A stretch of 64,000 nucleotides of DNA, taken from NCBI GenBank assembly GCA_965221375.1, contig OZ244883.1, forward strand, positions 892,409-956,408, read 5' to 3'. The notes under the pieces were generated by a model. The model searched no databases. It saw only the letters and a list, made by a program, of their open reading frames with translations, and was not told the DNA's origin. This DNA is from an uncultured candidatus Porisulfidus sp. GTDB taxonomy: Bacteria > Pseudomonadota > Gammaproteobacteria > Poriferisulfidales > Poriferisulfidaceae. Of this stretch, positions 1-64,000 are shown piece after piece (within the stretch, counting starts at the first letter, position 1; the number at the start of each line of letters is the position of its first letter). Both the position numbers and the translations under genes were made by a program.

Positions 1-504
1 GCGCAATGGCAGGCGCACGAATCCCGAGTGTCCCAGTTGAGCGACTGGCAGTTGCGTGGGCGTTTCGGCGTGGCATGGCCGGACGGTCAGGTACAAGGCG
101 ACATTGAATGGCACCAACGGGGCACGGCATTTGAGTTATCCATGCGCGGACCCTTTGGCCTCAACGCCCTGCACATCCACGGCGATCTGCGAACCCGGCA
201 CGCGGAGCTCAACAACGGAAGTCAGCGGATTCAGGGTCCACTGGAGACGTTGATGCGCGAGCATATAGGATTCGTGTTGCCGTTGGAGGAACTCATGCAT
301 CTGGTGCGCGGGATTCCCGCACCGGGGCAGCGCGAAGTGACGTTTGATGAACAAGCGCGGGCTGCACGTATCGCGCAAGCAGGCTGGGAGGTGGAGTATC
401 GCAACTACACGTGCTGCGACAAACCGGCATTGCCGGGGCGCGTACGTTTCGCGGGCCCGACCTTGCGCGGCACATTGGCAGTCCGCGAGTGGAAGTACGA
501 ATGA
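1..504 (+). CDS. lolB: Outer-membrane lipoprotein insertase LolB (5'-truncated by window edge)
   Basis: Frame open from base 1; WQLRGRFGV...W.Q...GPFG motifs and GW.VEY C-terminus; stop overlaps ispE start (ATGA); canonical lolB-ispE-tRNA-Gln-prs order. Confidence 0.8.
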   Translation, partial: AQWQAHESRVSQLSDWQLRGRFGVAWPDGQVQGDIEWHQRGTAFELSMRGPFGLNALHIHGDLRTRHAELNNGSQRIQGPLETLMREHIGFVLPLEELMHLVRGIPAPGQREVTFDEQARAARIAQAGWEVEYRNYTCCDKPALPGRVRFAGPTLRGTLAVREWKYE

Positions 505-1334
505 TACGCCTGCATGCTCCGGCGAAGGTGAATTTTTTTCTGCATGTGACGGGCCGGCGCGCCGACGGTTACCATGAGCTGCAAACCTTTTTTCGATTGA
601 TTGACTATTCGGACTGCCTGACCCTTGAGCCGCGAGAGGATAATCGGTTCGAATACGCGGATGACAGCAGCCTGGAGTTTGGAGAGTCCAATTTATGCTT
701 GCGCGCCGCCAAGTTGGCGCACAGCAAATACCCCACAGGGTGTGGTGCGTCAATCTTTTTGAACAAGCGGATTCCGGTAGGAGCCGGCTTGGGAGGCGGC
801 AGTTCGGATGCGGCCGCCGTGCTTCATGGTTTGAACCGGTTGTGGGGTCAGCCGCTGGATTTGGAGACGCTGGCTGAACTGGGACTGGAGTTGGGTGCGG
901 ACGTGCCGTTTTTCGTATATGGGCGCAATGCCTGGGCGGAAGGCATTGGCGAAAAGTTGACCTTTTTGGATTGCCCGCCGGGGGTTGCGCTGGTGTTACC
1001 GACGCCTGCACCGGTGAGTACGGCGCAGGCATACAAGAGTCTGGAATTGACACAATGGGATGCGCCTATCACAATGAACCGTATGGATGCATACTGGGGG
1101 AGTAATGCATTTGAAGGGCTTTTGCGCGAACGGTTGCCGGAAATCGGGGTTCGCCTTGACTGGTTGCGACAACGTTCCCGTGCGGCGCTAAGCGGTTCTG
1201 GAGGATCTGTGTTCGCGTGGTTTGATACCCGGCAGCAAGCGGAAACAGTGTTCCAGGCATGCCCGCCGGAGTGGAATGGCCAGATTGCTACCGGCCTTCA
1301 ATGTTCGCCGTTGTTGGAGCAGAATGCGCAGTAA
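501..1334 (+). CDS. ispE: 4-diphosphocytidyl-2-C-methyl-D-erythritol kinase
   Basis: APAKVNFFLHVTGRRADGYHELQT, GHMP motif PVGAGLGGGSSDAA, LGADVPFF; ATG at 501 overlapping lolB stop. Confidence 0.95.
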   Translation: MIRLHAPAKVNFFLHVTGRRADGYHELQTFFRLIDYSDCLTLEPREDNRFEYADDSSLEFGESNLCLRAAKLAHSKYPTGCGASIFLNKRIPVGAGLGGGSSDAAAVLHGLNRLWGQPLDLETLAELGLELGADVPFFVYGRNAWAEGIGEKLTFLDCPPGVALVLPTPAPVSTAQAYKSLELTQWDAPITMNRMDAYWGSNAFEGLLRERLPEIGVRLDWLRQRSRAALSGSGGSVFAWFDTRQQAETVFQACPPEWNGQIATGLQCSPLLEQNAQ

Positions 1335-1342
1335 GGGGTTGT

Positions 1343-1420
1343 TGGGCCGTCGCCAAGTCAGGTTAAGGCACGGGGTTTTGATCCCCGCATTCGCAGGTTC
1401 GAATCCTGCCGGCCCAGCCA
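1343..1420 (+). tRNA. tRNA-Gln (anticodon TTG)
   Basis: Acceptor stem TGGGCCG/CGGCCCA, anticodon arm CGGGG-TTTTGAT-CCCCG, T-arm GGTTCGAATCC, encoded CCA end; usual position between ispE and prs. Confidence 0.95.
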
Positions 1421-1445
1421 TTTCGAAGACCAGAGAAAATCAATC

Positions 1446-2405
1446 ATGAGCGACCACGATGACATGATGGTGTTCAGCGGCAACGCGAATTTGCCGCTGG
1501 CGCAGAAAATCGTTCAACATCTGAATATCCCCTTGGGCCGCGCCGAAATCGGACGTTTCAGCGACGGGGAAGTCAAGGTGGAGATTTGTGAAAACGTTCG
1601 AGGCAAGGACGTTTTCGTGGTGCAGCCCACCTGCCGCCCGACCAATGAAAATTTGATGGAGTTGGCCATCATCGTAGACGCCTTGCGCCGTTCCTCGGCG
1701 ATGCGCATTACGGTGGCCATTCCGTACTTCGGCTATTCCCGTCAGGACCGGCGTGCCCGCTCGGGCCGAGTGCCGGTTTCCGCCAAGCTGGTGGCCAACA
1801 TCATTACCGCCTCCGGCGTCGACCGCGTACTGACCATTGATCTGCACGCCGACCAGGAACAGGGTTTCTTTGATATTCCGGTGGACAACATTTATGCCTC
1901 ACCGGTCCTGATCAGCGATGTATGGCATCAGGGAGCGGAAAATATTTTGACGGTGTCTCCGGACATCGGCGGAGTGGTGCGCGCCCGCGCATTCGCCAAA
2001 CATTTCGACAGTGATCTCGCCATCATCGACAAGCGGCGCCCGCGGGCCAATGAAGCCGAGATTATGAATGTGATCGGCAAAGGCAAAGTGAAAGGGATGA
2101 CGTGCATCATGGTGGACGATATGGTGGATACCGCAGGGACCTTGTGCCAGGCGGCAGGAGCTCTGAAAACTCACGGCGCGACTCGAGTGCTGGCCTATGT
2201 GACTCACCCGGTACTGTCCGGACGTGCGATTGAAAATTTGGCGCAGTCGCAATTGGACGAACTGGTCGTCACGGATACCATTCCCCTGGATAAAGAAGCT
2301 CAGCAGTGTGATCGCATTCGAGTGTTGAGTGTGTCCGAACTGTTAGCGGAATCCATTGCCCGCATTCATCGCAACGAATCCATCAGCAGCCTGTTTATCG
2401 AATAA
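1446..2405 (+). CDS. prs: Ribose-phosphate pyrophosphokinase
   Basis: [31 protein letters not shown]-binding [10 protein letters not shown]. Confidence 0.97.
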
Positions 2406-2433
2406 GCGGCATTGGGCACTTGGCAGGTGATCC

Positions 2434-3297
2434 ATGTCCGCCTCGACACTTGAAATCTATTACGGGGACAATCTCCCCATATTGGCGGGCTTGCCGGACG
2501 AATCTTTTGATCTGATCTATATCGATCCTCCTTTCAATACGGGGAGAAAACAGTCGCGTACTCAACTCAAAACCGTACGCGATAAGACCGGAGATCGGCA
2601 GGGTTTTCAGGGGCAACCGTATCGTTCCACGCGCATGGGCACCCAGGCTTTTGAAGATGTGTTTGACGATTACTTGAATTTTTTGGAACCGCGCCTGCGT
2701 GAAGCGTACCGGTTACTGAAAGCGAATGGGTCATTTTTTCTGCATCTTGATTATCGCGAAGTGCATTACTGCAAGGTTTTGCTGGATAAAATTTTTGGGC
2801 GCACCTCATTTATGAACGAAATTATTTGGGTCTACGATTACGGGGCACGCTCGACCAAGAGATGGTCACCGAAGCACGACAATATCCTGTGGTATGCGAA
2901 AGATCCAAAGCATTACACATACTGCTATTCTGAAGTCCCGCGCATTCCGTATATGGCGCCCGGCCTGGTGACGCCGGAGAAAAGAAAACGAGGAAAAACG
3001 GTCACGGATACCTGGTGGCATACGATCGTCAGCCCCACGGGTAAGGAAAAAACCGGCTACCCGACGCAGAAACCGCTGGGGGTTATGGATCGAATCATTC
3101 GTGTGCATTCGAAACCGGGCGATCAGGTGCTGGATTTTTTTGCCGGATCCGGCACAACGGGAGAGGCTGCGTTGCAACTCGACCGCCGAGCAGTTTTGAT
3201 TGACAGCAATGTGGCCGCCATGCGGGTTATGGCCAAGCGTTTGAAGGCGTTTAATCCAGAATGGCACGGTTGGGGTCCGAGTAAAACGAAAAAATAA
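2434..3297 (+). CDS. Site-specific N6A/N4C DNA methyltransferase, beta class (N6_N4_Mtase family), orphan
   Basis: Catalytic DLIYIDPPF N-terminal, YPTQKP and SAM-binding DFFAGSGTT C-terminal (beta order); no adjacent endonuclease. Confidence 0.9.
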   Translation: MSASTLEIYYGDNLPILAGLPDESFDLIYIDPPFNTGRKQSRTQLKTVRDKTGDRQGFQGQPYRSTRMGTQAFEDVFDDYLNFLEPRLREAYRLLKANGSFFLHLDYREVHYCKVLLDKIFGRTSFMNEIIWVYDYGARSTKRWSPKHDNILWYAKDPKHYTYCYSEVPRIPYMAPGLVTPEKRKRGKTVTDTWWHTIVSPTGKEKTGYPTQKPLGVMDRIIRVHSKPGDQVLDFFAGSGTTGEAALQLDRRAVLIDSNVAAMRVMAKRLKAFNPEWHGWGPSKTKK

Positions 3298-3459
3298 GTG
3301 TTGGCAATAAAACCAAATAAATCATAAGCATGTAAAGCTTTATGGGGACAGAGAAAAATTAATTTTCTTGAAATTCAAATATAAGATTGTTTGAGCCGAC
3401 TGGTGGCGTAGAATAAAAAATCACAGGTTTACAAGAGATCGTTATTGCGCGGAACGAAC

Positions 3460-4377
3460 ATGCAAACCGTATTCCCGGCGGTGCATCAGCGCCCAGCAAT
3501 TCCGACCCCCGGCACAATCGATGTGTCACCGATTCCGGCGGTAAACGTGGCATGTGTTCCTCAGCTCAGCCCGCTTCGTTATCCGGGGGGCAAAACATGG
3601 CTTATTCCCCATATCAGATCTTGGCTTAATCAGATCGCGACCAAGCCGCGATTGCTCATCGAACCCTTCGTCGGCGGTGGAATAGTTTCGCTGACCGCAG
3701 TGATGGAAGACCTGGTCGATCGTTGCTTAATGATTGAGATCGATCGAGATGTGGCGGCTTTTTGGCACGCGGCGCTTCAACATGGGCCTGATCTGTGTCA
3801 GAAAATACTGCAGTTTGTACCAACGCATGCCCAGGTTGATGCGATCTCTAGGAGCGAATTGAATCATGTAGTTGAACATGGATTTCGAACGTTAGTGCTG
3901 AACCGGACAAGACGCGGCGGCATACTGGCCCCTGGGGCATCATTTGCAAAAGCAGGTGAGAACGGCAAAGGAATCGCTTCCAGGTGGTACCCGACAACAC
4001 TTGTAGGACGAATTCAAGAAATTGTGCGGTACTCCGACCGTATTGCCTTTCTTGAAGGAGACGGAGCCCAATTCCTGGCTACGTCTCTTTCCAGTGATTC
4101 CACAGATGTGGCTGTCTTTATTGATCCGCCGTACACCGCTGCCGGGAAGAAGGCCGGCAAACGCTTGTATGCGCACAATGCGATTGATCATCAGCATATA
4201 TTTGAATTACTTGCTGACAGTTCGGTTGATTTCCTAATGACTTACGATCAGTCTCCGGAAATTATTGAACTTATCGACATGCATGGCTTTAGCGCGGTCC
4301 AGGTGGTCATGAAAACAACGCACCATGCTCGTATACCGGAACTTGTAATCACCCGTCATCCAGTATTTCAAGCATGA
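3460..4377 (+). CDS. Dam/D12-class DNA adenine methyltransferase (alpha class), orphan
   Basis: SPLRYPGGKTW, EPFVGGG, EID and DPPY motifs in alpha order; ATG at 3460 chosen over TTG at 3445. Confidence 0.87.
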   Translation: MQTVFPAVHQRPAIPTPGTIDVSPIPAVNVACVPQLSPLRYPGGKTWLIPHIRSWLNQIATKPRLLIEPFVGGGIVSLTAVMEDLVDRCLMIEIDRDVAAFWHAALQHGPDLCQKILQFVPTHAQVDAISRSELNHVVEHGFRTLVLNRTRRGGILAPGASFAKAGENGKGIASRWYPTTLVGRIQEIVRYSDRIAFLEGDGAQFLATSLSSDSTDVAVFIDPPYTAAGKKAGKRLYAHNAIDHQHIFELLADSSVDFLMTYDQSPEIIELIDMHGFSAVQVVMKTTHHARIPELVITRHPVFQA

Positions 4378-4622
4378 CCATTCGGTATGGCATTGCCGAG
4401 TGGTATGGCTTGCCGTTTTCAATTTAAGGATGTAATTGCTTGCCTATACCTTGCGCATGTGCGCTTGGGAAAGAGTCAAAAATTAGTTACAATTAACCGC
4501 ATAGCACGCATGTGCGACGCCGGTTTCATAACGCGCTGGCGACCGCCATGAAATGCGGGTGTTTTTGGCATTGGAGATAGGGGTTTTTCTCCGATGCAGG
4601 TTATCTTTACTTTGCTTTTTTG

Positions 4623-4631
4623 TGCTATAAT
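4623..4631 (+). promoter_or_regulatory. Extended -10 sigma70 promoter (TGcTATAAT) for the str/ribosomal cluster
   Basis: Perfect TGn-TATAAT ~90 nt upstream of rpsL; no good -35 at 17-nt spacing. Confidence 0.6.
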
Positions 4632-4719
4632 TGCAAGTCGAATTCGACGGGTCAGCCCCCAAGCCCGGGTGCTGGCCTGTTTTACATTTATAGATGGATA
4701 TTGATGCGGCCCTGAGACA

Positions 4720-5100
4720 ATGGCAACAATCAATCAATTGGTGCGCAAGCCGCGCAAGCGCCCAGTTAGTAAAAGCAATGTGCCGGCACTCATGCGTTGC
4801 CCTCAACGACGCGGGGTTTGTACGCGCGTCTATACCACTACTCCTAAAAAGCCCAATTCCGCACTGCGCAAAGTAGCGCGCGTGCGTTTGACGAACGGTT
4901 TCGAAGTCACCAGCTATATCGGTGGCGAAGGCCACAATCTCCAAGAACATTCGGTCGTTCTCATTCGTGGAGGACGAGTCAAGGATTTGCCCGGTGTCCG
5001 CTATCACACCGTGCGAGGCAGCCTTGATACGCATGGAGTAGCGGATCGCAGACAAGCACGTTCCAAATACGGGGCCAAGCGGCCTAAAGCCAGCGGTTAA
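4720..5100 (+). CDS. rpsL: 30S ribosomal protein uS12
   Basis: [39 protein letters not shown]. Confidence 0.99.
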
Positions 5101-5126
5101 ACCGCCCAACTCCAGGAGTTCCAGCG

Positions 5127-5597
5127 ATGCCTCGCCGCCGCGACGTTCCCGAGCGACCGCCGGAACCCGATCCTAAATACGGCAAGGTTCAGCTGAGCCG
5201 TTTCATCAACGCGCTGATGCGTGACGGCAAGAAATCCGTGGCCGAGCGCATCTTGTATGACGCGTTGGACCGCATTGCCAGTGTGCGCGGTGGCGAGCCG
5301 ACAGCTGTGTTGGAGCAGGCTTTAGAGAACGTGCGCCCCCCGGTGGAAGTCAAATCACGTCGGGTGGGTGGGGCGACCTACCAAGTACCGGTTGAAGTAC
5401 GTCCGCAGCGTCAGGAAGCGCTGGCGATTCGCTGGATTATCGAGTCGGCGCGCAAGCGTTCGGAGACTTCCATGAAGCGGCGCCTGGCTGGAGAGTTGAT
5501 GGATGCGGCCGACCGCAAGGGCATCGCCATCAAAAAACGTGAAGACACGCTGAGCATGGCCGAATCCAATCGGGCCTTCTCGCATTACCGCTGGTAA
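5127..5597 (+). CDS. rpsG: 30S ribosomal protein uS7
   Basis: [30 protein letters not shown]. Confidence 0.99.
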
Positions 5598-5603
5598 CTT
5601 GTG

Positions 5604-7700
5604 ATGACCCGCGAAACACCGCTCGACCTCTATCGCAATATCGGCATCATGGCCCATATTGACGCGGGTAAGACCACCACCACCGAGCGCATTCTGTTCT
5701 ATACCGGCATCTCGCACAAGATTGGTGAGGTGCATGACGGGGCGGCCGTCATGGATTGGATGGAGCAGGAGCAGGAGCGCGGAATCACTATCACTTCAGC
5801 GGCGACGACATGCTTTTGGAGCGGCATGGCGCGCCATCTGAAAACGCACCGCATCAACATTATCGACACCCCGGGACACGTAGATTTCACGATCGAAGTG
5901 GAGCGTTCTTTGCGCGTACTGGATGGCGCCTGCGCGGTCTTCTGCGCCGTTGGCGGTGTCGAGCCGCAATCCGAAACGGTTTGGCGCCAGGCCAATCGCT
6001 ATGAAGTGCCGCGGCTGGCATTCGTCAACAAAATGGACCGTGCCGGTGCGGATTTCTTCCGCGTCGTCGAGCAGATTCGCGAACGTCTGCAGGCGGTGCC
6101 GGTGCCGGTGCAAATCCCGATCGGAGCTGCGGATACATTCAAGGGAGTTGTCGATCTCATTGATCAGAAAGCGATTTTTTGGAACGAAGACGACATGGGC
6201 GCCACGTTTGAAGCCCGAGAGGTTCCGGAGGAACTCCAGGAACTCACTGCGCAATGGCGTGACCAGATGATTGAAATGGCCGCAGAAGCCAATGACGAGT
6301 TGATGGAAAAGTATTTGGACTCCGGTGAATTGACTCCCGATGAGATCCGCGCCGGATTACGCGGCCGCACACTGGCCAGTGAAATCGTGCCGGTGCTGTG
6401 TGGTTCCGCATTCAAGAACAAAGGCGTCCAGGCCATGTTGGATGCGGTCGTGCACTACCTGCCGTCGCCTCTGGATGTGCCGGCGATTAAAGGGGAATTG
6501 GAGAATGGTTCGGAAGGGCTGCGGCGCGCGGATGATGAGGAGCCTTTTGCGGCGCTGGCGTTTAAAGTTGCAACGGACCCGTTTGTAGGGACGCTGACTT
6601 TCTTCCGGATGTATTCGGGCGTCTTGAACTCGGGCTCGCCCGCTTTGAATCCGGGCAAGTCCAACAAGGAGCGCATTGGCCGTATTCTGCAGATGCATTC
6701 CAATCGCCGCGAGGAAATCAAGGAAGTGCGTGCCGGTGATATCGCGGCGGCAGTCGGTTTGAAGAACGTGGCGACTGGCGACACCTTGTGTGCCGTCAAT
6801 GACGTGATTACTTTGGAGCGTATGAGTTTTCCGGAGCCGGTCATTTCCGTGGCCGTCGAGCCGAAAACCAAGGCCGACCAGGAGAAAATGGGAGTCGCTT
6901 TGCAGAAGTTGGCGCAGGAAGATCCGTCGTTTCGCGTCTCCTCGGACGAGGAGTCGGGACAGACCATTATTTCGGGCATGGGCGAGTTGCACCTGGAAAT
7001 CATTGTCGATCGACTACGTCGCGAATTCAGTGTCGAGGCGAATGTGGGCGCACCCCAGGTTAGTTATCGGGAAACCATCCGCAAGCCGGTCGAGCAGGAA
7101 GGGCGTTTCGTACGGCAAACCGGTGGGCGCGGGCAATATGGCCACGTGTGGCTACGCATTGAGCCTCAGGATCCGGGGTCCGGCTACATTTTTGAAAGCA
7201 AAATTGTGGGGGGCGCGGTCCCCAAGGAATACATTCCGGCAGTGGGCAAAGGAGTGGCCGAACAGATGCAAAATGGCGTTATTGCCGGTTATCCGGTGGT
7301 GGACGTGCGTGTCACCCTCTATGACGGCTCGTTTCATGAAGTGGACTCTTCGGAAACCGCTTTCAAAATTGCCGGTTCGATGGCTTTTCGGGATGGTGCA
7401 CAAAATGCCAGCCCGGTGTTACTGGAGCCAATCATGAAAGTTGAAGTGGTGACCCCGGAAGATTACATGGGCGATGTGGTGGGAGACATCAATCGCCGTC
7501 GGGGCATCGTCGGCGGGATGGAAGATTCGCCTGGCGGCAAGATCATACGGGCGGAAGTGCCGCTCAAGGAAATGTTTGGGTACGCCACCGACCTGCGTTC
7601 TGCAACACAGGGGCGGGCGACCTATTCGATGGAATTTAACAAATACGCGGAAGTCCCGGGCAATATTGCCGAAACGGTGGTTTCCCGCAGCCAACACTAG
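5604..7700 (+). CDS. fusA: Elongation factor G
   Basis: [39 protein letters not shown]. Confidence 0.99.
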
Positions 7701-7716
7701 TTCGGAGGACCCGATC

Positions 7717-8907
<1,191 letters not shown>

Positions 8908-8935
8908 AACCGCATAACGTTACCGGATAGAGATC

Positions 8936-9322
8936 ATGGCCGCTGCAAAAGGAACTCCCGAGCGTAAAGCCGCCGCCAAAAAAGCGGCAAGCGCGAAGAG
9001 TGCATCGGGCCAAGCCAAAGCCTATAGCAGTTTGCGTTTGCGGCTGAAGGCATTTGATCATCGTCTGGTCGATCAGTCGGCTCGTGAAATCGTGGAAACG
9101 GCTCGCCGCACGGGGGCCAAAGTACATGGGCCGATTCCGTTACCGACACGCAAAGAGTTGTATACGGTACTGATTTCCCCGCATGTCGACAAGGATGCCC
9201 GTGATCAGTATGAGGTACGTACGCACAAGCGGGTAATCGATATCGTCAACCCGTCCGAAAAAACCGTCGATGCGCTGATGAAGCTGGATTTGCCGGCCGG
9301 CATCAGTGTGCAGCTGAAATAG
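8936..9322 (+). CDS. rpsJ: 30S ribosomal protein uS10 (NusE) with ~27-aa Ala/Lys-rich N-terminal extension
   Basis: [32 protein letters not shown]. Confidence 0.97.
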
Positions 9323-9332
9323 GTCCTCTCCC

Positions 9333-9962
9333 ATGAGTCTCGGAATCATTGGCACGAAGTTGGGCATGACGCGCGTGTTTCGAGACACGGGGGAATCAGT
9401 CCCGGTGACTTTGGTGGCCGTAGATGCAAACCGCGTCGTGAAAATCAAAACGCCAGAGACGGACGGCTATACAGCTGTGCAGGTGGCTTTTGGCTCGCGT
9501 CCTGCAAAGCGGATGCCGAAGGCATTGCTGGGTCAAGTCAAAAAAGCGGGCCTGGAGACGGTTCGCGGCCTTATGGAATTTCGTATGGAAGCCGAGGCCG
9601 AGATGCCGGAAGTGTCTTCCGAAGTGAAAGCGGATGTGTTCGAAGCGGGTCAGAAAGTCAATGTCAGCGGCACGACGATCGGTAAGGGATTTGCGGGCAC
9701 GATCAAACGCTACAACTTCCGAGGCCAGGATCGCTCGCACGGCAACTCTCTCTCGCATCGGGTGATGGGGGCAACTGGACAATGCCAGTTTCCCGGCCGA
9801 GTCTTCAAGGGCAAAAAAATGCCGGGCCGCATGGGCGGTAAACGGGCCACCCAGCGCAACCTTGAGATTGTCCAGGTCGATGCCGAGCAGCAACTGATTT
9901 GGATTCGCGGATCCATTCCCGGGGCGACGGGCGGCCGAGTCGTTGTGCAGCCGGTGCAGTAA
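9333..9962 (+). CDS. rplC: 50S ribosomal protein uL3
   Basis: GTKLGMT, DGYTAVQ, GKGFAG, GKKMPGRMG. Confidence 0.98.
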   Translation: MSLGIIGTKLGMTRVFRDTGESVPVTLVAVDANRVVKIKTPETDGYTAVQVAFGSRPAKRMPKALLGQVKKAGLETVRGLMEFRMEAEAEMPEVSSEVKADVFEAGQKVNVSGTTIGKGFAGTIKRYNFRGQDRSHGNSLSHRVMGATGQCQFPGRVFKGKKMPGRMGGKRATQRNLEIVQVDAEQQLIWIRGSIPGATGGRVVVQPVQ

Positions 9963-9973
9963 GGGATCGAGCC

Positions 9974-10591
9974 ATGCAAATCGAAGTGCGCGACACCAAA
10001 GCCACCATGACCGTGGCGGACGAATGCTTTGATGCGACGTATCGTGAGGCGCTGGTTCATCAAGTGGTGGTGACGTATGCGCAACGAGGTCGGCAAGGCG
10101 ATGCCGCACAGAAAAATCGCGCGGCAGTTCGCGGCGGCGGCGCCAAACCGTGGCGTCAGAAAGGCACCGGTCGAGCTCGAGCCGGTTCCATCCGCTCGCC
10201 TTTGTGGCGAGGGGGCGGGGTGACTCATCCTTCCAGCAAGCGCATCTATAACCCGAAACTGAACAAAAAAATGTATCGGCAGGCCATGCGCTCAATTTTT
10301 TCCGAATTGTTGCGCCAGGGACGTCTGCATGTCATCGAGGAATTCACGCTGACCGAGCCGAAGACGCGGATCGCGCATGAAAAATTAGCGCAATTGGGAT
10401 TGAAAAGCGCGCTGATTCTGGTCGACAAAATGGATGAGAATGTATTTTTGGCGATACGCAACATGCCGCATTTCGATGCGTGTGAGGCGACCGCCGCCGA
10501 TCCGGTCAACCTGTTGCGCTACGAACAGGTGGTGGCGACTCGGGCGGCTCTGAATCAGATCGAAGCACGTTTGGGAGGGGAAGCATCATGA
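9974..10591 (+). CDS. rplD: 50S ribosomal protein uL4
   Basis: GGGAKPWRQKGTGRARAGSIRSPLWRGGG; ATG at 9974. Confidence 0.98.
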   Translation: MQIEVRDTKATMTVADECFDATYREALVHQVVVTYAQRGRQGDAAQKNRAAVRGGGAKPWRQKGTGRARAGSIRSPLWRGGGVTHPSSKRIYNPKLNKKMYRQAMRSIFSELLRQGRLHVIEEFTLTEPKTRIAHEKLAQLGLKSALILVDKMDENVFLAIRNMPHFDACEATAADPVNLLRYEQVVATRAALNQIEARLGGEAS

Positions 10592-11052
10592 GTTTGCTGG
10601 GCAAGCTCAAGGGCTTGGTTTCTTCCAAATCGAAGCCGGAAGAGAAAAAGCCTGAGGCTCCCAAACCGGCGGCCAAACAGGCGGAACAACCAACCCCTGC
10701 CGCTCCTAAAGCTGCGGAGAAGCCGGTTGCGGCGAAGCCTCCGAAAGCGGCAGTCAAAGAGGTCACGTATTCCGAAGAACGTTTAGCGCAAATTGTGCAG
10801 ATGCCGCATGTGTCGGAGAAATCTGTGCAGCAGGCGCAGAATCAGCAGCACACATTTGTCGTATTGAGAGATGCGACCCGCGGGGAAGTCAAAGCGGCGG
10901 TGGAGCTGATGTTCGAAGTTGAGGTCGAAGAGGTGCGCATGGCCAATGTGCGCGGCAAGCAGGTACGCAACGGCACGCGCTCCAATTGGCGCAAGGCGAT
11001 GGTGCGTCTCGCTCCGGGACAGAACCTTGACACAGGCGAGGTGGGCGCATGA
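10588..11052 (+). CDS. rplW: 50S ribosomal protein uL23 with 59-aa N-terminal extension
   Basis: Core [25 protein letters not shown]; start overlaps rplD stop (ATGA) after SD GGGAGGGG. Confidence 0.96.
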
Positions 11053-11879
11053 CGATTGTCAAGGCACGGCCGACTTCTCCGGGACGCCGCTTTCGCGCCA
11101 GCGTCCGTACGGAAGGATTGCATCGCGGGCAGCCCTATCGGCCCCTTGTGTGCGGCAAATCGAAAACAGGCGGGCGCAACAACCAGGGCCGCATTACGAC
11201 GCGCCACATTGGGGGCGGTCACAAGCAGCGTTATCGCATCATTGATTTTCGTCGCAACAAGGACGGCATTACCGCCAAAGTTGAGCGTCTGGAATATGAT
11301 CCCAATCGCAGCGCTCACATTGCGCTGTTGCTGTATGCCGATGGTGAGCGGCGCTACATCATCGCGCCTGAAGGATTGAAAGTGGGCATGGAGGTGCTGT
11401 CGGGGGACAAAGCGCCCATTGGACCGGGCAATTGCCTGCCGTTACGGAATATGCCCGTCGGTATTGTGGTGCACTGTGTGGAATTGCGACCGGGGGGTGG
11501 CGCAAAACTGGCTCGCAGCGCGGGCGCCCAAGTGCAGTTGCTGGCCCGCGAGGGAGCCTATGCGACGTTGCGGTTGCGTTCGGGAGAAGTGCGCAAGGTG
11601 CTGGCGGAATGCCGAGCAACGGTCGGCGAGGTCGGTAATGCCGAACATTCGTTGATCAAGCTGGGCAAGGCCGGTGCGAAACGTTGGCGAGGCGTACGCC
11701 CGACAGTTCGAGGCGTGGCCATGAATCCGGTGGACCATCCGCATGGAGGGGGTGAGGGAAAAACCTCTGGTGGGCGTCATCCGGTGACGCCGTGGGGAGT
11801 GCCGACCAAAGGTCACAAGACCCGGCACAACAAACGAACCAGTCATTTAATTATCCGCCGTCGGCGCAAGAAACGGTGA
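11049..11879 (+). CDS. rplB: 50S ribosomal protein uL2
   Basis: [35 protein letters not shown]. Confidence 0.99.
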
Positions 11880-11883
11880 TGCA

Positions 11884-12159
11884 ATGCCACGTTCATTAAA
11901 GAAAGGTCCATTCGTCGACCACCACCTGATGGCCAAAGTGCTGGCGGCCGTGGAAAACAACGATCGTCGTCAGATCAAGACCTGGTCGCGCCGTTCCATG
12001 ATCATCCCCGAGATGGTCGGCTTGACCTTGGCCGTTCATGACGGACGCCGGCATGTCCCGGTGTTGATCAATGAAAACATGGTGGGACACAAACTGGGCG
12101 AGTTCGCGCTGACGCGAACTTTTCGACAACACTCCGGAGACCGCAAGGCGAAAGTCTGA
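11884..12159 (+). CDS. rpsS: 30S ribosomal protein uS19
   Basis: [26 protein letters not shown]. Confidence 0.99.
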
Positions 12160-12497
12160 TGGAAACTCGTGCCGTTGCCCGCAATCTTCGGATCAGTCCG
12201 CGAAAATGCCGGCTGACTGCGGATCAAGTACGCAATCTGCCTGTCGGCGAAGCGCTGGAGATTTTGCGCTTTTCGCCGCACAAGGCGGCGCAGCTGATGA
12301 GCAAGGCATTGGAATCGGCCTTGGCCAATGCGGAGCACAACCAGGGCGCGGATATCGATTTGCTGCGGGTGCACCGAGTTACCGTTGATGAAGGCAAGGT
12401 CTTCAAGCGGTTTCGTCCACGGGCGCGCGGTCGGATCGGCCGGATTATCAAACGTACAAGCCATATCACCATCGTGTTGAGCGACGGGCAGGAGTAA
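12159..12497 (+). CDS. rplV: 50S ribosomal protein uL22
   Basis: [35 protein letters not shown]. Confidence 0.98.
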
Positions 12498-12500
12498 CGC

Positions 12501-13178
12501 ATGGGACAGAAAGTTAATCCAATCGGATTTCGACTCGGCGTGATGACCGACTGGAATTCGCACTGGTATGCGGAAGGTCAAGAGTATCGCGACCAGCTCC
12601 GCAACGATCTGATGGTGCGCGAGTTTCTGCGCAACAAACTGTCGCAGGCGTCGGTCAGTCGCATTCAGATTGAGCGTCGCAACGATACGGCTGAGATCAC
12701 CATTCACACGGCGCGTCCCGGTATTGTCATCGGCAAGAAAGGCAACGACATCGAAATTTTGCGCCGCGAAGTGGCGCAGATGATGAACCTTGGCCTAGGC
12801 ATGGTCAAAGTCAACATTGAGGAGATTCACAATCCGGAAGTCGACGCCCACCTGGTGGCGGAGAGTGTGGCCCAACAGTTGGAAGGGCGCATCATGCATC
12901 GTCGGGCGATGAAACGGGCGGTACAGAACGCCATGCGGTTGGGGGTGCAGGGCATCAAGTTGAATGTGGCCGGTCGCCTCAATGGGGCGGACATTGCGCG
13001 CAGCGAATGGTATCGGGAAGGTCGCGTGCCGCTGCATACCTTGCGGGCGGATATCGACTACGGTTTTGCCGAGGCTAATACCACTTACGGAATTATCGGC
13101 GTCAAAGTCTGGATCTTCAATGGCGAAGTGGGGGGCTTGGAAGGAGCCTCCAACAAAACCAAGGGCAAGGGCAAATAA
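12501..13178 (+). CDS. rpsC: 30S ribosomal protein uS3
   Basis: [37 protein letters not shown]. Confidence 0.99.
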
Positions 13179-13193
13179 GGGAGCAAGACGATC

Positions 13194-13607
13194 ATGATGC
13201 AGCCCAAGCGCACGCGCTATCGCAAACAGCAAAAAGGCCGTAATCGCGGCTTGTCCCTGCGTGCGAATAAAGTCAGCTTCGGGGAATATGGTTTGAAAGC
13301 CACCACCAGCGGACGAATGACTTCTCGTCAGATTGAGGCTGGACGCCGGGCGTTGACCCGACACATCCGCCGCGGCGGAAAGATATGGATCCGCATTTTC
13401 CCGGATGTGCCGGTGACGAAAAAGCCTTTGGAGTCACGTCAGGGCAAAGGCAAGGGCAACGTGGAGTATTGGGTGGCCAAGATTCAGCCGGGCCGGATGC
13501 TGTATGAGATGGAAGGCGTGAATGAAGATTTGGCGCGTGAGGCGTTTCGCCGCGCCGCGTCCAAATTGCCGGTCCAAACTGTTTTCACTCGTCGGACTTT
13601 AGCCTAA
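13194..13607 (+). CDS. rplP: 50S ribosomal protein uL16
   Basis: [32 protein letters not shown]. Confidence 0.98.
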
Positions 13608-13807
13608 TGGATATTCAAGCGATGCGCGGCAAGGATGAAGCGGAACTGCAAGCCGAGTTGGTGCGGTTGCGCCGGAGTCAGTTTGAACTGCGCATGCAGT
13701 GGCGTGCCGGACAATTGGCGCGCAACCACCAGTTGAAAGAAACGCGGCGCGATATCGCCCGGATTAAAACATTGCTGACCGAACGGCAGGCAGGAGCAAA
13801 ATCATGA
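13607..13807 (+). CDS. rpmC: 50S ribosomal protein uL29
   Basis: 66 aa, [16 protein letters not shown]; position between rplP and rpsQ. Confidence 0.95.
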
Positions 13808-14064
13808 GCGACAAAATCCGTTCCGTAATCGGCAAGGTGGTCAGTGACCGTATGGACAAGACGGTCGCGGTGCTGGTCGAGCGTCAGTTGCGTCACCCGC
13901 TGTATGGCAAGTACGTGCGTCGTTCGAGCAAGATATTGGCGCATGACGAAGGCAACCAGGCACAGATAGGCGACCGGGTTCGGATTCGCGAATGCCGTCC
14001 GCATTCCAAGCGTAAGGCTTGGGAGGTTTTGGAAGTCCTGGGTTCAGAGGGAGCGGGGTCATGA
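13804..14064 (+). CDS. rpsQ: 30S ribosomal protein uS17
   Basis: [30 protein letters not shown]. Confidence 0.98.
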
Positions 14065-14429
14065 TTCAGGTCGAATCGATGCTCGATGCGGCCGACAACA
14101 GCGGGGCTCGCAAGGTGCAGTGCATCAAAGTACTGGGCGGTTCGCGGCGGCGCTATGCCCGTATCGGCGACATCATCAAGATCAGCGTCAAGGATGCAAT
14201 TCCGCGCGGCAAGGTGCGCAAGGGGGAAGTGCTCAATGCCGTAGTCGTGCGCACAGCCTATGGCGTGCGGCGGCGCGACGGTTCCTTGATTCGCTTTGAT
14301 CGCAATGCGGCGGTGTTGCTGAATAACCAGCTGCAGCCGATTGGCACACGCATTTTCGGGCCGGTGACGCGCGAACTGCGGACCAGTAAATTCATGAAAA
14401 TTATTTCACTGGCGCCCGAGGTGCTGTGA
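14061..14429 (+). CDS. rplN: 50S ribosomal protein uL14
   Basis: [37 protein letters not shown]. Confidence 0.99.
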
Positions 14430-14436
14430 GGTCGTT

Positions 14437-14754
14437 ATGAATCGGCTGCGCAAAGGTGACACCGTCATTATCACTTCCGGCAAAGAGCGGGGCCGGCAGG
14501 GCACGGTCCTGCGCATATTGACGGACGGGCGCGTGCTGGTGGAAGGTTTGAACTTGGTCAAGCGCCACACCAAAGCTCAGCCGCAGTTGGGTCAGCCAGG
14601 GGGCATCATTGAAAAAGAAGCACCGTTGGACGCTTCCAATGTGCAGTTGTACAACCCGATCACCAAGCGTGCGGACCGGATTGGTTATCGCATGTTGGAA
14701 GACGGTCGCAAAGTGCGCTATTTCAAATCCAACAACGAAGTGGTGGACGTGTAG
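14437..14754 (+). CDS. rplX: 50S ribosomal protein uL24
   Basis: [17 protein letters not shown] motif, [12 protein letters not shown]. Confidence 0.98.
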
Positions 14755-14762
14755 GGGTGCTC

Positions 14763-15302
14763 ATGGCTCGTTTAAAAACCTTGTACGAACAGGAGCTGCG
14801 CCCGCGTTTGCAGAAGGAACTCGGGGCACAAAGCCCGATGGCTGTCCCGCGCCTGGAGAAAATCACGCTCAACATGGGGTTGGGAGCGTCGGCTCGCGAC
14901 AAGAAGATTTTGGAGGCGGCTTTGGATGATTTGTACCGCATCACCAGTCAAAAGCCGGTCATTACCCGGGCGCGCAAGTCCGTGGCAGGCTTCGCCATTC
15001 GTGAAGGCTGGCCGGTCGGCTGTCGCGTTACTCTGCGGCGCACGGTCATGTATGAATTTTTGGACCGACTGATCAACATTGCCATTCCGCGAATGCGTGA
15101 TTTTCGAGGCCTTCCCAAGCGCGCCTTTGATGGCCGTGGCAATTACAGTCTGGGAATTCCGGAGCAGATGGTGTTTCCGGAAATTGAATACGACACGATT
15201 GAACAAATGCGAGGTTTGAATGTGACGATCACAACGAATGCCCGCGATGATGAGCAGGCACAAGTGCTGCTGAGTGCTTTTAACTTCCCACTGCGAGGTT
15301 GA
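14763..15302 (+). CDS. rplE: 50S ribosomal protein uL5
   Basis: [42 protein letters not shown]. Confidence 0.99.
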
Positions 15303-15303
15303 G

Positions 15304-15609
15304 ATGGCAAAAGTCAGCATGGTTCAACGCGATCTGAAGCGGGCACGCATCGCCCGGCGTTATGCCCGACGCCGTGCCGCGGTACTGGCCGTCATCAAGG
15401 ATCCCAACAGCACGCTGGAGCAGCGCATGGCTGCGCAGACGGCGCTGCAGAAAATGCCTCGGGATGCATCCCCGGTGCGTCAGCGCAATCGCTGCGCGAT
15501 TACCGGACGTCCCCGCGGCTATTACCGACGCTTTGGCCTGGGGCGCAACAAACTGCGCGAGGCCGCCATGCGCGGTGATGTGCCGGGCCTGACCAAGGCC
15601 AGTTGGTAG
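15304..15609 (+). CDS. rpsN: 30S ribosomal protein uS14 (long, Zn-independent form)
   Basis: [33 protein letters not shown]. Confidence 0.98.
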
Positions 15610-15618
15610 GAGAAACTC

Positions 15619-16014
15619 ATGAGCATGCAGGATCCGATTGCAGACATGCTGACACGCATTCGTAATGCCCAGCAGGCGCGGCACGAAACGGTGGAGATGA
15701 GCCACTCCAAGCAGCGCGAAGCCCTGGCCCGCGTGTTGCGTGAGGAAGGCTATATCGCGGCTGTCGAAATAGTCGAAGAAAAGCCACGCAACTCTTTGAA
15801 AATAAGCCTTAAATATGACAATGGCCAACCCGTCATTCAGCGCTTGAAGCGTGTGAGTCGCCCCGGGTTACGCATTTATCGCAGCGCCCGAGATCTTCCT
15901 TGGGTGCGCGGCGGATTGGGGTGTGCCATTATCTCGACTTCGCATGGGGTCATGGGCGACCATGAGGCACGAAAAAGCGGCTACGGCGGCGAAGTCCTGT
16001 GCACGGTTGAATAG
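15619..16014 (+). CDS. rpsH: 30S ribosomal protein uS8
   Basis: [32 protein letters not shown]. Confidence 0.99.
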
Positions 16015-16022
16015 AGCGCGTC

Positions 16023-16547
16023 ATGTCCCGAATTGCCAAACGTCCCATTCCTCTGCCGGAGCAGGTTGAGGTGACCATTGCCGGCCAGACGTTGACCGTC
16101 AAAGGGCCGAAGGGGGAATTGTCTTTACAGGTGGTCGAGCCGGTGACGGTGCGCGAAGAGGACCGCACCGTGTATTTCGATGCGCCTTCCTCGGCCAATA
16201 TGCTGGCCGGCACCATGAATGCATTGTTTGCATGCAACGTCAAGGGAGTCAAGGAAGGCTATACCAAAAAACTGGAGTTGATCGGGGTTGGTTATCGGGC
16301 GCAGATGAGAGGCACGGATTTGAACTTAAGCTTGGGCTTTTCGCATCCCGTGCTGTACAAAGCGCCGAAAGGCGTGACACTGGAGACGCCGAGTCAAACG
16401 GAAATCGTGGTTTCCGGGATCGACAAGCAAAAGGTCGGTCAGGCGGCGGCAGATATTCGTGCATATCGTCCGCCGGAACCGTACAAAGGCAAAGGAGTGC
16501 GCTATAGCGGCGAACAGGTCCTGCGCAAGGAGGCGAAGAAGAAATGA
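16023..16547 (+). CDS. rplF: 50S ribosomal protein uL6
   Basis: MSRIAKRPI, GVGYRA, RPPEPYKGKGVRY. Confidence 0.99.
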   Translation: MSRIAKRPIPLPEQVEVTIAGQTLTVKGPKGELSLQVVEPVTVREEDRTVYFDAPSSANMLAGTMNALFACNVKGVKEGYTKKLELIGVGYRAQMRGTDLNLSLGFSHPVLYKAPKGVTLETPSQTEIVVSGIDKQKVGQAAADIRAYRPPEPYKGKGVRYSGEQVLRKEAKKK

Positions 16548-16900
16548 GCGATGTGGCTCGCACTCGTCAGCAGCGTTCGCGTCGTGTGCGTACGCGGCTG
16601 GTCGATACCGACCGTCATCGACTGACGGTGCATCGCACCTTGCAGCACATGTATGCGCAAGTGGTCAGCCCTGACGGCGGGACCGTCATTGCGCAGGCAT
16701 CCACGCTGATGCCGGAGTTGCGCAAGAAGTTGAAAAAAACCGGTGACCGGCAAGCGGCCGAACAAGTTGGGCGCCTGATTGCGGAACGGGCGCAGGCAGC
16801 CAATGTCGAAACCGTATGGTTTGATCGGGGACGTTTCCGCTACCACGGGCGTGTCCGTGCTTTGGCTGACGCAGCCCGGGCTGCCGGATTGAAATTTTAA
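16544..16900 (+). CDS. rplR: 50S ribosomal protein uL18
   Basis: [26 protein letters not shown]. Confidence 0.98.
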
Positions 16901-16910
16901 GGAGCGTGTG

Positions 16911-17441
16911 ATGGCGACGAACTTGGAAGTGCTGCAAGGCAGCGAGGAACTGGTCGAGAAAATGGTCGCGGTCAACCGCGTGGCCAAAGTGGTCAAAGGC
17001 GGTCGGCAGTTCGGCTTCACGGCGCTTACCGTCGTAGGCGACCGAAATGGTCGCGTGGGCGTGGGCTACGGGAAGGCACGTGAGGTGCCTTTGGCCATTC
17101 AAAAGAGCTTGGAAAAAGCGCGGCGTGGCATGGTCTCCATACCTTTGCGAAACGGCACCTTGTACTATTCCGTGACCGGCACACATGGGGCGGCAAAGGT
17201 CTTTATGCAGCCGGCGGCCGAAGGTACTGGCATTATTGCCGGAGGCCCGATGCGCGCGGTTTTCGAAGTGCTTGGAGTGCACAACGTTCTGGCCAAATGC
17301 ATCGGTTCGCGCAACCCCATCAATACCGTTTACGCGACTCTCCAGGGCTTGCAGTCGATCCAGTCGCCCAAAGAAGTGGCGCAGAAACTGGGGCGTCCGG
17401 TCCGTGAAATCAAGGAGCGCATGCAGTGGCAGGAAGACTGA
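16911..17441 (+). CDS. rpsE: 30S ribosomal protein uS5
   Basis: [29 protein letters not shown]. Confidence 0.99.
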
Positions 17442-17608
17442 AAATCACCCTGGTCAAAAGCCTGATTGGGCGGTTGCCGAAGCACCGTGCCAGCGCTAGA
17501 GGTTTGGGTTTGCGCCGGCTGCAGCAGACGGTGGAAGTCGAGGACACGCCACAGAATCGCGGCATGGTTCGGCAAATTCAATATTTGCTCAAAGTGGAGG
17601 AAGGCTGA
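17426..17608 (+). CDS. rpmD: 50S ribosomal protein uL30
   Basis: [25 protein letters not shown]; GTG start inside rpsE 3' end after AAGGAG. Confidence 0.96.
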
Positions 17609-18039
17609 TGCGTCTCAATACGTTGACTCCGGCTCCGGGCAGCCGCCGGGCGCGCAAGCGCGTCGGGCGTGGGACTGGCAGCGGCATGGGAAAAACCGCA
17701 GGGCGGGGCCATAAAGGGCAAAAATCACGTTCGGGCGGGTATCACAAGGTCGGCTTTGAGGGCGGCCAGATGCCGCTGCAGCGCCGCCTGCCCAAGACAG
17801 GGTTTTCTTCGCGTCGGGAACCGGTCGCGGAGGTGGGAACCGCGCGTCTGGAGACCTTGCCGGATACCCACGTTACAGTGCAGGCACTGCAGACGGCCCG
17901 GCTGGTGCCCAGTCGTGCCCAGCGCATCAAGATTATTTTGAAAGGCGAGTTGACTCGGGCGTACACAATCGAAGGAGTGGCAGTCTCCCGGGGCGCACGT
18001 GCGGCGATTGAAGCCGCGAAGGGCGAAATTCGCGAATAG
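17608..18039 (+). CDS. rplO: 50S ribosomal protein uL15
   Basis: [39 protein letters not shown]. Confidence 0.99.
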
Positions 18040-18047
18040 GCAATCCC

Positions 18048-19361
18048 ATGGCACCGCCCAAACAAGCTTCTCCGTACTCGGAACTGCGCCAGCGCATCCT
18101 GTTTGTGGTGGGGGCGCTGATCGTCTATCGGATTGGCACTTACATTCCGGTGCCCGGTATCGATCCGAGTGCCTTGGCGCGATTTTTTGAGGAGCAGGGC
18201 GGCACGATTATCGATCTGTTCAATATGTTCTCGGGCGGAGCGCTGGAGCGGCTCAGCATTTTGGCGCTGGGCATCATGCCTTACATCTCAGCCGCCATCA
18301 TCATGCAGCTGATGACGGCTGTGATCCCAAGCCTCAAGGAGTTGCGCAAGGAAGGAGAGCAGGGACGTCGTCAAATCACTCAGTACACCCGCTATGGCAC
18401 GTTGGGCTTGGCGACACTGCAGGCGGGAGGCGTGTCCGTGGCGCTACAGAGCCAGGGAATCGCACTTTATACCGGTTATGGATTTGCCTTCACGGCTATC
18501 GTCACGCTGGTGACCGGCACCATGTTTCTTATGTGGCTGGGTGAGCAAATCACCGAGCGCGGCATCGGCAACGGCATCTCCCTGATCATCTTCAGCAGCA
18601 TTGTGGCCGGGTTGCCGACCGCGGTGGGCGGCACGTTGGAGCTTGCCAGCACCGGCGAACTTTCTTCCGCGCTGGTAGTACTTCTGTTTGCCCTGGTGGT
18701 GGCCATCACCGCGTTTGTGGTCTTCATCGAACGGGGCCAGCGGCGCATCACGGTGAACTATGCGCGTCAGCAGCAGGGGCGTCGCGTGGCGGTCCAGTCG
18801 ACGCACTTGCCGTTTAAATTGAATATGGCCGGGGTGATTCCGCCGATTTTTGCATCCAGCATTATTTTGTTTCCAGCCTCTTTCGGACGGTGGGCCGGCT
18901 CGACCGAAGGGATGGGCTGGCTGCGGGACTTGTCGTCCACTTTGGCGCCGGGGCAGCCACTGTATGTGATGTTCTATGCGCTCGCCATCATATTCTTTTG
19001 CTTTTTCTATACGGCCCTGGTCTACGACTCGCGGGACACGGCAGACAATTTGAAACGTTCGGGGGCTTTTATTCCCGGGATTCGTCCGGGCGAGAAAACC
19101 GCGCAGTACATCGATACGGTGATGACCCGTCTGACGGCTGTCGGCGCGTTATATATCGTTTCGGTCTGCCTGCTGCCCGAGTTCCTGATTTTGGGATTGA
19201 ATGTGCCCTTTTATTTTGGGGGCACGTCATTGCTGATTATTGTGATCGTGGTGATGGATTTTATTTCCCAACTGCAGACCCACATGATGTCGCACCAGTA
19301 TGAAGGCCTTCTCAAAAAGGCCGAAGCACGTGGTGCGCGTCCTCGAAGCCTTTTACGATAG
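18048..19361 (+). CDS. secY: Preprotein translocase subunit SecY
   Basis: [52 protein letters not shown]. Confidence 0.99.
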
Positions 19362-19372
19362 GAGGAATCGCG

Positions 19373-19486
19373 GTGAAAGTACGAGCTTCAGTCAAGCGGA
19401 TTTGCCGCAACTGCAAAATTGTTCGGCGCAACGGGGTTGTGCGGGTGATTTGCAAGATACCTCGACACAAGCAGCGTCAAGGCTGA
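19373..19486 (+). CDS. rpmJ: 50S ribosomal protein bL36 (Zn-ribbon form; below ORF-track cutoff)
   Basis: Hand translation GTG start after GGAGGA: [37 protein letters not shown]. Confidence 0.97.
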
Positions 19487-19533
19487 TTGTGTCTTATCAG
19501 GTAAAATAGCCCACTTTTACGCAACCGCAGAAA

Positions 19534-19890
19534 ATGGCACGAATTGCTGGCGTCAACTTACCGGATCACAAGCACACGGTGATCGCGCTTCGCTCCATTT
19601 ACGGGATGGGGGCGACCCGTGCTGCGCAGGTATGCGCGGCGTGCTCCATCAACCCGGCCGAGCGCTTGGGGAAACTGGATGAGACGCAGTTGAGCGCCTT
19701 GCGCGAAGCGGTGACGTCGTACACCATTGAAGGCGACTTGCGCCGCGAGACGGCCATGAGTATCAAGCGCCTGATGGATCTGGGCTGTTACCGAGGCATT
19801 CGTCATCGGCGTAAATTGCCTTTGCGCGGGCAACGCACCCGTACCAATGCACGCACCCGAAAGGGACCGCGCCGTCCCATTCGCCGTTAG
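19534..19890 (+). CDS. rpsM: 30S ribosomal protein uS13
   Basis: [38 protein letters not shown]. Confidence 0.99.
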
Positions 19891-19908
19891 GCATAAACTC
19901 AAAAAATA

Positions 19909-20310
19909 ATGGCTCAACCGAAATCCAAATCCGGATCGCGCACGCGCAAAAAAGTCCGTCGTACAGTCACCGACGGCATCGCGCATATTCGTGCGTCCTT
20001 CAACAATACCTTGATTACGATTACCGATCTGCAGGGGAATACGCTGTGCTGGGCGACTTCCGGAGGATCGGGTTTCAAGGGTTCCCGCAAAAGCACACCT
20101 TTCGCCGCCCAGATTGCGGCAGCGCGTGCGGGCAAGGATGCTCTGGAGTATGGTGTGCGGAACCTGGAAGTACGGGTACGCGGGCCGGGACCCGGTCGCG
20201 AATCCGCAATGCGGGCTTTGAATGCCAGCGGCTTCCGGATTACCAATATTCGGGATATCACCCCGATTCCCCATAACGGATGCCGTCCGCCGAAGCGGCG
20301 GCGCGTATAG
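19909..20310 (+). CDS. rpsK: 30S ribosomal protein uS11
   Basis: [41 protein letters not shown]. Confidence 0.99.
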
Positions 20311-20320
20311 GGCTGAAATC

Positions 20321-20953
20321 ATGGCACGTTATCTCGGACCCCGATGCAAACTCATGCGGCGAGAAGGCTCCAATCTGGAGCTGAAATCTCCTGTTCGCGA
20401 ATTGAGCAAGAAATGTAAGTTTGAAGTGCTGCCGGGCAGCAAGGGCGGACGTGGCGGTCGGCGCGGGCGAATTTCCGATTACGGTCTGCAGTTGCGCGAG
20501 AAGCAAAAACTGCGGAGGATTTACGGCATCCTCGAGCGCCAGTTTCGTAACTACTACAAAAAAGCAGCGCGCCTGAAAGGTTCAACGGGCGAGAATCTGC
20601 TGCAGCTCCTGGAGCGGCGGCTGGACAATGTTGTCTATCGCATGGGCTTTGGAGTCACCCGTGCGGAATGCCGGCAGATCGTGACGCACAAAGGCATTGA
20701 AGTCAACGGCAAGGTGGTCAACATCCCTTCGTATTTGGTGGATGCCGGGGACACCATTTCAGTGCGCGAAAGCGCTCGAGGGCAAGTCCGCATCAAGGAT
20801 GCAATTGAAATTGCCAAGCAACAGCAGGGACAGCCGGAATGGGTGGATGTGGATTTTGAGAAATTCCAGGGGACGGTCAAACAAATGCCGGCCCGAGAGG
20901 ACATCTACAAGGAAATCAACGAATCCCTGGTCGTTGAGTATTACTCCAAGTAA
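20321..20953 (+). CDS. rpsD: 30S ribosomal protein uS4
   Basis: [36 protein letters not shown]. Confidence 0.99.
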
Positions 20954-20980
20954 TTCAAGTATTCAGAAGAGGAGCACAAG

Positions 20981-21982
20981 ATGCTAAGCAGTGAATTAAT
21001 GGTACCGCGCGTAGTGGAGGCCAAATATACGAACAACCGCGAAGCGCGAGTGGTACTGGAACCGATGGAACGGGGGTTTGGCCATACCCTGGGCAACGCT
21101 CTGCGCCGCGTATTGCTGTCCTCGATTCCCGGCACGGCCGTGACTGAAGTGGAAATCCATGGCGTCAAGCATGAATACGACACCATCGACGGGGTACAGG
21201 AAGATGTGGTCGATATTCTGCTGAATCTCAAGAGTTTGTCGGTGCGTATGCATGAGCGCGTGAAAGCGGAACTGCATCTGCATAAAAAAGGACCCGGAGA
21301 AGTCCGCGCGGGGGATATCGAGTTGAGCCATGACGTGGAGATCAAAAATCCCGACTTTGTCATCGCGCATTTAACCGAAACCGGCGAACTGGAAATGACG
21401 CTGAAAATCGAAAAAGGCCGCGGCTATGTGCCGGTGCCGACTCGTCAGCAACAAGACCAGCAGTCTCACCCCATCGGCACGCTGCTGTTGGACGCCAGTT
21501 TCAGTCCGATTCGGCGAGTGGCTTACCAGGTGGAGAACACCCGTGTGGAGCAGCGCACCGATTTGGACCGTCTGGTGCTGGATTTGGAGACCAATGGCAC
21601 GGTGGAACCCGAGGAAGTCATTCGTCAGGCAGCCATTATTCTGAGTGAGCAGTTGTCGGTATTGGTGGGCCTGGAAGGAGGCGAGGTCACCCGTCAGCCG
21701 CAGGTGAGCGTGGCGGAAGTGCCGAAAGTGTACCGATTGCCGATTGACGAGTTGGAGCTAAACCAACGCGCCATCAACAGCCTCAAGCAGGAGAATATTT
21801 TCTACATCGGCGACTTGGTCAGTAAGGACGAAGATGAGTTGATGCGGCAGACTCCGAATATCGGAATCAAGACGGTTGCGGATATCAAGCAGGCGTTGGC
21901 CGCGCGTGAGTTGATTTTGGGCATGAAAGTTGAAAACTGGCCGCCGGATGATCTGGTGCGTACGCGAACCCCGTTGTTTTAA
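20981..21982 (+). CDS. rpoA: RNA polymerase subunit alpha
   Basis: LEPMERGFGHTLGNALRR, DASFSPI, RVEQRTDLD, CTD with IDELEL..R..NSL. Confidence 0.99.
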   Translation: MLSSELMVPRVVEAKYTNNREARVVLEPMERGFGHTLGNALRRVLLSSIPGTAVTEVEIHGVKHEYDTIDGVQEDVVDILLNLKSLSVRMHERVKAELHLHKKGPGEVRAGDIELSHDVEIKNPDFVIAHLTETGELEMTLKIEKGRGYVPVPTRQQQDQQSHPIGTLLLDASFSPIRRVAYQVENTRVEQRTDLDRLVLDLETNGTVEPEEVIRQAAIILSEQLSVLVGLEGGEVTRQPQVSVAEVPKVYRLPIDELELNQRAINSLKQENIFYIGDLVSKDEDELMRQTPNIGIKTVADIKQALAARELILGMKVENWPPDDLVRTRTPLF

Positions 21983-22000
21983 ATTTGGGATTGATTGGTC

Positions 22001-22390
22001 ATGCGTCATCGGAAGTCAGGTCGCCGCTTGAACCGAACATCCGCCCATCGGCGCGCAATGTTTCGGAATATGGCAGTCTCGCTCCTGCAGCACGAGGCGA
22101 TTCGCACGACGGTGCCAAAGGCCAAGGAGCTGCGGCGTTTCGTGGAGCCGTTGATCACATTGGCCAAAGACGACTCCGTAGCCAAACGACGTCGCGCCTT
22201 TGATAAATTGCGTGACCGCAAGACGGTAGGCAAGTTGTTTGCGGATTTGGGTCCGCAATATCAATCACGCCCAGGCGGGTATATACGGATTCTCAAGAAT
22301 GGCTACCGGCCGGGCGACAATGCTCCGATGGCTTATGTAGCGCTCGTCGATCGCGGCGAGAAAGACGAAGAAACACCCGAAGCAGCCTGA
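22001..22390 (+). CDS. rplQ: 50S ribosomal protein bL17
   Basis: [37 protein letters not shown]. Confidence 0.99.
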
Positions 22391-22492
22391 GCCTGGCCGA
22401 CCACTCCCGGTCGACATCACATAAGCCGCCTCGCGTTGCGAGGGATTCTATAACTGGTAAAAGTTGAGCGTAATGCTTTGAAAGCGTCTGCT

Positions 22493-25309
22493 TCAAAGCA
22501 TGGGGGCCAGGAATTGCCCCGTATGAGAGCGTTTGATACGGGCGACTTTCTCCGGCGAGCCTTGGGCAACCAGTCGGCCGCCTTTGTAGCCGCCTTCCGG
22601 GCCCAGATCGATAACCCAATCGGCGGTTTTGATGACATCGAGGTTATGTTCAATGACGATGACCGTATTGCCGCGATCGCGCAAGTGGTGCAGGACATTC
22701 AGCAGCAACTCAATATCGTGAAAGTGAAGTCCTGTTGTGGGCTCGTCCAGAATGTACAGGGTTTGTCCGGTACCCCGACGGGACAGTTCTCGTGACAATT
22801 TGATTCGCTGGGCTTCGCCTCCGGAGAGCGTCGTGGCGTTTTGACCCAGATGAATGTAGGACAGACCAACCTGCATGAGCGTATCCAGTTTGCGACGGAC
22901 CGCAGGAATGTTTTCAAAAAACTGCTGAGCCGTCTCTACGGTCATATCAAGCACGTCCGCAATCGTCTTGCCCTTGTACTGGATATCCAGGGTCTCGCGG
23001 TTGTAGCGCAGACCTCGACATACATCGCAAGGCACATAGACATCGGGGAGAAAGTGCATTTCGACCCGAGTCACCCCATCGCCTTCGCAGGCTTCACAGC
23101 GACCGCCACGGACGTTGAAGCTGAAACGGCCTGGTTTGTAACCACGGGAGCGGGATTCCGGCGTCTGTGAAAACAGTTCCCGCACAGGCCCGAACAAACC
23201 GGTGTACGTCGCCGGGTTGGAACGAGGAGTGCGGCCAATCGGACTTTGGTCGATGCGAATGATTTTGTCGATCAGTTCGCTGCCCTCTATAGTTTTGCAG
23301 GGGCCCGGGATAAAGCCTTTGGGCTGGGCAAGTTGACCGTAAAGGGTGTCATTAATCAGCGTAGACTTCCCGGATCCAGAGACTCCCGTGACGCAGGTAA
23401 ACAATCCTAAAGGAATCTTGACATCCAAATCGCGCAGATTGTTGCCTGAGGCCCCCAAAATATTCAGGCAGTGATCGTTGCGGAAGGGCACCCGGTTTTT
23501 TGGCACGGGGATTTCACGTTTGCCGGACAAGTATTGGCCGGTTAAGGACTTCGGATGGTTGATTATCTTTTCAGGCGGCCCACTCACCACAACCTGTCCC
23601 CCATGTACTCCCGCTCCCGGACCCAAATCGACCAAGAAATCCGCTTCACGGATGGCGGTTTCGTCATGCTCAACGACGAGCACGGTATTCCCCAGATTCC
23701 GCAAGTGGCCGAGGGTGTCCAGCAGTCGGGCGTTATCCCGCTGGTGCAGGCCGATGGAGGGCTCGTCCAGAATATAAGTGACGCCCACCAGTCCAGCTCC
23801 GATTTGACTGGCCAGACGAATGCGCTGGGCTTCTCCGCCTGAAAGTGTTTCGGCGCGCCGGTCCAGACTCAAATAGTCCAAACCTACATCGGCCAGGAAA
23901 TTCAGACGTTGTCGAATTTCACTGGAGATCTTTTCGGCAATACGCTCTTGTTTTCGGGAAAGCTTCAAATGGTTGAATGTCTTCAAGGCTTCGCCGATCG
24001 GCAGATGCGACAGCTGGGGTAGGGACCAGTTGTCGACAAATACATGGCGTGCCGATTCGTTGAGGCGCTCCCCATCACAAGCCCGGCAAGGTCTTTGGCT
24101 GAGATAGCGCGAAAGTTCTTCGCGGACCGCCGGAGATTGGGTATCGCGCAGACGCCGCAGCATATTGACCAGCAGTCCTTCAAAAGCATGTTTGGAGGTT
24201 TGGGTATTGCGCGCTCCTCGAATATAACTGTAGCCACGCTGAAAGACCACGGGCTCGCCCTTGGATCCATACAGAATAATCTCCTGAATGCGGCGCGGCA
24301 GTTTTCCAAACGCGACATCCAAAGAAAACTTGTAATGGCGGGCCAGCGAGGTCAACATTTGGTAGTAGCCGACGTTGCGGTAATCCCAACCGCGAAAGGC
24401 TCCATGGCGCAACGGCAACGATGCATCAACAAGTTTGCTTTCGTCGAAAAACTCTTCAGTGCCAAGACCGTCGCAGTGTTCACAAGCACCGACCGGGCTA
24501 TTGAAGGAAAACAGGCGGGGCTCCAGTTCGTCGAGGCTGTAGCCACACTTTGGGCAGGCGTATAGGCTCGAAAAGGTCAAATCAATCGCGGGCCCGTCCA
24601 GATTTTTGACTTTGGCCACCCCATGGCCCAGGCGCAAAGCGGTTTCAAAAGATTCGGCAAGTCGCGTTCGAATACCTTTTCTTACTTTGATGCGATCCAC
24701 TACGACGTCGATGGAGTGTTTGCGCCGCAAATCCAGTTGAATCCGTTCTCCGAGTTCGCGCACTTCGCCGTTGATGTGGGCGCGCAAGAAACCCTGGGTA
24801 CGCAGCGAATGAAGGACTTCTTCATGCTGGCCTTTGCGTTCACGAACGATAGGGGCCAGAATCATAATGCGCCGTCCTTCGGGCAGGGCGCGCACATGAT
24901 CGGTCATTTCGGTAATGGTCTGGGCCTGCAGAGAATCCCCGTGGGTCGGACAGCGAGGGACACCAATGCGGGCATACATCAAGCGAAGGTAATCGTGAAT
25001 TTCGGTAATCGTGCCGACCGTCGAGCGGGGGTTATGGGAGCCGCTTTTTTGTTCAATGGAGATCGCCGGCGAAAGGCCTTCAATACTGTCGACATCGGGT
25101 TTTTCCATACGCGCCAAGAACTGCCGCGCGTAGGCGGACAGGGATTCCACGTAGCGGCGCTGTCCTTCGGCAAAAATAGTGTCGAAAGCCAAAGATGACT
25201 TGCCGGAGCCGGACAAGCCCGTAATCACCGTCAGCTGATCTCGCGGGATATCAAGGTTGATGTCGGCCAGATTGTGGGTCCGGGCTCCGCGAATTTTGAT
25301 GGTGTCCAT
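22493..25309 (-). CDS. uvrA: Excinuclease ABC subunit A
   Basis: Two Walker A ([16 protein letters not shown]), two LSGGE signatures, Zn fingers, SNPATYTG. Confidence 0.99.
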
Positions 25310-25491
25310 AAACTATCAGATTATATAAACTACTGATTATTAAATAAAGAAATTACAAGTCTGTTTCAAGAAAAAGGACGCGACTTCTTTTAGAGGCAGT
25401 ACGGGGAGCGTGCGATACAATAGCGCCTCTTTGGGGTTGTCGCAAAGACGGCGGCACCGTTGTATCGTTTTTAATCTTTTAGTTCTTTTCG

Positions 25492-26685
25492 GTGTCTGAT
25501 TTTTCGTTAAACGCGCAGGAGCGCCATGCGGTGGCTGCGTTGGGCGGCGTGTACGCCTTGCGCATGCTGGGGTTGTTCATTATTTTACCGGTGTTCGCCA
25601 TCTATGCGGAAACACTGACGGAATCGACGGCCACCCTGGCCGGGATTGCAGTGGGTATCTACGGATTGACTTCGGCGCTGCTGCAGATTCCGATGGGCTG
25701 GCTTTCCGATCGTTTTGGACGGCGCGCCGTGGTATTGCTGGGGTTGTTGATCTTCGTGCTGGGCAGTGTGGTGGCTGCCGAGGCGACCGATATTTGGCAG
25801 ATGATCTTGGGCCGAGCACTGCAGGGAGCGGGGGCCGTGTCAGCAGCGTTGACTGCGTGGGTTGCGGACCTCAGTCGCGAGCAGGTGCGCGCTAAAGTCA
25901 TGGCGATGATTGGCGTGTTGATTGGGGCGACATTCATTGCTTCGCTGATCGTGGCGCCGTGGCTGTCGGGGCAGGTCGGGGTGCCCGGTATTTTTTGGAT
26001 CGTTGCCGGCCTGGGCGTTGCGGCCATGTTGATTGTGAGCACTTGGATTTCCGTGCCGACGGCGTCAAATTATCATGCGACAAGTTCATGGAGTCATGCT
26101 TGGGAAGCCTTGCGTGACAGGCGTTTGCTGCTGTTGAGTTTGGGGGCTGCGGTGATCCACATGGTGTTGGTGGCAAATTTCATGTCTCTGCCTCTGGCCA
26201 TGCGGGACATGGCCGGTTTGGATCTTGAGCACCACAGCCTGTTTTACTTTATCGTGCTGGTCGGCTCGATTCTTCCCTTGTTTATGGTGCTGCGTTGGAT
26301 TCGAACACGGGTGGCGCAAGGGATGCGTTGGGCCGCGCTGCTGCTGGCCGCCAGCGAAGTTGTGCTGATCCTGGTGCGCCACGATATTTGGCTTCTGGGC
26401 GTTGTTTTGCTGCTGTTTTTCCTTGCTTTCAATATTTTGGAAGCACAGTTCCCCACCCAGGTGTCGCGCTTGTGTCCTCCCAACCTGAAAGGCATGTCAT
26501 TGGGTATTTTCACCACCGCACAGTTTCTGGGCGCCTTTTTGGGAGGCGTGCTGACCGGCGTGTTTCTGCAAAGCGACAACGCGCCGGGATTGTATGCGGT
26601 GCTGGCATTGGCCATGCTGCTGTGGGCCGTGGCGTCCAATCGGTTAGAATTGGAGACTGAAACGCCGTCCAAGGCGACGCATTAG
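25492..26685 (+). CDS. MFS transporter (YajR-like)
   Basis: ~12 hydrophobic segments, motif A GWLSDRFGRR, LRMLGLFIILPV; conserved uvrA-MFS-ssb arrangement. Confidence 0.9.
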   Translation: MSDFSLNAQERHAVAALGGVYALRMLGLFIILPVFAIYAETLTESTATLAGIAVGIYGLTSALLQIPMGWLSDRFGRRAVVLLGLLIFVLGSVVAAEATDIWQMILGRALQGAGAVSAALTAWVADLSREQVRAKVMAMIGVLIGATFIASLIVAPWLSGQVGVPGIFWIVAGLGVAAMLIVSTWISVPTASNYHATSSWSHAWEALRDRRLLLLSLGAAVIHMVLVANFMSLPLAMRDMAGLDLEHHSLFYFIVLVGSILPLFMVLRWIRTRVAQGMRWAALLLAASEVVLILVRHDIWLLGVVLLLFFLAFNILEAQFPTQVSRLCPPNLKGMSLGIFTTAQFLGAFLGGVLTGVFLQSDNAPGLYAVLALAMLLWAVASNRLELETETPSKATH

Positions 26686-26730
26686 AACATCGAATTTCAG
26701 GTGCAGTAGGGATTTAGATCGGGAGCATAA

Positions 26731-27207
26731 ATGGCACGAGGAGTCAATCGAGTCACCCTGTTAGGGAATTTGGGTGGAGATCCGGAAATTCGTCAGACAC
26801 AAAGTGGTATCAGTGTCTGCACGATTTCGGTGGCAACCAGTTACAGTCGGCGTGATCGCGATACCAACGAATGGGTCGAAGAGACCGATTGGCATCGTGT
26901 CGTCTTGTTCCGCAATTTGGCGGATGTGGCGGGTCGCTATCTGCGCAAGGGCTCGCAGGTCTATATTGAAGGGAAACTGAAAACGCGGAAATATCAGGAT
27001 TCCGAAGGACACAACCGATATTCCACAGAAGTCGTCGCAGATGAGATGCAAATGCTGGGGTCTCGCGGCGGTGGGGAAATGCCGCCGCCAGCAGCGTCTT
27101 CTTCACCTCCGGCGGCGTCCTCTTCGCCGCCTTCACGACCGGCCAGCGAAGCGCGTAGTCCGACGGCCGGATTGGATGATGATTTTGATGACGATATCCC
27201 GTTTTGA
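26731..27207 (+). CDS. ssb: Single-stranded DNA-binding protein, copy 1
   Basis: [29 protein letters not shown], acidic tip DDDIPF. Confidence 0.97.
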
Positions 27208-27382
27208 AGCAGTTCCGCGGCAAATCGGATAGAATTGAATGAACGGAAACCGCGCATTAGAAAGGGCGCCACAAAGAAGTCGATAAACTTGCGTGTGGTA
27301 CGTGCGTAAAGATTACATAAATGCATAAGGCTTGATGTCGGAGGCGCAGGGATCGCGCAGCATAGGAGCCGGAGGAGAAAAC

Positions 27383-27865
27383 ATGTCCAGAGGAGTAAAT
27401 AAAGTTATTTTGGTCGGCAATTTGGGAGCGGATCCTGAACTTCGTCAAACCAAGAGTGGGTCCAGTGTGTGCAATATGCGCATCGTGACCAACGATTGGC
27501 GGCGTGACAATGTGACGCACGAGCGTGTCGAGACATCCGAATGGCACAACATCGTTCTGTTCAAGCGTTTGGCGGAAGTGGCAGCCAATTACCTGAAAAA
27601 AGGCTCGCAAGTCTATATTGAAGGCAAACTGCGCACCCGAAAATGGCAAGACCAGGAAGGCAACAATCGCTACAGCACCGAGGTGATTGCCGAAGAAATG
27701 CAGATGCTGGGACGTAGCGGCGGTGGCGGCAGCAATTACGAATCGCGTCGTGGCGATGGCAACTATGAGTCGCGCTCGGAGAGCAACTACGAATCAGGAA
27801 ATCGCTACCCGTCCGGCAATCGCCAAAGCGGGGAAAGCGAATACGATGAAGATATCCCATTCTAG
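27383..27865 (+). CDS. ssb: Single-stranded DNA-binding protein, copy 2
   Basis: [30 protein letters not shown], tip DEDIPF; SD GGAGGAG before ATG 27383. Confidence 0.97.
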
Positions 27866-27895
27866 ACAGCCGGTAGACATCCGGCGGAAGGAGTG

Positions 27896-29230
27896 ATGGC
27901 CGGCAAGTATTTCATCGAAACACACGGCTGCCAGATGAATGAGTACGATTCCGCACGTATGCGGGATGTGCTCCAAAAACAACTGGGAATGACTCCGGCG
28001 ACACATGAATCGGAAGCCGATGTCATGTTGCTGAACACCTGTTCGGTTCGCGAAAAAGCGCAAGAAAAAGTGTTTAGCCGCCTGGGGCGACTGGGTCGCT
28101 ACAAACAAGTCCGCCCTGAAGTGCTGATCGGTGTCGGAGGATGCGTGGCAAGCCAAGAGGGCGAAAACCTACGGCGTCGTGCCCCGCAGGTCGATATCGT
28201 GTTCGGGCCTCAGACGCTACATCGTTTGCCTCAACTGATCGAGCAGGCGCGAAGCGGGCAAGCCGCGATTGACATCAGTTTCCCGGAGATCGAGAAATTT
28301 GATCGCTTGCCGGAACCTGCCGTATGCGGAGCGTCGGCTTTTGTGTCGATTATGGAAGGGTGCAGCAAATACTGCTCATTCTGTGTGGTGCCGTACACAC
28401 GAGGCCCGGAAGTCAGCCGCCCCTTTGACGATGTAATCCAGGAAGTGGTCGGACTTGCCGAGCGAGGAGTGTGTGAGGTCACGCTCTTGGGACAAAATGT
28501 CAATGCCTGGCGTGCTCCGATGCATGATGGGCAGCCGGCAGACTTCGCGTTGCTTCTACGTTATGTTGCCGCGGTCGAAGGAATTGAGCGCGTGCGATAT
28601 ACCACTTCACATCCTTTGGAATTTACGGATTCATTGATTGCGGCCCATGCTGAGGTCGAAGAACTGGCGGCGCATGTGCATCTCCCGGTACAGAGTGGTT
28701 CGGACCGCGTGCTGGCGGCCATGAAGCGGGGTTATACGGCATTGGAATACAAATCCATCATTCGAAAACTCAAGGCGGCACGACCGGAGATTTCGGTGTC
28801 TTCCGATTTCATCGTCGGGTTCCCCGGCGAGACGGAAGAAGATTTTGAGCGTACTTGCGAGTTGACGCACGAAATGAATTTTGATCAGAGTTTCAGTTTC
28901 CTCTACAGCGCTCGTCCTGGCACGCCTGCGGCGGAACTGGAAGACGAAGTGCCTTTGGATGATAAGAAGGCACGCCTTGCCCGGTTGCAGGCTCAACTGG
29001 AGACCCAGGCCACCGCGATTGCGCAGACACGTCTGAATACCGTGCAGCGCGTTCTTGTGGAGGGACCCTCGCGGCGAAATCCAAAAGAATTGGCGGGTCG
29101 AGCTTCCGACAATCGTGTCATCAATTTTTCAGGCGGCGAAGCCCTGATCGGCACGTTCCAGTCCGTGCGCGTCACAGACACGCGCGCGCATTCCTTACGC
29201 GGTGAGTGGGTTTCATCCGAACTGCCTTGA
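27896..29230 (+). CDS. miaB: tRNA-i6A37 methylthiotransferase
   Basis: [18 protein letters not shown], radical-SAM [19 protein letters not shown]-terminal TRAM. Confidence 0.97.
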
Positions 29231-30180
29231 GCACGCAACCCAGTACATTGAAGCTGCTTCTGCAGCCTGCCGACAATCTGCGTCTGGCCAACCTGTGTGG
29301 GCCGCTGGGGGAGCATTTGCATCAGATGGAAGCGCGGTTCGGCATTGAGATTCATCACCGTGGGCATGATTTTCAATTGATTGGAGATCGCATGTCGGTG
29401 GTGACGGCTGCGGAACTTCTCCAGGACATGTACCGCCATACGGAAAAGGAAGAACTGTCTGCCGCCAGCGTCAACCGTTTTCTGTTGACGAATGAAGATA
29501 CAACCTCGGTGGAGATGCCGGTGGCGGAATTAAGGCTGCGGCGAGTCAAACTGCGTACTTATGGAGCCAATCAAGCCCGTTATCTGGCCGCGCTGCGCGA
29601 TCACGATTTGGTGTTTGGTGTTGGTCCGGCAGGCACCGGCAAGACCTATTTGGCGATCGCCCAGGCGGTGCATGCCTTGGAGCAGGAGCAAGTGCAGCGA
29701 ATCGTACTGGTGCGGCCTGTGGTAGAAGCGGGCGAGCGACTTGGATTTTTGCCTGGAGATCTGACACAAAAAGTCGACCCTTATTTGCGGCCCATGTACG
29801 ACGCGCTGAATGAACTGATGGGGCGTGAGCAGGCGGCCCGGTTGCTGGAGACCGGGGTGATTGAAATTGCACCCCTGGCTTACATGCGTGGGCGCACATT
29901 GAACGATGCGTTTGTGGTTTTCGACGAGGCGCAAAATGCCACGCGCGCCCAGATGAAAATGCTGTTGACGCGGTTGGGTTTCGGAGCTCGTACCGTCGTC
30001 ACAGGGGATTTGACCCAAACCGATCTGTTGACGGAAGATCGCTCGGGGCTGGAAGAAGCCTTGGATATTCTCAACGATACTTCCGGGATCGCATTTGTGC
30101 ATTTCAAGCGGCGTGATGTGGTGCGACATCCCTTGGTGCGGCAAATCCTTGAGGCTTATGCACGCCGCCGGCCATCGTGA
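29227..30180 (+). CDS. PhoH-family ATPase (YbeZ/PhoH2-like)
   Basis: [37 protein letters not shown]; TTG start overlapping miaB stop inferred. Confidence 0.93.
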
Positions 30181-30626
30181 TTGTGCAGGCTGACGTTCAG
30201 TATGCGATCGAAATGCCTGGCGTGCCTGCTGCGGCACAGTTTCGACGCTGGGTCGAGGCCATCCCGGATGCTCCGGACGCGACGGTATGCATCCGCCTGG
30301 TGGACATGGCTGAAATGAAACAACTCAACAGCCGCTACCGCCAGATTCAAAAAGCCACCAACGTGCTGGCTTTTGAGTCGGACGAGGAGCAGCGCACACG
30401 CGGACAATGGGGCGATTTGGTGATCTGCGTGCCGGAAGTTTTGCGCGAGGCGCAGCAATACGCATGCTCGGTTGAAGCCCGCTTCGCACATATGACAGTC
30501 CATGGCCTATTGCATTTGCTGGGTTATGACCACGATAAACCCGAGGCGGCCGCGCAGATGGAGGATGCGGAACGGACCATCCTGGGCGAGTTGGGCTACT
30601 CTAATCCTTATGAGATTTCGCCATGA
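30177..30626 (+). CDS. ybeY: rRNA maturation endoribonuclease YbeY
   Basis: LNSRYR, TNVLAF, GDLVIC, HGLLHLLGYDH. Confidence 0.95.
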   Translation: MIVQADVQYAIEMPGVPAAAQFRRWVEAIPDAPDATVCIRLVDMAEMKQLNSRYRQIQKATNVLAFESDEEQRTRGQWGDLVICVPEVLREAQQYACSVEARFAHMTVHGLLHLLGYDHDKPEAAAQMEDAERTILGELGYSNPYEISP

Positions 30627-31480
30627 TGTCTTTTCTTAAGAAGGATCTGCCGCGGCATTTGCGCTATTGGTTCTGGCAGCGTCAATGGTTTATGCCGCAA
30701 TCACCGGACGAAGCTCGGGCTTTAGTGCTCAGTTTGAGCAGAAACCAACATTTGGATGACAGCTTGTGCAGCGTGCTGGAGAATGCCTTCAACATTTCCC
30801 GGATGCGGGTTTCCGACATCATGATTCCTCGCCCCGATATGATTGTCATCGAGACGGATGCCTCGCGCAAGAGTGTCATTGAGAAAGTGGCAAAACACGG
30901 TCATTCACGTTATCCGGTGATTGACGGTGATCGCAGTTCGGTGGTTGGTGTTTTGTTGGCCAAGGACGTGCTGATGCGTCATCAGGAAACCGGTGCGCGG
31001 GAAGAATTCTCGGTCAAAGACCTGATGTTGCCGCCGCAAACATTTCCGGGCAGCAAACGTCTTTCGGATTTACTCAAGGATTTTCGTACCACGCGCAGTC
31101 ATATGGGCATTGTGGTTAATGAATATAACGAGGCGGCAGGGCTGGTGACGATTGAAGATGTGCTGGAAGAGATTGTCGGTGAAATTGAAGACGAACACGA
31201 TCGGGAAGCGGAAATTAAAAAAATCCGGTTATTGGGAGACGGACGCTACCAGATTGAGCCTACCGTGCCTTTGGAAGATTTCAACGAGCATTTCAATGTA
31301 ACTCTCCAAGCGGGGCGTCGCGCAACGATTGGTGAGTTGGTACTGCAGCGTCTTGGCCATTTCCCGACATTTGAGGAACAGGTCGAAATTGACACGTTCA
31401 AGTTCACGGTTACGCGCCTTTCCGGGCGACGGATTCGCTTGGAAGTGTCGCGTAATTCCCAGGCACATCTGCCTTTGTGA
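30623..31480 (+). CDS. corC: CBS/CorC-domain Mg/Co transport-associated protein
   Basis: DIMIPR, HSRYPV, GLVTIEDVLEEIVGEIEDE; position between ybeY and lnt. Confidence 0.9.
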   Translation: MMSFLKKDLPRHLRYWFWQRQWFMPQSPDEARALVLSLSRNQHLDDSLCSVLENAFNISRMRVSDIMIPRPDMIVIETDASRKSVIEKVAKHGHSRYPVIDGDRSSVVGVLLAKDVLMRHQETGAREEFSVKDLMLPPQTFPGSKRLSDLLKDFRTTRSHMGIVVNEYNEAAGLVTIEDVLEEIVGEIEDEHDREAEIKKIRLLGDGRYQIEPTVPLEDFNEHFNVTLQAGRRATIGELVLQRLGHFPTFEEQVEIDTFKFTVTRLSGRRIRLEVSRNSQAHLPL

Positions 31481-32979
31481 AACTTGCCCACAAATCCAAT
31501 AGCGCATGGCGTGGGCACACGCTAGCGTTGGGTGGTGGGGTCCTCGCATCTTTCGGGTTTGCCCCGTACTCCTGGCGGGTTGCCTTGCTGGCGGGACTCG
31601 TTGCACTGTTTTGGACTTTGCACGCATGTACCCCAAAACAGGCAATGCTGCGGGGCGGCTTGTTTGGTTTGGGGTATTTTGGTTTCGGGGTCTACTGGGT
31701 GTATTACAGCGTGTACGTCTATGCCTACACGCCACTCGGAATCGCAATTTTCCTTACCATGCTGCTGGTGCTGTTTTTAGCACTGTATCCGGCTCTGGCA
31801 TCTTGGTTGGTCGCTCGACTTCTGCCGGTCGGAGCGCTTCGTTTAATTGGTGCAGCAACATTGCTGGCCCTGGCGGAATGGGTGCGGGCTATCCTGTTTA
31901 CCGGGTTCCCATGGGTATTGATTGGGCAGGGGAGTCTGGATAGTATGTGGGCCGGCTATCTGCCGGTTATGGGGGTATATGGGGCTGGCTTGATGTTGCT
32001 GTTGTCCGCCGCCGCATTGGCCGGTTGGCTACGGCAGCCATTTTCACACGGTGTTACCTGGCTCGGGGTGGCAGCACTTATTGCTGGCACAGGGGTAGGT
32101 TTTCGGCAAATTGAATGGAGTACTCCGTTTGGGTCGCCGGTATCTGTTTCCTTGGTGCAGACGAATTTGAACCAGGACCTGCGCTGGCGCCGCGATCATT
32201 TGCCAGAGATTAAGCAAAGTTATCTGGAAATGAGCCAACAAGCGCAACCTGCGCAGTTGATCGTTTGGCCGGAAGCGGCGATTCCGCAATTGCTGCAGCA
32301 GATAGAGCCTTTTTACCAGCAGGTCATGCAGACGCAACCAGCAACAACGACACTGCTGGCAGGAGCGTTTTACAAGGAATCAGAAGATGCCAGGCCTCAG
32401 ACCGGATTGATCAACCTTCGGACGCATCAACGCTATGGCAAACGCCATTTGGTTCCGTTTGGTGAATATACGCCGTTTGAATCATGGTTGCAGCCGCTGT
32501 ACCGACACATGCATATTCGGATGCGGAATCTTCAGGCGTCCAATGATCGTCCCTTGTTGCGTGTTCATGATGTGCCGGTCGGCGTCACCATTTGCTATGA
32601 GTCCATTTATCCGCAAATCACCCGTATGGCTTTTCCGGAAGCGGCGTATCTGGTTAATGTAAGTAATGATGCGTGGTTTGGGGCAACCAGAGCTCCGAGG
32701 CAACATTTGGAGGCCGCCCGTGTGCGTGCTGCAGAAACGGCTCGCGAGATGTTGCGGGCAACCAGCACAGGTATTACGGCGATTTTGGGCGCGGATGGCG
32801 CCGTCGTGTCCGAAGCGCCACAGTTTGAGAGGGCAATTTTGAGAGGTGAAGTGCGGACTCGACGGGGTTTAACCTCCTATGTGCTCTGGGGTAATACATT
32901 TTTCTTTGGACTGATTGGCGCGATACTGATAATGTGTGCGTGGGAGTGCAAAAAGCAACGGAGGGTTCAGCAACTGTAA
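31477..32979 (+). CDS. lnt: Apolipoprotein N-acyltransferase (core copy)
   Basis: GFPW, catalytic WPE, K in YGKRHLVPFGEY, C in ICYE, SNDAWFG. Confidence 0.96.
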   Translation: MKLAHKSNSAWRGHTLALGGGVLASFGFAPYSWRVALLAGLVALFWTLHACTPKQAMLRGGLFGLGYFGFGVYWVYYSVYVYAYTPLGIAIFLTMLLVLFLALYPALASWLVARLLPVGALRLIGAATLLALAEWVRAILFTGFPWVLIGQGSLDSMWAGYLPVMGVYGAGLMLLLSAAALAGWLRQPFSHGVTWLGVAALIAGTGVGFRQIEWSTPFGSPVSVSLVQTNLNQDLRWRRDHLPEIKQSYLEMSQQAQPAQLIVWPEAAIPQLLQQIEPFYQQVMQTQPATTTLLAGAFYKESEDARPQTGLINLRTHQRYGKRHLVPFGEYTPFESWLQPLYRHMHIRMRNLQASNDRPLLRVHDVPVGVTICYESIYPQITRMAFPEAAYLVNVSNDAWFGATRAPRQHLEAARVRAAETAREMLRATSTGITAILGADGAVVSEAPQFERAILRGEVRTRRGLTSYVLWGNTFFFGLIGAILIMCAWECKKQRRVQQL

Positions 32980-33102
32980 ATTCGGTGGGGGTGAATCCGG
33001 ATAAATTCTTCGCACTCCCTAATTTGGGGTAGGGCTTGACTTGTGTTAGAATCCGCGAAACCAATTTTTGCCTTCGCCAGATTTCAATTGCTCGTTCCTC
33101 CG

Positions 33103-34302
33103 ATGCGAAGGATTTCCTCTTTATATTCACTAGCGCGAACCCAGCGCGGCGTTCGGAGGGAATTTTTCGTATTAGTGTTGCTGGCGTGTTGGATGGTGTT
33201 CACTGACGTGTGGGCAACAATTCCTCCACCATCGCCACCACCGCCGGTGACAAACCCGCGGCCGACACCGCCGAGCGTGACGGCCAATGCGGGTCCTGAC
33301 CAAACAGTAACCGGGGGCAGTCTGGTGCAGTTGAGTGGCACGACGGGGGCGGGGATCAGCGTGAGTTGGAGCCAGGTTGCCGGTCCTACAGTGGCACTGA
33401 GCAGTCTCTCATCGTCGGCGCCGACATTCCAGGCGCCGGCCACGAGTTCAAGCACGCAGACGTTGACGTTTCGTTACACTGCCAGCAGAAACTGGAGTTG
33501 GTGCCGCCGCTATGCACCTATTGGTGGTGGCTGTGCTGATACTGTCCACGAAACGGAAACAGCTTCGGATACAGTGGACGTGGTGGTACCTCCACCACCC
33601 TTGATTGCGGAGGCGGGTCCGGCACAAACAGTGGATTCGGGGACATTGGGGACGCTGTCGGGCTCGGCGAAAGGGGGCGAAGGGACGAGAAGTTACGCGT
33701 GGACGCAGACGGAGGGCTTGCCGATGGTGTTGCTTAGCGGTGCGGACCAAGCGAGCGCGAGTTTCACAGCGCCGCTGGTGACGGCACGCACAACGCTGAC
33801 GTTTAAGTTGACGGTTACGGCCGGGAGTGAAATATCAACGGATACCGTTCAAGTCACTGTGGCGGGCCCTGAGGTAGTGAGCGTGGCATTTACCTCTCGT
33901 CCTGCGGCAGGTAACACCTACAGGCTTGGCGAACGGATTCGCTCTCGGGTTGCGTTCGACAGGATTATGACTGTGTCCGGAAGCCCTGTATTGGCGTTGG
34001 AGATTGGCACACAAACCCGTTCGATGACGCATATAGGACTGACCAGAAGTCGAGTGTTGGATTTTGAATATCAGGTACAGGCATCGGATTTGGATACAGA
34101 TGGTATAAGCGTGGGTGAAAACGCGCTTTCCGTGTTGGCAGACACCTCAATAACCGACCATTTCGGTCGTCCGGCCATGCTGAGTTTGTCTGGTCACGAG
34201 ATCGTAAATCAGGCAGCTCGAAAAGTGGATGGGAGCCAGAGTTCGACTTTGCCAACAGGGGGGACTTTGCCTGCCTGCACTATGACCACTCCGGTTCTCT
34301 AG
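33103..34302 (+). CDS. Secreted PKD/Ig-like repeat protein (adhesin/adaptor), paralogue 1
   Basis: Signal peptide ending VWA, Pro-rich linker, two A.AGPDQTV..W.Q..GP.V.L PKD-like repeats, C-terminal Ig-like domain (TY..GE.I...FEYQVQASDLDTDGI). Confidence 0.75.
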   Translation: MRRISSLYSLARTQRGVRREFFVLVLLACWMVFTDVWATIPPPSPPPPVTNPRPTPPSVTANAGPDQTVTGGSLVQLSGTTGAGISVSWSQVAGPTVALSSLSSSAPTFQAPATSSSTQTLTFRYTASRNWSWCRRYAPIGGGCADTVHETETASDTVDVVVPPPPLIAEAGPAQTVDSGTLGTLSGSAKGGEGTRSYAWTQTEGLPMVLLSGADQASASFTAPLVTARTTLTFKLTVTAGSEISTDTVQVTVAGPEVVSVAFTSRPAAGNTYRLGERIRSRVAFDRIMTVSGSPVLALEIGTQTRSMTHIGLTRSRVLDFEYQVQASDLDTDGISVGENALSVLADTSITDHFGRPAMLSLSGHEIVNQAARKVDGSQSSTLPTGGTLPACTMTTPVL

Positions 34303-34432
34303 TTAGTAACTCGTTGTTGTGAAACTGCCCCTACGGAATAAGAAAGAGAAGCGAGGGACACTGGCGGGTAGCGCCGGAGGCTTGGGGCGGGCCGCTAGGC
34401 ACTTACGCCGGATTTCTCCTTTGTGTTTGCCG

Positions 34433-35905
34433 ATGTGTGTTGGTTGCGTTGTTGGAAGAAAATTTTTTGTGTGGGCGGTGCTGGTGGGCTGGATGGGGGT
34501 GGCCGACGTGCAGGCGGGAATTCCAGTGCCAAATCCGCCACCACTAGCGACGTATCCGACTCCGCCACCGCCGAGCATAATGATTGATGCGGGTATGGAT
34601 CAGACGGTGTCCGGAGGGAGCGTGGTGCAGTTGAGTGGCACAACGACAGGAGATAGCGCGAGTTGGAGTTTGAGTTGGAGTCAAACGGCCGGCACGACGG
34701 TGGCGTTGGAAAATCCCTCGTCATCATCGCCAACGTTTCAGGCGCCGGGTGTGAGTTCAAATCCCCAAGTGTTGACGTTTCGCTACGCTGCGAGTAGGGA
34801 TTGGAGTTGGTGCCGTCGTGAGGTGTCTGGTTCCTGCGTTGATACTGTCTACGAAACGTCGACGACTTCGGACATAGTGGATGTGACGGTAAGAGCGAGT
34901 CTGTCGGTAGTGGTGGAATCATATCAGACAGTGGGGTCGGGGGTGTCGGTATCGCTGTCGGGTTTGGCGACGGGAGGCAGCGAAACGAAGAGTTACACAT
35001 GGGTGCAGATGGGAGGATCATCAACGGTTGTACTCAATAATGCGAATCAGGCATCTGCGTATTTCACGGCGCCGACGGTGGCGGCACGTGCGACTCTGTC
35101 GTTCCAGTTGACGGTGACGGCGGGGAGCGAGATGTCGACGGACGTGGTGGACGTGTTGGTGTTGCCGCCGCCCGTCGTTGCGGAGGCGGGTTTGGCACAA
35201 ACGGTGGAATCAGGGGCATCGGTGACATTGTCAGGTTTGACGACATGGGGTGAAGGCTTAAAGAATTACTCGTGGGTGCAGACGGGCGGTTGGCCGACAG
35301 TGGCGCTCAGTGACGCAGACCAGATGTCGGTGAGTTTTATGGCACCGACGGTGGTGGTAATGACGGAGTTGGATTTCGCGCTGACGGTGGCGGACTTGTC
35401 GGGTTCGTCAACGGACACGGTGCGGGTGACGGTGTCGGCGAAGCCACCACAGGTGACGGGCTTATCGCTGGCATCGCGGCCAATATCAGGAGACAGGTAC
35501 AAGCAGGGAGAGACGATTCGAGTGCAGGTATGGCTGTCGGAGTTGGCAGTGGTGTCGGGGTCGCCGCAATTGGCGCTGGAGGTGGGTAATCAGACGCGGA
35601 CGATGAGTTACACAGGATTGGACCGGGCGCGAGTATTGGAGTTTGATTACACGGTGCAGGCATCGGACACGGATATAGATGGAGTCAGCGTTTGGAGCGG
35701 CGCGTTAAGTCTACCGTCAGGAGCATCGTTGATGGGAGAGGCTGGAGGAGTGGTGGGAGTGGACCTGTCGGCTCATGCAATTTTGAACGCTTCGGGACAC
35801 AAAGTGGATGGGGAACAGTCTGCGGTGTCGCCGTTGCCGAATCTGAATGAGTGTTCGAAGGAGGAGGTGAGTGTATTGAATCTTCCGGATCAGGGGAGCG
35901 ACTGA
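34433..35905 (+). CDS. Secreted PKD/Ig-like repeat protein (adhesin/adaptor), paralogue 2
   Basis: Signal peptide ending VQA, three PKD-like repeats plus same C-terminal Ig-like domain; stop overlaps RHS start (TGATG); start codon uncertain. Confidence 0.75.
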   Translation: MCVGCVVGRKFFVWAVLVGWMGVADVQAGIPVPNPPPLATYPTPPPPSIMIDAGMDQTVSGGSVVQLSGTTTGDSASWSLSWSQTAGTTVALENPSSSSPTFQAPGVSSNPQVLTFRYAASRDWSWCRREVSGSCVDTVYETSTTSDIVDVTVRASLSVVVESYQTVGSGVSVSLSGLATGGSETKSYTWVQMGGSSTVVLNNANQASAYFTAPTVAARATLSFQLTVTAGSEMSTDVVDVLVLPPPVVAEAGLAQTVESGASVTLSGLTTWGEGLKNYSWVQTGGWPTVALSDADQMSVSFMAPTVVVMTELDFALTVADLSGSSTDTVRVTVSAKPPQVTGLSLASRPISGDRYKQGETIRVQVWLSELAVVSGSPQLALEVGNQTRTMSYTGLDRARVLEFDYTVQASDTDIDGVSVWSGALSLPSGASLMGEAGGVVGVDLSAHAILNASGHKVDGEQSAVSPLPNLNECSKEEVSVLNLPDQGSD

Positions 35906-38900
35906 TGGGGTCGCGCTCGTTGGTTTTTCTGTTCCAAGCGGTAGCGGGCGTCTTGCTGCTGGGGGCGGAGACGGTATCCGCGGCGGCAGTATCGGGAACG
36001 TTGGATGGTGCGTTGTCGGTAGATCAGACGGGTTCGGCGGGGTATACGGTTCCAGTTGAGGTTCCGCCGGGGACGGCGGAGATGCAACCGTCGTTGTCGC
36101 TGTCGTACAACAGCAATGGTGGCAACGGGCTACTGGGTCAGGGTTGGACGCTGCAGGGCTTGTCCACGATCAGCCGTTGCCCGAAGACGAAGGCGCAGGA
36201 CAATGTGCGGGGGACGATCAATTACGATGCGGACGACCGGTTCTGCCTGGACGGGAGCCGCCTGATTGCGGTGCACGGGACATATGGGTCGAGTGGCGCG
36301 GAATATCGGACCGAGCTTGACAGTTTCGCGAAGGTGATTTCGATGGGCACAGTGGAGGGTGGTCCTCAGTATTGGGTGGTGTGGACAAAGTCGGGCCAGA
36401 AGATGGAGTATGGAAGAACGACATCATCGCGAGTAGAAGCGACGGGCCAATCGGCCGTGCGGCAGTGGAAGTTGAATCGGGTGGAAGATACGCTCGGGAA
36501 CTATCTGACGGTGACGTATATCGAGGCTGCGACGGACGGTTTTGCGTATCCGAGCCGAATCGACTACAGCGGTCACCAACAGGGGAACGTGAACCAGGCG
36601 CCGTATGCATCGGTACGTTTCAGTTACGAAGACCGACACGACGACATTGTGCTGATGCATGGTGGGCATAGGGTCAGCGTGGACAAGCGCTTAACCCATG
36701 CCAAGACCTACATTGGCGAGACGCTGGTCTCGGACTACCGACTGAGTTATTCTTCTACTGGTTTGCCTTACCCTTCGAGGATCGTTGGCATCCAGCGATG
36801 TGACGGGATGGGGGACTGCCTGCCGGGTGCCGATATGACGTGGAACAGTTTGGGCACGGGCACGATGAGTTCGGCGGAGCAGTTACGTTACATTGGTCAA
36901 ATCGACAGTTTTGTGGTCACGGGTGATTTTTCCGGCACCGGGCGGGAGCGTCTCTGGTTTACGAGGGCGCCTTCGGGGTACGCCGGATACGAACCGCTGG
37001 TTGGCGACTACGATGGGGATGGGGATTCGGACATTGCTTGGGTGAAGGCATCAAGCGCGGGGTTCTACTTTTATCTGAACGGAAGTTCGAGGAAAGTGTC
37101 AAGCGGATACTACGACGGCTATACCCCCCGGACAGGTGATTTCAACGGAGATGGTCGCACCGATGTGATCTGGACAAAGAAGAAAAGATATAGTTTCGGG
37201 TGGTGGGGTTTTACATACGTGTCCACGAATGTTTATATCAAAGTGGCACTGAGCAACGGTTCAGGTATCGGAGCCCCAATCCATATGGTGCGGGGCTTCA
37301 GTGGAGAACCCAACAGTTACGAAACCCAAGTCGGAGATTTCAATGGCGACGGTTTGTCCGATCTCGTTTGGAGCCGGGCCTACAATGGCGGCATTCAGAC
37401 CTACGTCAGTTTGGGCGACGGCTCAGGGGGACTTGGCGCACCAACGTTTACTGCAGTGAAGGCCACCGGAGACCACACGGGCTATAAGGCCGCGGTTCTA
37501 GATTTCAATGGCGATGGGCTTTTGGACATGGTCTGGACGAAAAGCCAAAACGGGGGTTTGCGCGCCTATGCGGCGATGGGGAAAGGTGACGGTAGTTTTG
37601 GATCGGTGCAGTATAGCGCACCTCGCACATCGGGAAATTACAGTGGCTATGAGTCGTTAATCGGAGACTTCAACGGAGATGGGTTAATGGATTTGGCGTG
37701 GGCCACGAAATCTAATTCCAGCCGGCATGTCAGCGTGTCTTTTGGGGACGGAACAGGTTTTTTTCAAGCGGCACATGATAGTTCAATTGGTTCGCTTCGC
37801 AGTCAAAGAGAGGACATTTTGAATGTCAATCATACCCAATCGCCGGTAGCCATCGACTTTGACGGAGACGGGGTTTCCGAAATCTTCTGGAGGTCTTGGA
37901 TCAGGTACAGATATACGTATACATCTACATATCAAACTCCTTTTAGTTGTCCGGGGGTGTGGATATCGCAATATACCTGCAGGGCAGAATTTTCCTTTAA
38001 AAGAAATACTTGGGCGGTTCATTATGCAACCAGCACAGTTCCGAAGGGCTATGGCCGGATTGCCACGATTGATACGGGCAATGGGACGACGTTTAATATG
38101 GAATATGAGTCTCTATCGGCGAGTTCCGTGAATATTTATACCAAGGACAGTGACGACGACCTGTGCAGTTTGCCGTGCCGCGATATTCAGATGCCTCTCC
38201 AAGTGGTCAAGGAGGTCATAAAGGACCATGGTGATGATCTGACGGAGCAGATCAGTTATCGATATGGAGGCGCAAAAACGGACCTCAATGGGCGGGGATT
38301 CAAGGGTTTCCGATGGATGGAGTTGACAGACGTACGGACTGGCATCGTTTCCCGTACCGAATATCAGCAAGATTTCCCTTATATCGGACAAGTCAAATCA
38401 AGCAGCCGCTACGTTGATACCTCCCCTCAGACCCTTCTGCATACGGAGGCCAACACCTGGGCAAGCCTTTCTCTGAACGACGGTAAGACGCAGTTTCCAT
38501 ATATTTCATCAAGTGCGGCGGCAACCTACGAGATGGAGGCTGGGCCGGGTAACAGTGCGGTGACGACAGTGACGAACGCGAGTAGCTACGACAGTTACGG
38601 CAACCCGATTGAGATCACGGTGACGACAACGGGAGCGGGAGGCACGTACCGGAAGGTGACGACGAACACTTACACGAATACGATGGTGAACTGGCGTCTG
38701 GGCCGTCTGGCGTGTGCGCAGGTGCGTTCGGAGACACCGACGGTGGCGGTGACACGGACTTCGGGGTTCGCCTACAGTTCGGTGACGGGACTGTTGACAA
38801 AGGAAGTGGTTGAACCGAGTCCGGGAGTGATCAGCGGGTGCGTGTCGGCATTGTCGGCAGCGGAGTTGAAGGACATATCCTTGATCACGACGTACCAGCA

Positions 38901-41900
38901 CGATGCTTACGGGAATCGCCGACAGTCGACGATTCGTGGAGGTGGGATCACCTCGCGTTCGAGTGCGACGGTGTGGGGCGAGCGGGCCAGTTGCGGAGCG
39001 GTGACGGCAAATGGACGTTTTCCCGTATCGGTGAGCAACGCGCTGGGCCATGTGGCAGAGAGTTGGTATTCGGGGGCGTTTGGAAAGTTGCTGCAGAGTC
39101 GGGACGCGAACGGGCTGGAGTTGCGTCAGGAGTATGACGGTTTTGGGCGCCTGATTCGTGTGGTGCATGCAGACGGTCGACAGGAGGTGGTGCAGTATCG
39201 GGACTGCACGGACATGGGCTTGTCTTGTCCCCCTCAAGCGGTGCGAGCAATTTTGACGGACCGCACGGGAGCGGCGTCGGTAATCAGTTATGTGGACCGG
39301 CGAGGCTTGGTAGTGCGCACGGAGACGGAAGGTTTTGATGGGACGGCAGTGTATCAGGACACGGAGTATGACGCGGCGAGCCAAGCCGTGCGGAAGTCGC
39401 GGGCGTATTACGCGGGAGAGGCGGCGCAGTGGAGTCAATACACTTATGACAAGTTGGGCCGGGTGAAGAGCGAGACGTTGCCGAATGGGAGTGTGACGAC
39501 GACGAATTATGACGGATTGGTAGGAGGTTGGATTCAGCAGCGGGTGAGCGTGCAGGTCTCAAGTACAGCGACGGCACGGACGACGACGCGAGAGTACGAC
39601 GCGCGGGGTATGACGGTACGGATGATTGATCCGCTGGGGAGCGAGACGCGTTTCGAGTATACGGAGTATGGCAAGCAGAAAAAGGTGACGGCGGCGAACG
39701 GTTCGGTGACGGAGCGGAGTTTCGATTTGCGGGGGCGGCTGCTGTCGGAGACGGATCCGGACCGAGGGATGCGGACGTACCGCTACAACGCACTGGACGA
39801 ATTGGTATCGAAGACGAATGCGCGGGGTCAGACGACCACATTTGTGTATGACTTGCTGGGTCGATTGGTGCGGCGATCGGAGGCGGAAGGCACGACGGTG
39901 TGGGTGTATGACGCCTCAAGCACGGGCAAAGGTCGCCTGGCGCAGGTGTCGGGTCCGGATGGCTATTTGCGCACGCATGCGTATGACGCCTATGGGCGCC
40001 CGTTGAGAGAGACAGCGACAATTGGAAGGGAGCGTTTTACGACGGCCCGAACGTATGACGCGGCAGGTCGGGTGGCGACGACAACTTATCCAGGGAGTGG
40101 GCTGGTGGTGCGTCATGAGTATACGGCGACGGGCTACTTGGAGAAAGTTCGAAAGGATGCTTCGTGCGGGACGGTGTATTGGACGGCGGAAAAGGTGGAT
40201 GCGGAAGGTCGGGTAGAGGAGTCGCTACTAGGCAATGGAGTAGGCACAACACGAGTGTTCGATCCGCTGACGGGTTTGGTTCAGAGCATCCAGTCGGGTT
40301 TGGGCGAGACCTCGGGGGTGCAGGATTTGGGGTATGTGTTCGATGCGTACGGAAACTTGACCATGCGGGAAGATTTCGCGCAGGATGTGTATGAGAGTTT
40401 CACGTATGACACGCTGAACCGGTTGACAGGTTCGGAGCTGAAGAACGCGGGGACGGAGGCGTTATTAGCGAACAAAAATTATCGCTACGATGCGGTGGGG
40501 AATCTGATAAACAAGTCGGATGTGGGGGCGGCAGACTATGTTTATGGGGCGGGCGATGCGGGTCCGCATGCGGTAACGTCGGCGGGGGACTATGTCTATA
40601 TTTACGATGCCAGCGGAAATATGGTGTCGGGAGCCGGACGGACGCTGACATGGACGAGCTTCCAGAAGCCGCGAACGATAGCGAAAGGGTCGACCGTGAG
40701 CACGTTTGAGTATGGGCCGGACCGGGGACGGGTAAGGCAGGTGAAAGTGAAGGGCGCGGTGACGGAGATTCTCACTTATGTGGGCGGGCTGTATGAGCGG
40801 GTGGAAAAGACGGGTTCGGCGATGGAGCATGTGCACTACGTGTTCGCAGGAGGGGCGCGGGTTGCAATAGAGACGGCGAGCGAGTCGGCGGGCTCAAACG
40901 TGAAGTTGCGCTATCTGCACATGGACCACTTAGGTTCAGTGGATGTGGTAACAAACGAGTTGGGAGAGGTTGTGGAACGGCTGTCTTTTGGAGCGTTTGG
41001 AGAACGGCGGGTTGCGCAGGGCACGGCCACTTGGCAGGACTTGGCACTGGCATTATCTTCAGCGGAAACGCGGCGGGGTTTCACTGGCCACGAGCAACTG
41101 GACGACTTTGGTTTGGTGCACATGAACGGGCGAGTGTATGACCCGCACTTGGGGCGTTTCCTCAGTGCGGATCCATTTGTACAGTTTGCCCTTTCGTCGC
41201 AGGGCTACAACCGCTATACCTACGCCGGCAACAACCCGTTGTCGTATACCGACCCCAGCGGATATTTCATTAAGTCGCTGTTCCGCAAAGTCGCGAGGTT
41301 GGTCAAGAAGGTTTTCAAAAGTTCGGTGTTTCGAACCGTCGCTGCGGTGGCGTTTGCTGTTTATGGGGGGCCAGCTGGAGCAAAGTTGCTAGGCATGGCG
41401 GAAAGTGCTTTCGTGGAAGGTGCGATCGGAGGGTTCGGGGCAGGATTAATTTCAAGCGGAGGCGATATCAAGTCGGCCTTTGTTGGAGGATTGAGTGGGG
41501 GCGCGTTGGGATTTGTTGGAGGCAGTGAATTATTTGAGCTGGCATCAAGTCGCGCAGTCGCGCATGGTGCCGTTGGTGGGGTTTCCTCAGAGTTGATGGG
41601 TGGCAAGTTCGGGGAAGGATTCTTGTCGGCAGGGTTCTCAAGTCTGGCGGCTCCCCAGATAGACAAATTTAATTTCGACGAAAAGGCAGCCCGTATGATA
41701 ACGACGGCTGTTGTCGGTGGTACAGCGTCTGTACTCGCTGGCGGGAAATTCGCCAATGGGGCAAAAACCGCTGCCTATCTGCAATTGTTTGTGGAAATTG
41801 CAAACTTTTATGCAGTTTATACGGGCACAACCGCAGATTGGCGCCCAGGGAAAAATTACGAAAAAACTAAATTTAAAGTTGTGGACGAGAGGAATGGCTT

Positions 41901-42249
41901 TTACATGCAGGATTTCAGAGACCTTCCAGCCGATGCTAACACCGTCGGTAGAAATCTAGATATAGGAGACGCGTTTTGTGTCCAAGGTGACGCTTGCAGT
42001 AGATTTCTGAATGAGATCCCGGGCATCAATGCGACCTCCAAATTCCATGACCGTATCATGAGTTCTGCTGAATACGGGGCAAAATATGGTGCTATTACTG
42101 GTGTTCAGGCAACATTGCTTGATGGCCAGGTTTTCAATTTTGCAACCATGCTTCCCAGTGCCGCAATCGCTTACAGTGCGATAGCGGGAGAAAATATAAG
42201 AGGGTGGCATCGCAGCGCTCTGGCTTGGCATCATGTTCGGGATAAATAA
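35905..42249 (+). CDS. Secreted SpvB/FG-GAP/TcdB-midN/RHS polymorphic toxin (Tc B-C fusion-like), 2114 aa
   Basis: Signal peptide MGSRSLVFL..TVSA; SpvB-type PSLSLSYNSNGGNGLLGQGW..RFCLDG; 7 DFNGDG repeats; GRGFKGF; many YD repeats; RHS core RGFTGHEQLD..MNGRVYDP..RFLSADP..NPLSYTDPSG. Confidence 0.92.
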   Translation: MGSRSLVFLFQAVAGVLLLGAETVSAAAVSGTLDGALSVDQTGSAGYTVPVEVPPGTAEMQPSLSLSYNSNGGNGLLGQGWTLQGLSTISRCPKTKAQDNVRGTINYDADDRFCLDGSRLIAVHGTYGSSGAEYRTELDSFAKVISMGTVEGGPQYWVVWTKSGQKMEYGRTTSSRVEATGQSAVRQWKLNRVEDTLGNYLTVTYIEAATDGFAYPSRIDYSGHQQGNVNQAPYASVRFSYEDRHDDIVLMHGGHRVSVDKRLTHAKTYIGETLVSDYRLSYSSTGLPYPSRIVGIQRCDGMGDCLPGADMTWNSLGTGTMSSAEQLRYIGQIDSFVVTGDFSGTGRERLWFTRAPSGYAGYEPLVGDYDGDGDSDIAWVKASSAGFYFYLNGSSRKVSSGYYDGYTPRTGDFNGDGRTDVIWTKKKRYSFGWWGFTYVSTNVYIKVALSNGSGIGAPIHMVRGFSGEPNSYETQVGDFNGDGLSDLVWSRAYNGGIQTYVSLGDGSGGLGAPTFTAVKATGDHTGYKAAVLDFNGDGLLDMVWTKSQNGGLRAYAAMGKGDGSFGSVQYSAPRTSGNYSGYESLIGDFNGDGLMDLAWATKSNSSRHVSVSFGDGTGFFQAAHDSSIGSLRSQREDILNVNHTQSPVAIDFDGDGVSEIFWRSWIRYRYTYTSTYQTPFSCPGVWISQYTCRAEFSFKRNTWAVHYATSTVPKGYGRIATIDTGNGTTFNMEYESLSASSVNIYTKDSDDDLCSLPCRDIQMPLQVVKEVIKDHGDDLTEQISYRYGGAKTDLNGRGFKGFRWMELTDVRTGIVSRTEYQQDFPYIGQVKSSSRYVDTSPQTLLHTEANTWASLSLNDGKTQFPYISSSAAATYEMEAGPGNSAVTTVTNASSYDSYGNPIEITVTTTGAGGTYRKVTTNTYTNTMVNWRLGRLACAQVRSETPTVAVTRTSGFAYSSVTGLLTKEVVEPSPGVISGCVSALSAAELKDISLITTYQHDAYGNRRQSTIRGGGITSRSSATVWGERASCGAVTANGRFPVSVSNALGHVAESWYSGAFGKLLQSRDANGLELRQEYDGFGRLIRVVHADGRQEVVQYRDCTDMGLSCPPQAVRAILTDRTGAASVISYVDRRGLVVRTETEGFDGTAVYQDTEYDAASQAVRKSRAYYAGEAAQWSQYTYDKLGRVKSETLPNGSVTTTNYDGLVGGWIQQRVSVQVSSTATARTTTREYDARGMTVRMIDPLGSETRFEYTEYGKQKKVTAANGSVTERSFDLRGRLLSETDPDRGMRTYRYNALDELVSKTNARGQTTTFVYDLLGRLVRRSEAEGTTVWVYDASSTGKGRLAQVSGPDGYLRTHAYDAYGRPLRETATIGRERFTTARTYDAAGRVATTTYPGSGLVVRHEYTATGYLEKVRKDASCGTVYWTAEKVDAEGRVEESLLGNGVGTTRVFDPLTGLVQSIQSGLGETSGVQDLGYVFDAYGNLTMREDFAQDVYESFTYDTLNRLTGSELKNAGTEALLANKNYRYDAVGNLINKSDVGAADYVYGAGDAGPHAVTSAGDYVYIYDASGNMVSGAGRTLTWTSFQKPRTIAKGSTVSTFEYGPDRGRVRQVKVKGAVTEILTYVGGLYERVEKTGSAMEHVHYVFAGGARVAIETASESAGSNVKLRYLHMDHLGSVDVVTNELGEVVERLSFGAFGERRVAQGTATWQDLALALSSAETRRGFTGHEQLDDFGLVHMNGRVYDPHLGRFLSADPFVQFALSSQGYNRYTYAGNNPLSYTDPSGYFIKSLFRKVARLVKKVFKSSVFRTVAAVAFAVYGGPAGAKLLGMAESAFVEGAIGGFGAGLISSGGDIKSAFVGGLSGGALGFVGGSELFELASSRAVAHGAVGGVSSELMGGKFGEGFLSAGFSSLAAPQIDKFNFDEKAARMITTAVVGGTASVLAGGKFANGAKTAAYLQLFVEIANFYAVYTGTTADWRPGKNYEKTKFKVVDERNGFYMQDFRDLPADANTVGRNLDIGDAFCVQGDACSRFLNEIPGINATSKFHDRIMSSAEYGAKYGAITGVQATLLDGQVFNFATMLPSAAIAYSAIAGENIRGWHRSALAWHHVRDK
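36920..37890 (+). repeat. Seven FG-GAP/VCBS repeats (integrin-like beta-propeller) inside the RHS gene
   Basis: GDFSGTG, GDYDGDG, GDFNGDG x3, LDFNGDG, IDFDGDG each followed by D/E-hydrophobic-hydrophobic-W (first repeat degenerate). Confidence 0.85.
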
Positions 42250-42256
42250 TAGGCTC

Positions 42257-42604
42257 ATGGTTTGTTATAGATTTCCCGGAAGACCTGACAGGCGTTTCCT
42301 AAGTGTGATGCTACTAGCATATTTGCTGCTGCCGGCATTACTGTCTTGCGACATGACACCGACTCACGAAGCTTTTCTTAGTTTTCATGAAAGCGATGTG
42401 GGCCGAGAAATGGAGGAGGTTTACTCTGGCACTTACATTGTGCCTTATATGCTGGAGGGAAAGATTTTGCCTAATGGCAATTCAGAATACGGATTTGCGC
42501 GTAGAGGGACATGCGAAGTATATTACGAAGTTGATCCAGAAACGAGGATTATTGTTGCTTGGAGATGGCAAGGATTAAAAGAGGATTGTATTCACGGCGG
42601 CTAA
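42257..42604 (+). CDS. Putative cognate immunity lipoprotein
   Basis: 7 nt after toxin stop; hydrophobic stretch ending LLS-C lipobox-like; small mature domain LPNGN..C.VYYEVDP....WRWQG..DC. Confidence 0.65.
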   Translation: MVCYRFPGRPDRRFLSVMLLAYLLLPALLSCDMTPTHEAFLSFHESDVGREMEEVYSGTYIVPYMLEGKILPNGNSEYGFARRGTCEVYYEVDPETRIIVAWRWQGLKEDCIHGG

Positions 42605-42613
42605 GTAGTTCCC

Positions 42614-42641
42614 TGAGGTGGTCCCACTTCTTTGGACAGTT
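42614..42641 (+). mobile_element. Solitary IS3-family-like terminal inverted repeat
   Basis: TGAGGTGGTCCCACTTCTTTGGACAGTT resembles IS3/IS150-group ends (TGA..TG..CCC.....TTGGACA); no partner end or transposase seen. Confidence 0.4.
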
Positions 42642-42732
42642 TGAAGGTGGAATTAACGTGTGCTCCGATTGATGTGATGCCCATTATGAGAACTTCGTTT
42701 CCTAGTCATAGCCTGATACTTCGGCACAAAAT

Positions 42733-44256
42733 TTAATATAACTTTTTCGCACACAAAAAACAGAAAGCAAGTGCCAGCAATGACAATACTGCAAACGGCC
42801 ATTCTCCTAGCCGAACATAAGGAGTGACCCCGTCTCGAGATTGCACTTCTCCTTCCAGAATTACTCTTTTGAACAGCGGTGTTGTTTTCTCGACGGACCC
42901 ATCCGCTCTAATAATAGCAGTGACTCCACCATTCGCAGCGCGAAGAAGGTCCCGCCCTGTTTCTATGGCACGGAGCCGATTTGCTTCCAAGTGCTGCCAC
43001 GGCCCTCGGCTATAACCGAACCACGAGTCGTTGCTGACGTTAATCAAATAAGCCGCATCGGGAAAGGAGAGGCGGGTGATTTCCGGGTAGATTGATTCGT
43101 AGCAGATCGACACGCCAACAGGGTGATTATGTATTTGAAGTAGCGGCCTGTCCTGTGAAGATTCCAAATTATTCATTCTAAAATCCATTTGTCGATAGAT
43201 TGGTTCTAGCCAGTCTGCCAACGGCGTATATTCCCCAAGTGGAACCAAACGCCGTTTCCCGTAACGTTGATTTGTCTTAATATTTATCAACCCTGCATGA
43301 AACTGAGACGGGCTTTCCCCTAAGTAAAACGTACCTGACAGGAGAGTCGCATCGGCATCCAAGATATCAGTTGCTATCATTTGATAATAAGAGGCGACTT
43401 CCACATAAAACTTTGGGATTGCTCCTTCTGGCCAAATAATTACAGGTGTTTTTGCCACTTGCCGCGTCATGTTTTGATAAGTCTGCATGATCAGTTCCAT
43501 GTTTTGTTCCCGCCATATGACGCCTTGATCCAGGTTAGCCTGAATTAAAGCCACCTGCACAGGTTCTCCCAACGGCTTGCTCCAAGATATATGGCGCACG
43601 CTTTCGCCACCCACGATAATGAGTGCCACAGCACTTAACCAAACGACACGCATAGAGGAATTCCGTTGCAGACATCCGACAAACCACCCCATCGACAACA
43701 AAAGTATCAGGCCCGTCCCATAGACACCCACCAAGGGCAAGTAGCCGGCCCAAGGACTGTCCAATCCTCCTTGCCCGAATAAAACCCAAGGAAATCCATG
43801 CAATACCGTTCCTCTCGTCCATTCGGATACGGCTAGGAGTACAGCCACGGTAGTCAAGCGGCGTAAGCCTTTCGGGAACAAGCGAGCCCCCAACCACGCG
43901 GCAAGCATCGGATACAAGGATAGGTAGAATATTAGAGTTATCGTGATAGCCAGTGATAGCCATAGAGGTGTGTCGGCGTGGTTGTATAAACCGGAAGCGA
44001 TCCAGTAAGTACCACAGCCGAAATATCCGATGCCAAACAACCAGCCACGTTGCGCGGCGGTTTTCCCCAAGCTTGAATTGATAATATAGAAAAACATAAT
44101 GAGTCCGATCCAGAGTGCCGGGCGAAAGGCATATGGAGCAAAACCAAATGAGGCAACAACGCCGCCACTCACAGCGCATGCATGCCCCCAAAGCGGGCTC
44201 TTAAATCTCCGCATTAAATTGGGGGAGTCGGATGATTCCATGCCGTATTCAGGCAA
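42733..44256 (-). CDS. lnt: Apolipoprotein N-acyltransferase, second copy
   Basis: GFPW, WPEG, YGKRRLVPLGEY, ICYE, SNDSWFG; collinear with the copy at 31477; start may be a downstream Met. Confidence 0.93.
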   Translation of the reverse strand: MPEYGMESSDSPNLMRRFKSPLWGHACAVSGGVVASFGFAPYAFRPALWIGLIMFFYIINSSLGKTAAQRGWLFGIGYFGCGTYWIASGLYNHADTPLWLSLAITITLIFYLSLYPMLAAWLGARLFPKGLRRLTTVAVLLAVSEWTRGTVLHGFPWVLFGQGGLDSPWAGYLPLVGVYGTGLILLLSMGWFVGCLQRNSSMRVVWLSAVALIIVGGESVRHISWSKPLGEPVQVALIQANLDQGVIWREQNMELIMQTYQNMTRQVAKTPVIIWPEGAIPKFYVEVASYYQMIATDILDADATLLSGTFYLGESPSQFHAGLINIKTNQRYGKRRLVPLGEYTPLADWLEPIYRQMDFRMNNLESSQDRPLLQIHNHPVGVSICYESIYPEITRLSFPDAAYLINVSNDSWFGYSRGPWQHLEANRLRAIETGRDLLRAANGGVTAIIRADGSVEKTTPLFKRVILEGEVQSRDGVTPYVRLGEWPFAVLSLLALAFCFLCAKKLY

Positions 44257-44410
44257 GATTAAAACAACCGTATAGACGCAAGGGAATCAAAATGGTATAA
44301 ATAAAACACTGTAACTATAATTCGGACTATTTGAAGGCGTTTTGTACGCTTGGGCTATGCGACGCGAACTCCTTCTGGCGAGAAATTTTCCCAACACTTT
44401 TATTTATGCC

Positions 44411-46168
44411 ATGAAGCAAATCGCAAGTAGTTTAATATTTTTGATTACTCTGGCGATTTTAACAGAAGCATGGGCGGCCAAACCCAGGGAGCGAGTCGAA
44501 AATTTCACTCTCTTAGACCATCGTGGAGAATCTCATGAGCTGTATTACTACAGCGATACCGCGGCTTTGGTAATTATGGTTCAAGGCAATGGCTGTCCCA
44601 TTTCAAGAAACGCATGGCCTCGTTTCAAGGAGCTAAGCCACGAATATGCCCAAAAGAGGGTGAAGTTTATGATGATCAACTCCAATCTTCAAGATCATCG
44701 AACAAGCATAAGCCGGGAGGCGGAGCAATTCGAAATAAATCTGCCAATCCTGGTTGACGATACTCAGATTATTGGAGAGTCGCTGGGTTTGATCCGTACA
44801 GGCGAAGTGTTCGTGTTAAATCCCAAGGATTGGACTGTGGTGTACCGGGGTGCCATGGACGATCGGTTGACCTACGAAGTGCAGAAAGCGGTTGCGAGCC
44901 AACATTATTTGAAAGATGCGCTGGACGACTTTCTGGAGGGGGTGCCAGTGCGCACGGCGAGTACCGATGCGGTGGGTTGCCTAATCAATTTCCCTCGAAT
45001 GAGGCAACAGCAAAGTTCGGAGAAAATCTCCTACTCGAAAGAGATCGCCCCGATTCTGATAAACAAATGCGTGATCTGCCATCGCTCAGGAGGTATTGGT
45101 CCCTGGGCGATGACGGACTACAGCATGGTACGTGGTTTCGCCCCGATGATTCGCGAGGTCATTAGAACCAAGCGGATGCCGCCTTGGCATGCCGACCCCG
45201 CTTTTGGACACTTCAGCAATGATCGCTCTTTGACGGTAGAAGAGGTTCAGACCTTGGTTCATTGGGTAGAGTCAGGAGCCCCGAGAGGCGAAGGAGCTGA
45301 CCCACTTTCCAAGATGGACCACAACCGGCCACAGTGGAAGCTCGGTGAGCCCGATTTAGTGATTGAGATTCCCGCAACGGAGGTTCCAGCAACCGGCCTT
45401 GTCGAGTATCAATACCAGCTGGCGGAGAACCCCTTGGATGAACACGTATGGATTTGGGCATCAGAAATCATTCCAGGGGATCCTTCCGCACTGCATCATG
45501 TGGTAACCAAGTTCGGGGCCATAGAGGTGGCAGGTACCGGTGGCGAGAAGATTGAGCAAGGAGTAGCAGAGCAGTTGGGGGTATATTTGCCGGGGCGATG
45601 GGAGGATGTTTGCTCTCAGGATAGTGCCGTATTACTACCTTCCGGGGCAACATTTGAGTTTGAGATGCATTACACGACCTACGGCCGAAAAACTGTGGAT
45701 CGTTCGCGCTTTGGCCTTTATTTCCGTAAAAATCCTCCCAAGCACCACTTGCAGGTGGCTTTTTTCGTGAATAAGGATATAAAGATCCCACCTCACGCGA
45801 AAAACCACAAGGAAACCGCCGAGCAGGTCTTTACCTGGGGAGATGTGCTGATCTTTGACTTGCATCCCCATGCCCACTACCGTGGCAAGGCATCAAATTT
45901 TGTTGCCTATTATCCGAATGGGACCGCCGAAACCCTGCTGTCCGTACCGGATTACGATTTCAACTGGCAAACATCCTATAAACTTGCCGAGCCCAAATTG
46001 CTGCCGAAAGGTACACGGGTCGTACACACCACTTGGTGGGATAATTCGGCACAGAACCCGGCCAATCCCGATCCGACTCGTGAAGTCCCTTGGGGGCTGC
46101 AGAGTATGGATGAAATGCTGTACGGGACGATCCGGTTCAGCTATATTGATTCGACATATTCGCCCTGA
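44411..46168 (+). CDS. Exported redoxin + cytochrome c + PHM/DBH-type copper monooxygenase fusion
   Basis: Signal peptide ending AWA; redoxin FTLLDH..GNGCPI..GCLI; heme CVICH and MPPW; Cu ligands LHH, MHY, PHAH, DEM. Confidence 0.8.
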   Translation: MKQIASSLIFLITLAILTEAWAAKPRERVENFTLLDHRGESHELYYYSDTAALVIMVQGNGCPISRNAWPRFKELSHEYAQKRVKFMMINSNLQDHRTSISREAEQFEINLPILVDDTQIIGESLGLIRTGEVFVLNPKDWTVVYRGAMDDRLTYEVQKAVASQHYLKDALDDFLEGVPVRTASTDAVGCLINFPRMRQQQSSEKISYSKEIAPILINKCVICHRSGGIGPWAMTDYSMVRGFAPMIREVIRTKRMPPWHADPAFGHFSNDRSLTVEEVQTLVHWVESGAPRGEGADPLSKMDHNRPQWKLGEPDLVIEIPATEVPATGLVEYQYQLAENPLDEHVWIWASEIIPGDPSALHHVVTKFGAIEVAGTGGEKIEQGVAEQLGVYLPGRWEDVCSQDSAVLLPSGATFEFEMHYTTYGRKTVDRSRFGLYFRKNPPKHHLQVAFFVNKDIKIPPHAKNHKETAEQVFTWGDVLIFDLHPHAHYRGKASNFVAYYPNGTAETLLSVPDYDFNWQTSYKLAEPKLLPKGTRVVHTTWWDNSAQNPANPDPTREVPWGLQSMDEMLYGTIRFSYIDSTYSP

Positions 46169-46290
46169 GGTCCGAGTCGACGCGACTTCATCAAATGTCG
46201 CTTTTCCATCGCAGTGTGCGCTGGAGTTATGAGACTTGCGCCTATTGGCGGTCGGTTAAATTTGACGCATCCCCTTGCATGTCGAAAGGT

Positions 46291-46319
46291 ATGATTTCAA
46301 ATCATTTTCATATAATGAT
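46291..46319 (+). promoter_or_regulatory. Inverted repeats and TATAAT upstream of the T2SS operon
   Basis: ATGATTT-C-AAATCAT (46291-46305), ATCATT-N7-AATGAT (46301-46319), TATAAT at 46311-46316. Confidence 0.45.
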
Positions 46320-46357
46320 GAGATTGACACCAAGGGAATTCCCCATAGGATAGAGGC

Positions 46358-46774
46358 ATGTCTCGATCGCCTTCACGAATGAGAGGTTTCACCCTCATCG
46401 AGTTACTTGTGGTTTTGGTGATTTTGGGGTTGATTGGGTCGATTGCGGCCCCGCAGGTTTTCAAGTGGCTTGCCAAGGCCAATGCAGATGCCGCCAAGGT
46501 TCAAATTTTCGCCCTCAGCAGCGGTGTCGATTTGTATCGTCTTGAGGTGGGTTCATACCCCCCAAGCCTACAGGCATTGATTGCTCGTCCGAGCAATGCT
46601 GTACGCTGGAATGGGCCGTATTTGAAGCAGAACACGCTGCCGAAAGATCCTTGGGGGCGGGAGTACCAATATCAATATCCGGGAGAATACGGAGTCTACG
46701 ATTTATATTCTCTTGGAGCGGATGGCGAAGTTGGGGGAGAAGGAGAAAATGCAGATTTGACTAACTGGGAGTAG
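46358..46774 (+). CDS. gspG: T2SS major pseudopilin
   Basis: RG/FTLIELLVV, LYRLEVGSYP, WNGPYL, PKDPWG, YSLGADG. Confidence 0.97.
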   Translation: MSRSPSRMRGFTLIELLVVLVILGLIGSIAAPQVFKWLAKANADAAKVQIFALSSGVDLYRLEVGSYPPSLQALIARPSNAVRWNGPYLKQNTLPKDPWGREYQYQYPGEYGVYDLYSLGADGEVGGEGENADLTNWE

Positions 46775-46783
46775 GTACGACAG

Positions 46784-48460
46784 GTGGAGGAGAACATCGG
46801 TGAGTTGCTAGTTGAGAGTGGGTATTTGAAGCCTGCGGACCTTGATCGGGCGATGAGATTGCGCGCGGGTAGCGGTCAGCGGTTAAGTAGCCTTCTCGTA
46901 TCACTAGGCCTGATTAAAGAAGAGGATTTGGCTCATGTGCTGGCTGAGGAATTGGCCCTCGATATTACTCCAGCCGAAGACTACCGTAATTTTTCAGAAA
47001 TCAAGGGTCTGATCTCCCCAGATTTTTTGCGACAGGTTCAAGCAGTTCCTATTTCGGGACAAGATGGGCAGATCAAAATCGCGATTGCCAATCCATTTGA
47101 CAAATACGCTGTTGACGCCCTGCAGCTTGCATTGGGCCATCCCGTTTCCGTTCAGGTAGGACGAGTCTCCGAGATAGAAGCCGCTATTGAAAAATGCTAT
47201 GGGGACTCGTCGCCTATGGCGCAGATCACCGCTCAGACGGGCGAGCATTATCGACAGGATGCGGACGATATTCAACACTTACGGGATTTGGCCAGCGAGG
47301 CCCCGATTATTCGGGCAGTGAATCTCTTGATTTCTAAAGCTTTGAGCAAACATGCTTCAGATATCCACATCGAACCGTTCGATGGGACTCTCAAAGTGCG
47401 CTATCGCCTGGATGGTGTATTGCGTGACGTTGAAGCTCCTCCGGCGCGCTCGGCGGATGCCATTCTTTCGCGGATCAAGGTGATGGCAGATCTTAATATT
47501 GCGGAACGACGGTTGCCTCAGGATGGACGGATCATGATGCGGTTTGAAGGGAGAGAGGTAGATGTTCGCATTTCATTCATTCCGACGGCGCACGGGGAAA
47601 GCGTTGTGTTAAGGCTTTTGGACCGAGAGGCGACACCGTTGGACTTCCGTTCTCTGGGTTTTCAGGAACAGGTTCTTCCCCAGTTTGGGCGCCTGTTGGA
47701 GAGGCCGCAAGGTATCGTTTTGGTCACAGGACCAACGGGCAGTGGGAAAACAACGACGATATACACAGTACTGCAGAAACTCAATACTCCAGAAGTCAAA
47801 ATCTTAACAGTTGAAGATCCGGTCGAATACCGGATGGAAGGTGTCAACCAAGTACACGTTCGTCCTGATCTGGGACTTACCTTCGCCCATGCGTTGCGCT
47901 CTTTTCTGCGACAGGACCCAGATATCATCATGGTAGGAGAGATGCGCGATTTGGAGACGGCCAAGATAGCCGTACAGTCTGCTCTGACGGGCCATAAAGT
48001 TTTTTCTACACTTCATACTAATGACGCAGCCAGCAGTATCACGAGGTTATTGGATATGGGTGTTGAGGACTACCTGGTAAGTTCGACGGTAAACGGAATC
48101 GTGGCACAGAGATTGGTACGCACGCTCTGCCCGCATTGCAAGCAACCGCATAAAGATGCGAACGCGATTATCAAAGCCTTAGGCTTGGAGCGTGAGGACG
48201 CCGACCCGGAACTGTATCAAGCGGTGGGGTGTGAGCAATGTGACGAGACAGGCTATAAGGGGCGCACCAGCATTGTTGAATTGCTAACAATGACGGACCG
48301 CTTGAGACAAGCAATTTTAGAGAGCAGTGATGCGTCGCGCCTCCGCAATATCGCAAGAGAAGAAGGGGTTTTAAGCCTACGGGAAGACGGACTTCATAAA
48401 GCCATGCTGGGAGTAACGACGGTAGAGGAAGTAGACCGGGTCACTCGCGGGTCCGAATAG
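46784..48460 (+). CDS. gspE: T2SS ATPase
   Basis: AERRLPQDG, GPTGSGKTT, TVEDPVEY, LRQDPD..GEMRD, CPHC..CEQC. Confidence 0.96.
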   Translation: MEENIGELLVESGYLKPADLDRAMRLRAGSGQRLSSLLVSLGLIKEEDLAHVLAEELALDITPAEDYRNFSEIKGLISPDFLRQVQAVPISGQDGQIKIAIANPFDKYAVDALQLALGHPVSVQVGRVSEIEAAIEKCYGDSSPMAQITAQTGEHYRQDADDIQHLRDLASEAPIIRAVNLLISKALSKHASDIHIEPFDGTLKVRYRLDGVLRDVEAPPARSADAILSRIKVMADLNIAERRLPQDGRIMMRFEGREVDVRISFIPTAHGESVVLRLLDREATPLDFRSLGFQEQVLPQFGRLLERPQGIVLVTGPTGSGKTTTIYTVLQKLNTPEVKILTVEDPVEYRMEGVNQVHVRPDLGLTFAHALRSFLRQDPDIIMVGEMRDLETAKIAVQSALTGHKVFSTLHTNDAASSITRLLDMGVEDYLVSSTVNGIVAQRLVRTLCPHCKQPHKDANAIIKALGLEREDADPELYQAVGCEQCDETGYKGRTSIVELLTMTDRLRQAILESSDASRLRNIAREEGVLSLREDGLHKAMLGVTTVEEVDRVTRGSE

Positions 48461-48467
48461 AAACGTG

Positions 48468-49679
48468 ATGAAATTTCAGTATAAGGCGGCCTCTCAGTCC
48501 GGGGAAGTGCTGGAGGGGGTGCTGGATGCCGAAGATGAGAAAACTGCAGTCCAGAGAATCCAGGCACAGGGCCACGTGCCTATCCTTGTCGAGAAAGCTA
48601 AGCCAGTATCGAAGAAGCGCTCCGGTTTGATTGGAACTCGTTTCAGGGGACGTTTGAGAGATACTGATATGTTTTGTATAGAACTGGCTACTTTGCTGAA
48701 GGCAGGGTTACCCTTGAGTCAGGCTCTCGAAATTCTTGCCGGGATGCTCAAAAATCAACTGATTGGAGAAGTTGTCGAGGATATTCAGTTGCAGGTCCGC
48801 AAAGGAGAGCGTCTGTCTTCGGCCTTAGGGCGGCACCCCAAAGTTTTTACTAGCATGGATTTAAGCATGGTGCGTACGGGAGAGGCCAGCGGCAATTTAA
48901 CCGCTGCGCTGGAACGAATCGCCGGTTTTCGAAAGCGGGCTAGAGAGGTTCGCGAGGCTCTCGCCTCGACTCTAATTTATCCCATTATCCTTTTAGTCTT
49001 TGCCGGTATCTCGCTAGTCGTCATTTTGGGTGTGGTTATTCCGAAAATCTCAGCGTTGTTCGCCGATGCAGGGCATGAATTACCCATGATTACCCAGTTG
49101 GTTGTTGGTGTTGGTGATTTCGTGCAAAACTGGTGGTGGGCTGGGCTGATTATCTTGTTTTCTGGGGCGTTATATCTGCGCTTGAGATTAGGGACGGCGA
49201 TTTTTCGGATGGCATGGGACCGCCGACTATTGACCATCCCAGTTCTGGGGATGTGGCTTTCGAAATACGAAACAGCAAAATTCACAAGAATTTTAGGCAC
49301 CTTACTGCAGAACGGCATGACATTGTTGGATGCTGTGGAGGTGGCTCGCGATGTTGTGGTCAACACGCATATCAAATCCGGCATTTCCAGGGTAATTACA
49401 GAAATCAGGCAGGGGCACGGATTTTCAATCCCACTCTTGGACGCAGGAGTCTTTCCCAAGTTGGCAACAGATCTAGTGCAGGTGGGTGAGAAAACAGGGA
49501 GCCTCGACGAAATGCTGCTAGAAGTCGCTCATATTTATGAGCGGGATACCCAGCAGCAAATCAAGCAGATAATGAGCGTGTTAAGCCCGGTACTGATTCT
49601 TTTTCTTGCGGTTTTGATCGGTGTAATTGTGATGTCTGTTCTCGTTGCTGTTCTTGGGGTCAATGAGCTCGCATTCTAA
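48468..49679 (+). CDS. gspF: T2SS inner-membrane platform protein
   Basis: LATLLKAGLPL, GEASGNL, LIYP, GEKTGSLDEML; three TM segments. Confidence 0.95.
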   Translation: MKFQYKAASQSGEVLEGVLDAEDEKTAVQRIQAQGHVPILVEKAKPVSKKRSGLIGTRFRGRLRDTDMFCIELATLLKAGLPLSQALEILAGMLKNQLIGEVVEDIQLQVRKGERLSSALGRHPKVFTSMDLSMVRTGEASGNLTAALERIAGFRKRAREVREALASTLIYPIILLVFAGISLVVILGVVIPKISALFADAGHELPMITQLVVGVGDFVQNWWWAGLIILFSGALYLRLRLGTAIFRMAWDRRLLTIPVLGMWLSKYETAKFTRILGTLLQNGMTLLDAVEVARDVVVNTHIKSGISRVITEIRQGHGFSIPLLDAGVFPKLATDLVQVGEKTGSLDEMLLEVAHIYERDTQQQIKQIMSVLSPVLILFLAVLIGVIVMSVLVAVLGVNELAF

Positions 49680-50169
49680 TGTTCGCTGCCGAATCCAAGG
49701 ATTTGCTTTGGTCGAGCTGCTAGTAATCTTAGCGATCATCGCATTGGCATTTTCCGTGACACTTCCCGCTTTGACCGGGGGTTCTACTATCGAAACTCTT
49801 GCGGCAGCCCGCACAGTTGCTGCAGGGTTGAGGCAAACTAGGGACCGGGCCATCACATCTAACCAAACGGCGGTCATGGAAGTGGATGTGGGACGCAAAC
49901 AAATTGTGCTGGGGGAACAATTTCGCCAACTGCCCGAAAGAATCCATTTGAAATTGCTTACCGCGAAAAGGGAACGTTTGGGGGTTTCGCGTGGAGCCAT
50001 CCGCTTTTTTCCAGATGGCAGTTCGACCGGAGGGCGCATTACCTTGATGCGGGATAATGTGAATTATCTAATTGATGTTGATTGGTTGACGGGGAGGGTC
50101 ATTATCCGGAATAGTGTGCCGGATGATGGGGGCGAGTCGAGCTTGTTTGAGTGGGTTCATATCGAATGA
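49663..50169 (+). CDS. gspH: T2SS minor pseudopilin H
   Basis: QG/FALVE prepilin motif, IRFFPDGSSTGG, VDWLTG. Confidence 0.9.
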   Translation: MSSHSNVRCRIQGFALVELLVILAIIALAFSVTLPALTGGSTIETLAAARTVAAGLRQTRDRAITSNQTAVMEVDVGRKQIVLGEQFRQLPERIHLKLLTAKRERLGVSRGAIRFFPDGSSTGGRITLMRDNVNYLIDVDWLTGRVIIRNSVPDDGGESSLFEWVHIE

Positions 50170-50603
50170 GGTGTTCCATAAAGATTTTTCACTTTTCCAG
50201 CCCGCGAGAGCGATCGCGAGGGTTTTCCTTGGTCGAGATTTTGGCAGCGTTCACAATTCTCGGATTGTTCGTGGCAACGGCGTTTCAGGCGTTTTCTATG
50301 GGGATGACTGCCAGTATACGAACCGGAGAATATGCAAAGGCTCAAATTCTCGCAAAGTCGAAGTTGGAAGATCTTGCAGAATCAGATTTGTTGATGCCTG
50401 GCGAAAATGAAGGCCAGATCACGTTGGGCGATGAGGAGCAAATATTCCGATGGCGTACAAGGATTGAGAACGGGCGCCAAGAGACACAAGGCTCGTTGAC
50501 CCCCCTGCAGGCAATAGTTGAGGTGACTTGGGATAGCGAAAGCGCTTTATCTGTGCCGGGAGCATTTGAACTACATGCGCTTCTGATTTCAGAAAAATCA
50601 TGA
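50166..50603 (+). CDS. gspI: T2SS minor pseudopilin I
   Basis: RG/FSLVEILAA; ATGA overlap with gspH stop. Confidence 0.88.
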   Translation: MRCSIKIFHFSSPRERSRGFSLVEILAAFTILGLFVATAFQAFSMGMTASIRTGEYAKAQILAKSKLEDLAESDLLMPGENEGQITLGDEEQIFRWRTRIENGRQETQGSLTPLQAIVEVTWDSESALSVPGAFELHALLISEKS

Positions 50604-51220
50604 GAAACTATTCCCGCACCCAAGGATTTACTCTTCTGGAGCTCTTAGTTGGTATTACTCTTTTTGCATTGATTTCTGCGGCAGTTTACGGGGTTTTAAA
50701 TACTGCAGGAAAGCTTTGGGAACGCGGGGATCAGCAGGCTGTAGCAAATACCCAGATACGGTTTGCTCTTGATTACATGCGGCGTCAAATGTCCAGGACT
50801 TTGCCGGTGGCAACTCCAGTGGATGGGAGTTGGAAGGTATGGTTCGAAGGCGAATCCCACAGAGTTCGTTTCCTTGTCAAAGGACCTCGACATGTCGGGC
50901 TGCATGGGTTTTACGAGACTGTGATTTTCCACAATAGGGAAGTCATTCCTCCCCGCATAGACTTGGAAATGCGCCGAATCGACAAAAAAACAGCACAGAG
51001 TGTTTTTCGGAAGACCTTACTAGAAGACATTCCGGAAGTCAGCTTTGAATATTTTGGAGTTTACGACGGAGAAGATAAGATGATATGGGCGTCGCAGTGG
51101 CAAGAGCATCAGTCTCTGCCTCGATTGGTGCGTGTGCAGTTGAATAGTAACATCACTGGAGAATGGCCGGAACTCACGGTCCGGTTGCCTACGGATGCCA
51201 TACGATACCACCAATTTTAA
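50600..51220 (+). CDS. gspJ: T2SS minor pseudopilin J
   Basis: QG/FTLLELLV, W...W...LPRLVRV. Confidence 0.88.
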   Translation: MRNYSRTQGFTLLELLVGITLFALISAAVYGVLNTAGKLWERGDQQAVANTQIRFALDYMRRQMSRTLPVATPVDGSWKVWFEGESHRVRFLVKGPRHVGLHGFYETVIFHNREVIPPRIDLEMRRIDKKTAQSVFRKTLLEDIPEVSFEYFGVYDGEDKMIWASQWQEHQSLPRLVRVQLNSNITGEWPELTVRLPTDAIRYHQF

Positions 51221-52019
51221 ACAGCGCGGAGTCGTGCTTGTTTGGGTTTTGTGGGTGGGCACACTCTTGAGCTTGATTGCTGCGAGTTACGCTTTCGGAG
51301 TGAAGACGGGAACAGTTTCGGTGACTAACGCGGGCCAGCGCCTACAGGCTGAAGCATTGGCTGAATCGGCCGTCAATATGGCGATTCTCGAATTGCTTGA
51401 AATGGATGGCGCCATGCGCTGGAGAATTAATGGAGAGTTGCAGCAGAGGCCGTTTGGAGGAGGCGCATCAAGCTATGTTGTGCATGCAGAAACCGGCAAG
51501 ATTAATCTCAATATGGCACAGGAAGAAGTTATCAAAAAATTGGGAGTGGCGGACCTTGATATGGAAATAGCACGCCGTAGAGCAAGTCGGCCCCAAGCAT
51601 TTCTGTCTGCCGATGAGTCGGAGGTGCCGGACAAGATTTTGCCAATTATCACGATCTATTCGGAAACCGGAGCGATTGATCCTGTAGTGGCTTCTCGCGA
51701 CGCATTGTTGGCTGTTCCCGGTCTTGACGAAAGAGCCGTGGATACGTTTCTTCGTGAACGGGAGGTTCGAAAAAAGGGTGACGCCATTACCCATAACGAA
51801 GTGGCTCAGGAAATTGCTCCTTTGCTGAAAGACGGGAAGCAGTTTTTAGCAATTCTACCGGCACGGTATTACACTGTTTCTGCAAAGGGGGTTACGGAAG
51901 ACAGGGTTGCATCTTTTGTCCAAGCCATTGTCAAAATAACTCCCGATGCGATTCCCGCCTATCAAGTGCTTTCATGGCGAACCGGCCCCGAAGTGGAAAT
52001 CCCAGACAACCTGCAATAA
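51195..52019 (+). CDS. gspK: T2SS minor pseudopilin K
   Basis: QRG/VVLVWVLW lacking E+5, GKINLN, HhH-like ALLAVPGL. Confidence 0.85.
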   Translation: MPYDTTNFKQRGVVLVWVLWVGTLLSLIAASYAFGVKTGTVSVTNAGQRLQAEALAESAVNMAILELLEMDGAMRWRINGELQQRPFGGGASSYVVHAETGKINLNMAQEEVIKKLGVADLDMEIARRRASRPQAFLSADESEVPDKILPIITIYSETGAIDPVVASRDALLAVPGLDERAVDTFLREREVRKKGDAITHNEVAQEIAPLLKDGKQFLAILPARYYTVSAKGVTEDRVASFVQAIVKITPDAIPAYQVLSWRTGPEVEIPDNLQ

Positions 52020-52028
52020 ACCTTTAGT

Positions 52029-53099
52029 ATGACAATCATCGACATCAAGAATAGTGTCCTAAAGTTTTTGGATTGGTGGTGGAAAGGATTGGCCGAAACC
52101 ATGCCTCCTGCTTTTCTTAAGTTTTGTTCAGAGAGAGGAGACAAGCTTAACTTCGACATTTCATCGGGTCAGGTTCGAATATGGAAGACAAGGGATCGCA
52201 AAAAAAGTGATTTCGTCGAGGTTTCCATGGACAAAGTGGAAGATTTCGACAGTTATGAAATCGCAGATTTCAGGCCCGCATGTACGACTTTGGAAATGAA
52301 AATATCTCCGGAGCTTGGACTGATAAAGGAGGTTGAGTTGCCGTTGGCTGCTCGGGAGAATTTGAGGCAGGCCTTAGCCTATGAAATGCACAGGTTCACG
52401 CCATTTTCTGCAGATGATGTGTACTACGATTACCAAACCATGGAGGAAACGGATCACTTGATAAGAGTTCGTCTTGCTGTGGTTCCGAGACGGCTTGTTA
52501 GGAAGGCAACGCGGTGGCTTTCCAGCTGGGATTTGCAGTTTGTGCCCAGAATCACATCATGGCGTCCGGAAGATGCTCATGAAAGCAAAATCATTTTCAG
52601 GTTTCGTGAATCAAGATATCGATTCTGGCGCATGCGCAAAGCGAGCGCTTTCTTGCTTGCCGCCAACTTAATTTTGGCTACTTTCGTTGTTGCATTGCCT
52701 CTAGTTTTGGAGCAAGACCGCCTCAATAGTCTGCACGCCGAATTAGCCCAACTTCATAATGAACTAGAACAGTACAGCGACACATACGGTCGCACGGAAG
52801 ATCTGGAGAAGAGGAGAGAGTTCTTTGCCTCGCAAGTTGACGCACGAGTCAGTGCTTTACAGTTGCTTGAAGTGCTGACAAATCAGTTTCCAGACGACAC
52901 ATGGATTATGCAACTGGAGTTACGCGAAGGTATGCTGCACCTTCAGGGTTATTCTTCCAAGGCAACCTCCTTGGTGGGCATCCTGGAGTCTTCTTCCATG
53001 TTTGACAATCCCCAGTTTTCATCGCCGGTCATCCGAGATGAGACTATGGGGAAAGACCGCTTTCACTTGTCTGTGGGTGTCACTGCAGGGGGATCGTGA
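52029..53099 (+). CDS. gspL: T2SS protein L (XpsL/PilN-like)
   Basis: FLDWWW, LPLAARENL.QAL..E..RFTPF, single TM, FPDDTWI, QFSSPV. Confidence 0.85.
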   Translation: MTIIDIKNSVLKFLDWWWKGLAETMPPAFLKFCSERGDKLNFDISSGQVRIWKTRDRKKSDFVEVSMDKVEDFDSYEIADFRPACTTLEMKISPELGLIKEVELPLAARENLRQALAYEMHRFTPFSADDVYYDYQTMEETDHLIRVRLAVVPRRLVRKATRWLSSWDLQFVPRITSWRPEDAHESKIIFRFRESRYRFWRMRKASAFLLAANLILATFVVALPLVLEQDRLNSLHAELAQLHNELEQYSDTYGRTEDLEKRREFFASQVDARVSALQLLEVLTNQFPDDTWIMQLELREGMLHLQGYSSKATSLVGILESSSMFDNPQFSSPVIRDETMGKDRFHLSVGVTAGGS

Positions 53100-53668
53100 T
53101 GAGGCGGGCTATATTCCATAGAGTGCTTGCTTGGGCACTCTTGTTATTTGTTCTATTCACAATATTTCTTGTTGGAATACTCCCATTGTGGAACAGTTAT
53201 CAGACGACAAGACTGGCGGCGAACGAAGCCCAAAGGCAAGTCGCGACAGCTCAGAAAGCAATCGCGGATGTGGAATATTTGATGGCGCAGCCGGAATCCC
53301 AGTTTGAGGCAATTGATCGTTTTCTACTTCCTGGAGATAGTCAAACTTTGGCGGCTGCCGCTCTACAAAGTCGGGTTGAAACACTTGTAGACCAGCGAGG
53401 CGGGCAAATATTCAGCATTCACACAATTCTGGGTGAAAAACAACAGGACCTAGCCCAGGTTTCGATTCGTATTCGCTTGGCTCCCACCACATCGGTTCTT
53501 CAACAGATTCTATTTGACTTGGAGGGTCAACTGCCATTGTTGACCATTGATTACTTGAAATTGGTTTCTCATGGTGGCCATGAGCTATACATTGATTCTC
53601 CTCTCAATGCCGAAATTCAAGTATCCGGATGGTGGGCACCTGTACCCATGAAGAATCACGATGCGTAA
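53096..53668 (+). CDS. gspM: T2SS protein M
   Basis: N-terminal TM, coiled coil, AAAALQSRV, L..ILFDLE...PLL.ID; position after gspL. Confidence 0.8.
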   Translation: MMRRAIFHRVLAWALLLFVLFTIFLVGILPLWNSYQTTRLAANEAQRQVATAQKAIADVEYLMAQPESQFEAIDRFLLPGDSQTLAAAALQSRVETLVDQRGGQIFSIHTILGEKQQDLAQVSIRIRLAPTTSVLQQILFDLEGQLPLLTIDYLKLVSHGGHELYIDSPLNAEIQVSGWWAPVPMKNHDA

Positions 53669-54311
53669 TTGGGGACAGTTGCTTCTGATGTTGGGATTGG
53701 CGTCTGTGCTAATCATAGAGGCAGTGGGGCTGACTAAAGACTCGGAAAGTGACTTTGACCCGGTGTCATTAAGAAGTTTTTCTGTACAAAGCTTGGATTT
53801 CAAGCCGATGTCCAGGCCGCCTCAACTTACGGCGCGGCCTTTATTCCGAAAAACGCGTCGTCCGCCGGAAATCCCTGTCTTGGACGAGGTGCCTCCCATT
53901 GAGGAAATACCACAGGCCACCCCTCCGGCACCTCAAGAGATCCCAGAACTAGTGCCTACATTCCGCCATAAGCTCACGGCTGTGACAATCACTGGAAACG
54001 AATCTGTAGCGTACATGGTTAATCCCGTGAATCTCGATTTGATCCGCTTGGAAAAGGGAAACCAGATTGATGGTTGGGTCCTGCATGAAGTGCATCCGGA
54101 TGCAGTAGTGCTAGGATACGGAACCGAACAACGAGTCCGTCTTGAATTGTGGGCAGACGAACACGACGAAGATTTTTCTGTACCTCTAAGTGGAAACCAG
54201 GATGCGCAAGGCGATTTTGAACACTTCCAAGGAGAATTTTCTTCCCCGGAACTTCGCCCCGCTGAACCGCCAAGGCGTCCCGTGCGGGGACCACGCTCTC
54301 GTGTGCGATAA
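53661..54311 (+). CDS. T2SS XpsN/GspC-like protein
   Basis: N-terminal TM, RPLF..TRRP, Pro-rich linker, G..IDGW.L.EV..D.VVL; between gspM and gspD as in xps clusters. Confidence 0.65.
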   Translation: MRNWGQLLLMLGLASVLIIEAVGLTKDSESDFDPVSLRSFSVQSLDFKPMSRPPQLTARPLFRKTRRPPEIPVLDEVPPIEEIPQATPPAPQEIPELVPTFRHKLTAVTITGNESVAYMVNPVNLDLIRLEKGNQIDGWVLHEVHPDAVVLGYGTEQRVRLELWADEHDEDFSVPLSGNQDAQGDFEHFQGEFSSPELRPAEPPRRPVRGPRSRVR

Positions 54312-56463
54312 GGCTAGCATCGGCAAGCAGTGCCTCATAGGGGCCTGCCTCTTGATATTTTCAGGGTGTCAAACACTGGATGACACTTTCTATACCGTAT
54401 TTGATCACACTTCGCCTTCGACCCAGTCGGATGTAAGTAATGAGTCTCAAGAAGAACCTGCAAGTTCTCCGACCCCATCGCGACCCGATCCCCAATTCGT
54501 CGAGCTGGGAACGGGAGAATTTGCGGAGATCAAGGAGCCGGACGAAAGAGCAGGAGTGACCACGGGGCCAGCGACATTGAATTTTAATAACACCTCGATT
54601 GCGGATGCGGTAAAAGTTATTTTGGGGGACCTTCTGGGGAAAAATTATGTTATTGATCCGCAAGTTCAAGGCACAGTGACTCTGAATACTGCCGAACCGG
54701 TCGCGCAAGAAGACTTGTTGCCTACACTGGAATTGCTGCTACGGATGAACGATGCAGCCGTCGTGCTCCAGCGGGATATTTATCGAGTCATCCCTCGCCA
54801 TCAGGCAGGTCAGGAACTGCGCATTCCTCAAATCGGAGACAGCAGCGTACCTTTACCGGCGGGAAACACCATTCGCATCGTACCTATCAAGCATATCGCT
54901 GCCAGTGAAATGGCAGGGATATTGGAGCCTTTTGCTCCCGCTGGAAATATTGTTCGTGTTGATACTTCGCGCAATTGGCTCTTATTGATGGGCGATACCA
55001 TGGAGTTGGACAGCCTGGTTGAAACGGTTCGCATCTTCGATGTGGATTGGCTGAAAGGGTTGTCATTCGGCTTGTTTACGCCTGACTTTGTTCAGGCGGA
55101 TGTTTTGGCGAATGAGTTGTCGGGTATTTTTGGCAAGAAATCTGAGGGTCCGCTTGCGGGGTTGGTACGAATCAAAGTCATCAAACGTATGAATGCCTTG
55201 CTGGTGGTTTCGCCTCGTCCGGAATATCTCAAGAAAGTGGAAAATTGGATAGAGCGTCTGGATGTGGATCAGGGAACGGAAGAGCAAGGTCTCTTTGTCT
55301 ATCAGATTCAACATGGGAAGGCGAGCGACTTGGCGGATGTTCTTGCTCAAGTGTTTGATGATCCAGAGATCGATGGAGGAGTGGGTGCGGCGGAATTGGC
55401 TCCCGGGTTGGAACCTGTGGAACTTTCGAGTGAAATGGAGGGCTCCCCACAGTTGTTTCTGCCTGGTTCTCTGGAGAATCCTTCTGTCTCAGGGGCGGGA
55501 ATATCCAAAGGAGGGAATAATTCCCTTCGAATTATTCCAGATAGCGTTAATAATGTCTTGCTTATCCGGGCAACATTCCGGCAGTACCGGCAGGTTATAG
55601 AAGCCCTACGAAAGATTGATATTGCCCCACTTCAGGTACTTATCGAAGCAACGATTGCCGAGGTGTCTTTGACAGGTGAATTTTCTTTAGGGTTGGAATG
55701 GTTTTTGAAGACTGGATTGAGCGGAGATCGAACCGGGGATGCGCAACTAGATCTTAACGCGTCTGGCATTGGGGCGACGACAGGGTTTTCCTATGTAATC
55801 AGAAGTTCTAATGATATCCGCTTTGTTCTCAATGCACTGGCATCGGACTCGCGACTTAACATTATTTCTTCTCCCAGCCTAATGGTATTGAATCATCAGG
55901 AGGCTAGTATCCAAGTCGGGGATCAAGTGCCGATTACAACGCAACAGCAGCAAGCTACTGCGACTGACTCAAACATCATTAACAACATCGAATTTCGTGA
56001 TACGGGCGTCCTGTTGAATGTTCGTCCACGTGTGAATGCCAATGGCTTGGTGGTTATGGAAATTGAGCAGGAGGTGAGCGACGTGGCTCCGAACAGCGGT
56101 AACAGCCTGACTCCGACAATCCAGCAACGCAAGATCAATAGCACGGTCGCGGTACAGAGCGGAGAGACCGTTGTACTTGGTGGATTGATTCGCGAAAATA
56201 AATCTGAATCTGAATCTGGGGTGCCGGGCCTATCGAAAGTGCCTGGTTTGGGCTTTTTGTTCGGTGCAAGTAATGATACCAGCCGTCGTACGGAACTGGT
56301 GGTTCTCATTACGCCACGTGCCGTGCGCGACCCAAGTGTTTCTCGTGAAATTACCGAAGAATTTCGTGAGCGTATGGGAAGTCTTAAACCACTTTTCAGG
56401 CCAAAATCGGAAGAGAAACAAGACTCTGTTTCAGGACAAGACTCGGGCGATCCGGAAATTTGA
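54301..56463 (+). CDS. gspD: T2SS secretin with lipoprotein signal peptide
   Basis: N0 LNFNNTSIAD, N3 IIPDSVNNVLL, QVLIEATIAEV, GGLI..PGL.KVPGLG.LFG, RTELVVLITP; GTG start at 54301 gives LLIFSG-C lipobox. Confidence 0.93.
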   Translation: MCDKASIGKQCLIGACLLIFSGCQTLDDTFYTVFDHTSPSTQSDVSNESQEEPASSPTPSRPDPQFVELGTGEFAEIKEPDERAGVTTGPATLNFNNTSIADAVKVILGDLLGKNYVIDPQVQGTVTLNTAEPVAQEDLLPTLELLLRMNDAAVVLQRDIYRVIPRHQAGQELRIPQIGDSSVPLPAGNTIRIVPIKHIAASEMAGILEPFAPAGNIVRVDTSRNWLLLMGDTMELDSLVETVRIFDVDWLKGLSFGLFTPDFVQADVLANELSGIFGKKSEGPLAGLVRIKVIKRMNALLVVSPRPEYLKKVENWIERLDVDQGTEEQGLFVYQIQHGKASDLADVLAQVFDDPEIDGGVGAAELAPGLEPVELSSEMEGSPQLFLPGSLENPSVSGAGISKGGNNSLRIIPDSVNNVLLIRATFRQYRQVIEALRKIDIAPLQVLIEATIAEVSLTGEFSLGLEWFLKTGLSGDRTGDAQLDLNASGIGATTGFSYVIRSSNDIRFVLNALASDSRLNIISSPSLMVLNHQEASIQVGDQVPITTQQQQATATDSNIINNIEFRDTGVLLNVRPRVNANGLVVMEIEQEVSDVAPNSGNSLTPTIQQRKINSTVAVQSGETVVLGGLIRENKSESESGVPGLSKVPGLGFLFGASNDTSRRTELVVLITPRAVRDPSVSREITEEFRERMGSLKPLFRPKSEEKQDSVSGQDSGDPEI

Positions 56464-56656
56464 TACTTGTGTAGAACATCCAAGCGGGTTTGGAGACTGC
56501 ATGCGGGCGAAGGAAACGGCGATGGGATTCCTACAAAAACGGCATGGGGCTGATATCTTCGGCTCTCGTGAGAGGTTAGCCTTTATTAGAACTTCATAAA
56601 GTCAGTTTGTATAATAGCCCCAACGGCAGTCACCAACGACAGGAGAGACGTTGACC

Positions 56657-56887
56657 ATGGCAGATTATGACCAAGAGCTGGATGCTTGCGGCTTGAATTG
56701 TCCATTGCCCATTTTGCGGGCAAAAAAATCATTGGCGAAACTGGCAAGTGGCCAGATTTTGCGGATTATTGCGACCGACCCAGGTGCCGTAAAGGATTTT
56801 GAGGCGTTCTCGAAGCAGACGGGCAACCCGTTGCTGGAATCCATCGAGCAGGACGGCAAGTTTTATTTCCGACTGCAGAAAGCGTAA
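56657..56887 (+). CDS. tusA: TusA/SirA-family sulfur carrier protein
   Basis: LDACGLNCPLP (CPxP), ATDPGAVKDF; SD AGGAG; exact orthologue within the family uncertain. Confidence 0.8.
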   Translation: MADYDQELDACGLNCPLPILRAKKSLAKLASGQILRIIATDPGAVKDFEAFSKQTGNPLLESIEQDGKFYFRLQKA

Positions 56888-57060
56888 CGGCCCCACGTGC
56901 CGGGTCAATGTGACATAAGAATGGGTCGTGTGAGTGACTTGTTCTCTATTCAGAGGTTGCTCTCTGTGGATCAAAAGGATGGCACCCAGTTTGAAAAAGA
57001 CACTGAAATAACGCACAATAAGCAAACGCCCTTGATTTGGCGTAGTCGCCCCATCTGAAC

Positions 57061-58788
57061 ATGGATAGTCTGCAGAAAGAATCCCAGCCGGAACCCGCTT
57101 CCTTGACGGGTGCGGAAATTTTTATTCGCTGCCTCATAGAAGAGGGAGTGAAAACGGTATTTGGTTACCCTGGTGGTGCAACTTTGCATATCTGCGATGA
57201 GTTGCACAAACAACGAGATATCGACCATATTCTGGTGCGCCATGAGCAGGGGGCAACGCACGCGGCGGAAGGGTTTGCGAAAGCAACCGGTCGTGCCGGT
57301 GTGGTTTTAGTGACATCGGGTCCGGGAGCAACCAATACGATGACGGGCATCGCAGATGCCTTTTTGGACTCGGTGCCGATAGTGATTTTCACAGGGCAAG
57401 TGCGCACGACCGTCATCGGAAATGATGCTTTCCAGGAAATAGACACGGTAGGTATTACGCGCCCCTGCGTAAAACACAACATTCTGGTGAAGCGGGTTGA
57501 AGATATGCCCCTCGCCATTAAACGGGCATTCCACATCGCGACGACGGGTCGCCCTGGACCGGTTGTGGTGGATCTGCCCAAAGATGTGACGGAACAGAAA
57601 ATGCCATTTTCTTATCCGGAAAATCTGCGCTTGCGTTCGTATCGCCCGACGGAGCACGGGCATCCAGGCCAAATCAAGCGAGCCGTGCGCTTGATGGCAA
57701 AGGCCTCACGCCCCGTGATTTATACCGGCGGAGGCGTGATTGCGTCGGATGCGCACGAAGAATTAGCGGAATTCGCTCATTTGACCGGATTCCCCATCAC
57801 CAACACACTCATGGGATTGGGCGCATTTCCAGGCACGGATCCCCAGTTCATTCAAATGCTGGGCATGCATGGCTCTTACGAAGCCAACATGGCCATGCAT
57901 CACAGTGATACGCTGATCGCAATCGGTGCCCGTTTCGATGATCGTATTACCGGACGGTTGGACAAGTTCTGTCCTTACGCCAAAGTCATCCATGTGGACA
58001 TCGACCCTTCGAGCATTTCCAAAAACTTTCCGGCGCATATCCCGATTGTCGGGGATGCGAAGTACGTGCTCCAAGCACTCACCGAAGAGTTGCGCACTGG
58101 CGACTATTCCATGGCAGACATCGAGCCGTGGTGGGGCCAAATTCGCGAATGGATTAAAAAGGACTCGTTCGGGTATGAACAAGATATGGAGGGTGAAATT
58201 AAGCCTCAGTATGTGCTGGAAGAGTTGTACAGACAAACCGAGGGCGATGCTTTTGTCACTTCGGATGTTGGGCAGCACCAGATGTGGGTGGCGCAGTTGT
58301 ACAAATTCAACAAACCGCGTCGGTGGATCAATTCCGGCGGGCTCGGCACGATGGGTTTTGGATTACCGTCGGCCATGGGCGTGCAGCTCGCGCACCCCAA
58401 TGAACTGGTGTGCTGTGTGACAAGTGAGGCGAGTATTCAGATGTGCATCCAGGAATTGTCCACTTGCCGTCAATATGGTTTGCCGCTGAAAATCATCAAC
58501 TTGAATAACCGCTACATGGGCATGGTGCGGCAATGGCAGGATTTCTTCTATGATTCTCGTTATGCCATGTCCTATATGGAGGCACTGCCGGACTTTGTGA
58601 AACTGGCGGAAAGTTTCGGACACATCGGTATGCAGATTGAGAAACCGAAGGACGTGGAGCCGGCACTGCGCGAAATCCTTAGCATCAAGGACCGCTTGGT
58701 ATTTGCTGATTTTGTGACCGATCAAACTGAGAATTTGTTCCCGATGATTGCTCCGGGTGCTGCTCATAACGAAATGATTTTGTCCTGA
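57061..58788 (+). CDS. ilvI: Acetohydroxyacid synthase large subunit
   Basis: FGYPGG, VRHEQGA, TSGPGATN, TSDVGQHQMW, SGGLGTMGFG. Confidence 0.96.
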   Translation: MDSLQKESQPEPASLTGAEIFIRCLIEEGVKTVFGYPGGATLHICDELHKQRDIDHILVRHEQGATHAAEGFAKATGRAGVVLVTSGPGATNTMTGIADAFLDSVPIVIFTGQVRTTVIGNDAFQEIDTVGITRPCVKHNILVKRVEDMPLAIKRAFHIATTGRPGPVVVDLPKDVTEQKMPFSYPENLRLRSYRPTEHGHPGQIKRAVRLMAKASRPVIYTGGGVIASDAHEELAEFAHLTGFPITNTLMGLGAFPGTDPQFIQMLGMHGSYEANMAMHHSDTLIAIGARFDDRITGRLDKFCPYAKVIHVDIDPSSISKNFPAHIPIVGDAKYVLQALTEELRTGDYSMADIEPWWGQIREWIKKDSFGYEQDMEGEIKPQYVLEELYRQTEGDAFVTSDVGQHQMWVAQLYKFNKPRRWINSGGLGTMGFGLPSAMGVQLAHPNELVCCVTSEASIQMCIQELSTCRQYGLPLKIINLNNRYMGMVRQWQDFFYDSRYAMSYMEALPDFVKLAESFGHIGMQIEKPKDVEPALREILSIKDRLVFADFVTDQTENLFPMIAPGAAHNEMILS

Positions 58789-58789
58789 A

Positions 58790-59299
58790 ATGCGGCGGCG
58801 TATTCTGGCCGTGTTGTTGGAGAATGAATCCGGCGCTCTGTCGCGGGTGTCCAACTTGTTCTCTGCCCGAGGCATCAACATCGAATCACTGTCCGTGACT
58901 GCGACGGCCGATGAGACCATGTCGCGCATGACTTTGGTGACACACGGAGATGACCGGGTTCTGGAGCAGGTAACCAAGCTGCTGCACCGATTTGTGGATG
59001 TGATCACAGTGTCAGACTTGACTGGGCAAAATCGTGTGGAGCGCGAAATGGCGCTTGTCAAGTTGCGTTTGCGCGATGAAAGTGGTGTGGATGAGCTGCA
59101 ACGAATCAACAAGGTTTATCGAGGCCGCATCGCAGACGTTAGCGCTTTGGTTTATACCAGCGAAGTGATCGGGACCAGCGAAGAGATTGATGCCTATATC
59201 TCCGCCATGTCCCAGCATGAATTATTGGAAGTGGTCCGTTCCGGGCCGTTGGGAATTATGCGCGGTGAGCATGTGTTGTACACCGAACACAATGACTAA
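58790..59299 (+). CDS. ilvH: Acetohydroxyacid synthase small subunit
   Basis: [38 protein letters not shown]. Confidence 0.96.
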
Positions 59300-59334
59300 T
59301 CATTGCCAGAACCAGGCGGGGAGAAACTAAAGTC

Positions 59335-60351
59335 ATGAAGGTTTTTTACGATAAGGATGCAAACCTCGACATTGTGCAGGGGTGCACGGTGGCAATTATT
59401 GGTTATGGTTCGCAAGGCCATGCGCACGCACACAATCTGAGCGATTCGGGAGTCTCGGTCGTCGTGGGTTTGCGCGAGGACTCTTCGTCGGTCGACAAAG
59501 CGCGCGACTCAGGGTTACGGGTTGCGAGTGTGGCACAGGCCACTTCGGAAGCGGATTTGGTGATGGTGTTGGTGCCGGATGAGTTGCAGGGGAATCTGTA
59601 CGAGCAGGAAATCGAACCCAATTTGCGCCAGGACGCGACGCTGGCGTTTGCGCATGGGTTCAACATTCATTTTGAGCGGATTCGTCCGCGTGCAGATTTG
59701 GATGTCATCATGATCGCACCCAAAGGCCCAGGCCATTTGGTGCGTTCGACCTACACGCAAGGCGGAGGGGTGCCGACGCTGATTGCGGTTTTTCAGGATG
59801 CAAGCGGGGGCGCACGCGAAATGGCCTTGTCCTATGCCAGCGCCAATGGCGGAGGTCGCGCAGGCATTATTGAAACCACTTTCCGAGATGAAGCGGAGAC
59901 AGACCTGTTTGGAGAGCAGGCAGTGCTGTGTGGAGGCGTGACCGCTTTGATTGAGGCAGGATTTGACACGTTGGTCGAAGCCGGCTATCCGGAAGAAATG
60001 GCGTATTTCGAATGTCTCCACGAGTTGAAATTAATCGTAGACCTGATTTATGAAGGAGGCATTTCGAATATGAATTATTCGGTCTCCAATACCGCGGAAT
60101 ACGGGGGATTGACGCGCGGGCCGAAAGTGATTGACGACACGGCACGTCAAGCGATGCGGAAAATTTTGGCGGACGTACAAAGTGGCGAGTTTGCGCGGGA
60201 ATGGATTGCCGAAAATGAAGCAGGACTTCCGCAAATGAACCAGTTGCGCGAGCAAAGTCAGAATCAGTCTATTGAAAAAGTGGGCGAGAAATTGCGCGAG
60301 ATGATGCCTTGGATTCGCGAGCAGCGCCTCGTGGACCGTAGCCGCAATTAA
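59335..60351 (+). CDS. ilvC: Ketol-acid reductoisomerase
   Basis: [48 protein letters not shown]. Confidence 0.98.
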
Positions 60352-60362
60352 AGGCGGCAACG

Positions 60363-60371
60363 TGCTAAAAT
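60363..60371 (+). promoter_or_regulatory. Candidate extended -10 promoter (TGcTAAAAT)
   Basis: 12 nt after ilvC stop, upstream of the 27-aa ORF and pssA. Confidence 0.4.
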
Positions 60372-60435
60372 GCTTGGCCAGAGCGATTTGATACGCTGAT
60401 TAAATTTTCCTGTTCCATAACCGTGGAGGAATAAC

Positions 60436-60519
60436 ATGTACTGGGGCAATTGGATTTCTTTTGCAGTTTTCTGGGGTGTTTACGCTTTATTGGTCTGGAG
60501 CGTGGAGAACTTGGTTTAA
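60436..60519 (+). CDS. 27-aa single-TM microprotein MYWGNWISFAVFWGVYALLVWSVENLV
   Basis: Hand translation; SD GGAGGA 5 nt before ATG; uninterrupted hydrophobic/aromatic stretch. Confidence 0.6.
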   Translation: MYWGNWISFAVFWGVYALLVWSVENLV

Positions 60520-60586
60520 TTCTGACATGACTCTCTGTGTCACAGCCGGGTGTTCGCTGTGACGTACGCACGCTGAGGCCCGTGCT

Positions 60587-61336
60587 ATGAAAGGCTATCG
60601 CCGCAGCATTTATCTGCTGCCGAGTCTGCTGACAACGGCCTCTATGTTTGCAGGTTTTTCTGCAATCACTTTCGCTTCCGAACAACGCTTTGAAGCCGCC
60701 GCTTTGGCGATTTTTTTGGCGATGGTGCTGGATGCACTGGACGGACGGATTGCGCGCCTGACACACACGGCCAGTGAGTTCGGCCTGCACTACGACAGTT
60801 TGAGTGACATGCTGGCGTTTGGTGTTGCGCCGGCGTTGGTGCTCTACGAATGGTCTTTGCAGTTCATGCAGCCGGTCGGTGGGGACTGGGCCAAAATCGG
60901 TTGGTTAGTGGCCTTCTTTTACATGGCCGCAGTAGGTCTGCGTTTGGCGCGGTTCAATGTGTCCGCCAATGTTCAGGACCGGGCATTTTTTCGAGGCCTG
61001 CCGAGTCCGGCCGCGGCCGGCACCCTGATGGCGGGGATGTGGGTAGCGGTAAAGACCGGTTATACGGGAGAAGAGTTGAAGAATGTCATCTTGTTGGCGA
61101 CGCTGGTGATGTCAGTCTTGCTGGTCAGTCGTTTTAGTTACTACAGTTTTAAGGAGACCAGTCCAAAATTCCGAGTGCGAATGGTTTCTTGGATTCTGAT
61201 TCTGGGGAGTCTCATGTTATTTGCAATTGATCCCCCGAAAATCTTGCTGCTCCTTTTTATTGCCTATGTGTTGTCGGGTCCGGCATTGTTTGTGTTTCGG
61301 ATGCGCCGCCGCTGGCATAGTTCCTCATCGTCTTGA
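60587..61336 (+). CDS. pssA: CDP-diacylglycerol--serine O-phosphatidyltransferase
   Basis: IYLLPSLLT, CDP-alcohol motif DALDGRIAR..S.FG..YDSLSD..FGVAP, RLARFN, GLPSPAA. Confidence 0.93.
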   Translation: MKGYRRSIYLLPSLLTTASMFAGFSAITFASEQRFEAAALAIFLAMVLDALDGRIARLTHTASEFGLHYDSLSDMLAFGVAPALVLYEWSLQFMQPVGGDWAKIGWLVAFFYMAAVGLRLARFNVSANVQDRAFFRGLPSPAAAGTLMAGMWVAVKTGYTGEELKNVILLATLVMSVLLVSRFSYYSFKETSPKFRVRMVSWILILGSLMLFAIDPPKILLLLFIAYVLSGPALFVFRMRRRWHSSSSS

Positions 61337-61366
61337 AGATAGGGTAGGCTTCAAACTGCAAATACC

Positions 61367-61846
61367 TCAGGCAAGCGCCTCAGGAGCCACCAGAATACCG
61401 TCTGCGTCGGCGCAGACCCAATGCCCGGGAATAAATTCCACGCCGGCAAAACGAACTGGAATGTCGCGCTCGCCCAACCCGCGTTTGACACTCTTTTGCG
61501 GGTGAGTATCCAGGGCTTTGACGCCAATTGAAATCGTCGCGATGACTGCGGAGTCACGAATGCAGCCGTTGACGATGACACCGGCCCAATGATGCTTATG
61601 CGCCAGCGCAGCTAAAAGATCTCCCAGCAAAGCACACTGCATGGAGGCTCCTCCATCGACAACTAGGACGCGCTGTGCTCCTTCTTCCTCGAGTGCTTCC
61701 CGAACTTTGGAATTGTCATTCGGGCAACTGACCGTCGCAATTTGACCAGCAAAAGCGGTAATCCCTCCGTAACTGCGAAACCCCGGTGTGGCAATGTGGG
61801 TAGTGTCAGGGTGTTGGTCGGAAAGGTCGGCAGTGGCAAGTGTCAT
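61367..61846 (-). CDS. rraA: RraA-family protein (RNase E regulator / HMG aldolase)
   Basis: TADLSD, FRSYGG, DNSKV, VLVVDGG, ALLGD, GCIRD, ADADG. Confidence 0.9.
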   Translation of the reverse strand: MTLATADLSDQHPDTTHIATPGFRSYGGITAFAGQIATVSCPNDNSKVREALEEEGAQRVLVVDGGASMQCALLGDLLAALAHKHHWAGVIVNGCIRDSAVIATISIGVKALDTHPQKSVKRGLGERDIPVRFAGVEFIPGHWVCADADGILVAPEALA

Positions 61847-61934
61847 GGCAAATTAAAAAATAACAAAGCAGCCATTATAGGGGTGGAGATTAACTATGCC
61901 CAATGGTAATCAGCTCTTTGGGCAAAACGGTTGA

Positions 61935-63320
<1,386 letters not shown>

Positions 63321-63341
63321 TTTCTCCGACCGTCGTCCGCG

Positions 63342-63650
63342 ATGCGCTTGTTACTTTGGGGCATGGCGGGACTTTTAGCGGCGTTGCTGTATTTGCTGGT
63401 GCTGGGAGAAGGGGGATTGTCCGACCTGCATAAGCAGGCACAGGAACTTCAACGTCTCGAGGATGAAAATGCGCAACTGGCTGAAAGAAACAGAATCCTT
63501 GCTGCAGAACTCGAAGCCCTGCGTTCCGGCACCGAGGGAATCGAAGGCTTGGCGCGAGAGCAGTTGGGCATGATTCGCAAGGACGAGAAGTTTTATCAAT
63601 TCATCGGTCCCGGTGTGAAACCTGAAAAACCGTCCGATGACGCGCCGTGA
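63342..63650 (+). CDS. ftsB: Cell division protein FtsB
   Basis: N-terminal TM, GEGG, coiled coil, EGLAREQLGMIRKDEKFY; eno-ftsB-ispD order. Confidence 0.9.
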   Translation: MRLLLWGMAGLLAALLYLLVLGEGGLSDLHKQAQELQRLEDENAQLAERNRILAAELEALRSGTEGIEGLAREQLGMIRKDEKFYQFIGPGVKPEKPSDDAP

Positions 63651-63707
63651 TGCGCGTGACGTATCAGGATGGCGAGAAGTGAATCAAAAAATAAGCGCAG
63701 TCGTGTT

Positions 63708-64000
63708 ATGAGTCAGGAACGGGAAATATATGCGCTTGTCGCCGGAGGAGGCGCAGGGCAGCGCTTCGGCAGACCCAAGTGGGATGCACCACTGGCCGGG
63801 CGTCGCATACTGGATTACGCGATTCGACCTTTGGCTTCGTGTTATCCGGACATTCGTGGTATTACCCTGTTGCTACCGAAATCGGACGTAGACTTGGCGC
63901 AGCCGCCGCTGCTACCCGAGGGTATGGCGTTTGAAGTACATGAAGGAGGTGCGACACGTGCGGAATCGGTACTACGCGGGCTTGAAGCCTTGCGTGCCAA
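63708..64000 (+). CDS. ispD: 2-C-methyl-D-erythritol 4-phosphate cytidylyltransferase (3'-truncated by window edge)
   Basis: Hand translation MSQEREIYALVAGGGAGQRFGRPK..GGATRAESVLRGL; alternative in-frame ATG at 63669. Confidence 0.85.
   Translation, partial: MSQEREIYALVAGGGAGQRFGRPKWDAPLAGRRILDYAIRPLASCYPDIRGITLLLPKSDVDLAQPPLLPEGMAFEVHEGGATRAESVLRGLEALRA

Follow-up and report, generated by a model that had tools for sequence, protein, structure and literature searches.

An N-terminal extension of ribosomal protein uL23 in the Candidatus Porisulfidus clade carries a tip that resembles bacterial membrane-targeting sequences

RESULTS

The rplW gene of Candidatus Porisulfidus encodes an N-terminally extended uL23

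The window, a stretch of 64,000 nucleotides from an uncultured Candidatus Porisulfidus sp., contains ribosomal protein genes in the order rpsJ-rplC-rplD-rplW-rplB-rpsS, which is identical to the order in E. coli. The rplW gene (10588..11052) encodes a uL23 protein of 154 amino acids and is joined to its neighbors by ATGA overlaps on both sides, with the rplW stop codon overlapping the rplB start at 11049. An overlap of the same kind as that between rplD and rplW is found in E. coli. The features of the locus are listed in Table 1.

Table 1. Features of the rplW locus and of the neighboring uS10 gene in the window
Feature	Coordinates	Strand	Remarks
N-terminal extension of uS10, the second clade-specific one	8936..9019	+	About 28 extra Lys/Ala-rich residues, no amphipathic tip; same operon as rplW
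Shine-Dalgarno site GGGAGGGG for rplW	10573..10580	+	Located in rplD, near its 3' end; spaced 7 nt from the ATG
ATGA, rplW start overlapping the rplD stop (10589-10591), translational coupling	10588..10591	+	Overlap kept in 14/14 clade loci
Tip of uL23 (residues 1-16), cationic amphipathic peptide resembling a membrane-targeting sequence	10588..10635	+	In-register conservation in the clade
Linker of uL23 (residues 17-59), Ala/Lys/Pro/Glu/Val-rich low-complexity spacer, predicted disordered	10636..10764	+	AF2, clade comparison
Canonical uL23 core (residues 60-154) and stop codon	10765..11052	+	Pfam PF00276, PDB matches, AF2
S76-E77-K78, equivalent to E. coli S17-E18-K19, trigger-factor docking motif	10813..10821	+	Intact; about 17 residues past the extension-core junction
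Intra-tunnel beta-hairpin of uL23, G123..W134	10954..10989	+	Shortened by 4 residues relative to E. coli and every non-clade relative

When the rplW product was aligned with E. coli uL23, the alignment started at residue 3 of the E. coli protein (query residues 62-148 to chain residues 3-94), and the region 10588..10764 comprised exactly codons 1-59 of the rplW open reading frame. The original prediction, which was made from the letters of the window, held that uL23 carries a 59-amino-acid extension, that its start is marked by a Shine-Dalgarno site and an ATGA overlap with rplD, and that there is no start codon at the usual uL23 position. The reading frame bears this out. The in-frame start codons of rplW are ATG at codon 1 and TTG at codons 3 and 10; the next one is GTG at codon 70, within the conserved core, and an upstream in-frame stop codon is located at 10483-10485. 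Because codons 11-69 contain no in-frame start, translation must add 50 or more residues to uL23. GGGAGG or GGGGGG was found at an equal distance from the start in all 14 loci of the Porisulfidus clade, and the overlap with rplD is kept in the same loci.

Tsurumaki et al. (2022) cautioned that N-terminal additions may reflect the choice of start codon, and some uL23 entries from CPR (P0253, P0276, and P0324) indeed have starts called upstream of the motif described below. An annotation artifact of this kind, in which the extension would be untranslated and the true start would lie downstream, is effectively refuted for Porisulfidus: codons 61-69, which form the end of the stretch free of start codons, encode the conserved N-terminal segment of uL23, and the Shine-Dalgarno site, the coupling, and the reading frame are all kept in the 14 loci.

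Among the other ribosomal proteins encoded in the window, uL29, uL24, and uL22 are of normal length, while uS10 is extended (Table 1). Rfam detected no leader or other RNA close to rplW and a single tRNA in the window. An antisense open reading frame at 10506..10766 was dismissed as a by-product of the low-complexity GC-rich sequence.

The extension is conserved throughout the Candidatus Porisulfidus clade

Relatives were recovered by an alignment-based scan of genome contigs; a single-protein scan of genome contigs found none. The extension was present in 14 of the 14 Candidatus Porisulfidus-clade loci and in 0 of the 66 other loci from the same scan, nearly all of them from Gammaproteobacteria, in which uL23 was 97 to 104 amino acids long. 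This extension is a synapomorphy of the clade, which is sponge-associated and has reduced genomes (chromosomes of 1.35 to 2.0 Mb). Complete Porisulfidus chromosomes are OY764335.1, OZ251520.1, OY288106.1, OZ220694.1, OZ243950.1, OZ220480.1, and OZ241993.1.

All indels among the 14 orthologues were in frame, and the length of the extension was held at about 50 to 66 amino acids. The pN/pS ratio (Nei-Gojobori, by region) was below 1 throughout, with values of 0.49 for the tip, 0.56 for the linker, and 0.34 for the core, and did not separate the tip from the linker. For that comparison, a composition-controlled conservation test was used in place of the regional pN/pS. The proposal of a functional N-terminal peptide had hinged on the first 15 residues being more conserved than the linker, and this was the case: the excess BLOSUM62 score per column over the compositional baseline was +1.90 for the tip and +0.70 for the linker, with +3.57 for the core. 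Synonymous codon variation was observed in the tip and shows that selection there is on the protein sequence. These features show that the extension is translated and subject to selection.

It was also considered that the extension may be a neutral low-complexity expansion, produced by slippage and drift in a small symbiont population, with the first codons kept only for initiation and coupling. The low-complexity composition, the tail gained by uS10, and the similar pN/pS values of tip and linker fit such an origin, as does a 12-nt duplication in the linker, the only one that Tandem Repeats Finder located there, so that the linker is no clear repeat array. However, the hydrophobic/basic pattern of the tip has been kept through synonymous and conservative changes among lineages with at most 50% identity, the length of the extension has been held, and CPR acquired a design of the same kind in which the hydrophobic positions are fixed. 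We consider neutral expansion an improbable account of the extension. Part of the extension may still reflect a general trend toward low-complexity growth, since uS10 also gained a Lys/Ala-rich tail.

The extension consists of a cationic amphipathic tip and a disordered linker

The consensus of the tip in the clade is MSMFGKIKGLFKGKPK. Positions 3, 4, 7, 10, and 11 are hydrophobic clade-wide and fall on one 120-degree arc of a helical wheel, and the tip is nearly free of indels across the clade. In the window copy, residues 2-12 have a muH of 0.55, a mean hydrophobicity of 0.54, and a charge of +2, and among the N-termini of 53 genes in the window, the tip ranks second in amphipathicity. Compared with shuffled versions of this one sequence, the amphipathicity of the window tip is only marginal (p ~0.06). 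This copy is the least hydrophobic tip in the clade, with no aromatic residue and a dG_WW of +0.09. The conservation of the hydrophobic/basic pattern across orthologues is stronger evidence than the amphipathicity of a single sequence.

A basic amphipathic helix had been predicted at the tip. While the cationic amphipathic pattern is conserved, a stable helix was not predicted by AlphaFold2 (AF2): the pLDDT of the tips was 53 to 59, with a 3-residue helix when the clade alignment was used and no helix when a 54-sequence CPR alignment was used. Folding on binding lies outside the scope of the model. The description of the remaining residues as a disordered Pro/Ala/Lys/Glu linker agrees with an AF2 pLDDT below 50 for residues 12-46 and with the low-complexity composition. 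In the clade, the linker is 31 to 51 amino acids long, has a net charge of -2 to +8 and a Glu content of 13 to 16%, and is variable in sequence with many in-frame indels. Pfam gave no domain match in residues 1-60, no transmembrane segment was evident in the uL23 sequence, and a PDB search with the extension alone returned nothing meaningful (best E = 0.13, FliL).

Eukaryotic uL23 (RPL23A/L25) also has a basic, low-complexity N-terminal extension rich in Lys, Ala, and Pro and is of similar total length; the eukaryotic tail has been linked to nuclear import and to contacts with rRNA. The parallel that had been drawn with this protein proved to be weak. We found no homology of the extension to eukaryotic-type uL23, as the alignment of the clade profile with solved uL23 chains began only at profile position 57, and the eukaryotic extension, unlike that of Porisulfidus, has no amphipathic tip. 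Because plain Lys/Ala/Pro N-terminal extensions of uL23 without a tip occur in other bacterial lineages as well, the distinctive part of the Porisulfidus extension is the tip and not the Lys/Ala/Pro tail.

The tip resembles membrane-targeting sequences of E. coli

We compared the clade tips with verified membrane-targeting sequences of E. coli MinE, MinD, FtsY (two sites), and SecA. The clade tips had a muH of 0.53 to 0.73, a mean hydrophobicity of 0.26 to 0.75, a Wimley-White interfacial dG of -3.4 to +2.9 kcal/mol, and a charge of +1 to +4. The corresponding values for the E. coli sequences were 0.31 to 0.68, 0.27 to 0.74, -4.3 to +0.4, and +1 to +4, whereas linker windows scored in the same way had a muH of 0.2 and a dG of +6 to +8. 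The parameters of the tip overlap the range of the verified membrane-targeting sequences.

The likeness extends to position and pattern. Like MinE residues 2-12, the MinD C-terminus, the FtsY N-terminus and A/N-junction helix, and the SecA N-terminus, the uL23 tip is a terminal, net positive segment of about 11 residues that has amphipathic periodicity and Gly/Ser on the polar face. Locally, the clade tips MKNPFSWLGRLFG (P0008) and MKNPFAWLGRWFG (L003) resemble FtsY GFFSWLGFG, with FSWLG in common, and the window tip resembles SecA MLIKLLTKVFGS through the pattern LLxKxxG. Unlike the E. coli sequences, the uL23 tip sits on a ribosomal protein and not on a division or targeting factor, and its lipid binding is putative. 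The tip and the E. coli sequences are analogues and not a homologous family.

A similar design is found in uL23 of CPR/Patescibacteria

A total of 128 uL23 proteins of 122 to 165 amino acids from CPR/Parcubacteria start with M[GA][LI][FL]D[IF]FKKKK, followed by a Lys/Glu/Pro spacer, with a median extension of about 49 amino acids. The CPR tip matches E. coli MinE MALLDFFLSRKK at positions 3, 4, 5, 6, and 7 and in the basic tail. Membrane binding by MinE depends on residues L3, L4, F6, and F7 (PMC5473585). In both the Porisulfidus protein and the N-terminally enlarged CPR uL23, a hydrophobic-basic tip precedes a charged low-complexity spacer, about 50 amino acids long, and a uL23 core, and the carriers of both combine a reduced genome with a host-associated lifestyle. 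The two differ in the tip motif (MSMFGKIKGLFKGK in Porisulfidus versus MGLFDFFKKKKK in CPR), in the spacer (Ala/Lys/Pro/Glu versus Lys/Glu/Pro), and in the core (gammaproteobacterial versus CPR). Membership of Porisulfidus uL23 in the CPR type was rejected, as the motif M[GAS][LI][FL]D[IFR]FKKKK is absent and the core groups with Gammaproteobacteria; the protein was treated as an analogue. Judged from these sequence comparisons, the same tip-spacer-core architecture arose independently in CPR, where thousands of ultra-small bacteria would share it, and such an independent origin with a MinE-like tip argues for a selected function.

A possible third tipped lineage (P0120, with MVVKKFLKKVVKK and an Ala/Pro spacer) was not counted as independent; it consists of near-identical sequences only, on contigs of 3 to 4 Mb, and the N-termini of its closest relatives differ.

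In a literature search covering 8.3 million papers, the sole description of this region was a single sentence that mentions an amino-terminal region in some CPR uL23 proteins, for which no motif or function was given (Tsurumaki et al. 2022, RNA 28:1041).

Surface rRNA segments and some proteins are missing from CPR ribosomes, and uS10 and uL23 are among several ribosomal proteins that are larger in CPR (PMC9297842). This would be consistent with a structural patch, in which the extension would bind rRNA or neighboring ribosomal proteins, stabilize the large subunit, and perhaps compensate for changes in reduced genomes. Both carrier lineages have reduced genomes, uS10 is likewise extended in the Porisulfidus clade, and there is precedent in the eukaryotic uL23 N-terminus, in other lineage-specific ribosomal protein extensions, and in the plain Lys/Ala/Pro extensions of uL23 in other bacteria. 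On the other hand, the Porisulfidus spacer contains much Glu and varies in length, in sequence, and even in the sign of its net charge, AF2 shows no docking and low confidence, and uL29, uL24, and uL22 are of normal length in the window. The conserved element is a hydrophobic face and not a basic patch. In-register conservation of the tip but not of the spacer is likewise not expected of an rRNA-binding tail. We regard a structural patch as quite unlikely.

The uL23 core is canonical but has a shortened tunnel hairpin in the clade

Pfam Ribosomal_L23 (PF00276) matched residues 69-148 only, with 81.7 bits against a cutoff of 30.8, PDB uL23 chains matched the rplW product with an E value of 6e-19, and the AF2 pLDDT of the core exceeded 90. 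The core had been described as gammaproteobacterial, and its closest matches outside the clade, from Povalibacter, Steroidobacter, and Thiohalocapsa (about 50 to 55% identity), confirm this. The SEK motif was invariant in the uL23 alignment. This surface motif is the docking site of trigger factor (TF) (Kramer 2002, cited in PMC8082313), and uL23 is the exit-site platform for TF, SRP, SecA, and SecY (PMC8082313).

The intra-tunnel hairpin of uL23 was 12 residues long in 14 of the 14 clade loci versus 16 to 17 residues in E. coli and in 67 aligned non-clade loci. The residues lost from the clade hairpin are its tip, equivalent to E. coli G71. The extension and the 4-residue deletion in the hairpin co-occur in the Porisulfidus clade, and the hairpin of CPR uL23 is full-length.

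Hydrophobic-basic peptides with aromatic, aliphatic, and basic residues are typical binding motifs of TF and DnaK; rRNA and the tunnel vestibule are other conceivable targets. Such residues are abundant in the tip, and the extension emerges close to the SEK motif (Table 1) on the common platform for TF, SRP, and SecA. It is therefore conceivable, though in our judgment unlikely, that the tip binds an exit-site factor and not lipid, either as a pseudo-substrate or second anchor for TF, DnaK, or SRP or as a docking peptide for SecA, YidC, or SecY, with the spacer as an entropic bristle that modulates the access of factors to uL23. The clade has remodeled the tunnel hairpin that SRP and SecA contact, which suggests a changed interplay with these factors. 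However, the near identity between the CPR tip and the membrane-targeting sequence of MinE and the matches to the lipid-binding segments of FtsY and SecA point to lipid, a pseudo-substrate for chaperones that is tethered where they dock should be inhibitory and not helpful, and this reading has no nameable partner. The original prediction also raised a putative competition of the extension with TF or SRP.

The hairpin also bears on a cis-acting plug or hibernation element, in which, on idle ribosomes, the tip would bend back to occupy the exit vestibule in the manner of the N-termini of YqjD/ElaB or the tail of mitoribosomal mL45. The basic N-termini of YqjD and ElaB contact uL22, uL23, uL24, and uL29; at the uL23 hairpin, ElaB reaches into the tunnel (bioRxiv 10.1101/2024.08.16.608256). 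A leash of 45 amino acids would be long enough, and the shortened hairpin would widen the vestibule. Yet a constitutive plug on all ribosomes would compete with every nascent chain, the CPR tip occurs together with a full-length hairpin, and the extension has no sequence similarity to the YqjD N-termini, all of which makes a plug very improbable.

DISCUSSION

The reading that we favor, at somewhat short of an even chance, is that the extension provides the tunnel exit with a lipid anchor, weak and reversible, at the end of a flexible leash. It draws on the translation and clade-wide presence of the extension, on the conserved tip with parameters like those of known membrane-targeting sequences (MTS), on the similar design in CPR, and on the location of uL23 at the exit site. 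In this model, the module would have two parts, a cationic amphipathic peptide of about 11 to 13 residues that resembles a bacterial MTS and a flexible Ala/Lys/Pro/Glu spacer of about 45 residues. The tip would be unstructured in solution and would take the form of a short amphipathic helix once on the anionic cytoplasmic membrane, so that each 50S subunit would gain a weak, reversible affinity for lipid. Because uL23 sits on the rim of the tunnel exit, binding of the tip would make the exit port face the membrane, and ribosomes would be locally concentrated near SecYEG and YidC. In polysomes, binding would gain from avidity. With the spacer as a leash, the tip could reach the bilayer and the docking surface of uL23 for TF, SRP, SecA, and SecY would stay usable. 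In effect, an architecture of the FtsY A-domain type would be built into the ribosome. It counts against the model that a single short MTS is usually weak; MinD, for instance, needs dimerization. Lipid binding, orientation of the exit port, and a benefit for co-translational insertion are what we infer from these features. The wider proposition, that Porisulfidus and, independently, much of CPR/Patescibacteria carry their own MinE/FtsY-like lipid anchor on uL23 and that the tunnel exit is intrinsically attracted to the membrane, is put forward more tentatively, as somewhat less likely than the model itself.

To our knowledge, bacterial ribosomes are thought to reach the membrane only via trans-acting factors, namely SRP/FtsY, SecA, the nascent chain, and stress tethers such as YqjD. 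If the lipid anchor holds, a membrane-targeting peptide in uL23 would represent a new and genetically simple way to bias translation toward the membrane. The design has two or more independent origins, in lineages whose cells are small and whose genomes are reduced, and in such host-associated cells it could support membrane-proximal translation that is less dependent on SRP/FtsY. In Porisulfidus, the anchor would be coupled to the loss of the tip of the uL23 hairpin, the nascent-chain sensor for SRP and SecA. The anchor would also bear on co-translational insertion in CPR and symbionts and on the debated targeting of ribosomes independently of the nascent chain, and it would provide a compact, testable module of 16 or 59 residues for engineering the localization of ribosomes. 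Even with a partner other than lipid, a conserved leashed peptide beside the docking site of TF and SRP would be a new regulatory element of the exit platform.

Among known systems, the E. coli FtsY A-domain has the same order of parts, an MTS, a variable disordered spacer, and a domain at the exit site or translocon. The FtsY spacer, however, is about 180 amino acids long and strongly acidic, whereas the uL23 spacer is about 45 amino acids long, rich in Ala, Lys, Pro, and Glu, and near-neutral to basic; FtsY is a soluble, cycling GTPase, while uL23 is a stoichiometric subunit of the ribosome.

The C-tail-anchored proteins YqjD, ElaB, and YgaM, which tether 50S subunits to the E. coli inner membrane (bioRxiv 10.1101/2024.08.16.608256), likewise connect the cytoplasmic membrane with the tunnel exit (uL22, uL23, uL24, and uL29). 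As separate transmembrane proteins, they are induced by stress and inactivate ribosomes, whereas the candidate anchor in uL23 would be peripheral, in cis, and present on every ribosome. The mitoribosomal receptors mL45/Mba1 (and Mrx15) keep the exit site permanently or semi-permanently at the membrane so that products can be inserted co-translationally (PMC6233058). They differ from the uL23 extension in being an unrelated additional protein or membrane receptor, and they serve organelles in which almost all products are membrane proteins. A tether protein of the YqjD/ElaB/YgaM or mL45/Mba1 type was excluded as an identity for the candidate anchor, which is part of uL23 itself. If the anchor operates as proposed, the extended uL23 would be a cis-acting bacterial counterpart of mitoribosomal mL45/Mba1.

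Identification of the uL23 extension

A typical str/S10/spc/alpha ribosomal-protein cluster (rpsG, fusA, tuf, rpsJ, rplC, rplD, rplW and rplB through secY, rpoA and rplQ) lies on the + strand of the window, and its rplW is a bona fide uL23 gene. The Pfam Ribosomal_L23 domain covered only residues 69 to 148 of the protein (81.7 bits), and the solved bacterial uL23 chains, all of 81 to 116 aa, paired from their own residue 3 onward with residues 62 to 148. Since the chains align from their own residue 3, residue 60 corresponds to Met1 of E. coli uL23, whose rplW sequence was verified for the alignment. The predicted 59-residue N-terminal extension was thus confirmed by alignment to the solved chains and to E. 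coli uL23. We refer to residues 1 to 16 as the tip, 17 to 59 as the linker and 60 to 154 as the core.

From the upstream in-frame stop to the conserved core, start codons occur only at codon 1 (ATG) and at codons 3 and 10 (TTG); the next, GTG at codon 70, already falls within the conserved core segment. The original prediction was therefore right that no start exists at the usual uL23 position, and its choice of start was supported by GGGAGGGG upstream of the ATG and by the overlap of the ATG with the rplD stop as ATGA. In codon usage and in GC at each codon position, rplW is similar to the adjacent ribosomal-protein genes. We regard the idea that the extension is an artefact as scarcely credible.

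Features of the window
Feature	Coordinates	Strand	Basis or remark
N6_N4_Mtase DNA methyltransferase gene	2434..3297		between prs and str operon
D12-class N6-adenine DNA methyltransferase gene	3445..4377		between prs and str operon
rpsJ	8936..9322		uS10
uS10 N-terminal Lys/Ala-rich extension, about 28 residues	8936..9019		without amphipathic tip
Upstream in-frame stop of rplW	10483-10485
GGGAGGGG, upstream of rplW ATG	10573-10580	+	sequence
rplW ORF, uL23, 154 aa	10588..11052	+	Pfam Ribosomal_L23 match
uL23 N-terminal extension, 59 residues	10588..10764		assigned by alignment
uL23 intra-tunnel beta-hairpin, 12 residues	10954..10989	+	alignment; equivalent to E. coli G65-W80, tip G71
ssb paralogue	26731..27207		tandem; ends in acidic D(D/E)DIPF tail
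ssb paralogue	27332..27865		tandem; ends in acidic D(D/E)DIPF tail
ORF, about 285 aa	30623..31480		N-terminus MMSFLKKDLPRH
Lnt paralogue (apolipoprotein N-acyltransferase)	31477..32979	+	LNT_N and CN_hydrolase domains
PKD-domain protein	33043..34302		ahead of 2132-aa protein
PKD-domain protein	34319..35905		ahead of 2132-aa protein
2132-aa protein	35851..42249		SpvB, TcdB middle/N, FG-GAP and RHS-repeat domains
Low-GC block	about 42000..56500		GC about 0.48-0.50, from about 0.55-0.58
Small ORF	42233..42604		no Pfam match; after 2132-aa protein
Lnt paralogue	42733..44256	-	LNT_N and CN_hydrolase domains
Type II secretion cluster	pseudopilins from 46358; secretin 54190..56463

Distribution of the extension

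A search of 5.8 billion proteins identified 24 more uL23 sequences (143-160 aa) that aligned over their full length with the window uL23 at 43-65% identity. A profile scan of genomes, one per GTDB species, recovered 80 loci. The extension was present in 13, which came from Candidatus Porisulfidus, a known sponge symbiont (PMC12988363), or from unnamed sponge-metagenome Gammaproteobacteria or 'Chromatiales', several on complete chromosomes of 1.57-2.02 Mb. The uL23 ORF was obtained from 66 of the remaining 67 loci (Thiohalocapsa, Thiocapsa, Thiospirillum, Sedimenticolaceae, Lysobacterales, Porticoccaceae and others), and all 66 were 97-104 aa long and started with MNQERLMKVLL or a similar sequence. 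Longer 'ORFs' in high-GC genomes outside the clade were rejected as read-through of the rplD frame. The extension is a character of the clade (the window and 13 orthologous loci) and not a one-off.

All 14 clade loci have GGGAGG or GGGGGG 9 nt ahead of the rplW start (6 nt in one locus, L003) and a start that overlaps the rplD stop. The differences in extension length are all in frame, and pN/pS (pooled Nei-Gojobori) was lowest in the core (0.34), against 0.49 in the tip and 0.56 in the linker. The in-frame indels, the kept start signals and the pN/pS values together indicate that the entire extension is translated and under purifying selection; neutral low-complexity growth is, in our estimate, improbable.

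Conservation of the tip and drift of the linker

The clade tips have the consensus MSMFGKIKGLFKGKPK, with MSFLKKIKGLFGSKPK, MKNPFSWLGRLFGRRPRP, MKLLTWLKALTGRKP, MSVWGKFKDFFRRERKK, MKLGEKIRNLFHKGKP and MSAKSWFKSIFRGKK as divergent forms, and positions 3, 4, 7, 10 and 11 remain hydrophobic. Plotted on a helical wheel, the hydrophobic positions lie in a 120-degree arc with Lys6 and Lys8 at its flanks; the helix, if formed, would stop at GKPK. Conservation was compared among nine lineages differing at about the 50% level, with within-region shuffles as the compositional baseline. The excess BLOSUM62 score per column was +1.90 for the tip, +3.57 for the core and +0.70 for the linker, the last inflated because the aligner was free to place gaps there. 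The tip is thus conserved beyond the linker, a point on which the original prediction had staked itself.

The linker varies from 31 to 51 aa in the clade, consists largely of Ala (23%), Lys (18%), Pro (17%), Glu (13%) and Val (11%), and has a net charge of -2 to +8. In the AlphaFold2 model, residues 12-46 have pLDDT below 50 and the core exceeds 90. Since spacer length is approximately kept while sequence and charge sign drift, a leash is a better fit than an rRNA-binding tail. That the extension forms a structural patch on the ribosome seems to us rather improbable.

Comparison of the tip with membrane-targeting sequences

Experimentally studied E. coli membrane-targeting sequences (MTS) were taken from the K-12 genome: the FtsY N-terminus MAKEKKRGFFSWLGFGQKE, which precedes the acidic disordered A-domain, the FtsY junction helix GFFARLKRSLLKTK, SecA MLIKLLTKVFGSRNDR, MinE MALLDFFLSRKK and MinD (...KKGFLKRLFGG).

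Peptide parameters on 11-residue windows (muH, hydrophobic moment)
Peptides	muH	Mean hydrophobicity	Wimley-White dG (kcal/mol)	Charge
Five E. coli references	0.31-0.68	0.27-0.74	-4.3 to +0.4	+1 to +4
Eight clade tips	0.53-0.73	0.26-0.75	-3.4 to +2.9	+1 to +4
Window's own tip	0.55	0.54	+0.09	+2
Linker windows	about 0.2	-0.14 to +0.09	+6 to +8	+1 to +3

The clade tip MKNPFSWLGRLFG is similar to FtsY GFFSWLGFG, and the window's tip to SecA MLIKLLTKVFGS. The muH of the window's tip ranked 2 among 53 gene N-termini in the window; tested alone against shuffles it was marginal (p about 0.06), and the MTS argument is carried by conservation of the tip, not by this single sequence. AlphaFold2 gave no stable helix for the Porisulfidus tip or for that of CPR/Patescibacteria (CPR), a prediction that neither supports nor excludes folding on binding. 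The aromatic/basic composition of the tip is also favoured by exit-site factors, and binding to one of them (trigger factor [TF], DnaK, SRP, SecA or YidC) is an unlikely but appreciable alternative.

Shortening of the intra-tunnel hairpin

In each of the 14 clade loci the beta-hairpin of uL23 is short by exactly 4 residues (12 against 16-17) and has no equivalent of the E. coli G71 tip; none of the other 67 aligned loci shows this shortening. SRP and SecA contact the hairpin tip, which is the nascent-chain sensor within the tunnel (PMC8082313; bioRxiv 10.1101/2024.08.16.608256). Short hairpin and N-terminal module are perfectly co-distributed, which suggests a wholesale remodelling of the exit and targeting interface in this clade. 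CPR uL23, unlike that of the clade, keeps the full loop.

Recurrence of the design in CPR

When 1.84 billion representatives were searched exhaustively with a profile, 10,031 uL23 matches were obtained, the long ones including quite different cores with N-termini such as MGILDRFKK, MGLFDRLTK, MAFFDRFKH and MSVFDFLKKRK. With a profile built from these, 3,016 proteins matched at E < 1e-10; all of the best 120 were 122-165 aa long, and the named ones were Candidatus Parcubacteria or Patescibacteria. In 128 CPR sequences the N-terminus was highly stereotyped: M at position 1; G (50), A (34) or S (15) at 2; L (73), I (31) or F (16) at 3; F (56) or L (47) at 4; D (95) at 5; I (43), F (30) or R (27) at 6; F (96) at 7; and mostly K at 8-12. 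A Lys/Glu/Pro-rich spacer follows, and the median extension is about 49 aa. The three CPR entries in which residues precede the motif (P0253, P0276 and P0324) have it directly after an internal Met, so that the true N-terminus is at the motif.

Tsurumaki et al. (2022) reported that CPR uL23 is larger, with an amino-terminal region in a proportion of the proteins; they gave no motif or function for it and cautioned about start codons (PMC9297842). The CPR N-terminus is a near match to the MinE MTS (MALLDFFLSRKK), whose residues 2-12 form an N-terminal amphipathic membrane helix and in which L3E, L4E, F6E and F7E weaken membrane binding (PMC5473585). Since the window core is gammaproteobacterial, as originally stated, and its tip and spacer differ from those of CPR in detail, the two lineages arrived independently at the tip-spacer-uL23 design.

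In several further lineages of bacterial uL23, the N-terminus has a plain Lys/Ala/Pro-rich (K/A/P) extension of 30-70 aa that lacks an amphipathic tip (P0062, P0070, P0073, P0074, P0080, P0082, P0087, P0125; P0088, P0089, P0200; P0095, P0141, P0145). P0120 was rejected as a third tipped lineage because it was too narrow to count. The likeness to the eukaryotic uL23 extension was the weakest part of the original interpretation, and solved-chain searches found no homology between the two.

Other features of the window

Every Porisulfidus-clade locus has the uS10 extension (consensus in relatives MAAPKKKARQPKPETAVSEAV...KKGKGRYSS); no other gammaproteobacterial locus with a readable uS10 N-terminus has it. 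In CPR, uS10 and uL23 are both among the enlarged proteins (PMC9297842).

The ORF of about 285 aa begins like the uL23 tip of P0002 (MSFLKKIKGLF), probably by coincidence. The 2132-aa protein resembles a Tc-toxin B/C or Rhs polymorphic toxin, and the small ORF after it is a possible immunity gene. Two Lnt paralogues lie within 11 kb. The low-GC block holds the second lnt, an AhpC/redoxin-domain protein and the type II secretion cluster, and could be an island acquired horizontally. For the two methyltransferase genes, no restriction endonuclease was obvious.

Possible function and comparison with known systems

The uL23 extension is a lineage-specific ribosomal-protein extension with a distinctive cap, and it is located on the protein that rims the tunnel exit. 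An MTS-like tip on a disordered spacer could be a lipid anchor at this site, to which we give slightly less than an even chance. By folding into an amphipathic helix about three turns long, the tip would bind anionic lipid and so lend each ribosome a weak, reversible membrane affinity and polysomes avidity; the exit port would be biased toward SecYEG and YidC. With its length of about 45 residues, the spacer would leave uL23 usable by TF, SRP, SecA and SecY; only about 17 residues separate the invariant SEK docking motif from the extension-core junction. That the tip instead plugs the tunnel in cis, like the N-termini of YqjD/ElaB, strikes us as very improbable. More tentative than the lipid anchor is the proposal that the module acts as a hitherto unrecognised, cis-acting ribosome-membrane tether, which, if true, would be highly interesting. 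No account of a ribosomal protein with a membrane-targeting peptide turned up in the literature searched.

TF, SRP and SecA share uL23 as a docking platform, and the SecA N-terminus contacts the ribosome, SecYEG and lipid (PMC8082313). The tip would work like the bacterial MTS peptides, a heterogeneous class in which membership cannot be claimed for it, the defining criterion of lipid binding being experimental. With respect to the extended uL23 of CPR, the window protein is an analogue and not a member. FtsY binds the membrane through its flexible, variable A-domain and the junction MTS (PMC8082313), and the uL23 module repeats the layout of that A-domain, here placed in cis on the ribosome.

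What the first reader, a model, noticed from the sequence alone, without database searches (positions are those of the whole stretch)
33103..56463. Candidate undescribed system: T2SS-coupled, Sec-exported RHS toxin container with adaptors, lipoprotein immunity and a private Lnt
Seen: one contiguous island holds two secreted PKD/Ig proteins, a signal-peptide SpvB/FG-GAP/RHS protein, a lipoprotein immediately downstream, a second lnt, an exported Cu-monooxygenase and gspGEFHIJKLM-N-D. No PAAR/VgrG, TcA, TpsB or holin is present. Established: RHS/Tc-BC toxins are known to leave via T6SS, lysis, T9SS or Gram-positive Sec; T2SS exports folded periplasmic proteins. Inference: the shell folds with disulfides in the periplasm, exits via the linked T2SS, and is targeted by its own propeller and the PKD adaptors instead of TcA. 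I do not recall this pairing being described, but linkage in one window is not proof.
Basis: partly seen in the sequence, partly recalled or inferred. Interest (0 to 1): 0.85.

Follow-up and report, generated by a model that had tools for sequence, protein, structure and literature searches.

The report
Type II secretion-linked RHS toxin locus
A sponge-symbiont-like bacterium encodes a giant signal-peptide RHS toxin, its partner proteins and its immunity protein beside a type II secretion machine; the same pairing recurs, rearranged, in relatives and in unrelated bacteria, which supports an already proposed but still unproven export route for such toxins.

Summary

[quoted passage not shown] In the closest clade (nearest named relative: Candidatus Porisulfidus), T2SS and PKD-RHS are adjacent in four arrangements. 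The commonest is a collinear gspG..D, PKD, PKD, RHS. Some relatives separate them.

Among 78 other RHS-homologue loci, GspF/E/D-type genes were the most recurrent specific neighbours, seen in Pelagibius, Acidiphilium, Duganella and Herbaspirillum. That is about 5 GspF genes against 0.4-0.8 expected.

- **PKD proteins:** they always directly precede the RHS gene, and PKD domains are fused into some homologues.
- **Small lipoprotein:** it co-varies with the toxin domain, so it is the immunity protein.
- **"Private Lnt":** not supported. lnt2 is the orthologue of the clade's ordinary lnt.
- **"Cu-monooxygenase":** only a sub-threshold hint.
- **"Undescribed":** not correct. Xanthomonas Bcn-A (xpsD-dependent), gspG-linked Rhs families (2025 preprint) and Zhang 2012 came first.

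Verdict: a new variant of a known, still unproven kind. Passage of the folded shell through the secretin is untested.

The parts
31477..32979 (+). lnt1, an apolipoprotein N-acyltransferase at the end of the miaB-phoH-ybeY-corC-lnt block. It sits directly upstream of PKD-A on the same strand. This is context, not a demonstrated part of the system.
   Evidence: LNT_N + CN_hydrolase. TIGR00546 at 266 bits. Catalytic motifs kept. Best relatives are only 61-62% identical.
33103..34302 (+). PKD-A, a secreted PKD/Ig-domain partner protein of the RHS toxin.
   Evidence: K319L-like_PKD, E 3e-16. One to three such genes directly precede the RHS gene in every clade locus whose upstream side was visible.
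34319..35905 (+). PKD-B, a second PKD/Ig partner protein. Its TGA stop overlaps the RHS ATG (TGATG).
   Evidence: K319L-like_PKD, E 8e-26. Junction sequence read. PKD domains are fused into homologues P0002/3/5/6/7, and P0005 has a PKD-protein-like N-terminus.
35905..42249 (+). RHS toxin container: a single polypeptide with signal peptide, SpvB, FG-GAP propeller, TcdB_midN, RHS shell, the autoprotease motif (RVYDPHLGRF...NPLSYTDPSGY) and a 328-aa C-terminal cargo.
   Evidence: Pfam and NCBIfam. P0001 is 2114 aa. Matches PDB Rhs and TcdB2-TccC3 chains. Motif residues are invariant in alignment A1.
35905..35982 (+). Sec-type signal peptide of the RHS protein (MGSRSLVFLFQAVAGVLLLGAETVSA).
   Evidence: Read from the sequence. 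Comparable signal peptides start most homologues, ahead of the conserved SpvB start.
41263..41802 (+). Glycine-rich hydrophobic module that follows the DPSGY cleavage motif. It is DUF637-like and is inferred to be a membrane-insertion or translocation segment.
   Evidence: Shared by dozens of family members whatever their terminal toxin. Weak DUF637 hit, E 4.5e-4, below the cutoff. Several homologues carry PF04830.
41797..42246 (+). Variable C-terminal toxin domain of unknown fold. It has an invariant HD pair and N114 (domain numbering) and a hydrophobic terminal helix.
   Evidence: Homologous C-termini in P0002/3, P0040, P0052, P0011, the L029 orphan and others. AlphaFold model at pLDDT 67 with no Foldseek, PDB-sequence or Pfam match.
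42257..42604 (+). Immunity lipoprotein (lipobox LLSC, Asp at +2). An alternative start at 42233 would overlap the RHS stop.
   Evidence: Homologues lie directly after P0003 (L090, 42% identity) and after the L029 orphan C-terminus. Both carry the same toxin domain. All three have a lipobox and two conserved Cys.
42733..44256 (-). lnt2, an apolipoprotein N-acyltransferase and the orthologue of the clade's ordinary lnt. It is adjacent to the AhpC-like gene in relatives as well.
   Evidence: TIGR00546 at 261 bits. 62-64% identical to the lnt in L001 and L003, against 50% to lnt1. 76-81% identical to P0267/69/71.
44342..46168 (+). Exported AhpC/TSA (thioredoxin-fold) protein with a CxxCH motif and a C-terminal domain of uncertain type. 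It is conserved with the module.
   Evidence: Pfam. PDB 2ywi and 2cvb. Weak Cu2_monoox_C and Haem_bd hits. Orthologues at 70-71% lie next to lnt and PKD-RHS in L001 (two copies) and L003. An AhpC-TSA protein lies between gspD and PKD in L087.
46358..56463 (+). xps-type type II secretion cluster: gspG, E, F, H, I, J, K, L, M, an XpsN/GspC-like gene, and gspD.
   Evidence: T2SSG, T2SSE, T2SSF, GspH, N_methyl, T2SSJ, PilN, T2SSM_b, Secretin with its N0 domain. Weak GspK hit. The L087 orthologue of the 216-aa gene hits XpsN weakly. GspD is 83-87% identical across about 15 relatives.

Best explanation
This is a polymorphic RHS toxin/immunity module of the signal-peptide SpvB-propeller-RHS class, a fused TcB/TcC-like container. 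It is genetically coupled to the organism's xps-type type II secretion system.

**Shown by sequence and comparison**
- The RHS protein has a Sec-type signal peptide and a complete shell with the conserved C-terminal autoprotease motif.
- It carries a 328-aa cargo, made of a conserved glycine-rich DUF637-like module and a variable toxin domain.
- A co-varying lipoprotein immunity gene follows it.
- One or more PKD/Ig genes precede it. In the window the PKD-B stop overlaps the RHS start.
- The T2SS cluster is a conserved neighbour across rearrangements.

**Inferred**
- The precursor is exported by Sec and folds in the periplasm around its cleaved cargo. It associates there with the PKD proteins.
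- It is then pushed out through the GspD secretin as cluster-encoded cargo. Known T2SS clusters often carry their own substrate genes in this way (my own knowledge, not checked here).
- Outside the cell it acts without TcA, as a diffusible or surface-held bacteriocin-like particle. The propeller and PKD domains bind a target, and the glycine-rich module carries the toxin domain into or across a target membrane.
- The immunity lipoprotein protects the producer's own envelope. Its Asp at +2 suggests it stays at the inner membrane, by the E. coli sorting rule.
- The AhpC/TSA-like exported redox protein probably helps oxidative folding or protection in the periplasm.
- The adjacent lnt is most likely the general Lnt, not a dedicated one.
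For: **T2SS and PKD-RHS are adjacent in the clade, in four arrangements.**
- Window: PKD, PKD, RHS, immunity gene, lnt2 (minus strand), AhpC-like gene, then gspG..D.
- OZ243950, Candidatus Porisulfidus: gspE..D, PKD, RHS.
- L084 and L089: gspG..D, PKD, PKD, RHS, collinear with gaps of about 150-250 bp.
- L087 (RHS 45% identical): gsp..D, AhpC-like gene, PKD, RHS.
- L085 (GspD 59%, RHS 47%): the RHS gene is divergent, about 400 bp from gspE.
- Matching contig lengths suggest two more pairs: P0129/P0009 and P0132/P0005.

**The association recurs outside the clade.**
- T2SS or T2SS-like E/F/D/G genes lie within the flanks in 7 of 78 RHS loci from reference genomes (GTDB, the collection scanned) outside the clade.
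- These include Pelagibius (E, F, G, I, L, about 3 kb downstream), Acidiphilium iwatense (E, F, about 1 kb upstream), and Duganella and Herbaspirillum (F, E, a PilN-like gene, a secretin and pseudopilins, about 0.5 kb downstream). L029 has a lone gspG.
- In unbiased neighbour clustering, GspF, GspE and GspD were the top specific families. Only IS200-like transposases and ABC ATPases ranked higher.
- Five GspF genes were found in 0.94 Mb of flank, against 0.4-0.8 expected (Poisson P 8e-5 to 2e-3).

**Literature.**
- Xanthomonas Bcn-A is an RHS bacteriocin found in supernatant, and its activity is lost in an xpsD mutant (PMC7259588).
- Xanthomonas and Ralstonia Rhs families are linked to gspG (10.1101/2025.05.08.652813).

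**Other support.**
- Signal peptides are a family-wide feature.
- In Bacteroidota homologues, a small protein with a type IX secretion (T9SS) sorting tail sits exactly where the PKD genes sit here. This suggests that the exit route matches the lineage.
- Toxin and immunity co-vary.
Against: - No experiment was done, and the organism is uncultured.
- Some close relatives carry lnt / AhpC-like / PKD / RHS with no T2SS within 10 kb (L003). L004 and L090 carry the RHS without a visible T2SS.
- One related T2SS has no RHS within 10 kb (L086). One homologue sits in a prophage/IS region (L088).
- These small genomes probably have a single, highly conserved T2SS. Only one GspD from the 1.85-Mb chromosome was listed. 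So the T2SS is probably general-purpose, not dedicated to the RHS.
- Size is borderline. A T6SS-type Rhs core alone measures about 100 x 60 Å. That is about the width of the T2SS endopilus (at least 60 Å) and above the 55-Å effector CbpD. This protein adds an SpvB domain and a propeller.
- The expected gene densities used in the enrichment estimate come from general knowledge, not from these genomes.
- The Duganella and Herbaspirillum clusters look more like a type IV pilus / T2SS hybrid than a canonical Gsp system.
Confidence: 0.55

Rival explanations
1. The neighbourhood carries no secretion link. The T2SS is the cell's general secreton, and the RHS module, a mobile and recombination-prone element, merely sits next to it. 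After Sec export the RHS protein would be released by vesicles, lysis or an unidentified route, or would act from the periplasm or cell surface.
For: - RHS modules occur without a nearby T2SS in L003, L004, L090 and L088.
- A related T2SS occurs without an RHS gene in L086.
- IS elements, integrases and orphan C-terminal cassettes surround many RHS loci.
- GspD is far more conserved than the RHS protein (83-87% against 63-70%), as expected of a housekeeping machine.
- The folded shell is at or above the known width of T2SS cargo.
Against: - The adjacency survives at least four different rearrangements.
- It recurs in unrelated Alpha- and Betaproteobacteria, at roughly ten times the expected rate.
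- The collinear, tightly spaced gspD-PKD-PKD-RHS layout looks like one transcription unit.
- Loss of xpsD abolishes the activity of an RHS bacteriocin in Xanthomonas.
Confidence: 0.25
2. The PKD/Ig proteins are the real T2SS cargo. They would act as surface adhesins or matrix binders of a sponge symbiont. The RHS protein would remain attached to the producer's surface through them and would work only by cell contact, not as a free particle.
For: - PKD genes lie between gspD and the RHS gene in the commonest arrangement.
- PKD/Ig modules are typical binding domains.
- PKD number and size vary between relatives, from 281 to 833 aa and one to three genes.
- Homologues carry many other adhesion-type domains, such as fn3, Calx-beta and Big.
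Against: - PKD genes follow the RHS gene, not the T2SS, when the two are separated (L003, L090).
- PKD domains are fused into the RHS protein in several homologues. A fused PKD would have to travel with the RHS protein.
- Outside the clade, T2SS-RHS adjacency occurs without any PKD genes.
Confidence: 0.15

Closest known systems
Tc toxin B-C subcomplex (TcdB2-TccC3 of Photorhabdus, YenB-YenC of Yersinia entomophaga)
   Same: - SpvB N-terminal domain, TcdB_toxin_midN, a beta-propeller and an RHS/YD shell.
- A C-terminal aspartyl autoprotease motif with an enclosed C-terminal toxin.
   Different: - One polypeptide instead of two.
- It has a Sec signal peptide.
- No TcA was found in the window or in any locus examined.
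- It has an expanded FG-GAP propeller.
- An immunity gene and orphan C-terminal cassettes are present, as in interbacterial polymorphic toxins.
- It is linked to a T2SS.
Xanthomonas perforans bacteriocin Bcn-A, and the gspG-linked Rhs families XRhs F VIII and RRhs F II
   Same: - These are RHS-family antibacterial toxins with a downstream immunity gene.
- Bcn-A activity is found in cell-free supernatant and is lost in an xpsD (GspD) mutant.
- The two families are genomically linked to a T2SS gene and are predicted to be T2SS cargo.
- L029 here shows the same lone-gspG pattern.
   Different: - Bcn-A is 1398 aa and needs accessory ORFs 2 and 4.
- The papers report linkage to gspG, not to a whole gsp operon.
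- No PKD partner genes, no adjacent lnt and no AhpC-like gene are described there.
- Homology between those accessory ORFs and the genes here was not tested.
"TcdB/TcaC" trafficking class of polymorphic toxins (Zhang et al. 2012, Biol Direct 7:18)
   Same: The architecture is exactly the one listed there: a signal peptide, then SpvB, an integrin-like beta-propeller and RHS repeats, with variable C-terminal toxins across many phyla. More than 4000 homologues were found here.
   Different: In the passages read, that catalogue names no outer-membrane exit route for the class. Here a T2SS is the recurrent neighbour in Proteobacteria, and a T9SS-tailed partner in Bacteroidota.
T6SS Rhs effectors (RhsA, Tse5, Tse15, Salmonella bongori Rhs)
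   Same: An RHS core shell, C-terminal autocleavage, and a polymorphic toxin with an immunity partner. These gave the best PDB sequence matches (8qja at 6e-31, Tse5 at 2e-26).
   Different: - T6SS effectors carry no signal peptide. They use PAAR, VgrG or prePAAR N-termini and ride the T6SS spike.
- None of those parts is present here.
WapA (Gram-positive, Sec-exported RHS toxins) and T9SS-linked RHS or teneurin-like proteins of Bacteroidota
   Same: A Sec signal peptide on an RHS toxin, and an exit route that matches the cell-envelope type of the lineage.
   Different: WapA has no outer membrane to cross. In the Bacteroidota homologues found here, a small Por_Secre_tail protein gene sits directly upstream, in place of the PKD genes and T2SS.

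Membership tests
RHS/YD-repeat polymorphic toxin | Multiple RHS/YD repeats forming the shell | tested here: met
   PF05593 in 8 stretches, E 4e-35. TIGR01643, E 9e-28.
RHS/YD-repeat polymorphic toxin | RHS-associated core with the C-terminal autoprotease and cleavage motif (R.YDP..GRF ... DPxG) | tested here: met
   TIGR03696 at 65 bits against a cutoff of 32.5. R1743, D1746, G1750, R1751, F1752, D1756, D1783, P1784 and G1786 are invariant in 27 homologues. Cleavage itself was not tested.
RHS/YD-repeat polymorphic toxin | Variable C-terminal toxin with a cognate immunity gene directly downstream | tested here: met
   The same toxin domain is followed by the same lipoprotein family in the window, in L090 and in L029. 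Other C-termini are followed by unrelated ORFs.
Tc toxin (ABC) complex | TcB-type N-terminus (SpvB, mid/N region, beta-propeller) | tested here: met
   SpvB 2.5e-17, TcdB_toxin_midN 2.9e-17, FG-GAP 1.9e-26 and FG-GAP_3 6.3e-27. YenB matches at 6e-6 over residues 30-203.
Tc toxin (ABC) complex | A TcA translocator encoded with B and C | tested here: not met
   No TcA-type family was hit in the window. None appeared in the Pfam tables of the 14 looked-up loci. No recurrent large neighbour family appeared in the clustering.
Tc toxin (ABC) complex | Separate TcB and TcC polypeptides without a signal peptide | tested here: not met
   This is a single 2114-aa ORF with an N-terminal signal peptide.
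Type II secretion system (Gsp/Xps) | Secretin GspD with N0 and secretin domains | tested here: met
   PF00263 1.7e-51, Secretin_N 4e-27, type_II_gspD_N0 2e-14.
Type II secretion system (Gsp/Xps) | ATPase GspE, platform GspF, and assembly proteins GspL and GspM | tested here: met
   T2SSE 1e-145, T2SSF 1e-54, a PilN-like domain in the 356-aa protein, T2SSM_b 8e-17.
Type II secretion system (Gsp/Xps) | Major pseudopilin GspG and minor pseudopilins H, I, J and K | tested here: met
   T2SSG 2e-35 and GspH 8e-9. I and J hit N_methyl, and J also has a weak T2SSJ hit. K has only a weak NCBIfam GspK hit, E 1e-6, below its cutoff.
Type II secretion system (Gsp/Xps) | GspC/XpsN inner-membrane linker to the secretin | tested here: inconclusive
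   The 216-aa ORF at 53661-54311 has no Pfam or NCBIfam hit. Its positional orthologue in L087 has a weak PF28060 XpsN hit.
Type II secretion system (Gsp/Xps) | Prepilin peptidase GspO/PilD | tested here: not met
   Not in this cluster or among the ORFs scanned in the window. It is present next to the related clusters in L085 and L032. It may lie elsewhere in the genome.
T2SS substrate | Sec or Tat signal peptide for periplasmic entry | tested here: met
   N-terminal signal sequences were read on the RHS protein, PKD-A, PKD-B and the AhpC-like protein. They are conserved across RHS homologues. They were judged by eye because no predictor was available.
T2SS substrate | Extracellular release that depends on gsp genes | not testable with these tools
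   This needs a secretome of wild type against a gspD or gspE mutant, or a reconstitution. The only support here is genomic linkage and literature precedent.
Apolipoprotein N-acyltransferase (Lnt), and the claim that lnt2 is a dedicated ("private") copy | Lnt family membership with the catalytic E-K-C motifs | tested here: met
   Both copies score above the TIGR00546 cutoff. Both keep WPE, K..LVPxGE and CYE.
Apolipoprotein N-acyltransferase (Lnt), and the claim that lnt2 is a dedicated ("private") copy | An extra paralogue that accompanies the toxin module in addition to a housekeeping lnt | tested here: not met
   - Clade relatives' lnt genes are closer to lnt2. P0269, P0271 and P0267 are 76-81% identical to it, and the lnt in L001 and L003 is 62-64% identical.
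- lnt1 has no relative above 62%.
- Only one lnt from the complete 1.85-Mb relative chromosome appeared among the 120 best hits.
- Caveat: that list is not exhaustive. lnt2 itself was not listed.
Copper type II ascorbate-dependent monooxygenase (PHM/DBH-like) | Match to the Cu2_monoox domains above threshold | tested here: inconclusive
   PF03712 at E 0.013, 15.5 bits against a cutoff of 23, C-terminal domain only. No PDB sequence match for the C-terminal 390 aa. The N-terminal part is clearly AhpC/TSA thioredoxin-fold.
Bacterial lipoprotein (the immunity protein) | Signal peptide ending in a lipobox with an invariant Cys | tested here: met
   LLSC, LFSC and LASC align in the three homologues.

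The most novel reading that the evidence does not exclude
Sec-exported SpvB-propeller-RHS containers may follow a general rule. They would leave Gram-negative cells as folded particles of about 230 kDa, through whichever periplasm-to-outside machine for folded proteins the lineage has: the T2SS in Proteobacteria and the T9SS in Bacteroidota. A small protein encoded directly upstream would recruit them, PKD/Ig proteins here and a T9SS-tailed protein in Bacteroidota. The Porisulfidus-type operon gspG..D-PKD-PKD-RHS would then be a self-contained secretion-plus-cargo unit. It would also be the largest T2SS cargo known.
Probability: 0.3. Interest if true: 0.75.

Novelty: new variant of a known kind. 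Interest (0 to 1): 0.58.

Why it matters
Signal-peptide RHS containers are very common. More than 4000 homologues with this architecture were found. How they cross the outer membrane has not been shown experimentally.

The T2SS route has been proposed from gspG linkage and from one secretin mutant. It has not been functionally confirmed.

The loci found here, especially the collinear gspG..D-PKD-PKD-RHS units and the culturable carriers, offer compact and testable constructs. A positive result would raise the known size limit of T2SS cargo. It would explain how TcA-less, Tc-like shells are deployed. It would also identify weapons used by sponge-associated sulfur-oxidising symbionts.

Tried and rejected
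- **Exact-sequence look-up of lnt2** found nothing, probably because the ORF-list start codon is wrong.
- **Function of the variable toxin domain.**
  - Pfam at relaxed threshold gave nothing.
  - A PDB sequence search gave only a chance ribosomal hit at E 0.55.
  - An AlphaFold model from an 11-sequence alignment reached pLDDT 67. Its Foldseek search against the PDB had no hit below E 2.9.
  - The fold therefore stays unknown.
- **Cu-monooxygenase reading of the 608-aa protein** rests on a sub-threshold hit only. A structure prediction was not attempted, because only close relatives were available for the alignment.
- **Promoter and terminator scan of 32.8-46.8 kb** found no more sites than shuffled sequence does. 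It says nothing about operon structure.
- **GC contrast as a sign of separate acquisition** (T2SS about 50%, PKD-RHS 56%) was rejected. The same contrast, or a larger one, exists in relatives where the genes are collinear.
- **"Private Lnt"** was rejected.
- **T6SS, TcA or two-partner-secretion delivery** was rejected for lack of any such gene.
- **Shell diameter against the secretin lumen** could not be computed. The protein exceeds the 1200-aa limit for modelling and no coordinates are returned. Only literature dimensions were compared.
- **Not used:** the metagenome scan and the representative-protein search, because the other collections gave enough.

Full report
**What is in the window**

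It lies in core chromosome. Upstream are prs, fusA/tuf, a ribosomal protein gene (rplB), secY, rpoA, uvrA and miaB-phoH-ybeY-corC-lnt1. Downstream are ilvB, ilvN and ilvC.

The gene order is:
- lnt1 (31477-32979).
- PKD-A (33103-34302) and PKD-B (34319-35905).
- The RHS gene (35905-42249).
- A small ORF (42257-42604).
- lnt2 on the minus strand (42733-44256).
- An AhpC/TSA-like gene (44342-46168).
- gspG-E-F-H-I-J-K-L-M, a 216-aa XpsN/GspC-like gene, and gspD (46358-56463).

The PKD-B stop overlaps the RHS start codon (TGATG).

The RHS protein's database copy is 2114 aa and begins with a Sec-type signal peptide, MGSRSLVFLFQAVAGVLLLGAETVSA. It contains SpvB, FG-GAP repeats, TcdB_toxin_midN, RHS repeats and the RHS-associated core. 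Its best matches among solved structures are T6SS Rhs proteins, TcdB2-TccC3 and YenB.

**Anatomy of the toxin**

An alignment of 27 homologues shows invariant residues of the C-terminal autoprotease and cleavage motif (RVYDPHLGRF...NPLSYTDPSGY). It also shows conserved cysteines in the SpvB part: C299 and C305 are invariant, and C92 and C114 are nearly so. These cysteines are compatible with periplasmic disulfides but do not prove them.

The 328 residues after DPSGY have two parts.
- **The first ~180 residues** form a glycine-rich hydrophobic module. Dozens of family members share it, whatever their terminal domain. It gives a weak DUF637 hit (E 4.5e-4, below the cutoff). DUF637 is also listed for several homologues. 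I infer a membrane-insertion or translocation role.
- **The last ~150 residues** form a variable domain with an invariant HD pair and a hydrophobic terminal helix. Neither sequence nor structure searches assigned it a known fold.

The small downstream ORF is the immunity protein. Homologues sit directly after P0003, which has the same toxin domain (immunity 42% identical), and after an orphan C-terminal cassette in an alphaproteobacterial MAG (metagenome-assembled genome). All three have an aligned lipobox (LLSC, LFSC, LASC) and two conserved Cys. RHS genes with other C-termini are followed by unrelated proteins, several of them also lipoproteins or membrane proteins. This points to toxins that act on the cell envelope.

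**Is the T2SS link real?**

The RHS family is very large: more than 4000 hits share this architecture. The nearest named relative is a 1.85-Mb chromosome of an uncultured Candidatus Porisulfidus. The one paper that names this genus in its abstract reports the genome and associated microbial metagenome of a carnivorous sponge.

Within this clade, T2SS and PKD-RHS are neighbours in four different layouts.
- The window's own layout.
- gspE..D, PKD, RHS in Porisulfidus, beside a second convergent RHS gene, IS elements and orphan cassettes.
- gspG..D, PKD, PKD, RHS, collinear and tightly spaced, in two further metagenomic relatives.
- gsp..D, AhpC-like gene, PKD, RHS in a relative whose RHS is only 45% identical.

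In another relative the RHS gene is divergent, about 400 bp from gspE (GspD 59% identical, RHS 47%).

There are counter-examples. Three relatives have the RHS with no T2SS within the visible flanks; one of them, L003, shows the full lnt / AhpC-like / PKD / RHS set. One related T2SS has no RHS gene. One homologue lies in a prophage/IS region.

**Beyond the clade**

A scan of one genome per species returned 79 loci. I called ORFs in them and searched with the window's proteins.
- T2SS-type genes lie within the flanks in 7 of the 78 loci outside the clade.
- Pelagibius has a prepilin peptidase gene, then gspE, F, G, I and L, starting about 3 kb downstream of the RHS gene.
- Acidiphilium iwatense has E and F about 1 kb upstream.
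- Duganella and Herbaspirillum have F, E, a PilN-like gene, a TPR/STN/cohesin secretin and pseudopilins, about 0.5 kb downstream.
- One MAG has a lone gspG divergent from the RHS gene.
- Two more loci have secretin or GspF genes at their edges.

In an unbiased all-against-all clustering of about 1200 neighbouring ORFs, GspF (7 loci, counting the window and the clade), GspE and GspD were the most recurrent specific families. Only IS200-like transposases and generic ABC ATPases ranked higher.

Five GspF-family genes were found in 0.94 Mb of flank. With 2-4 such genes per 4.5-Mb genome, 0.4-0.8 would be expected (Poisson P about 1e-4 to 2e-3). The assumed density comes from my general knowledge, not from these genomes. 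Duganella and Herbaspirillum are not independent of each other.

In five Bacteroidota loci, a small protein with a T9SS sorting tail is encoded immediately upstream of the RHS gene. This is the position the PKD genes hold here.

**The accessory genes**

- **PKD proteins.** PKD genes follow the RHS gene rather than the T2SS when the two are apart. PKD domains are fused into the closest RHS homologues, and P0005 starts with a PKD-protein-like N-terminus. A physical partnership is therefore likely. Whether it serves secretion, targeting or both is inference.
- **AhpC/TSA-like protein.** It is conserved with the module. Orthologues at 70-71% lie in the Porisulfidus locus (two copies) and in L003. 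In the 45%-identity relative, an AhpC-TSA protein sits between gspD and PKD. Only its thioredoxin-fold N-terminal half is identified with confidence. The monooxygenase reading rests on a 15.5-bit hit.
- **The two lnt genes.** They flank the PKD-RHS-immunity block in opposite orientation, and both look catalytically intact. lnt2 has close orthologues (76-81%) and matches the single lnt seen next to the module in relatives. lnt1 has no relative above 62%. The adjacency of an lnt to this module is conserved. The evidence favours the clade's ordinary Lnt over a dedicated one.
- **GC content.** The lower GC of the T2SS relative to PKD-RHS is also seen where the genes are collinear. It is not a sign of separate acquisition.

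**Prior knowledge**

- Zhang et al. 2012 list a "TcdB/TcaC" class of polymorphic toxins: signal peptide, SpvB, integrin-like propeller and RHS.
- Marutani-Hert et al. 2020 showed that the RHS-family bacteriocin Bcn-A of Xanthomonas perforans is found in supernatant. Its activity is lost in an xpsD mutant.
- A 2025 preprint reports 180 Xanthomonas and 56 Ralstonia Rhs toxins linked to gspG. It predicts T2SS translocation and states that this is not functionally confirmed.

The pairing is therefore not undescribed. What is new here:
- A whole T2SS operon is collinear with the cargo genes.
- The cargo is the SpvB/propeller (TcB/TcC-like) class.
- PKD partner genes, an AhpC-like gene and an lnt come with it.
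- The association extends to sponge-symbiont-like Gammaproteobacteria and to Alpha- and Betaproteobacteria.

**Mechanism and caveats**

The most likely sequence of events is this.
1. Sec exports the precursor.
2. It folds in the periplasm and cleaves itself around its cargo.
3. It associates with the PKD proteins.
4. The T2SS expels it.
5. The propeller and PKD domains bind a target.
6. The glycine-rich module delivers the toxin domain into or across the target membrane.
7. The immunity lipoprotein protects the producer's envelope.

Steps 1, 2 and 7 follow from sequence features and family knowledge. Steps 3 to 6 are inference.

The main physical doubt is size. A T6SS-type Rhs core alone measures about 100 x 60 Å. 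That is roughly the width of the T2SS endopilus (at least 60 Å) and above the 55-Å effector CbpD. This protein adds an SpvB domain and a propeller.

I put the T2SS-cargo reading at about 0.55. Incidental neighbourhood with another release route gets about 0.25. A variant in which the PKD proteins are the cargo and the RHS stays surface-tethered gets about 0.15.

Noticed in passing
L050:7678-8238, L061:8979-9851, L068:858-1295, L075:9434-9868, L079:3128-3571: In five Bacteroidota loci, a small protein with a T9SS C-terminal sorting domain (Por_Secre_tail) is encoded immediately upstream of the SpvB-RHS homologue on the same strand. This is the position the PKD genes hold in the window. It may be a secretion adaptor suited to that lineage.
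   Followed up: partly
window 31477-32979 and 42733-44256: Two intact lnt genes flank the PKD-PKD-RHS-immunity block in opposite orientation. The copy in the canonical corC-lnt position (lnt1) is the divergent one, with best relatives at only 61-62% identity. lnt2 has orthologues at 76-81%. This suggests a duplication or inversion around the RHS module.
   Followed up: partly
window 41263-41802 (RHS residues 1787-~1966): A glycine-rich hydrophobic module of about 180 aa lies directly after the RHS cleavage motif. Dozens of homologues with different terminal toxins share it. It hits DUF637, the CdiA pre-toxin region, only weakly. It could be a shared translocation device.
   Followed up: partly
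window 44342-46168; L001:1668-5312; L003:3676-5415; L087:6726-8465: An exported protein of about 600 aa is conserved with the RHS/lnt/T2SS neighbourhood and is duplicated in the Porisulfidus chromosome. In the window it has an AhpC/TSA thioredoxin-fold half with a single Cys, a CxxCH motif and an unidentified C-terminal domain of about 330 aa (weak Cu2_monoox_C hit). Its function is unknown.
   Followed up: partly
L046:9299-18241 and L074:3404-11156: In Duganella and Herbaspirillum, a type IV pilus / T2SS-like cluster lies directly downstream of the RHS homologue. It comprises GspF, GspE, a PilN-like gene, a secretin with TPR, STN and a C-terminal cohesin domain, and pseudopilins. It is not a canonical Gsp system.
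   Followed up: partly
L086:12621-22097: A related T2SS (GspD 61% identical) has no RHS gene nearby. Instead it is followed by a radical-SAM/PqqD/ScmC-like set and a giant 4542-aa CLIPPER/SdrD_B/Peptidase_C25 protein. This may be a different cluster-linked cargo.
   Followed up: no
L001:16372-20706 / L002:17178-21512: In the Porisulfidus chromosome, two convergent full-length RHS genes enclose IS elements (DDE_Tnp_1, DUF772), an orphan 623-aa RHS shell/C-terminal cassette and small ORFs. This is a typical toxin-cassette exchange array.
   Followed up: no
L059:9848-26184: In a Steroidobacteraceae MAG, an RHS homologue lies next to the same uvrA / miaB-phoH-ybeY-corC-lnt housekeeping block that precedes the window's module. 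This could be a coincidence or a shared insertion site.
   Followed up: no
window 46358-56463 compared with 33103-42249; L084, L089, L002, L087: The T2SS genes have consistently lower GC than the adjacent PKD-RHS genes: 50% against 56% in the window, and 50-53% against 64-68% in close relatives. The window's PKD-RHS block is about 8-12 points lower in GC than its orthologues.
   Followed up: partly
window 3445-4377: A D12-class N6-adenine DNA methyltransferase gene sits in a dip of GC content (about 51%) between prs and the fusA/tuf-ribosomal protein region.
   Followed up: no

What the first reader, a model, noticed from the sequence alone, without database searches (positions are those of the whole stretch)
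41251..42604. Uncharacterised ~328-aa payload and lipoprotein immunity pair
Seen: after PLSYTDPSG come a basic amphipathic helix (FIKSLFRKVARLVKKVFK), a long Gly/Ala hydrophobic region ending GGKFANGAKTAA, and a terminal domain with C.QGD.CS..LNEIPGINATSKFHD and a hydrophobic tail. A lipobox-bearing 115-aa gene starts 7 nt later. Established: DPxG marks the RHS aspartyl autoprotease cleavage site, and periplasm-facing immunity implies a toxin acting from outside the cytoplasm. Inference: a membrane-active or periplasmic toxin with no nuclease or ADP-ribosyltransferase motif that I can recognise.
Basis: partly seen in the sequence, partly recalled or inferred. Interest (0 to 1): 0.7.

Follow-up and report, generated by a model that had tools for sequence, protein, structure and literature searches.

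The report
Two-part RHS toxin tip, lipoprotein antidote
The end of a giant bacterial RHS toxin carries a widely shared, membrane-seeking delivery segment followed by a rare, uncharacterised toxin domain that always travels with its own small lipoprotein antidote: an ordinary kind of bacterial weapon with a new warhead.

Summary
The 328 residues after DPSG are not one payload. Residues 1-~175 are a cationic amphipathic helix plus a Gly/Ala-rich GxxxG region ending in GGKFANGA. This module sits directly after DPxG in many SpvB/TcdB-type RHS proteins and is followed there by unrelated C-terminal domains, including M23 peptidase, Tlde1, lipase, HNH and colicin E5. Only residues ~176-328 are specific to this locus. 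They form a rare soluble helical domain with an invariant His-Asp. It has no Pfam, NCBIfam or PDB-sequence match and no Foldseek match in PDB or BFVD. The downstream lipoprotein is its partner: it follows all 10 toxin-domain copies that have downstream DNA, and it also occurs as an orphan immunity gene. Conserved paired cysteines in both proteins and the lipobox point to action in the periplasm. I read the locus as a TcdB/TcaC-class RHS polymorphic toxin with a new toxin/immunity family behind a generic pre-toxin delivery module. The biochemical target is unknown. An envelope-directed enzyme is my best guess.

The parts
35905..42249 (+). TcdB/TcaC-class (BC-fusion) RHS polymorphic toxin gene. 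The ORF is open from GTG 35851. The likely start is ATG 35905, followed by a Sec-type signal peptide (MGSRSLVFLFQAVAGVLLLGAETVSA).
   Evidence: Pfam finds SpvB (59-251), five FG-GAP repeats, TcdB_toxin_midN (719-830) and eight RHS repeats. NCBIfam finds YD repeats and Rhs_assc_core. ATG 35905 overlaps the upstream stop as TGATG and has GGGGAG 7-12 nt upstream.
41023..41262 (+). RHS-associated core (aspartyl autoprotease region), ending in the cleavage motif DPSG (41251-41262).
   Evidence: TIGR03696 covers residues 1725-1804 at E = 4.9e-18. The sequence reads ...GRVYDPHLGRFLSADP...NNPLSYTDPSG. Cleavage itself is inferred from the family.
41263..41337 (+). Cationic amphipathic helix at the new N-terminus of the released fragment (YFIKSLFRKVARLVKKVFKSSVFRT). 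It has 8 Lys/Arg and no Asp/Glu.
   Evidence: Composition is. Hydrophobic moment is 0.88 against 0.31 for shuffles. The helix is conserved as (F/Y)F.KKLFK..KK.FKK directly after DPSG in relatives. The only PDB match of the module profile is a cathelicidin-like peptide, and it is not significant (E = 2.3).
41338..41787 (+). Gly/Ala-rich GxxxG region (21% Gly, 19% Ala) with two copies of the motif VGG.(S/A)S.L.GGKF..G, ending GGKFANGAKTAA. Together with the helix it forms a shared pre-toxin or delivery module.
   Evidence: Exhaustive phmmer with the 328-aa C-terminal region gave 4319 proteins at E <= 1e-3. Most of the 150 listed matches cover only query residues 1-~180 and are followed by unrelated tails. 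The region has only sub-threshold similarity to DUF637/PF04830 (18.4 bits against a cut-off of 26.6). All 22 full-length carriers have an SpvB-like N-terminus.
41788..42246 (+). Locus-specific terminal toxin domain (about 150 aa) of a new, rare family. Invariant residues include Asn 42010-42012, His 42046-42048 and Asp 42049-42051. A Cys pair (CVQGDAC, 41977-41997) occurs in the subgroup that includes the window.
   Evidence: Alignments A2 and A3 give the invariant columns Y24, N91, H103, D104 and N133. The domain has no Pfam, NCBIfam or PDB sequence match. The AF2 model is helical with pLDDT 76 and pTM 0.71. Foldseek finds nothing in PDB or BFVD. The family is hydrophilic, with 0 or 2 Cys in 23 of 24 members.
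42257..42604 (+). Cognate immunity gene: a 115-aa lipoprotein with lipobox LLS-C. The mature protein starts Cys-Asp and has two further invariant Cys.
   Evidence: Homologues P0003-P0007 share the invariant lipobox Cys, HEAF, LPNGN.E and C.VYYEVDPETRIIV.WRW.G..C. The gene lies directly downstream of the toxin domain in 10 of 10 loci. No promoter-like or terminator-like site separates it from the RHS gene. It has no Pfam or NCBIfam match, and the AF2 model has no PDB fold match.
33043..35905 (+). Context only: two tandem paralogous genes for PKD-domain proteins with hydrophobic N-termini. The second has a stop codon overlapping the likely RHS start.
   Evidence: Both match K319L-like_PKD. They are 44-56% identical to each other. 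They are not conserved upstream of the RHS homologue in L009, so whether they belong to the system is open.

Best explanation
This is the C-terminal cassette of a Sec-exported, TcdB/TcaC-class (SpvB + beta-propeller + RHS cocoon) polymorphic toxin, together with its immunity gene. It is aimed at other Gram-negative bacteria.

The RHS aspartyl autoprotease cuts at DPSG(Y) and leaves a fragment of about 328 aa inside the cocoon. That fragment has two parts.

Part 1, about 175 aa, is a generic pre-toxin module of this RHS class. It consists of an antimicrobial-peptide-like cationic amphipathic helix followed by a glycine-zipper-like Gly/Ala region ending in GGKFANGA. I infer that it binds and permeabilises the target's envelope to carry whatever domain follows it across a membrane. 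It also seems to serve as the homology handle by which C-terminal cassettes are swapped.

Part 2, about 150 aa, is the actual toxin. It is a soluble, mainly helical domain, disulfide-bonded in this subgroup, with an invariant His-Asp and invariant Asn and Tyr residues. It acts in the periplasm. My best guess is that it is a hydrolytic enzyme on an envelope substrate (phospholipid, peptidoglycan or a lipid-linked precursor).

The 115-aa lipoprotein sits on the periplasmic face of a membrane and neutralises Part 2 by binding it.

Shown: the architecture, the modularity, the conserved pairing, and the lack of any known family match. Inferred: cleavage, compartment, delivery role and enzymatic nature.

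Sub-confidences: cognate toxin/immunity pair with a bipartite C-terminal region 0.85; periplasmic action 0.7; delivery role of Part 1 0.45; Part 2 is an enzyme using His-Asp 0.4.
For: Architecture: signal peptide, SpvB, FG-GAP, TcdB_midN, RHS repeats, and an Rhs core ending at DPSG.

Modularity:
- Exhaustive phmmer with the 328-aa C-terminal region found 4319 relatives. Most of the 150 listed matches cover only residues 1-~180.
- In 101 relatives the module begins at D(P/A/S)xG.
- Of 102 tails after the GGKFxNGA..LFN junction, a few match Pfam: Peptidase_M23 (2), Tlde1, Lipase_3, Mbeg1-like, eCIS_core, Tox-HNH-EHHH, Ntox44, Colicin_E5 and DUF6973. The great majority match nothing.
- All 22 full-length carriers are SpvB-type.

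Part 1 properties: 8 Lys/Arg and no acidic residues in the first 25 residues; hydrophobic moment 0.88; 21% Gly with many GxxxG motifs.

Recombination handle: orphan cassettes keep 3' portions of the module of varying length, and GC falls from about 58% to 46-50% starting inside it.

Pairing: the lipoprotein follows the terminal domain in the window, L002, L003, L004, L005, L007, L008, L009 and twice in L010. That is 10 of 10 toxin copies with downstream DNA. Three of these loci were found through the toxin, not the immunity gene. Orphan immunity genes occur in L001 and L005.

Compartment: the lipobox Cys is invariant, two further Cys are invariant in the immunity protein, and 23 of 24 toxin-domain sequences have 0 or 2 Cys.

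Solubility and a polar invariant site in Part 2.

Precedents: a glycine zipper is required for translocation of the Tde1 DNase (PMC10240207). The TcdB/TcaC class of polymorphic toxins with immunity proteins was defined by Zhang et al. 2012 (PMC3482391).
Against: - No biochemical evidence exists. The toxin domain matches no known fold (best Foldseek E = 4.2 in PDB and 1.5 in BFVD), and the model is of only moderate confidence (pLDDT 76, with residues 40-80 disordered).
- An invariant His-Asp could be structural or metal-binding rather than catalytic.
- Part 1 has never been tested. Its conservation could reflect packing in, or exit from, the cocoon, or recombination alone.
- Tails that follow Part 1 include enzymes acting in the periplasm and nucleases acting in the cytoplasm. 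A single delivery route is therefore not obvious.
- How the Sec-exported cocoon leaves the producer and opens at a target is unknown. No TcA, T6SS or other dedicated export genes are near it in the window.
- Many related sequences are short metagenomic fragments.
Confidence: 0.6

Rival explanations
1. The whole 328-aa fragment is one membrane-active toxin, a pore former or ionophore like Tse4, Tse5-CT, Ssp6 or the CdiA ionophores. The lipoprotein blocks it in the periplasm.
For: There is a cationic amphipathic helix and a GxxxG-rich region. The AF2 model of the terminal domain is all-helical. No enzyme fold was found. Pore formers can have periplasm-facing immunity proteins, as with Ssp6 and Sip6 (PMC6889166).
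Against: The helix and Gly-rich part are shared by many proteins with unrelated C-terminal domains and unrelated downstream genes. If that part were the killing activity, the specific immunity gene could not protect kin. The terminal domain is hydrophilic and has no transmembrane-strength segment in any of 24 members. Its invariant residues are polar. The module profile does not match any PDB chain, Tse5 included.
Confidence: 0.15
2. The terminal domain is a non-enzymatic periplasmic toxin. It would bind and sequester an essential envelope component, or insert shallowly into a membrane. Part 1 would still be a delivery module.
For: There is no match to any catalytic fold or family. The helical bundle is small and has a moderately hydrophobic conserved helix, TMLPAAAISY.A..G. 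Only one His and one Asp are invariant.
Against: The invariant Tyr, Asn, His-Asp and Asn persist across sequences only about 28-40% identical. That pattern is more typical of an active site. This remains hard to separate from the enzyme reading without experiments.
Confidence: 0.2
3. This is a Tc-type (insecticidal ABC-like) toxin aimed at eukaryotic cells. The downstream lipoprotein would be an unrelated neighbour or an accessory factor.
For: The N-terminal two-thirds are TcB/TcC-like: SpvB, beta-propeller, TcdB_midN and an RHS cocoon. Tc toxins target eukaryotes (PMC7861908).
Against: No ORF of TcA size exists in the 64-kb window; the largest other ORF is 938 aa and is UvrA. Tc loci were reported to lack immunity genes (PMC7861908). 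Here the lipoprotein co-varies with the toxin domain in 10 of 10 loci, occurs as an orphan immunity gene, and sits in arrays of orphan toxin/immunity cassettes typical of interbacterial polymorphic toxins. Sibling cassettes carry antibacterial enzymes such as M23 peptidase and Tlde1.
Confidence: 0.05

Closest known systems
TcdB/TcaC-class RHS polymorphic toxins (signal peptide + SpvB + integrin-like beta-propeller + RHS), as defined by Zhang et al. 2012 (PMC3482391)
   Same: The N-terminal architecture is the same, with an RHS cocoon, a DPxG autoprotease site, a variable C-terminal toxin, an adjacent immunity gene, and downstream orphan cassettes in related loci.
   Different: The toxin and immunity domains here match none of the Pfam or NCBIfam families tested. 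The conserved module of about 175 aa between DPxG and the toxin has no Pfam model of its own, and I found no description of it in the papers I read.
Tc toxin BC subunits (TcB-TcC, for example TcdB2-TccC3 of Photorhabdus)
   Same: SpvB, beta-propeller, TcdB_midN and an RHS cocoon enclose an autoproteolytically released hypervariable region of 200-400 aa.
   Different: This protein is a single fused polypeptide with a Sec signal peptide. No TcA is encoded in the window. An immunity gene is present, whereas Song et al. 2021 report none in Tc loci. The likely target is a bacterial envelope rather than a eukaryotic cytosol.
DUF637 / PT637 pre-toxin domain of CdiA (T5SS) proteins (PF04830)
   Same: It holds the same position just upstream of a variable toxin domain, it is Gly-rich, and both have a GG.F..G motif. 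Similarity to the last third of the Pfam model is weak.
   Different: The score is below the Pfam threshold (18.4 bits against 26.6). Only 3 of 11 members tested gave even a weak hit. The module lies after an RHS cleavage site rather than in a filamentous haemagglutinin. It also has an N-terminal cationic helix that is not part of the Pfam match.
Glycine-zipper translocation or pore segments of T6SS effectors (Tde1 N-terminus; Tse4, Tse5-CT)
   Same: Consecutive GxxxG motifs lie next to a toxin domain. For Tde1 the motif is required for membrane permeabilisation and entry (PMC10240207).
   Different: No sequence homology was detected; the module profile has no significant PDB match. The secretion context differs, since this is not a T6SS. 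Function here is untested.
Periplasm-acting effector/lipoprotein-immunity pairs such as Tle1-Tli1
   Same: A small periplasm-facing lipoprotein immunity gene lies directly downstream of a toxin that would act on the envelope.
   Different: There is no sequence or fold similarity to lipases, amidases, muramidases or their immunity proteins.

Membership tests
TcdB/TcaC-class RHS polymorphic toxin | Signal peptide followed by SpvB and an integrin-like beta-propeller | tested here: met
   SpvB covers residues 59-251 (E = 2.5e-17). FG-GAP and FG-GAP_3 each match five times, and TcdB_toxin_midN covers 719-830. A signal-peptide-like N-terminus follows ATG 35905; this was read by eye, not scored by a predictor.
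TcdB/TcaC-class RHS polymorphic toxin | RHS/YD repeats and an RHS-associated core ending in DPxG | tested here: met
   RHS_repeat scores E = 4.2e-35 with 8 stretches. TIGR03696 covers residues 1725-1804 and ends at DPSG.
TcdB/TcaC-class RHS polymorphic toxin | Autoproteolytic release of the C-terminal region | not testable with these tools
   Only the motif is present (YDPHLGRFLSADP...DPSG). Cleavage needs protein work.
TcdB/TcaC-class RHS polymorphic toxin | Polymorphic C-terminal toxin with a cognate immunity gene immediately downstream | tested here: met
   The lipoprotein follows the domain in 10 of 10 copies. Orphan immunity genes and orphan cassettes also exist. GC drops across the cassette.
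Tc (ABC) toxin complex | A TcA translocation subunit encoded with the BC component | tested here: not met
   No ORF of TcA size lies in the 64-kb window. Apart from the RHS gene, the largest ORF is 938 aa and is UvrA. A TcA gene elsewhere in the genome cannot be excluded.
Tc (ABC) toxin complex | No immunity gene, with a eukaryotic target | tested here: not met
   A conserved immunity-type lipoprotein is present. Tc loci were reported to have none (PMC7861908).
DUF637 / PT637 pre-toxin domain (PF04830) | Score at or above the Pfam gathering threshold of 26.6 bits | tested here: not met
   The score is 18.4 bits (E = 0.002) and covers only model positions 88-168. Among 10 relatives, two gave weak hits of 23.3 and 17.1 bits and eight gave none.
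Glycine-zipper pore or translocation segments (Tse5-CT, Tde1 N-terminus) | Consecutive GxxxG motifs in a hydrophobic segment | tested here: met
   There are 26 overlapping [GAS]xxx[GAS]xxx[GAS] matches, mostly within residues 28-160 of the C-terminal region, which is 21% Gly. No 19-residue window exceeds Kyte-Doolittle 1.6.
Glycine-zipper pore or translocation segments (Tse5-CT, Tde1 N-terminus) | Sequence homology to a characterised member | tested here: not met
   A profile of 23 modules searched against all PDB chains gave only a cathelicidin-like peptide at E = 2.3. phmmer with the 328-aa region found nothing relevant.
Glycine-zipper pore or translocation segments (Tse5-CT, Tde1 N-terminus) | Membrane permeabilisation or depolarisation | not testable with these tools
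   This needs liposome or whole-cell assays.
Secreted phospholipase A2-like toxins (helical, disulfide-bonded, His-Asp dyad). This was a lead from memory only. | Match to a PLA2 family model or fold | tested here: not met
   None of the 24 members gave a Pfam PLA2 hit at E <= 1. No PLA2 appears among the Foldseek PDB matches, where the best E is 4.2.
Known periplasmic immunity or inhibitor families | Sequence or fold match | tested here: not met
   There is no Pfam or NCBIfam hit. The AF2 model (pLDDT 71) gives a best Foldseek E of 0.22 with TM below 0.35.

The most novel reading that the evidence does not exclude
The cationic helix plus glycine-zipper module found directly after DPxG in SpvB-type RHS proteins could be a self-contained translocation device that needs no TcA. 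Once released from the cocoon, it would breach the target's outer membrane, and for nuclease cargoes the inner membrane too, pulling the attached toxin domain across. That would explain how this large, Sec-exported class of 'BC-only' toxins delivers cargo without a TcA channel, a T6SS or a CdiB/CdiA system. The terminal domain would in addition be a new envelope-targeting enzyme fold.
Probability: 0.25. Interest if true: 0.75.

Novelty: new member of a known kind. Interest (0 to 1): 0.5.

Why it matters
RHS polymorphic toxins are a main reservoir of new antibacterial activities, and this locus adds three things.

1. It adds a toxin/immunity family with no detectable relative among known families or solved folds. 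The toxin probably acts on the Gram-negative envelope from the periplasm, so it may point to a new target or chemistry.

2. The 'payload' of this RHS class has a conserved front half that Pfam does not model. The exhaustive search with the 328-aa region found 4319 relatives, and most listed matches cover only this half. Its antimicrobial-peptide-like helix and glycine zipper make a testable candidate for the missing step in how TcA-less SpvB/RHS cocoon toxins get cargo across a target membrane.

3. The great majority of the 102 domains found behind that module have no Pfam match. The junction motif GGKFxNGA..LFN is therefore a practical handle for mining further toxins.

This remains one more uncharacterised polymorphic-toxin cassette. 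Thousands exist, and nothing here breaks the known logic of such systems.

Tried and rejected
- **Sequence family searches of the 328-aa region, the terminal domain and the lipoprotein.** Pfam and NCBIfam gave nothing except a sub-threshold DUF637 hit.
- **PDB sequence searches.** I used phmmer and three profiles (toxin domain A2, module A6, single sequence). They returned only noise: ribosomal proteins, and a cathelicidin-like peptide at E = 2.3.
- **Fold searches.** The AF2 model of the terminal domain found nothing in PDB or BFVD. The AF2 model of the immunity protein found nothing in PDB.
- **Word-indexed homologue search with the terminal domain alone.** It returned one partial hit. The family became visible only through the exhaustive search and a profile search.
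- **The search for related loci with toxin alignments A2 and A4.** I used the immunity alignment instead, which gave only 2 loci each in the genome and metagenome collections.
- **Phospholipase A2-like His-Asp idea, recalled from memory.** Pfam and Foldseek do not support it, so I dropped it as a membership claim.
- **Single pore-forming payload.** I rejected this because the Gly-rich half is shared among cassettes with different toxins and different immunity genes.
- **Classical Tc toxin.** I rejected this because of the immunity gene, the orphan cassettes and the absence of TcA in the window.
- **Literature search for the motifs GGKFANGA, LHDYWFN and YEVDPETRIIV.** No paper holds them.
- **Source organism.** It could not be named. 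RpoA and SecY are singletons on a 1.64-Mb contig without names.
Full report
**1. What is in the sequence**

A single ORF runs from 35851 to 42249 on the + strand.
- The likely start is ATG 35905. It overlaps the stop of the upstream PKD-protein gene as TGATG and has GGGGAG 7-12 nt upstream. A Sec-type signal peptide follows it.
- Pfam finds SpvB (residues 59-251), five FG-GAP repeats, TcdB_toxin_midN (719-830) and eight RHS repeats.
- NCBIfam places the RHS-associated core at residues 1725-1804. This ends exactly at PLSYTDPSG, nucleotides 41251-41262.
- The stop codon is at 42247-42249, and an ATG 7 nt later (42257) opens a 115-codon ORF with lipobox LLS-C. No promoter-like or terminator-like site lies between the two genes.
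- GC content falls from about 58% in the RHS body to 46-50% across the distal C-terminal region and the small gene.

**2. The 328 residues are two modules**

I ran an exhaustive phmmer of the 328 residues against 1.84 billion representative proteins. It gave 4319 hits at E <= 1e-3 and 864 at E <= 1e-10.
- Most of the 150 listed matches cover only query residues 1 to about 180, and the proteins continue for another 100-220 residues.
- Only about 20 of the best 150 also match residues 180-328.
- In 101 relatives the shared part begins at D(P/A/S)xG, directly at the RHS cleavage motif.

Its alignment (A6) shows four conserved elements:
- a basic amphipathic helix, (F/Y)F.KKLFK..KK.FKK;
- a hydrophobic stretch;
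- GGF.GG...SGG.LKAA.IGG.TG.AFG;
- two copies of VGG..S...GGKF..G, the second ending GGKFANGA.T.AF..LFN(D/E/Q).

In the window, the first 25 residues have 8 Lys/Arg and no acidic residue. The hydrophobic moment is 0.88, against 0.31 for shuffles. Residues 26-175 are 21% Gly and 19% Ala with many GxxxG motifs, but no 19-residue window reaches transmembrane hydropathy.

Similarity to known families is weak.
- Pfam DUF637 matches below threshold: 18.4 bits against a cut-off of 26.6, over the last third of the model only. Two of ten other members also gave weak hits.
- Zhang et al. 2012 list DUF637 (PT637) as a pre-toxin domain of CdiA-type toxins (PMC3482391).
- A profile of the module has no significant PDB match. 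The only listed match is a cathelicidin-like antimicrobial peptide aligned to the basic helix at E = 2.3. That is not evidence of homology, but it describes the character of the helix well.

**3. What follows the shared module elsewhere**

I cut 102 tails after the last GG.F..G(A/S) motif and scanned them against Pfam. A few matched: Peptidase_M23 (2), Tlde1, Lipase_3, Mbeg1-like, eCIS_core, Tox-HNH-EHHH, Ntox44, Colicin_E5 and DUF6973. The great majority matched nothing.

The module therefore precedes unrelated toxins. Some act in the periplasm and some in the cytoplasm. Different downstream genes follow them, for example in L005, L009 and L010.

All 22 full-length carriers (1743-2694 aa) have an SpvB-like N-terminus. 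Four that I scanned in Pfam are SpvB/FG-GAP/TcdB_midN/RHS proteins. This is the 'TcdB/TcaC' class of polymorphic toxins described by Zhang et al. 2012: signal peptide, SpvB, integrin-like beta-propeller and RHS (PMC3482391).

Kin cells with different cassettes share this module, so it cannot be the activity that a cassette-specific immunity protein neutralises. I therefore read it as a pre-toxin module rather than as the toxin.

Orphan cassettes retain 3' portions of it of varying length, with HMM starts from position 40 to 116. The GC drop in the window also starts inside it. Both fit a second role as the homology handle for swapping cassettes.

**4. The locus-specific terminal domain**

Alignments of 24 and 22 sequences (A2 and A3) show a domain of about 150 residues. 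The consensus is ...EA..YY...VG..A...PGEN......NV.G.N......QGG..S..LN..PG.NAT..LHD.WFN......N.GTMLPAAAISY.A..GN..QGW..NP.
- Invariant residues are Tyr24, Asn91, His103-Asp104 and Asn133, in alignment numbering. His is at 42046-42048, Asp at 42049-42051 and Asn91 at 42010-42012.
Other members have a different pair or none, and 23 of the 24 have either 0 or 2 Cys.
- The family is hydrophilic (median GRAVY -0.45). No member has a 19-residue window above Kyte-Doolittle 1.6.

No known relative was found.
- There is no Pfam or NCBIfam match.
- There is no PDB sequence match, even with a profile.
- A profile search of 5.8 billion proteins returned only 26 hits, none carrying an informative name.
- An AF2 model built with 22 sequences has pLDDT 76 and pTM 0.71. 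It is helical, with a disordered stretch at residues 40-80.
- Foldseek found nothing in PDB (best E = 4.2, TM < 0.22) or in BFVD.

**5. The lipoprotein is the cognate partner**

Five homologues (38-56% identical) share the lipobox Cys, HEAF, LPNGN.E and C.VYYEVDPETRIIV.WRW.G..C, including two further invariant Cys.

Using local HMMs on all fetched loci, I found the immunity family at 13 places.
- In 10 of the 12 that can be assessed, the terminal toxin domain lies directly upstream: the window, L002, L003, L004, L005, L007, L008, L009 and L010 twice.
- L001 and a second copy in L005 are orphan immunity genes. L001 sits among housekeeping genes on a 198-kb contig.
- L006 lies at a contig edge and cannot be assessed.
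- Conversely, all 10 toxin-domain copies with downstream DNA are followed by the lipoprotein.
- L004, L009 and L010 were found through the toxin, not the immunity gene, so they are an independent test.
- L009 is a full-length 2091-aa SpvB/RHS protein with the same domain and partner, followed by orphan cassettes.
- One metagenomic protein (P0045) joins the module directly to an immunity-like lipoprotein, as if the toxin had been deleted.

The immunity AF2 model has pLDDT 71. It shows a signal helix, one short helix and a small beta-sheet. It has no PDB fold match.

**6. Mechanism**

*Shown:*
- the architecture;
- the two-module structure of the C-terminal region;
- the conserved toxin/immunity pairing;
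- the extracytoplasmic signatures, which are the lipobox, the paired Cys and the Sec signal on the RHS protein.

*Inferred, with my confidence in each:*
- The core autoprotease cuts at DPSG(Y).
- The lipoprotein protects in the periplasm, so the terminal domain acts there (0.7).
- The cationic helix and glycine zipper bind and permeabilise the target envelope to carry the toxin domain across (0.45). The precedent is the Tde1 glycine zipper, which is required for membrane permeabilisation and entry (PMC10240207).
- The terminal domain is an enzyme using the invariant His-Asp on an envelope substrate (0.4).

The last point is the weakest. A periplasm-facing immunity protein also fits a pore former: the pore former Ssp6 has an outer-membrane-anchored immunity protein, and the phospholipase Tle1 has an outer-membrane lipoprotein (PMC6889166). 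The hydrophilic composition and polar invariant residues tip me towards an enzyme or specific binder.

How the cocoon leaves the producer and opens is unknown. The window holds no TcA-sized ORF and no T6SS genes.

**7. Comparison and novelty**

The system belongs to a known kind, the TcdB/TcaC-class RHS polymorphic toxins with immunity genes (PMC3482391). It differs from insecticidal Tc toxins, for which no immunity genes were found (PMC7861908).

Two things are new:
- the toxin and immunity families, which match no Pfam, NCBIfam or PDB entry; no paper in the library holds their motifs;
- the recognition that the 'long Gly/Ala region' is a widespread pre-toxin module specific to this RHS class and not modelled in Pfam.

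I rate it a new member of a known kind, with interest 0.5. The most novel reading still open is that the module is a TcA-independent translocation device (probability about 0.25).

Noticed in passing
window 31477..32979 (+) and 42733..44256 (-): Two apolipoprotein N-acyltransferase (lnt) paralogues, 50% identical and in opposite orientation, flank the island of two PKD genes, the RHS gene and the immunity gene. The first lies in the usual miaB-phoH-corC-lnt arrangement. A second lnt next to a lipoprotein immunity gene is unusual and unexplained.
   Followed up: partly
window 33043..34302 and 34319..35905 (+): Two tandem paralogous genes (44-56% identical) encode proteins with K319L-like PKD domains and hydrophobic N-termini. 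They lie directly upstream of the RHS gene, and the stop of the second overlaps the likely RHS start (TGATG). They may be accessory or adhesion partners, but no such gene is called upstream of the RHS homologue in L009.
   Followed up: partly
protein P0045 (336 aa): This metagenomic protein joins the shared pre-toxin module, after GGKFANGAATAAFMQTSTEAASYY, directly to an immunity-like lipoprotein sequence (...LFLASCGLDPHDNF...LPNGNIE...CRVFYEFDPDTRIIVSWRFEG..DC). The toxin domain appears to have been deleted.
   Followed up: no
L001 10001..10342 (ENA ERZ25069412, 198-kb contig): An orphan copy of the immunity lipoprotein sits among housekeeping genes (glycolysis genes, pcnB, folK, panBC) with no RHS or toxin gene within 10 kb upstream or about 4.5 kb downstream, where the contig ends. 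This looks like stand-alone protection against neighbours' toxin.
   Followed up: partly
L010 1..5181 (ENA ERZ18545484): A 3452-aa relative combines LRR and fibronectin-III domains with SpvB, FG-GAP, TcdB_midN and RHS. It ends in the same module and terminal toxin domain. It is followed by the immunity gene, a second cassette with a different toxin, and another copy of this toxin/immunity pair whose immunity ORF (8725..9042) the gene caller missed.
   Followed up: partly
window 42257..42604: The mature lipoprotein would begin Cys-Asp. Asp at +2 is the inner-membrane retention signal in E. coli, a rule I recall from memory. Homologues have Gly, Ala or Ser at +2, so membrane placement may differ between family members.
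   Followed up: no
window 46784..49679 (+): Genes for T2SSE- and T2SSF-family proteins (a type II secretion or type IV pilus ATPase and platform protein) lie about 4 kb downstream of the cassette. I found no evidence linking them to export of the RHS protein.
   Followed up: no
RpoA and SecY of the window are singleton 90%-identity clusters on a 1.64-Mb contig present in NCBI and ENA without names. The two lnt sequences as I delimited them are not in the protein collection.
   Followed up: partly
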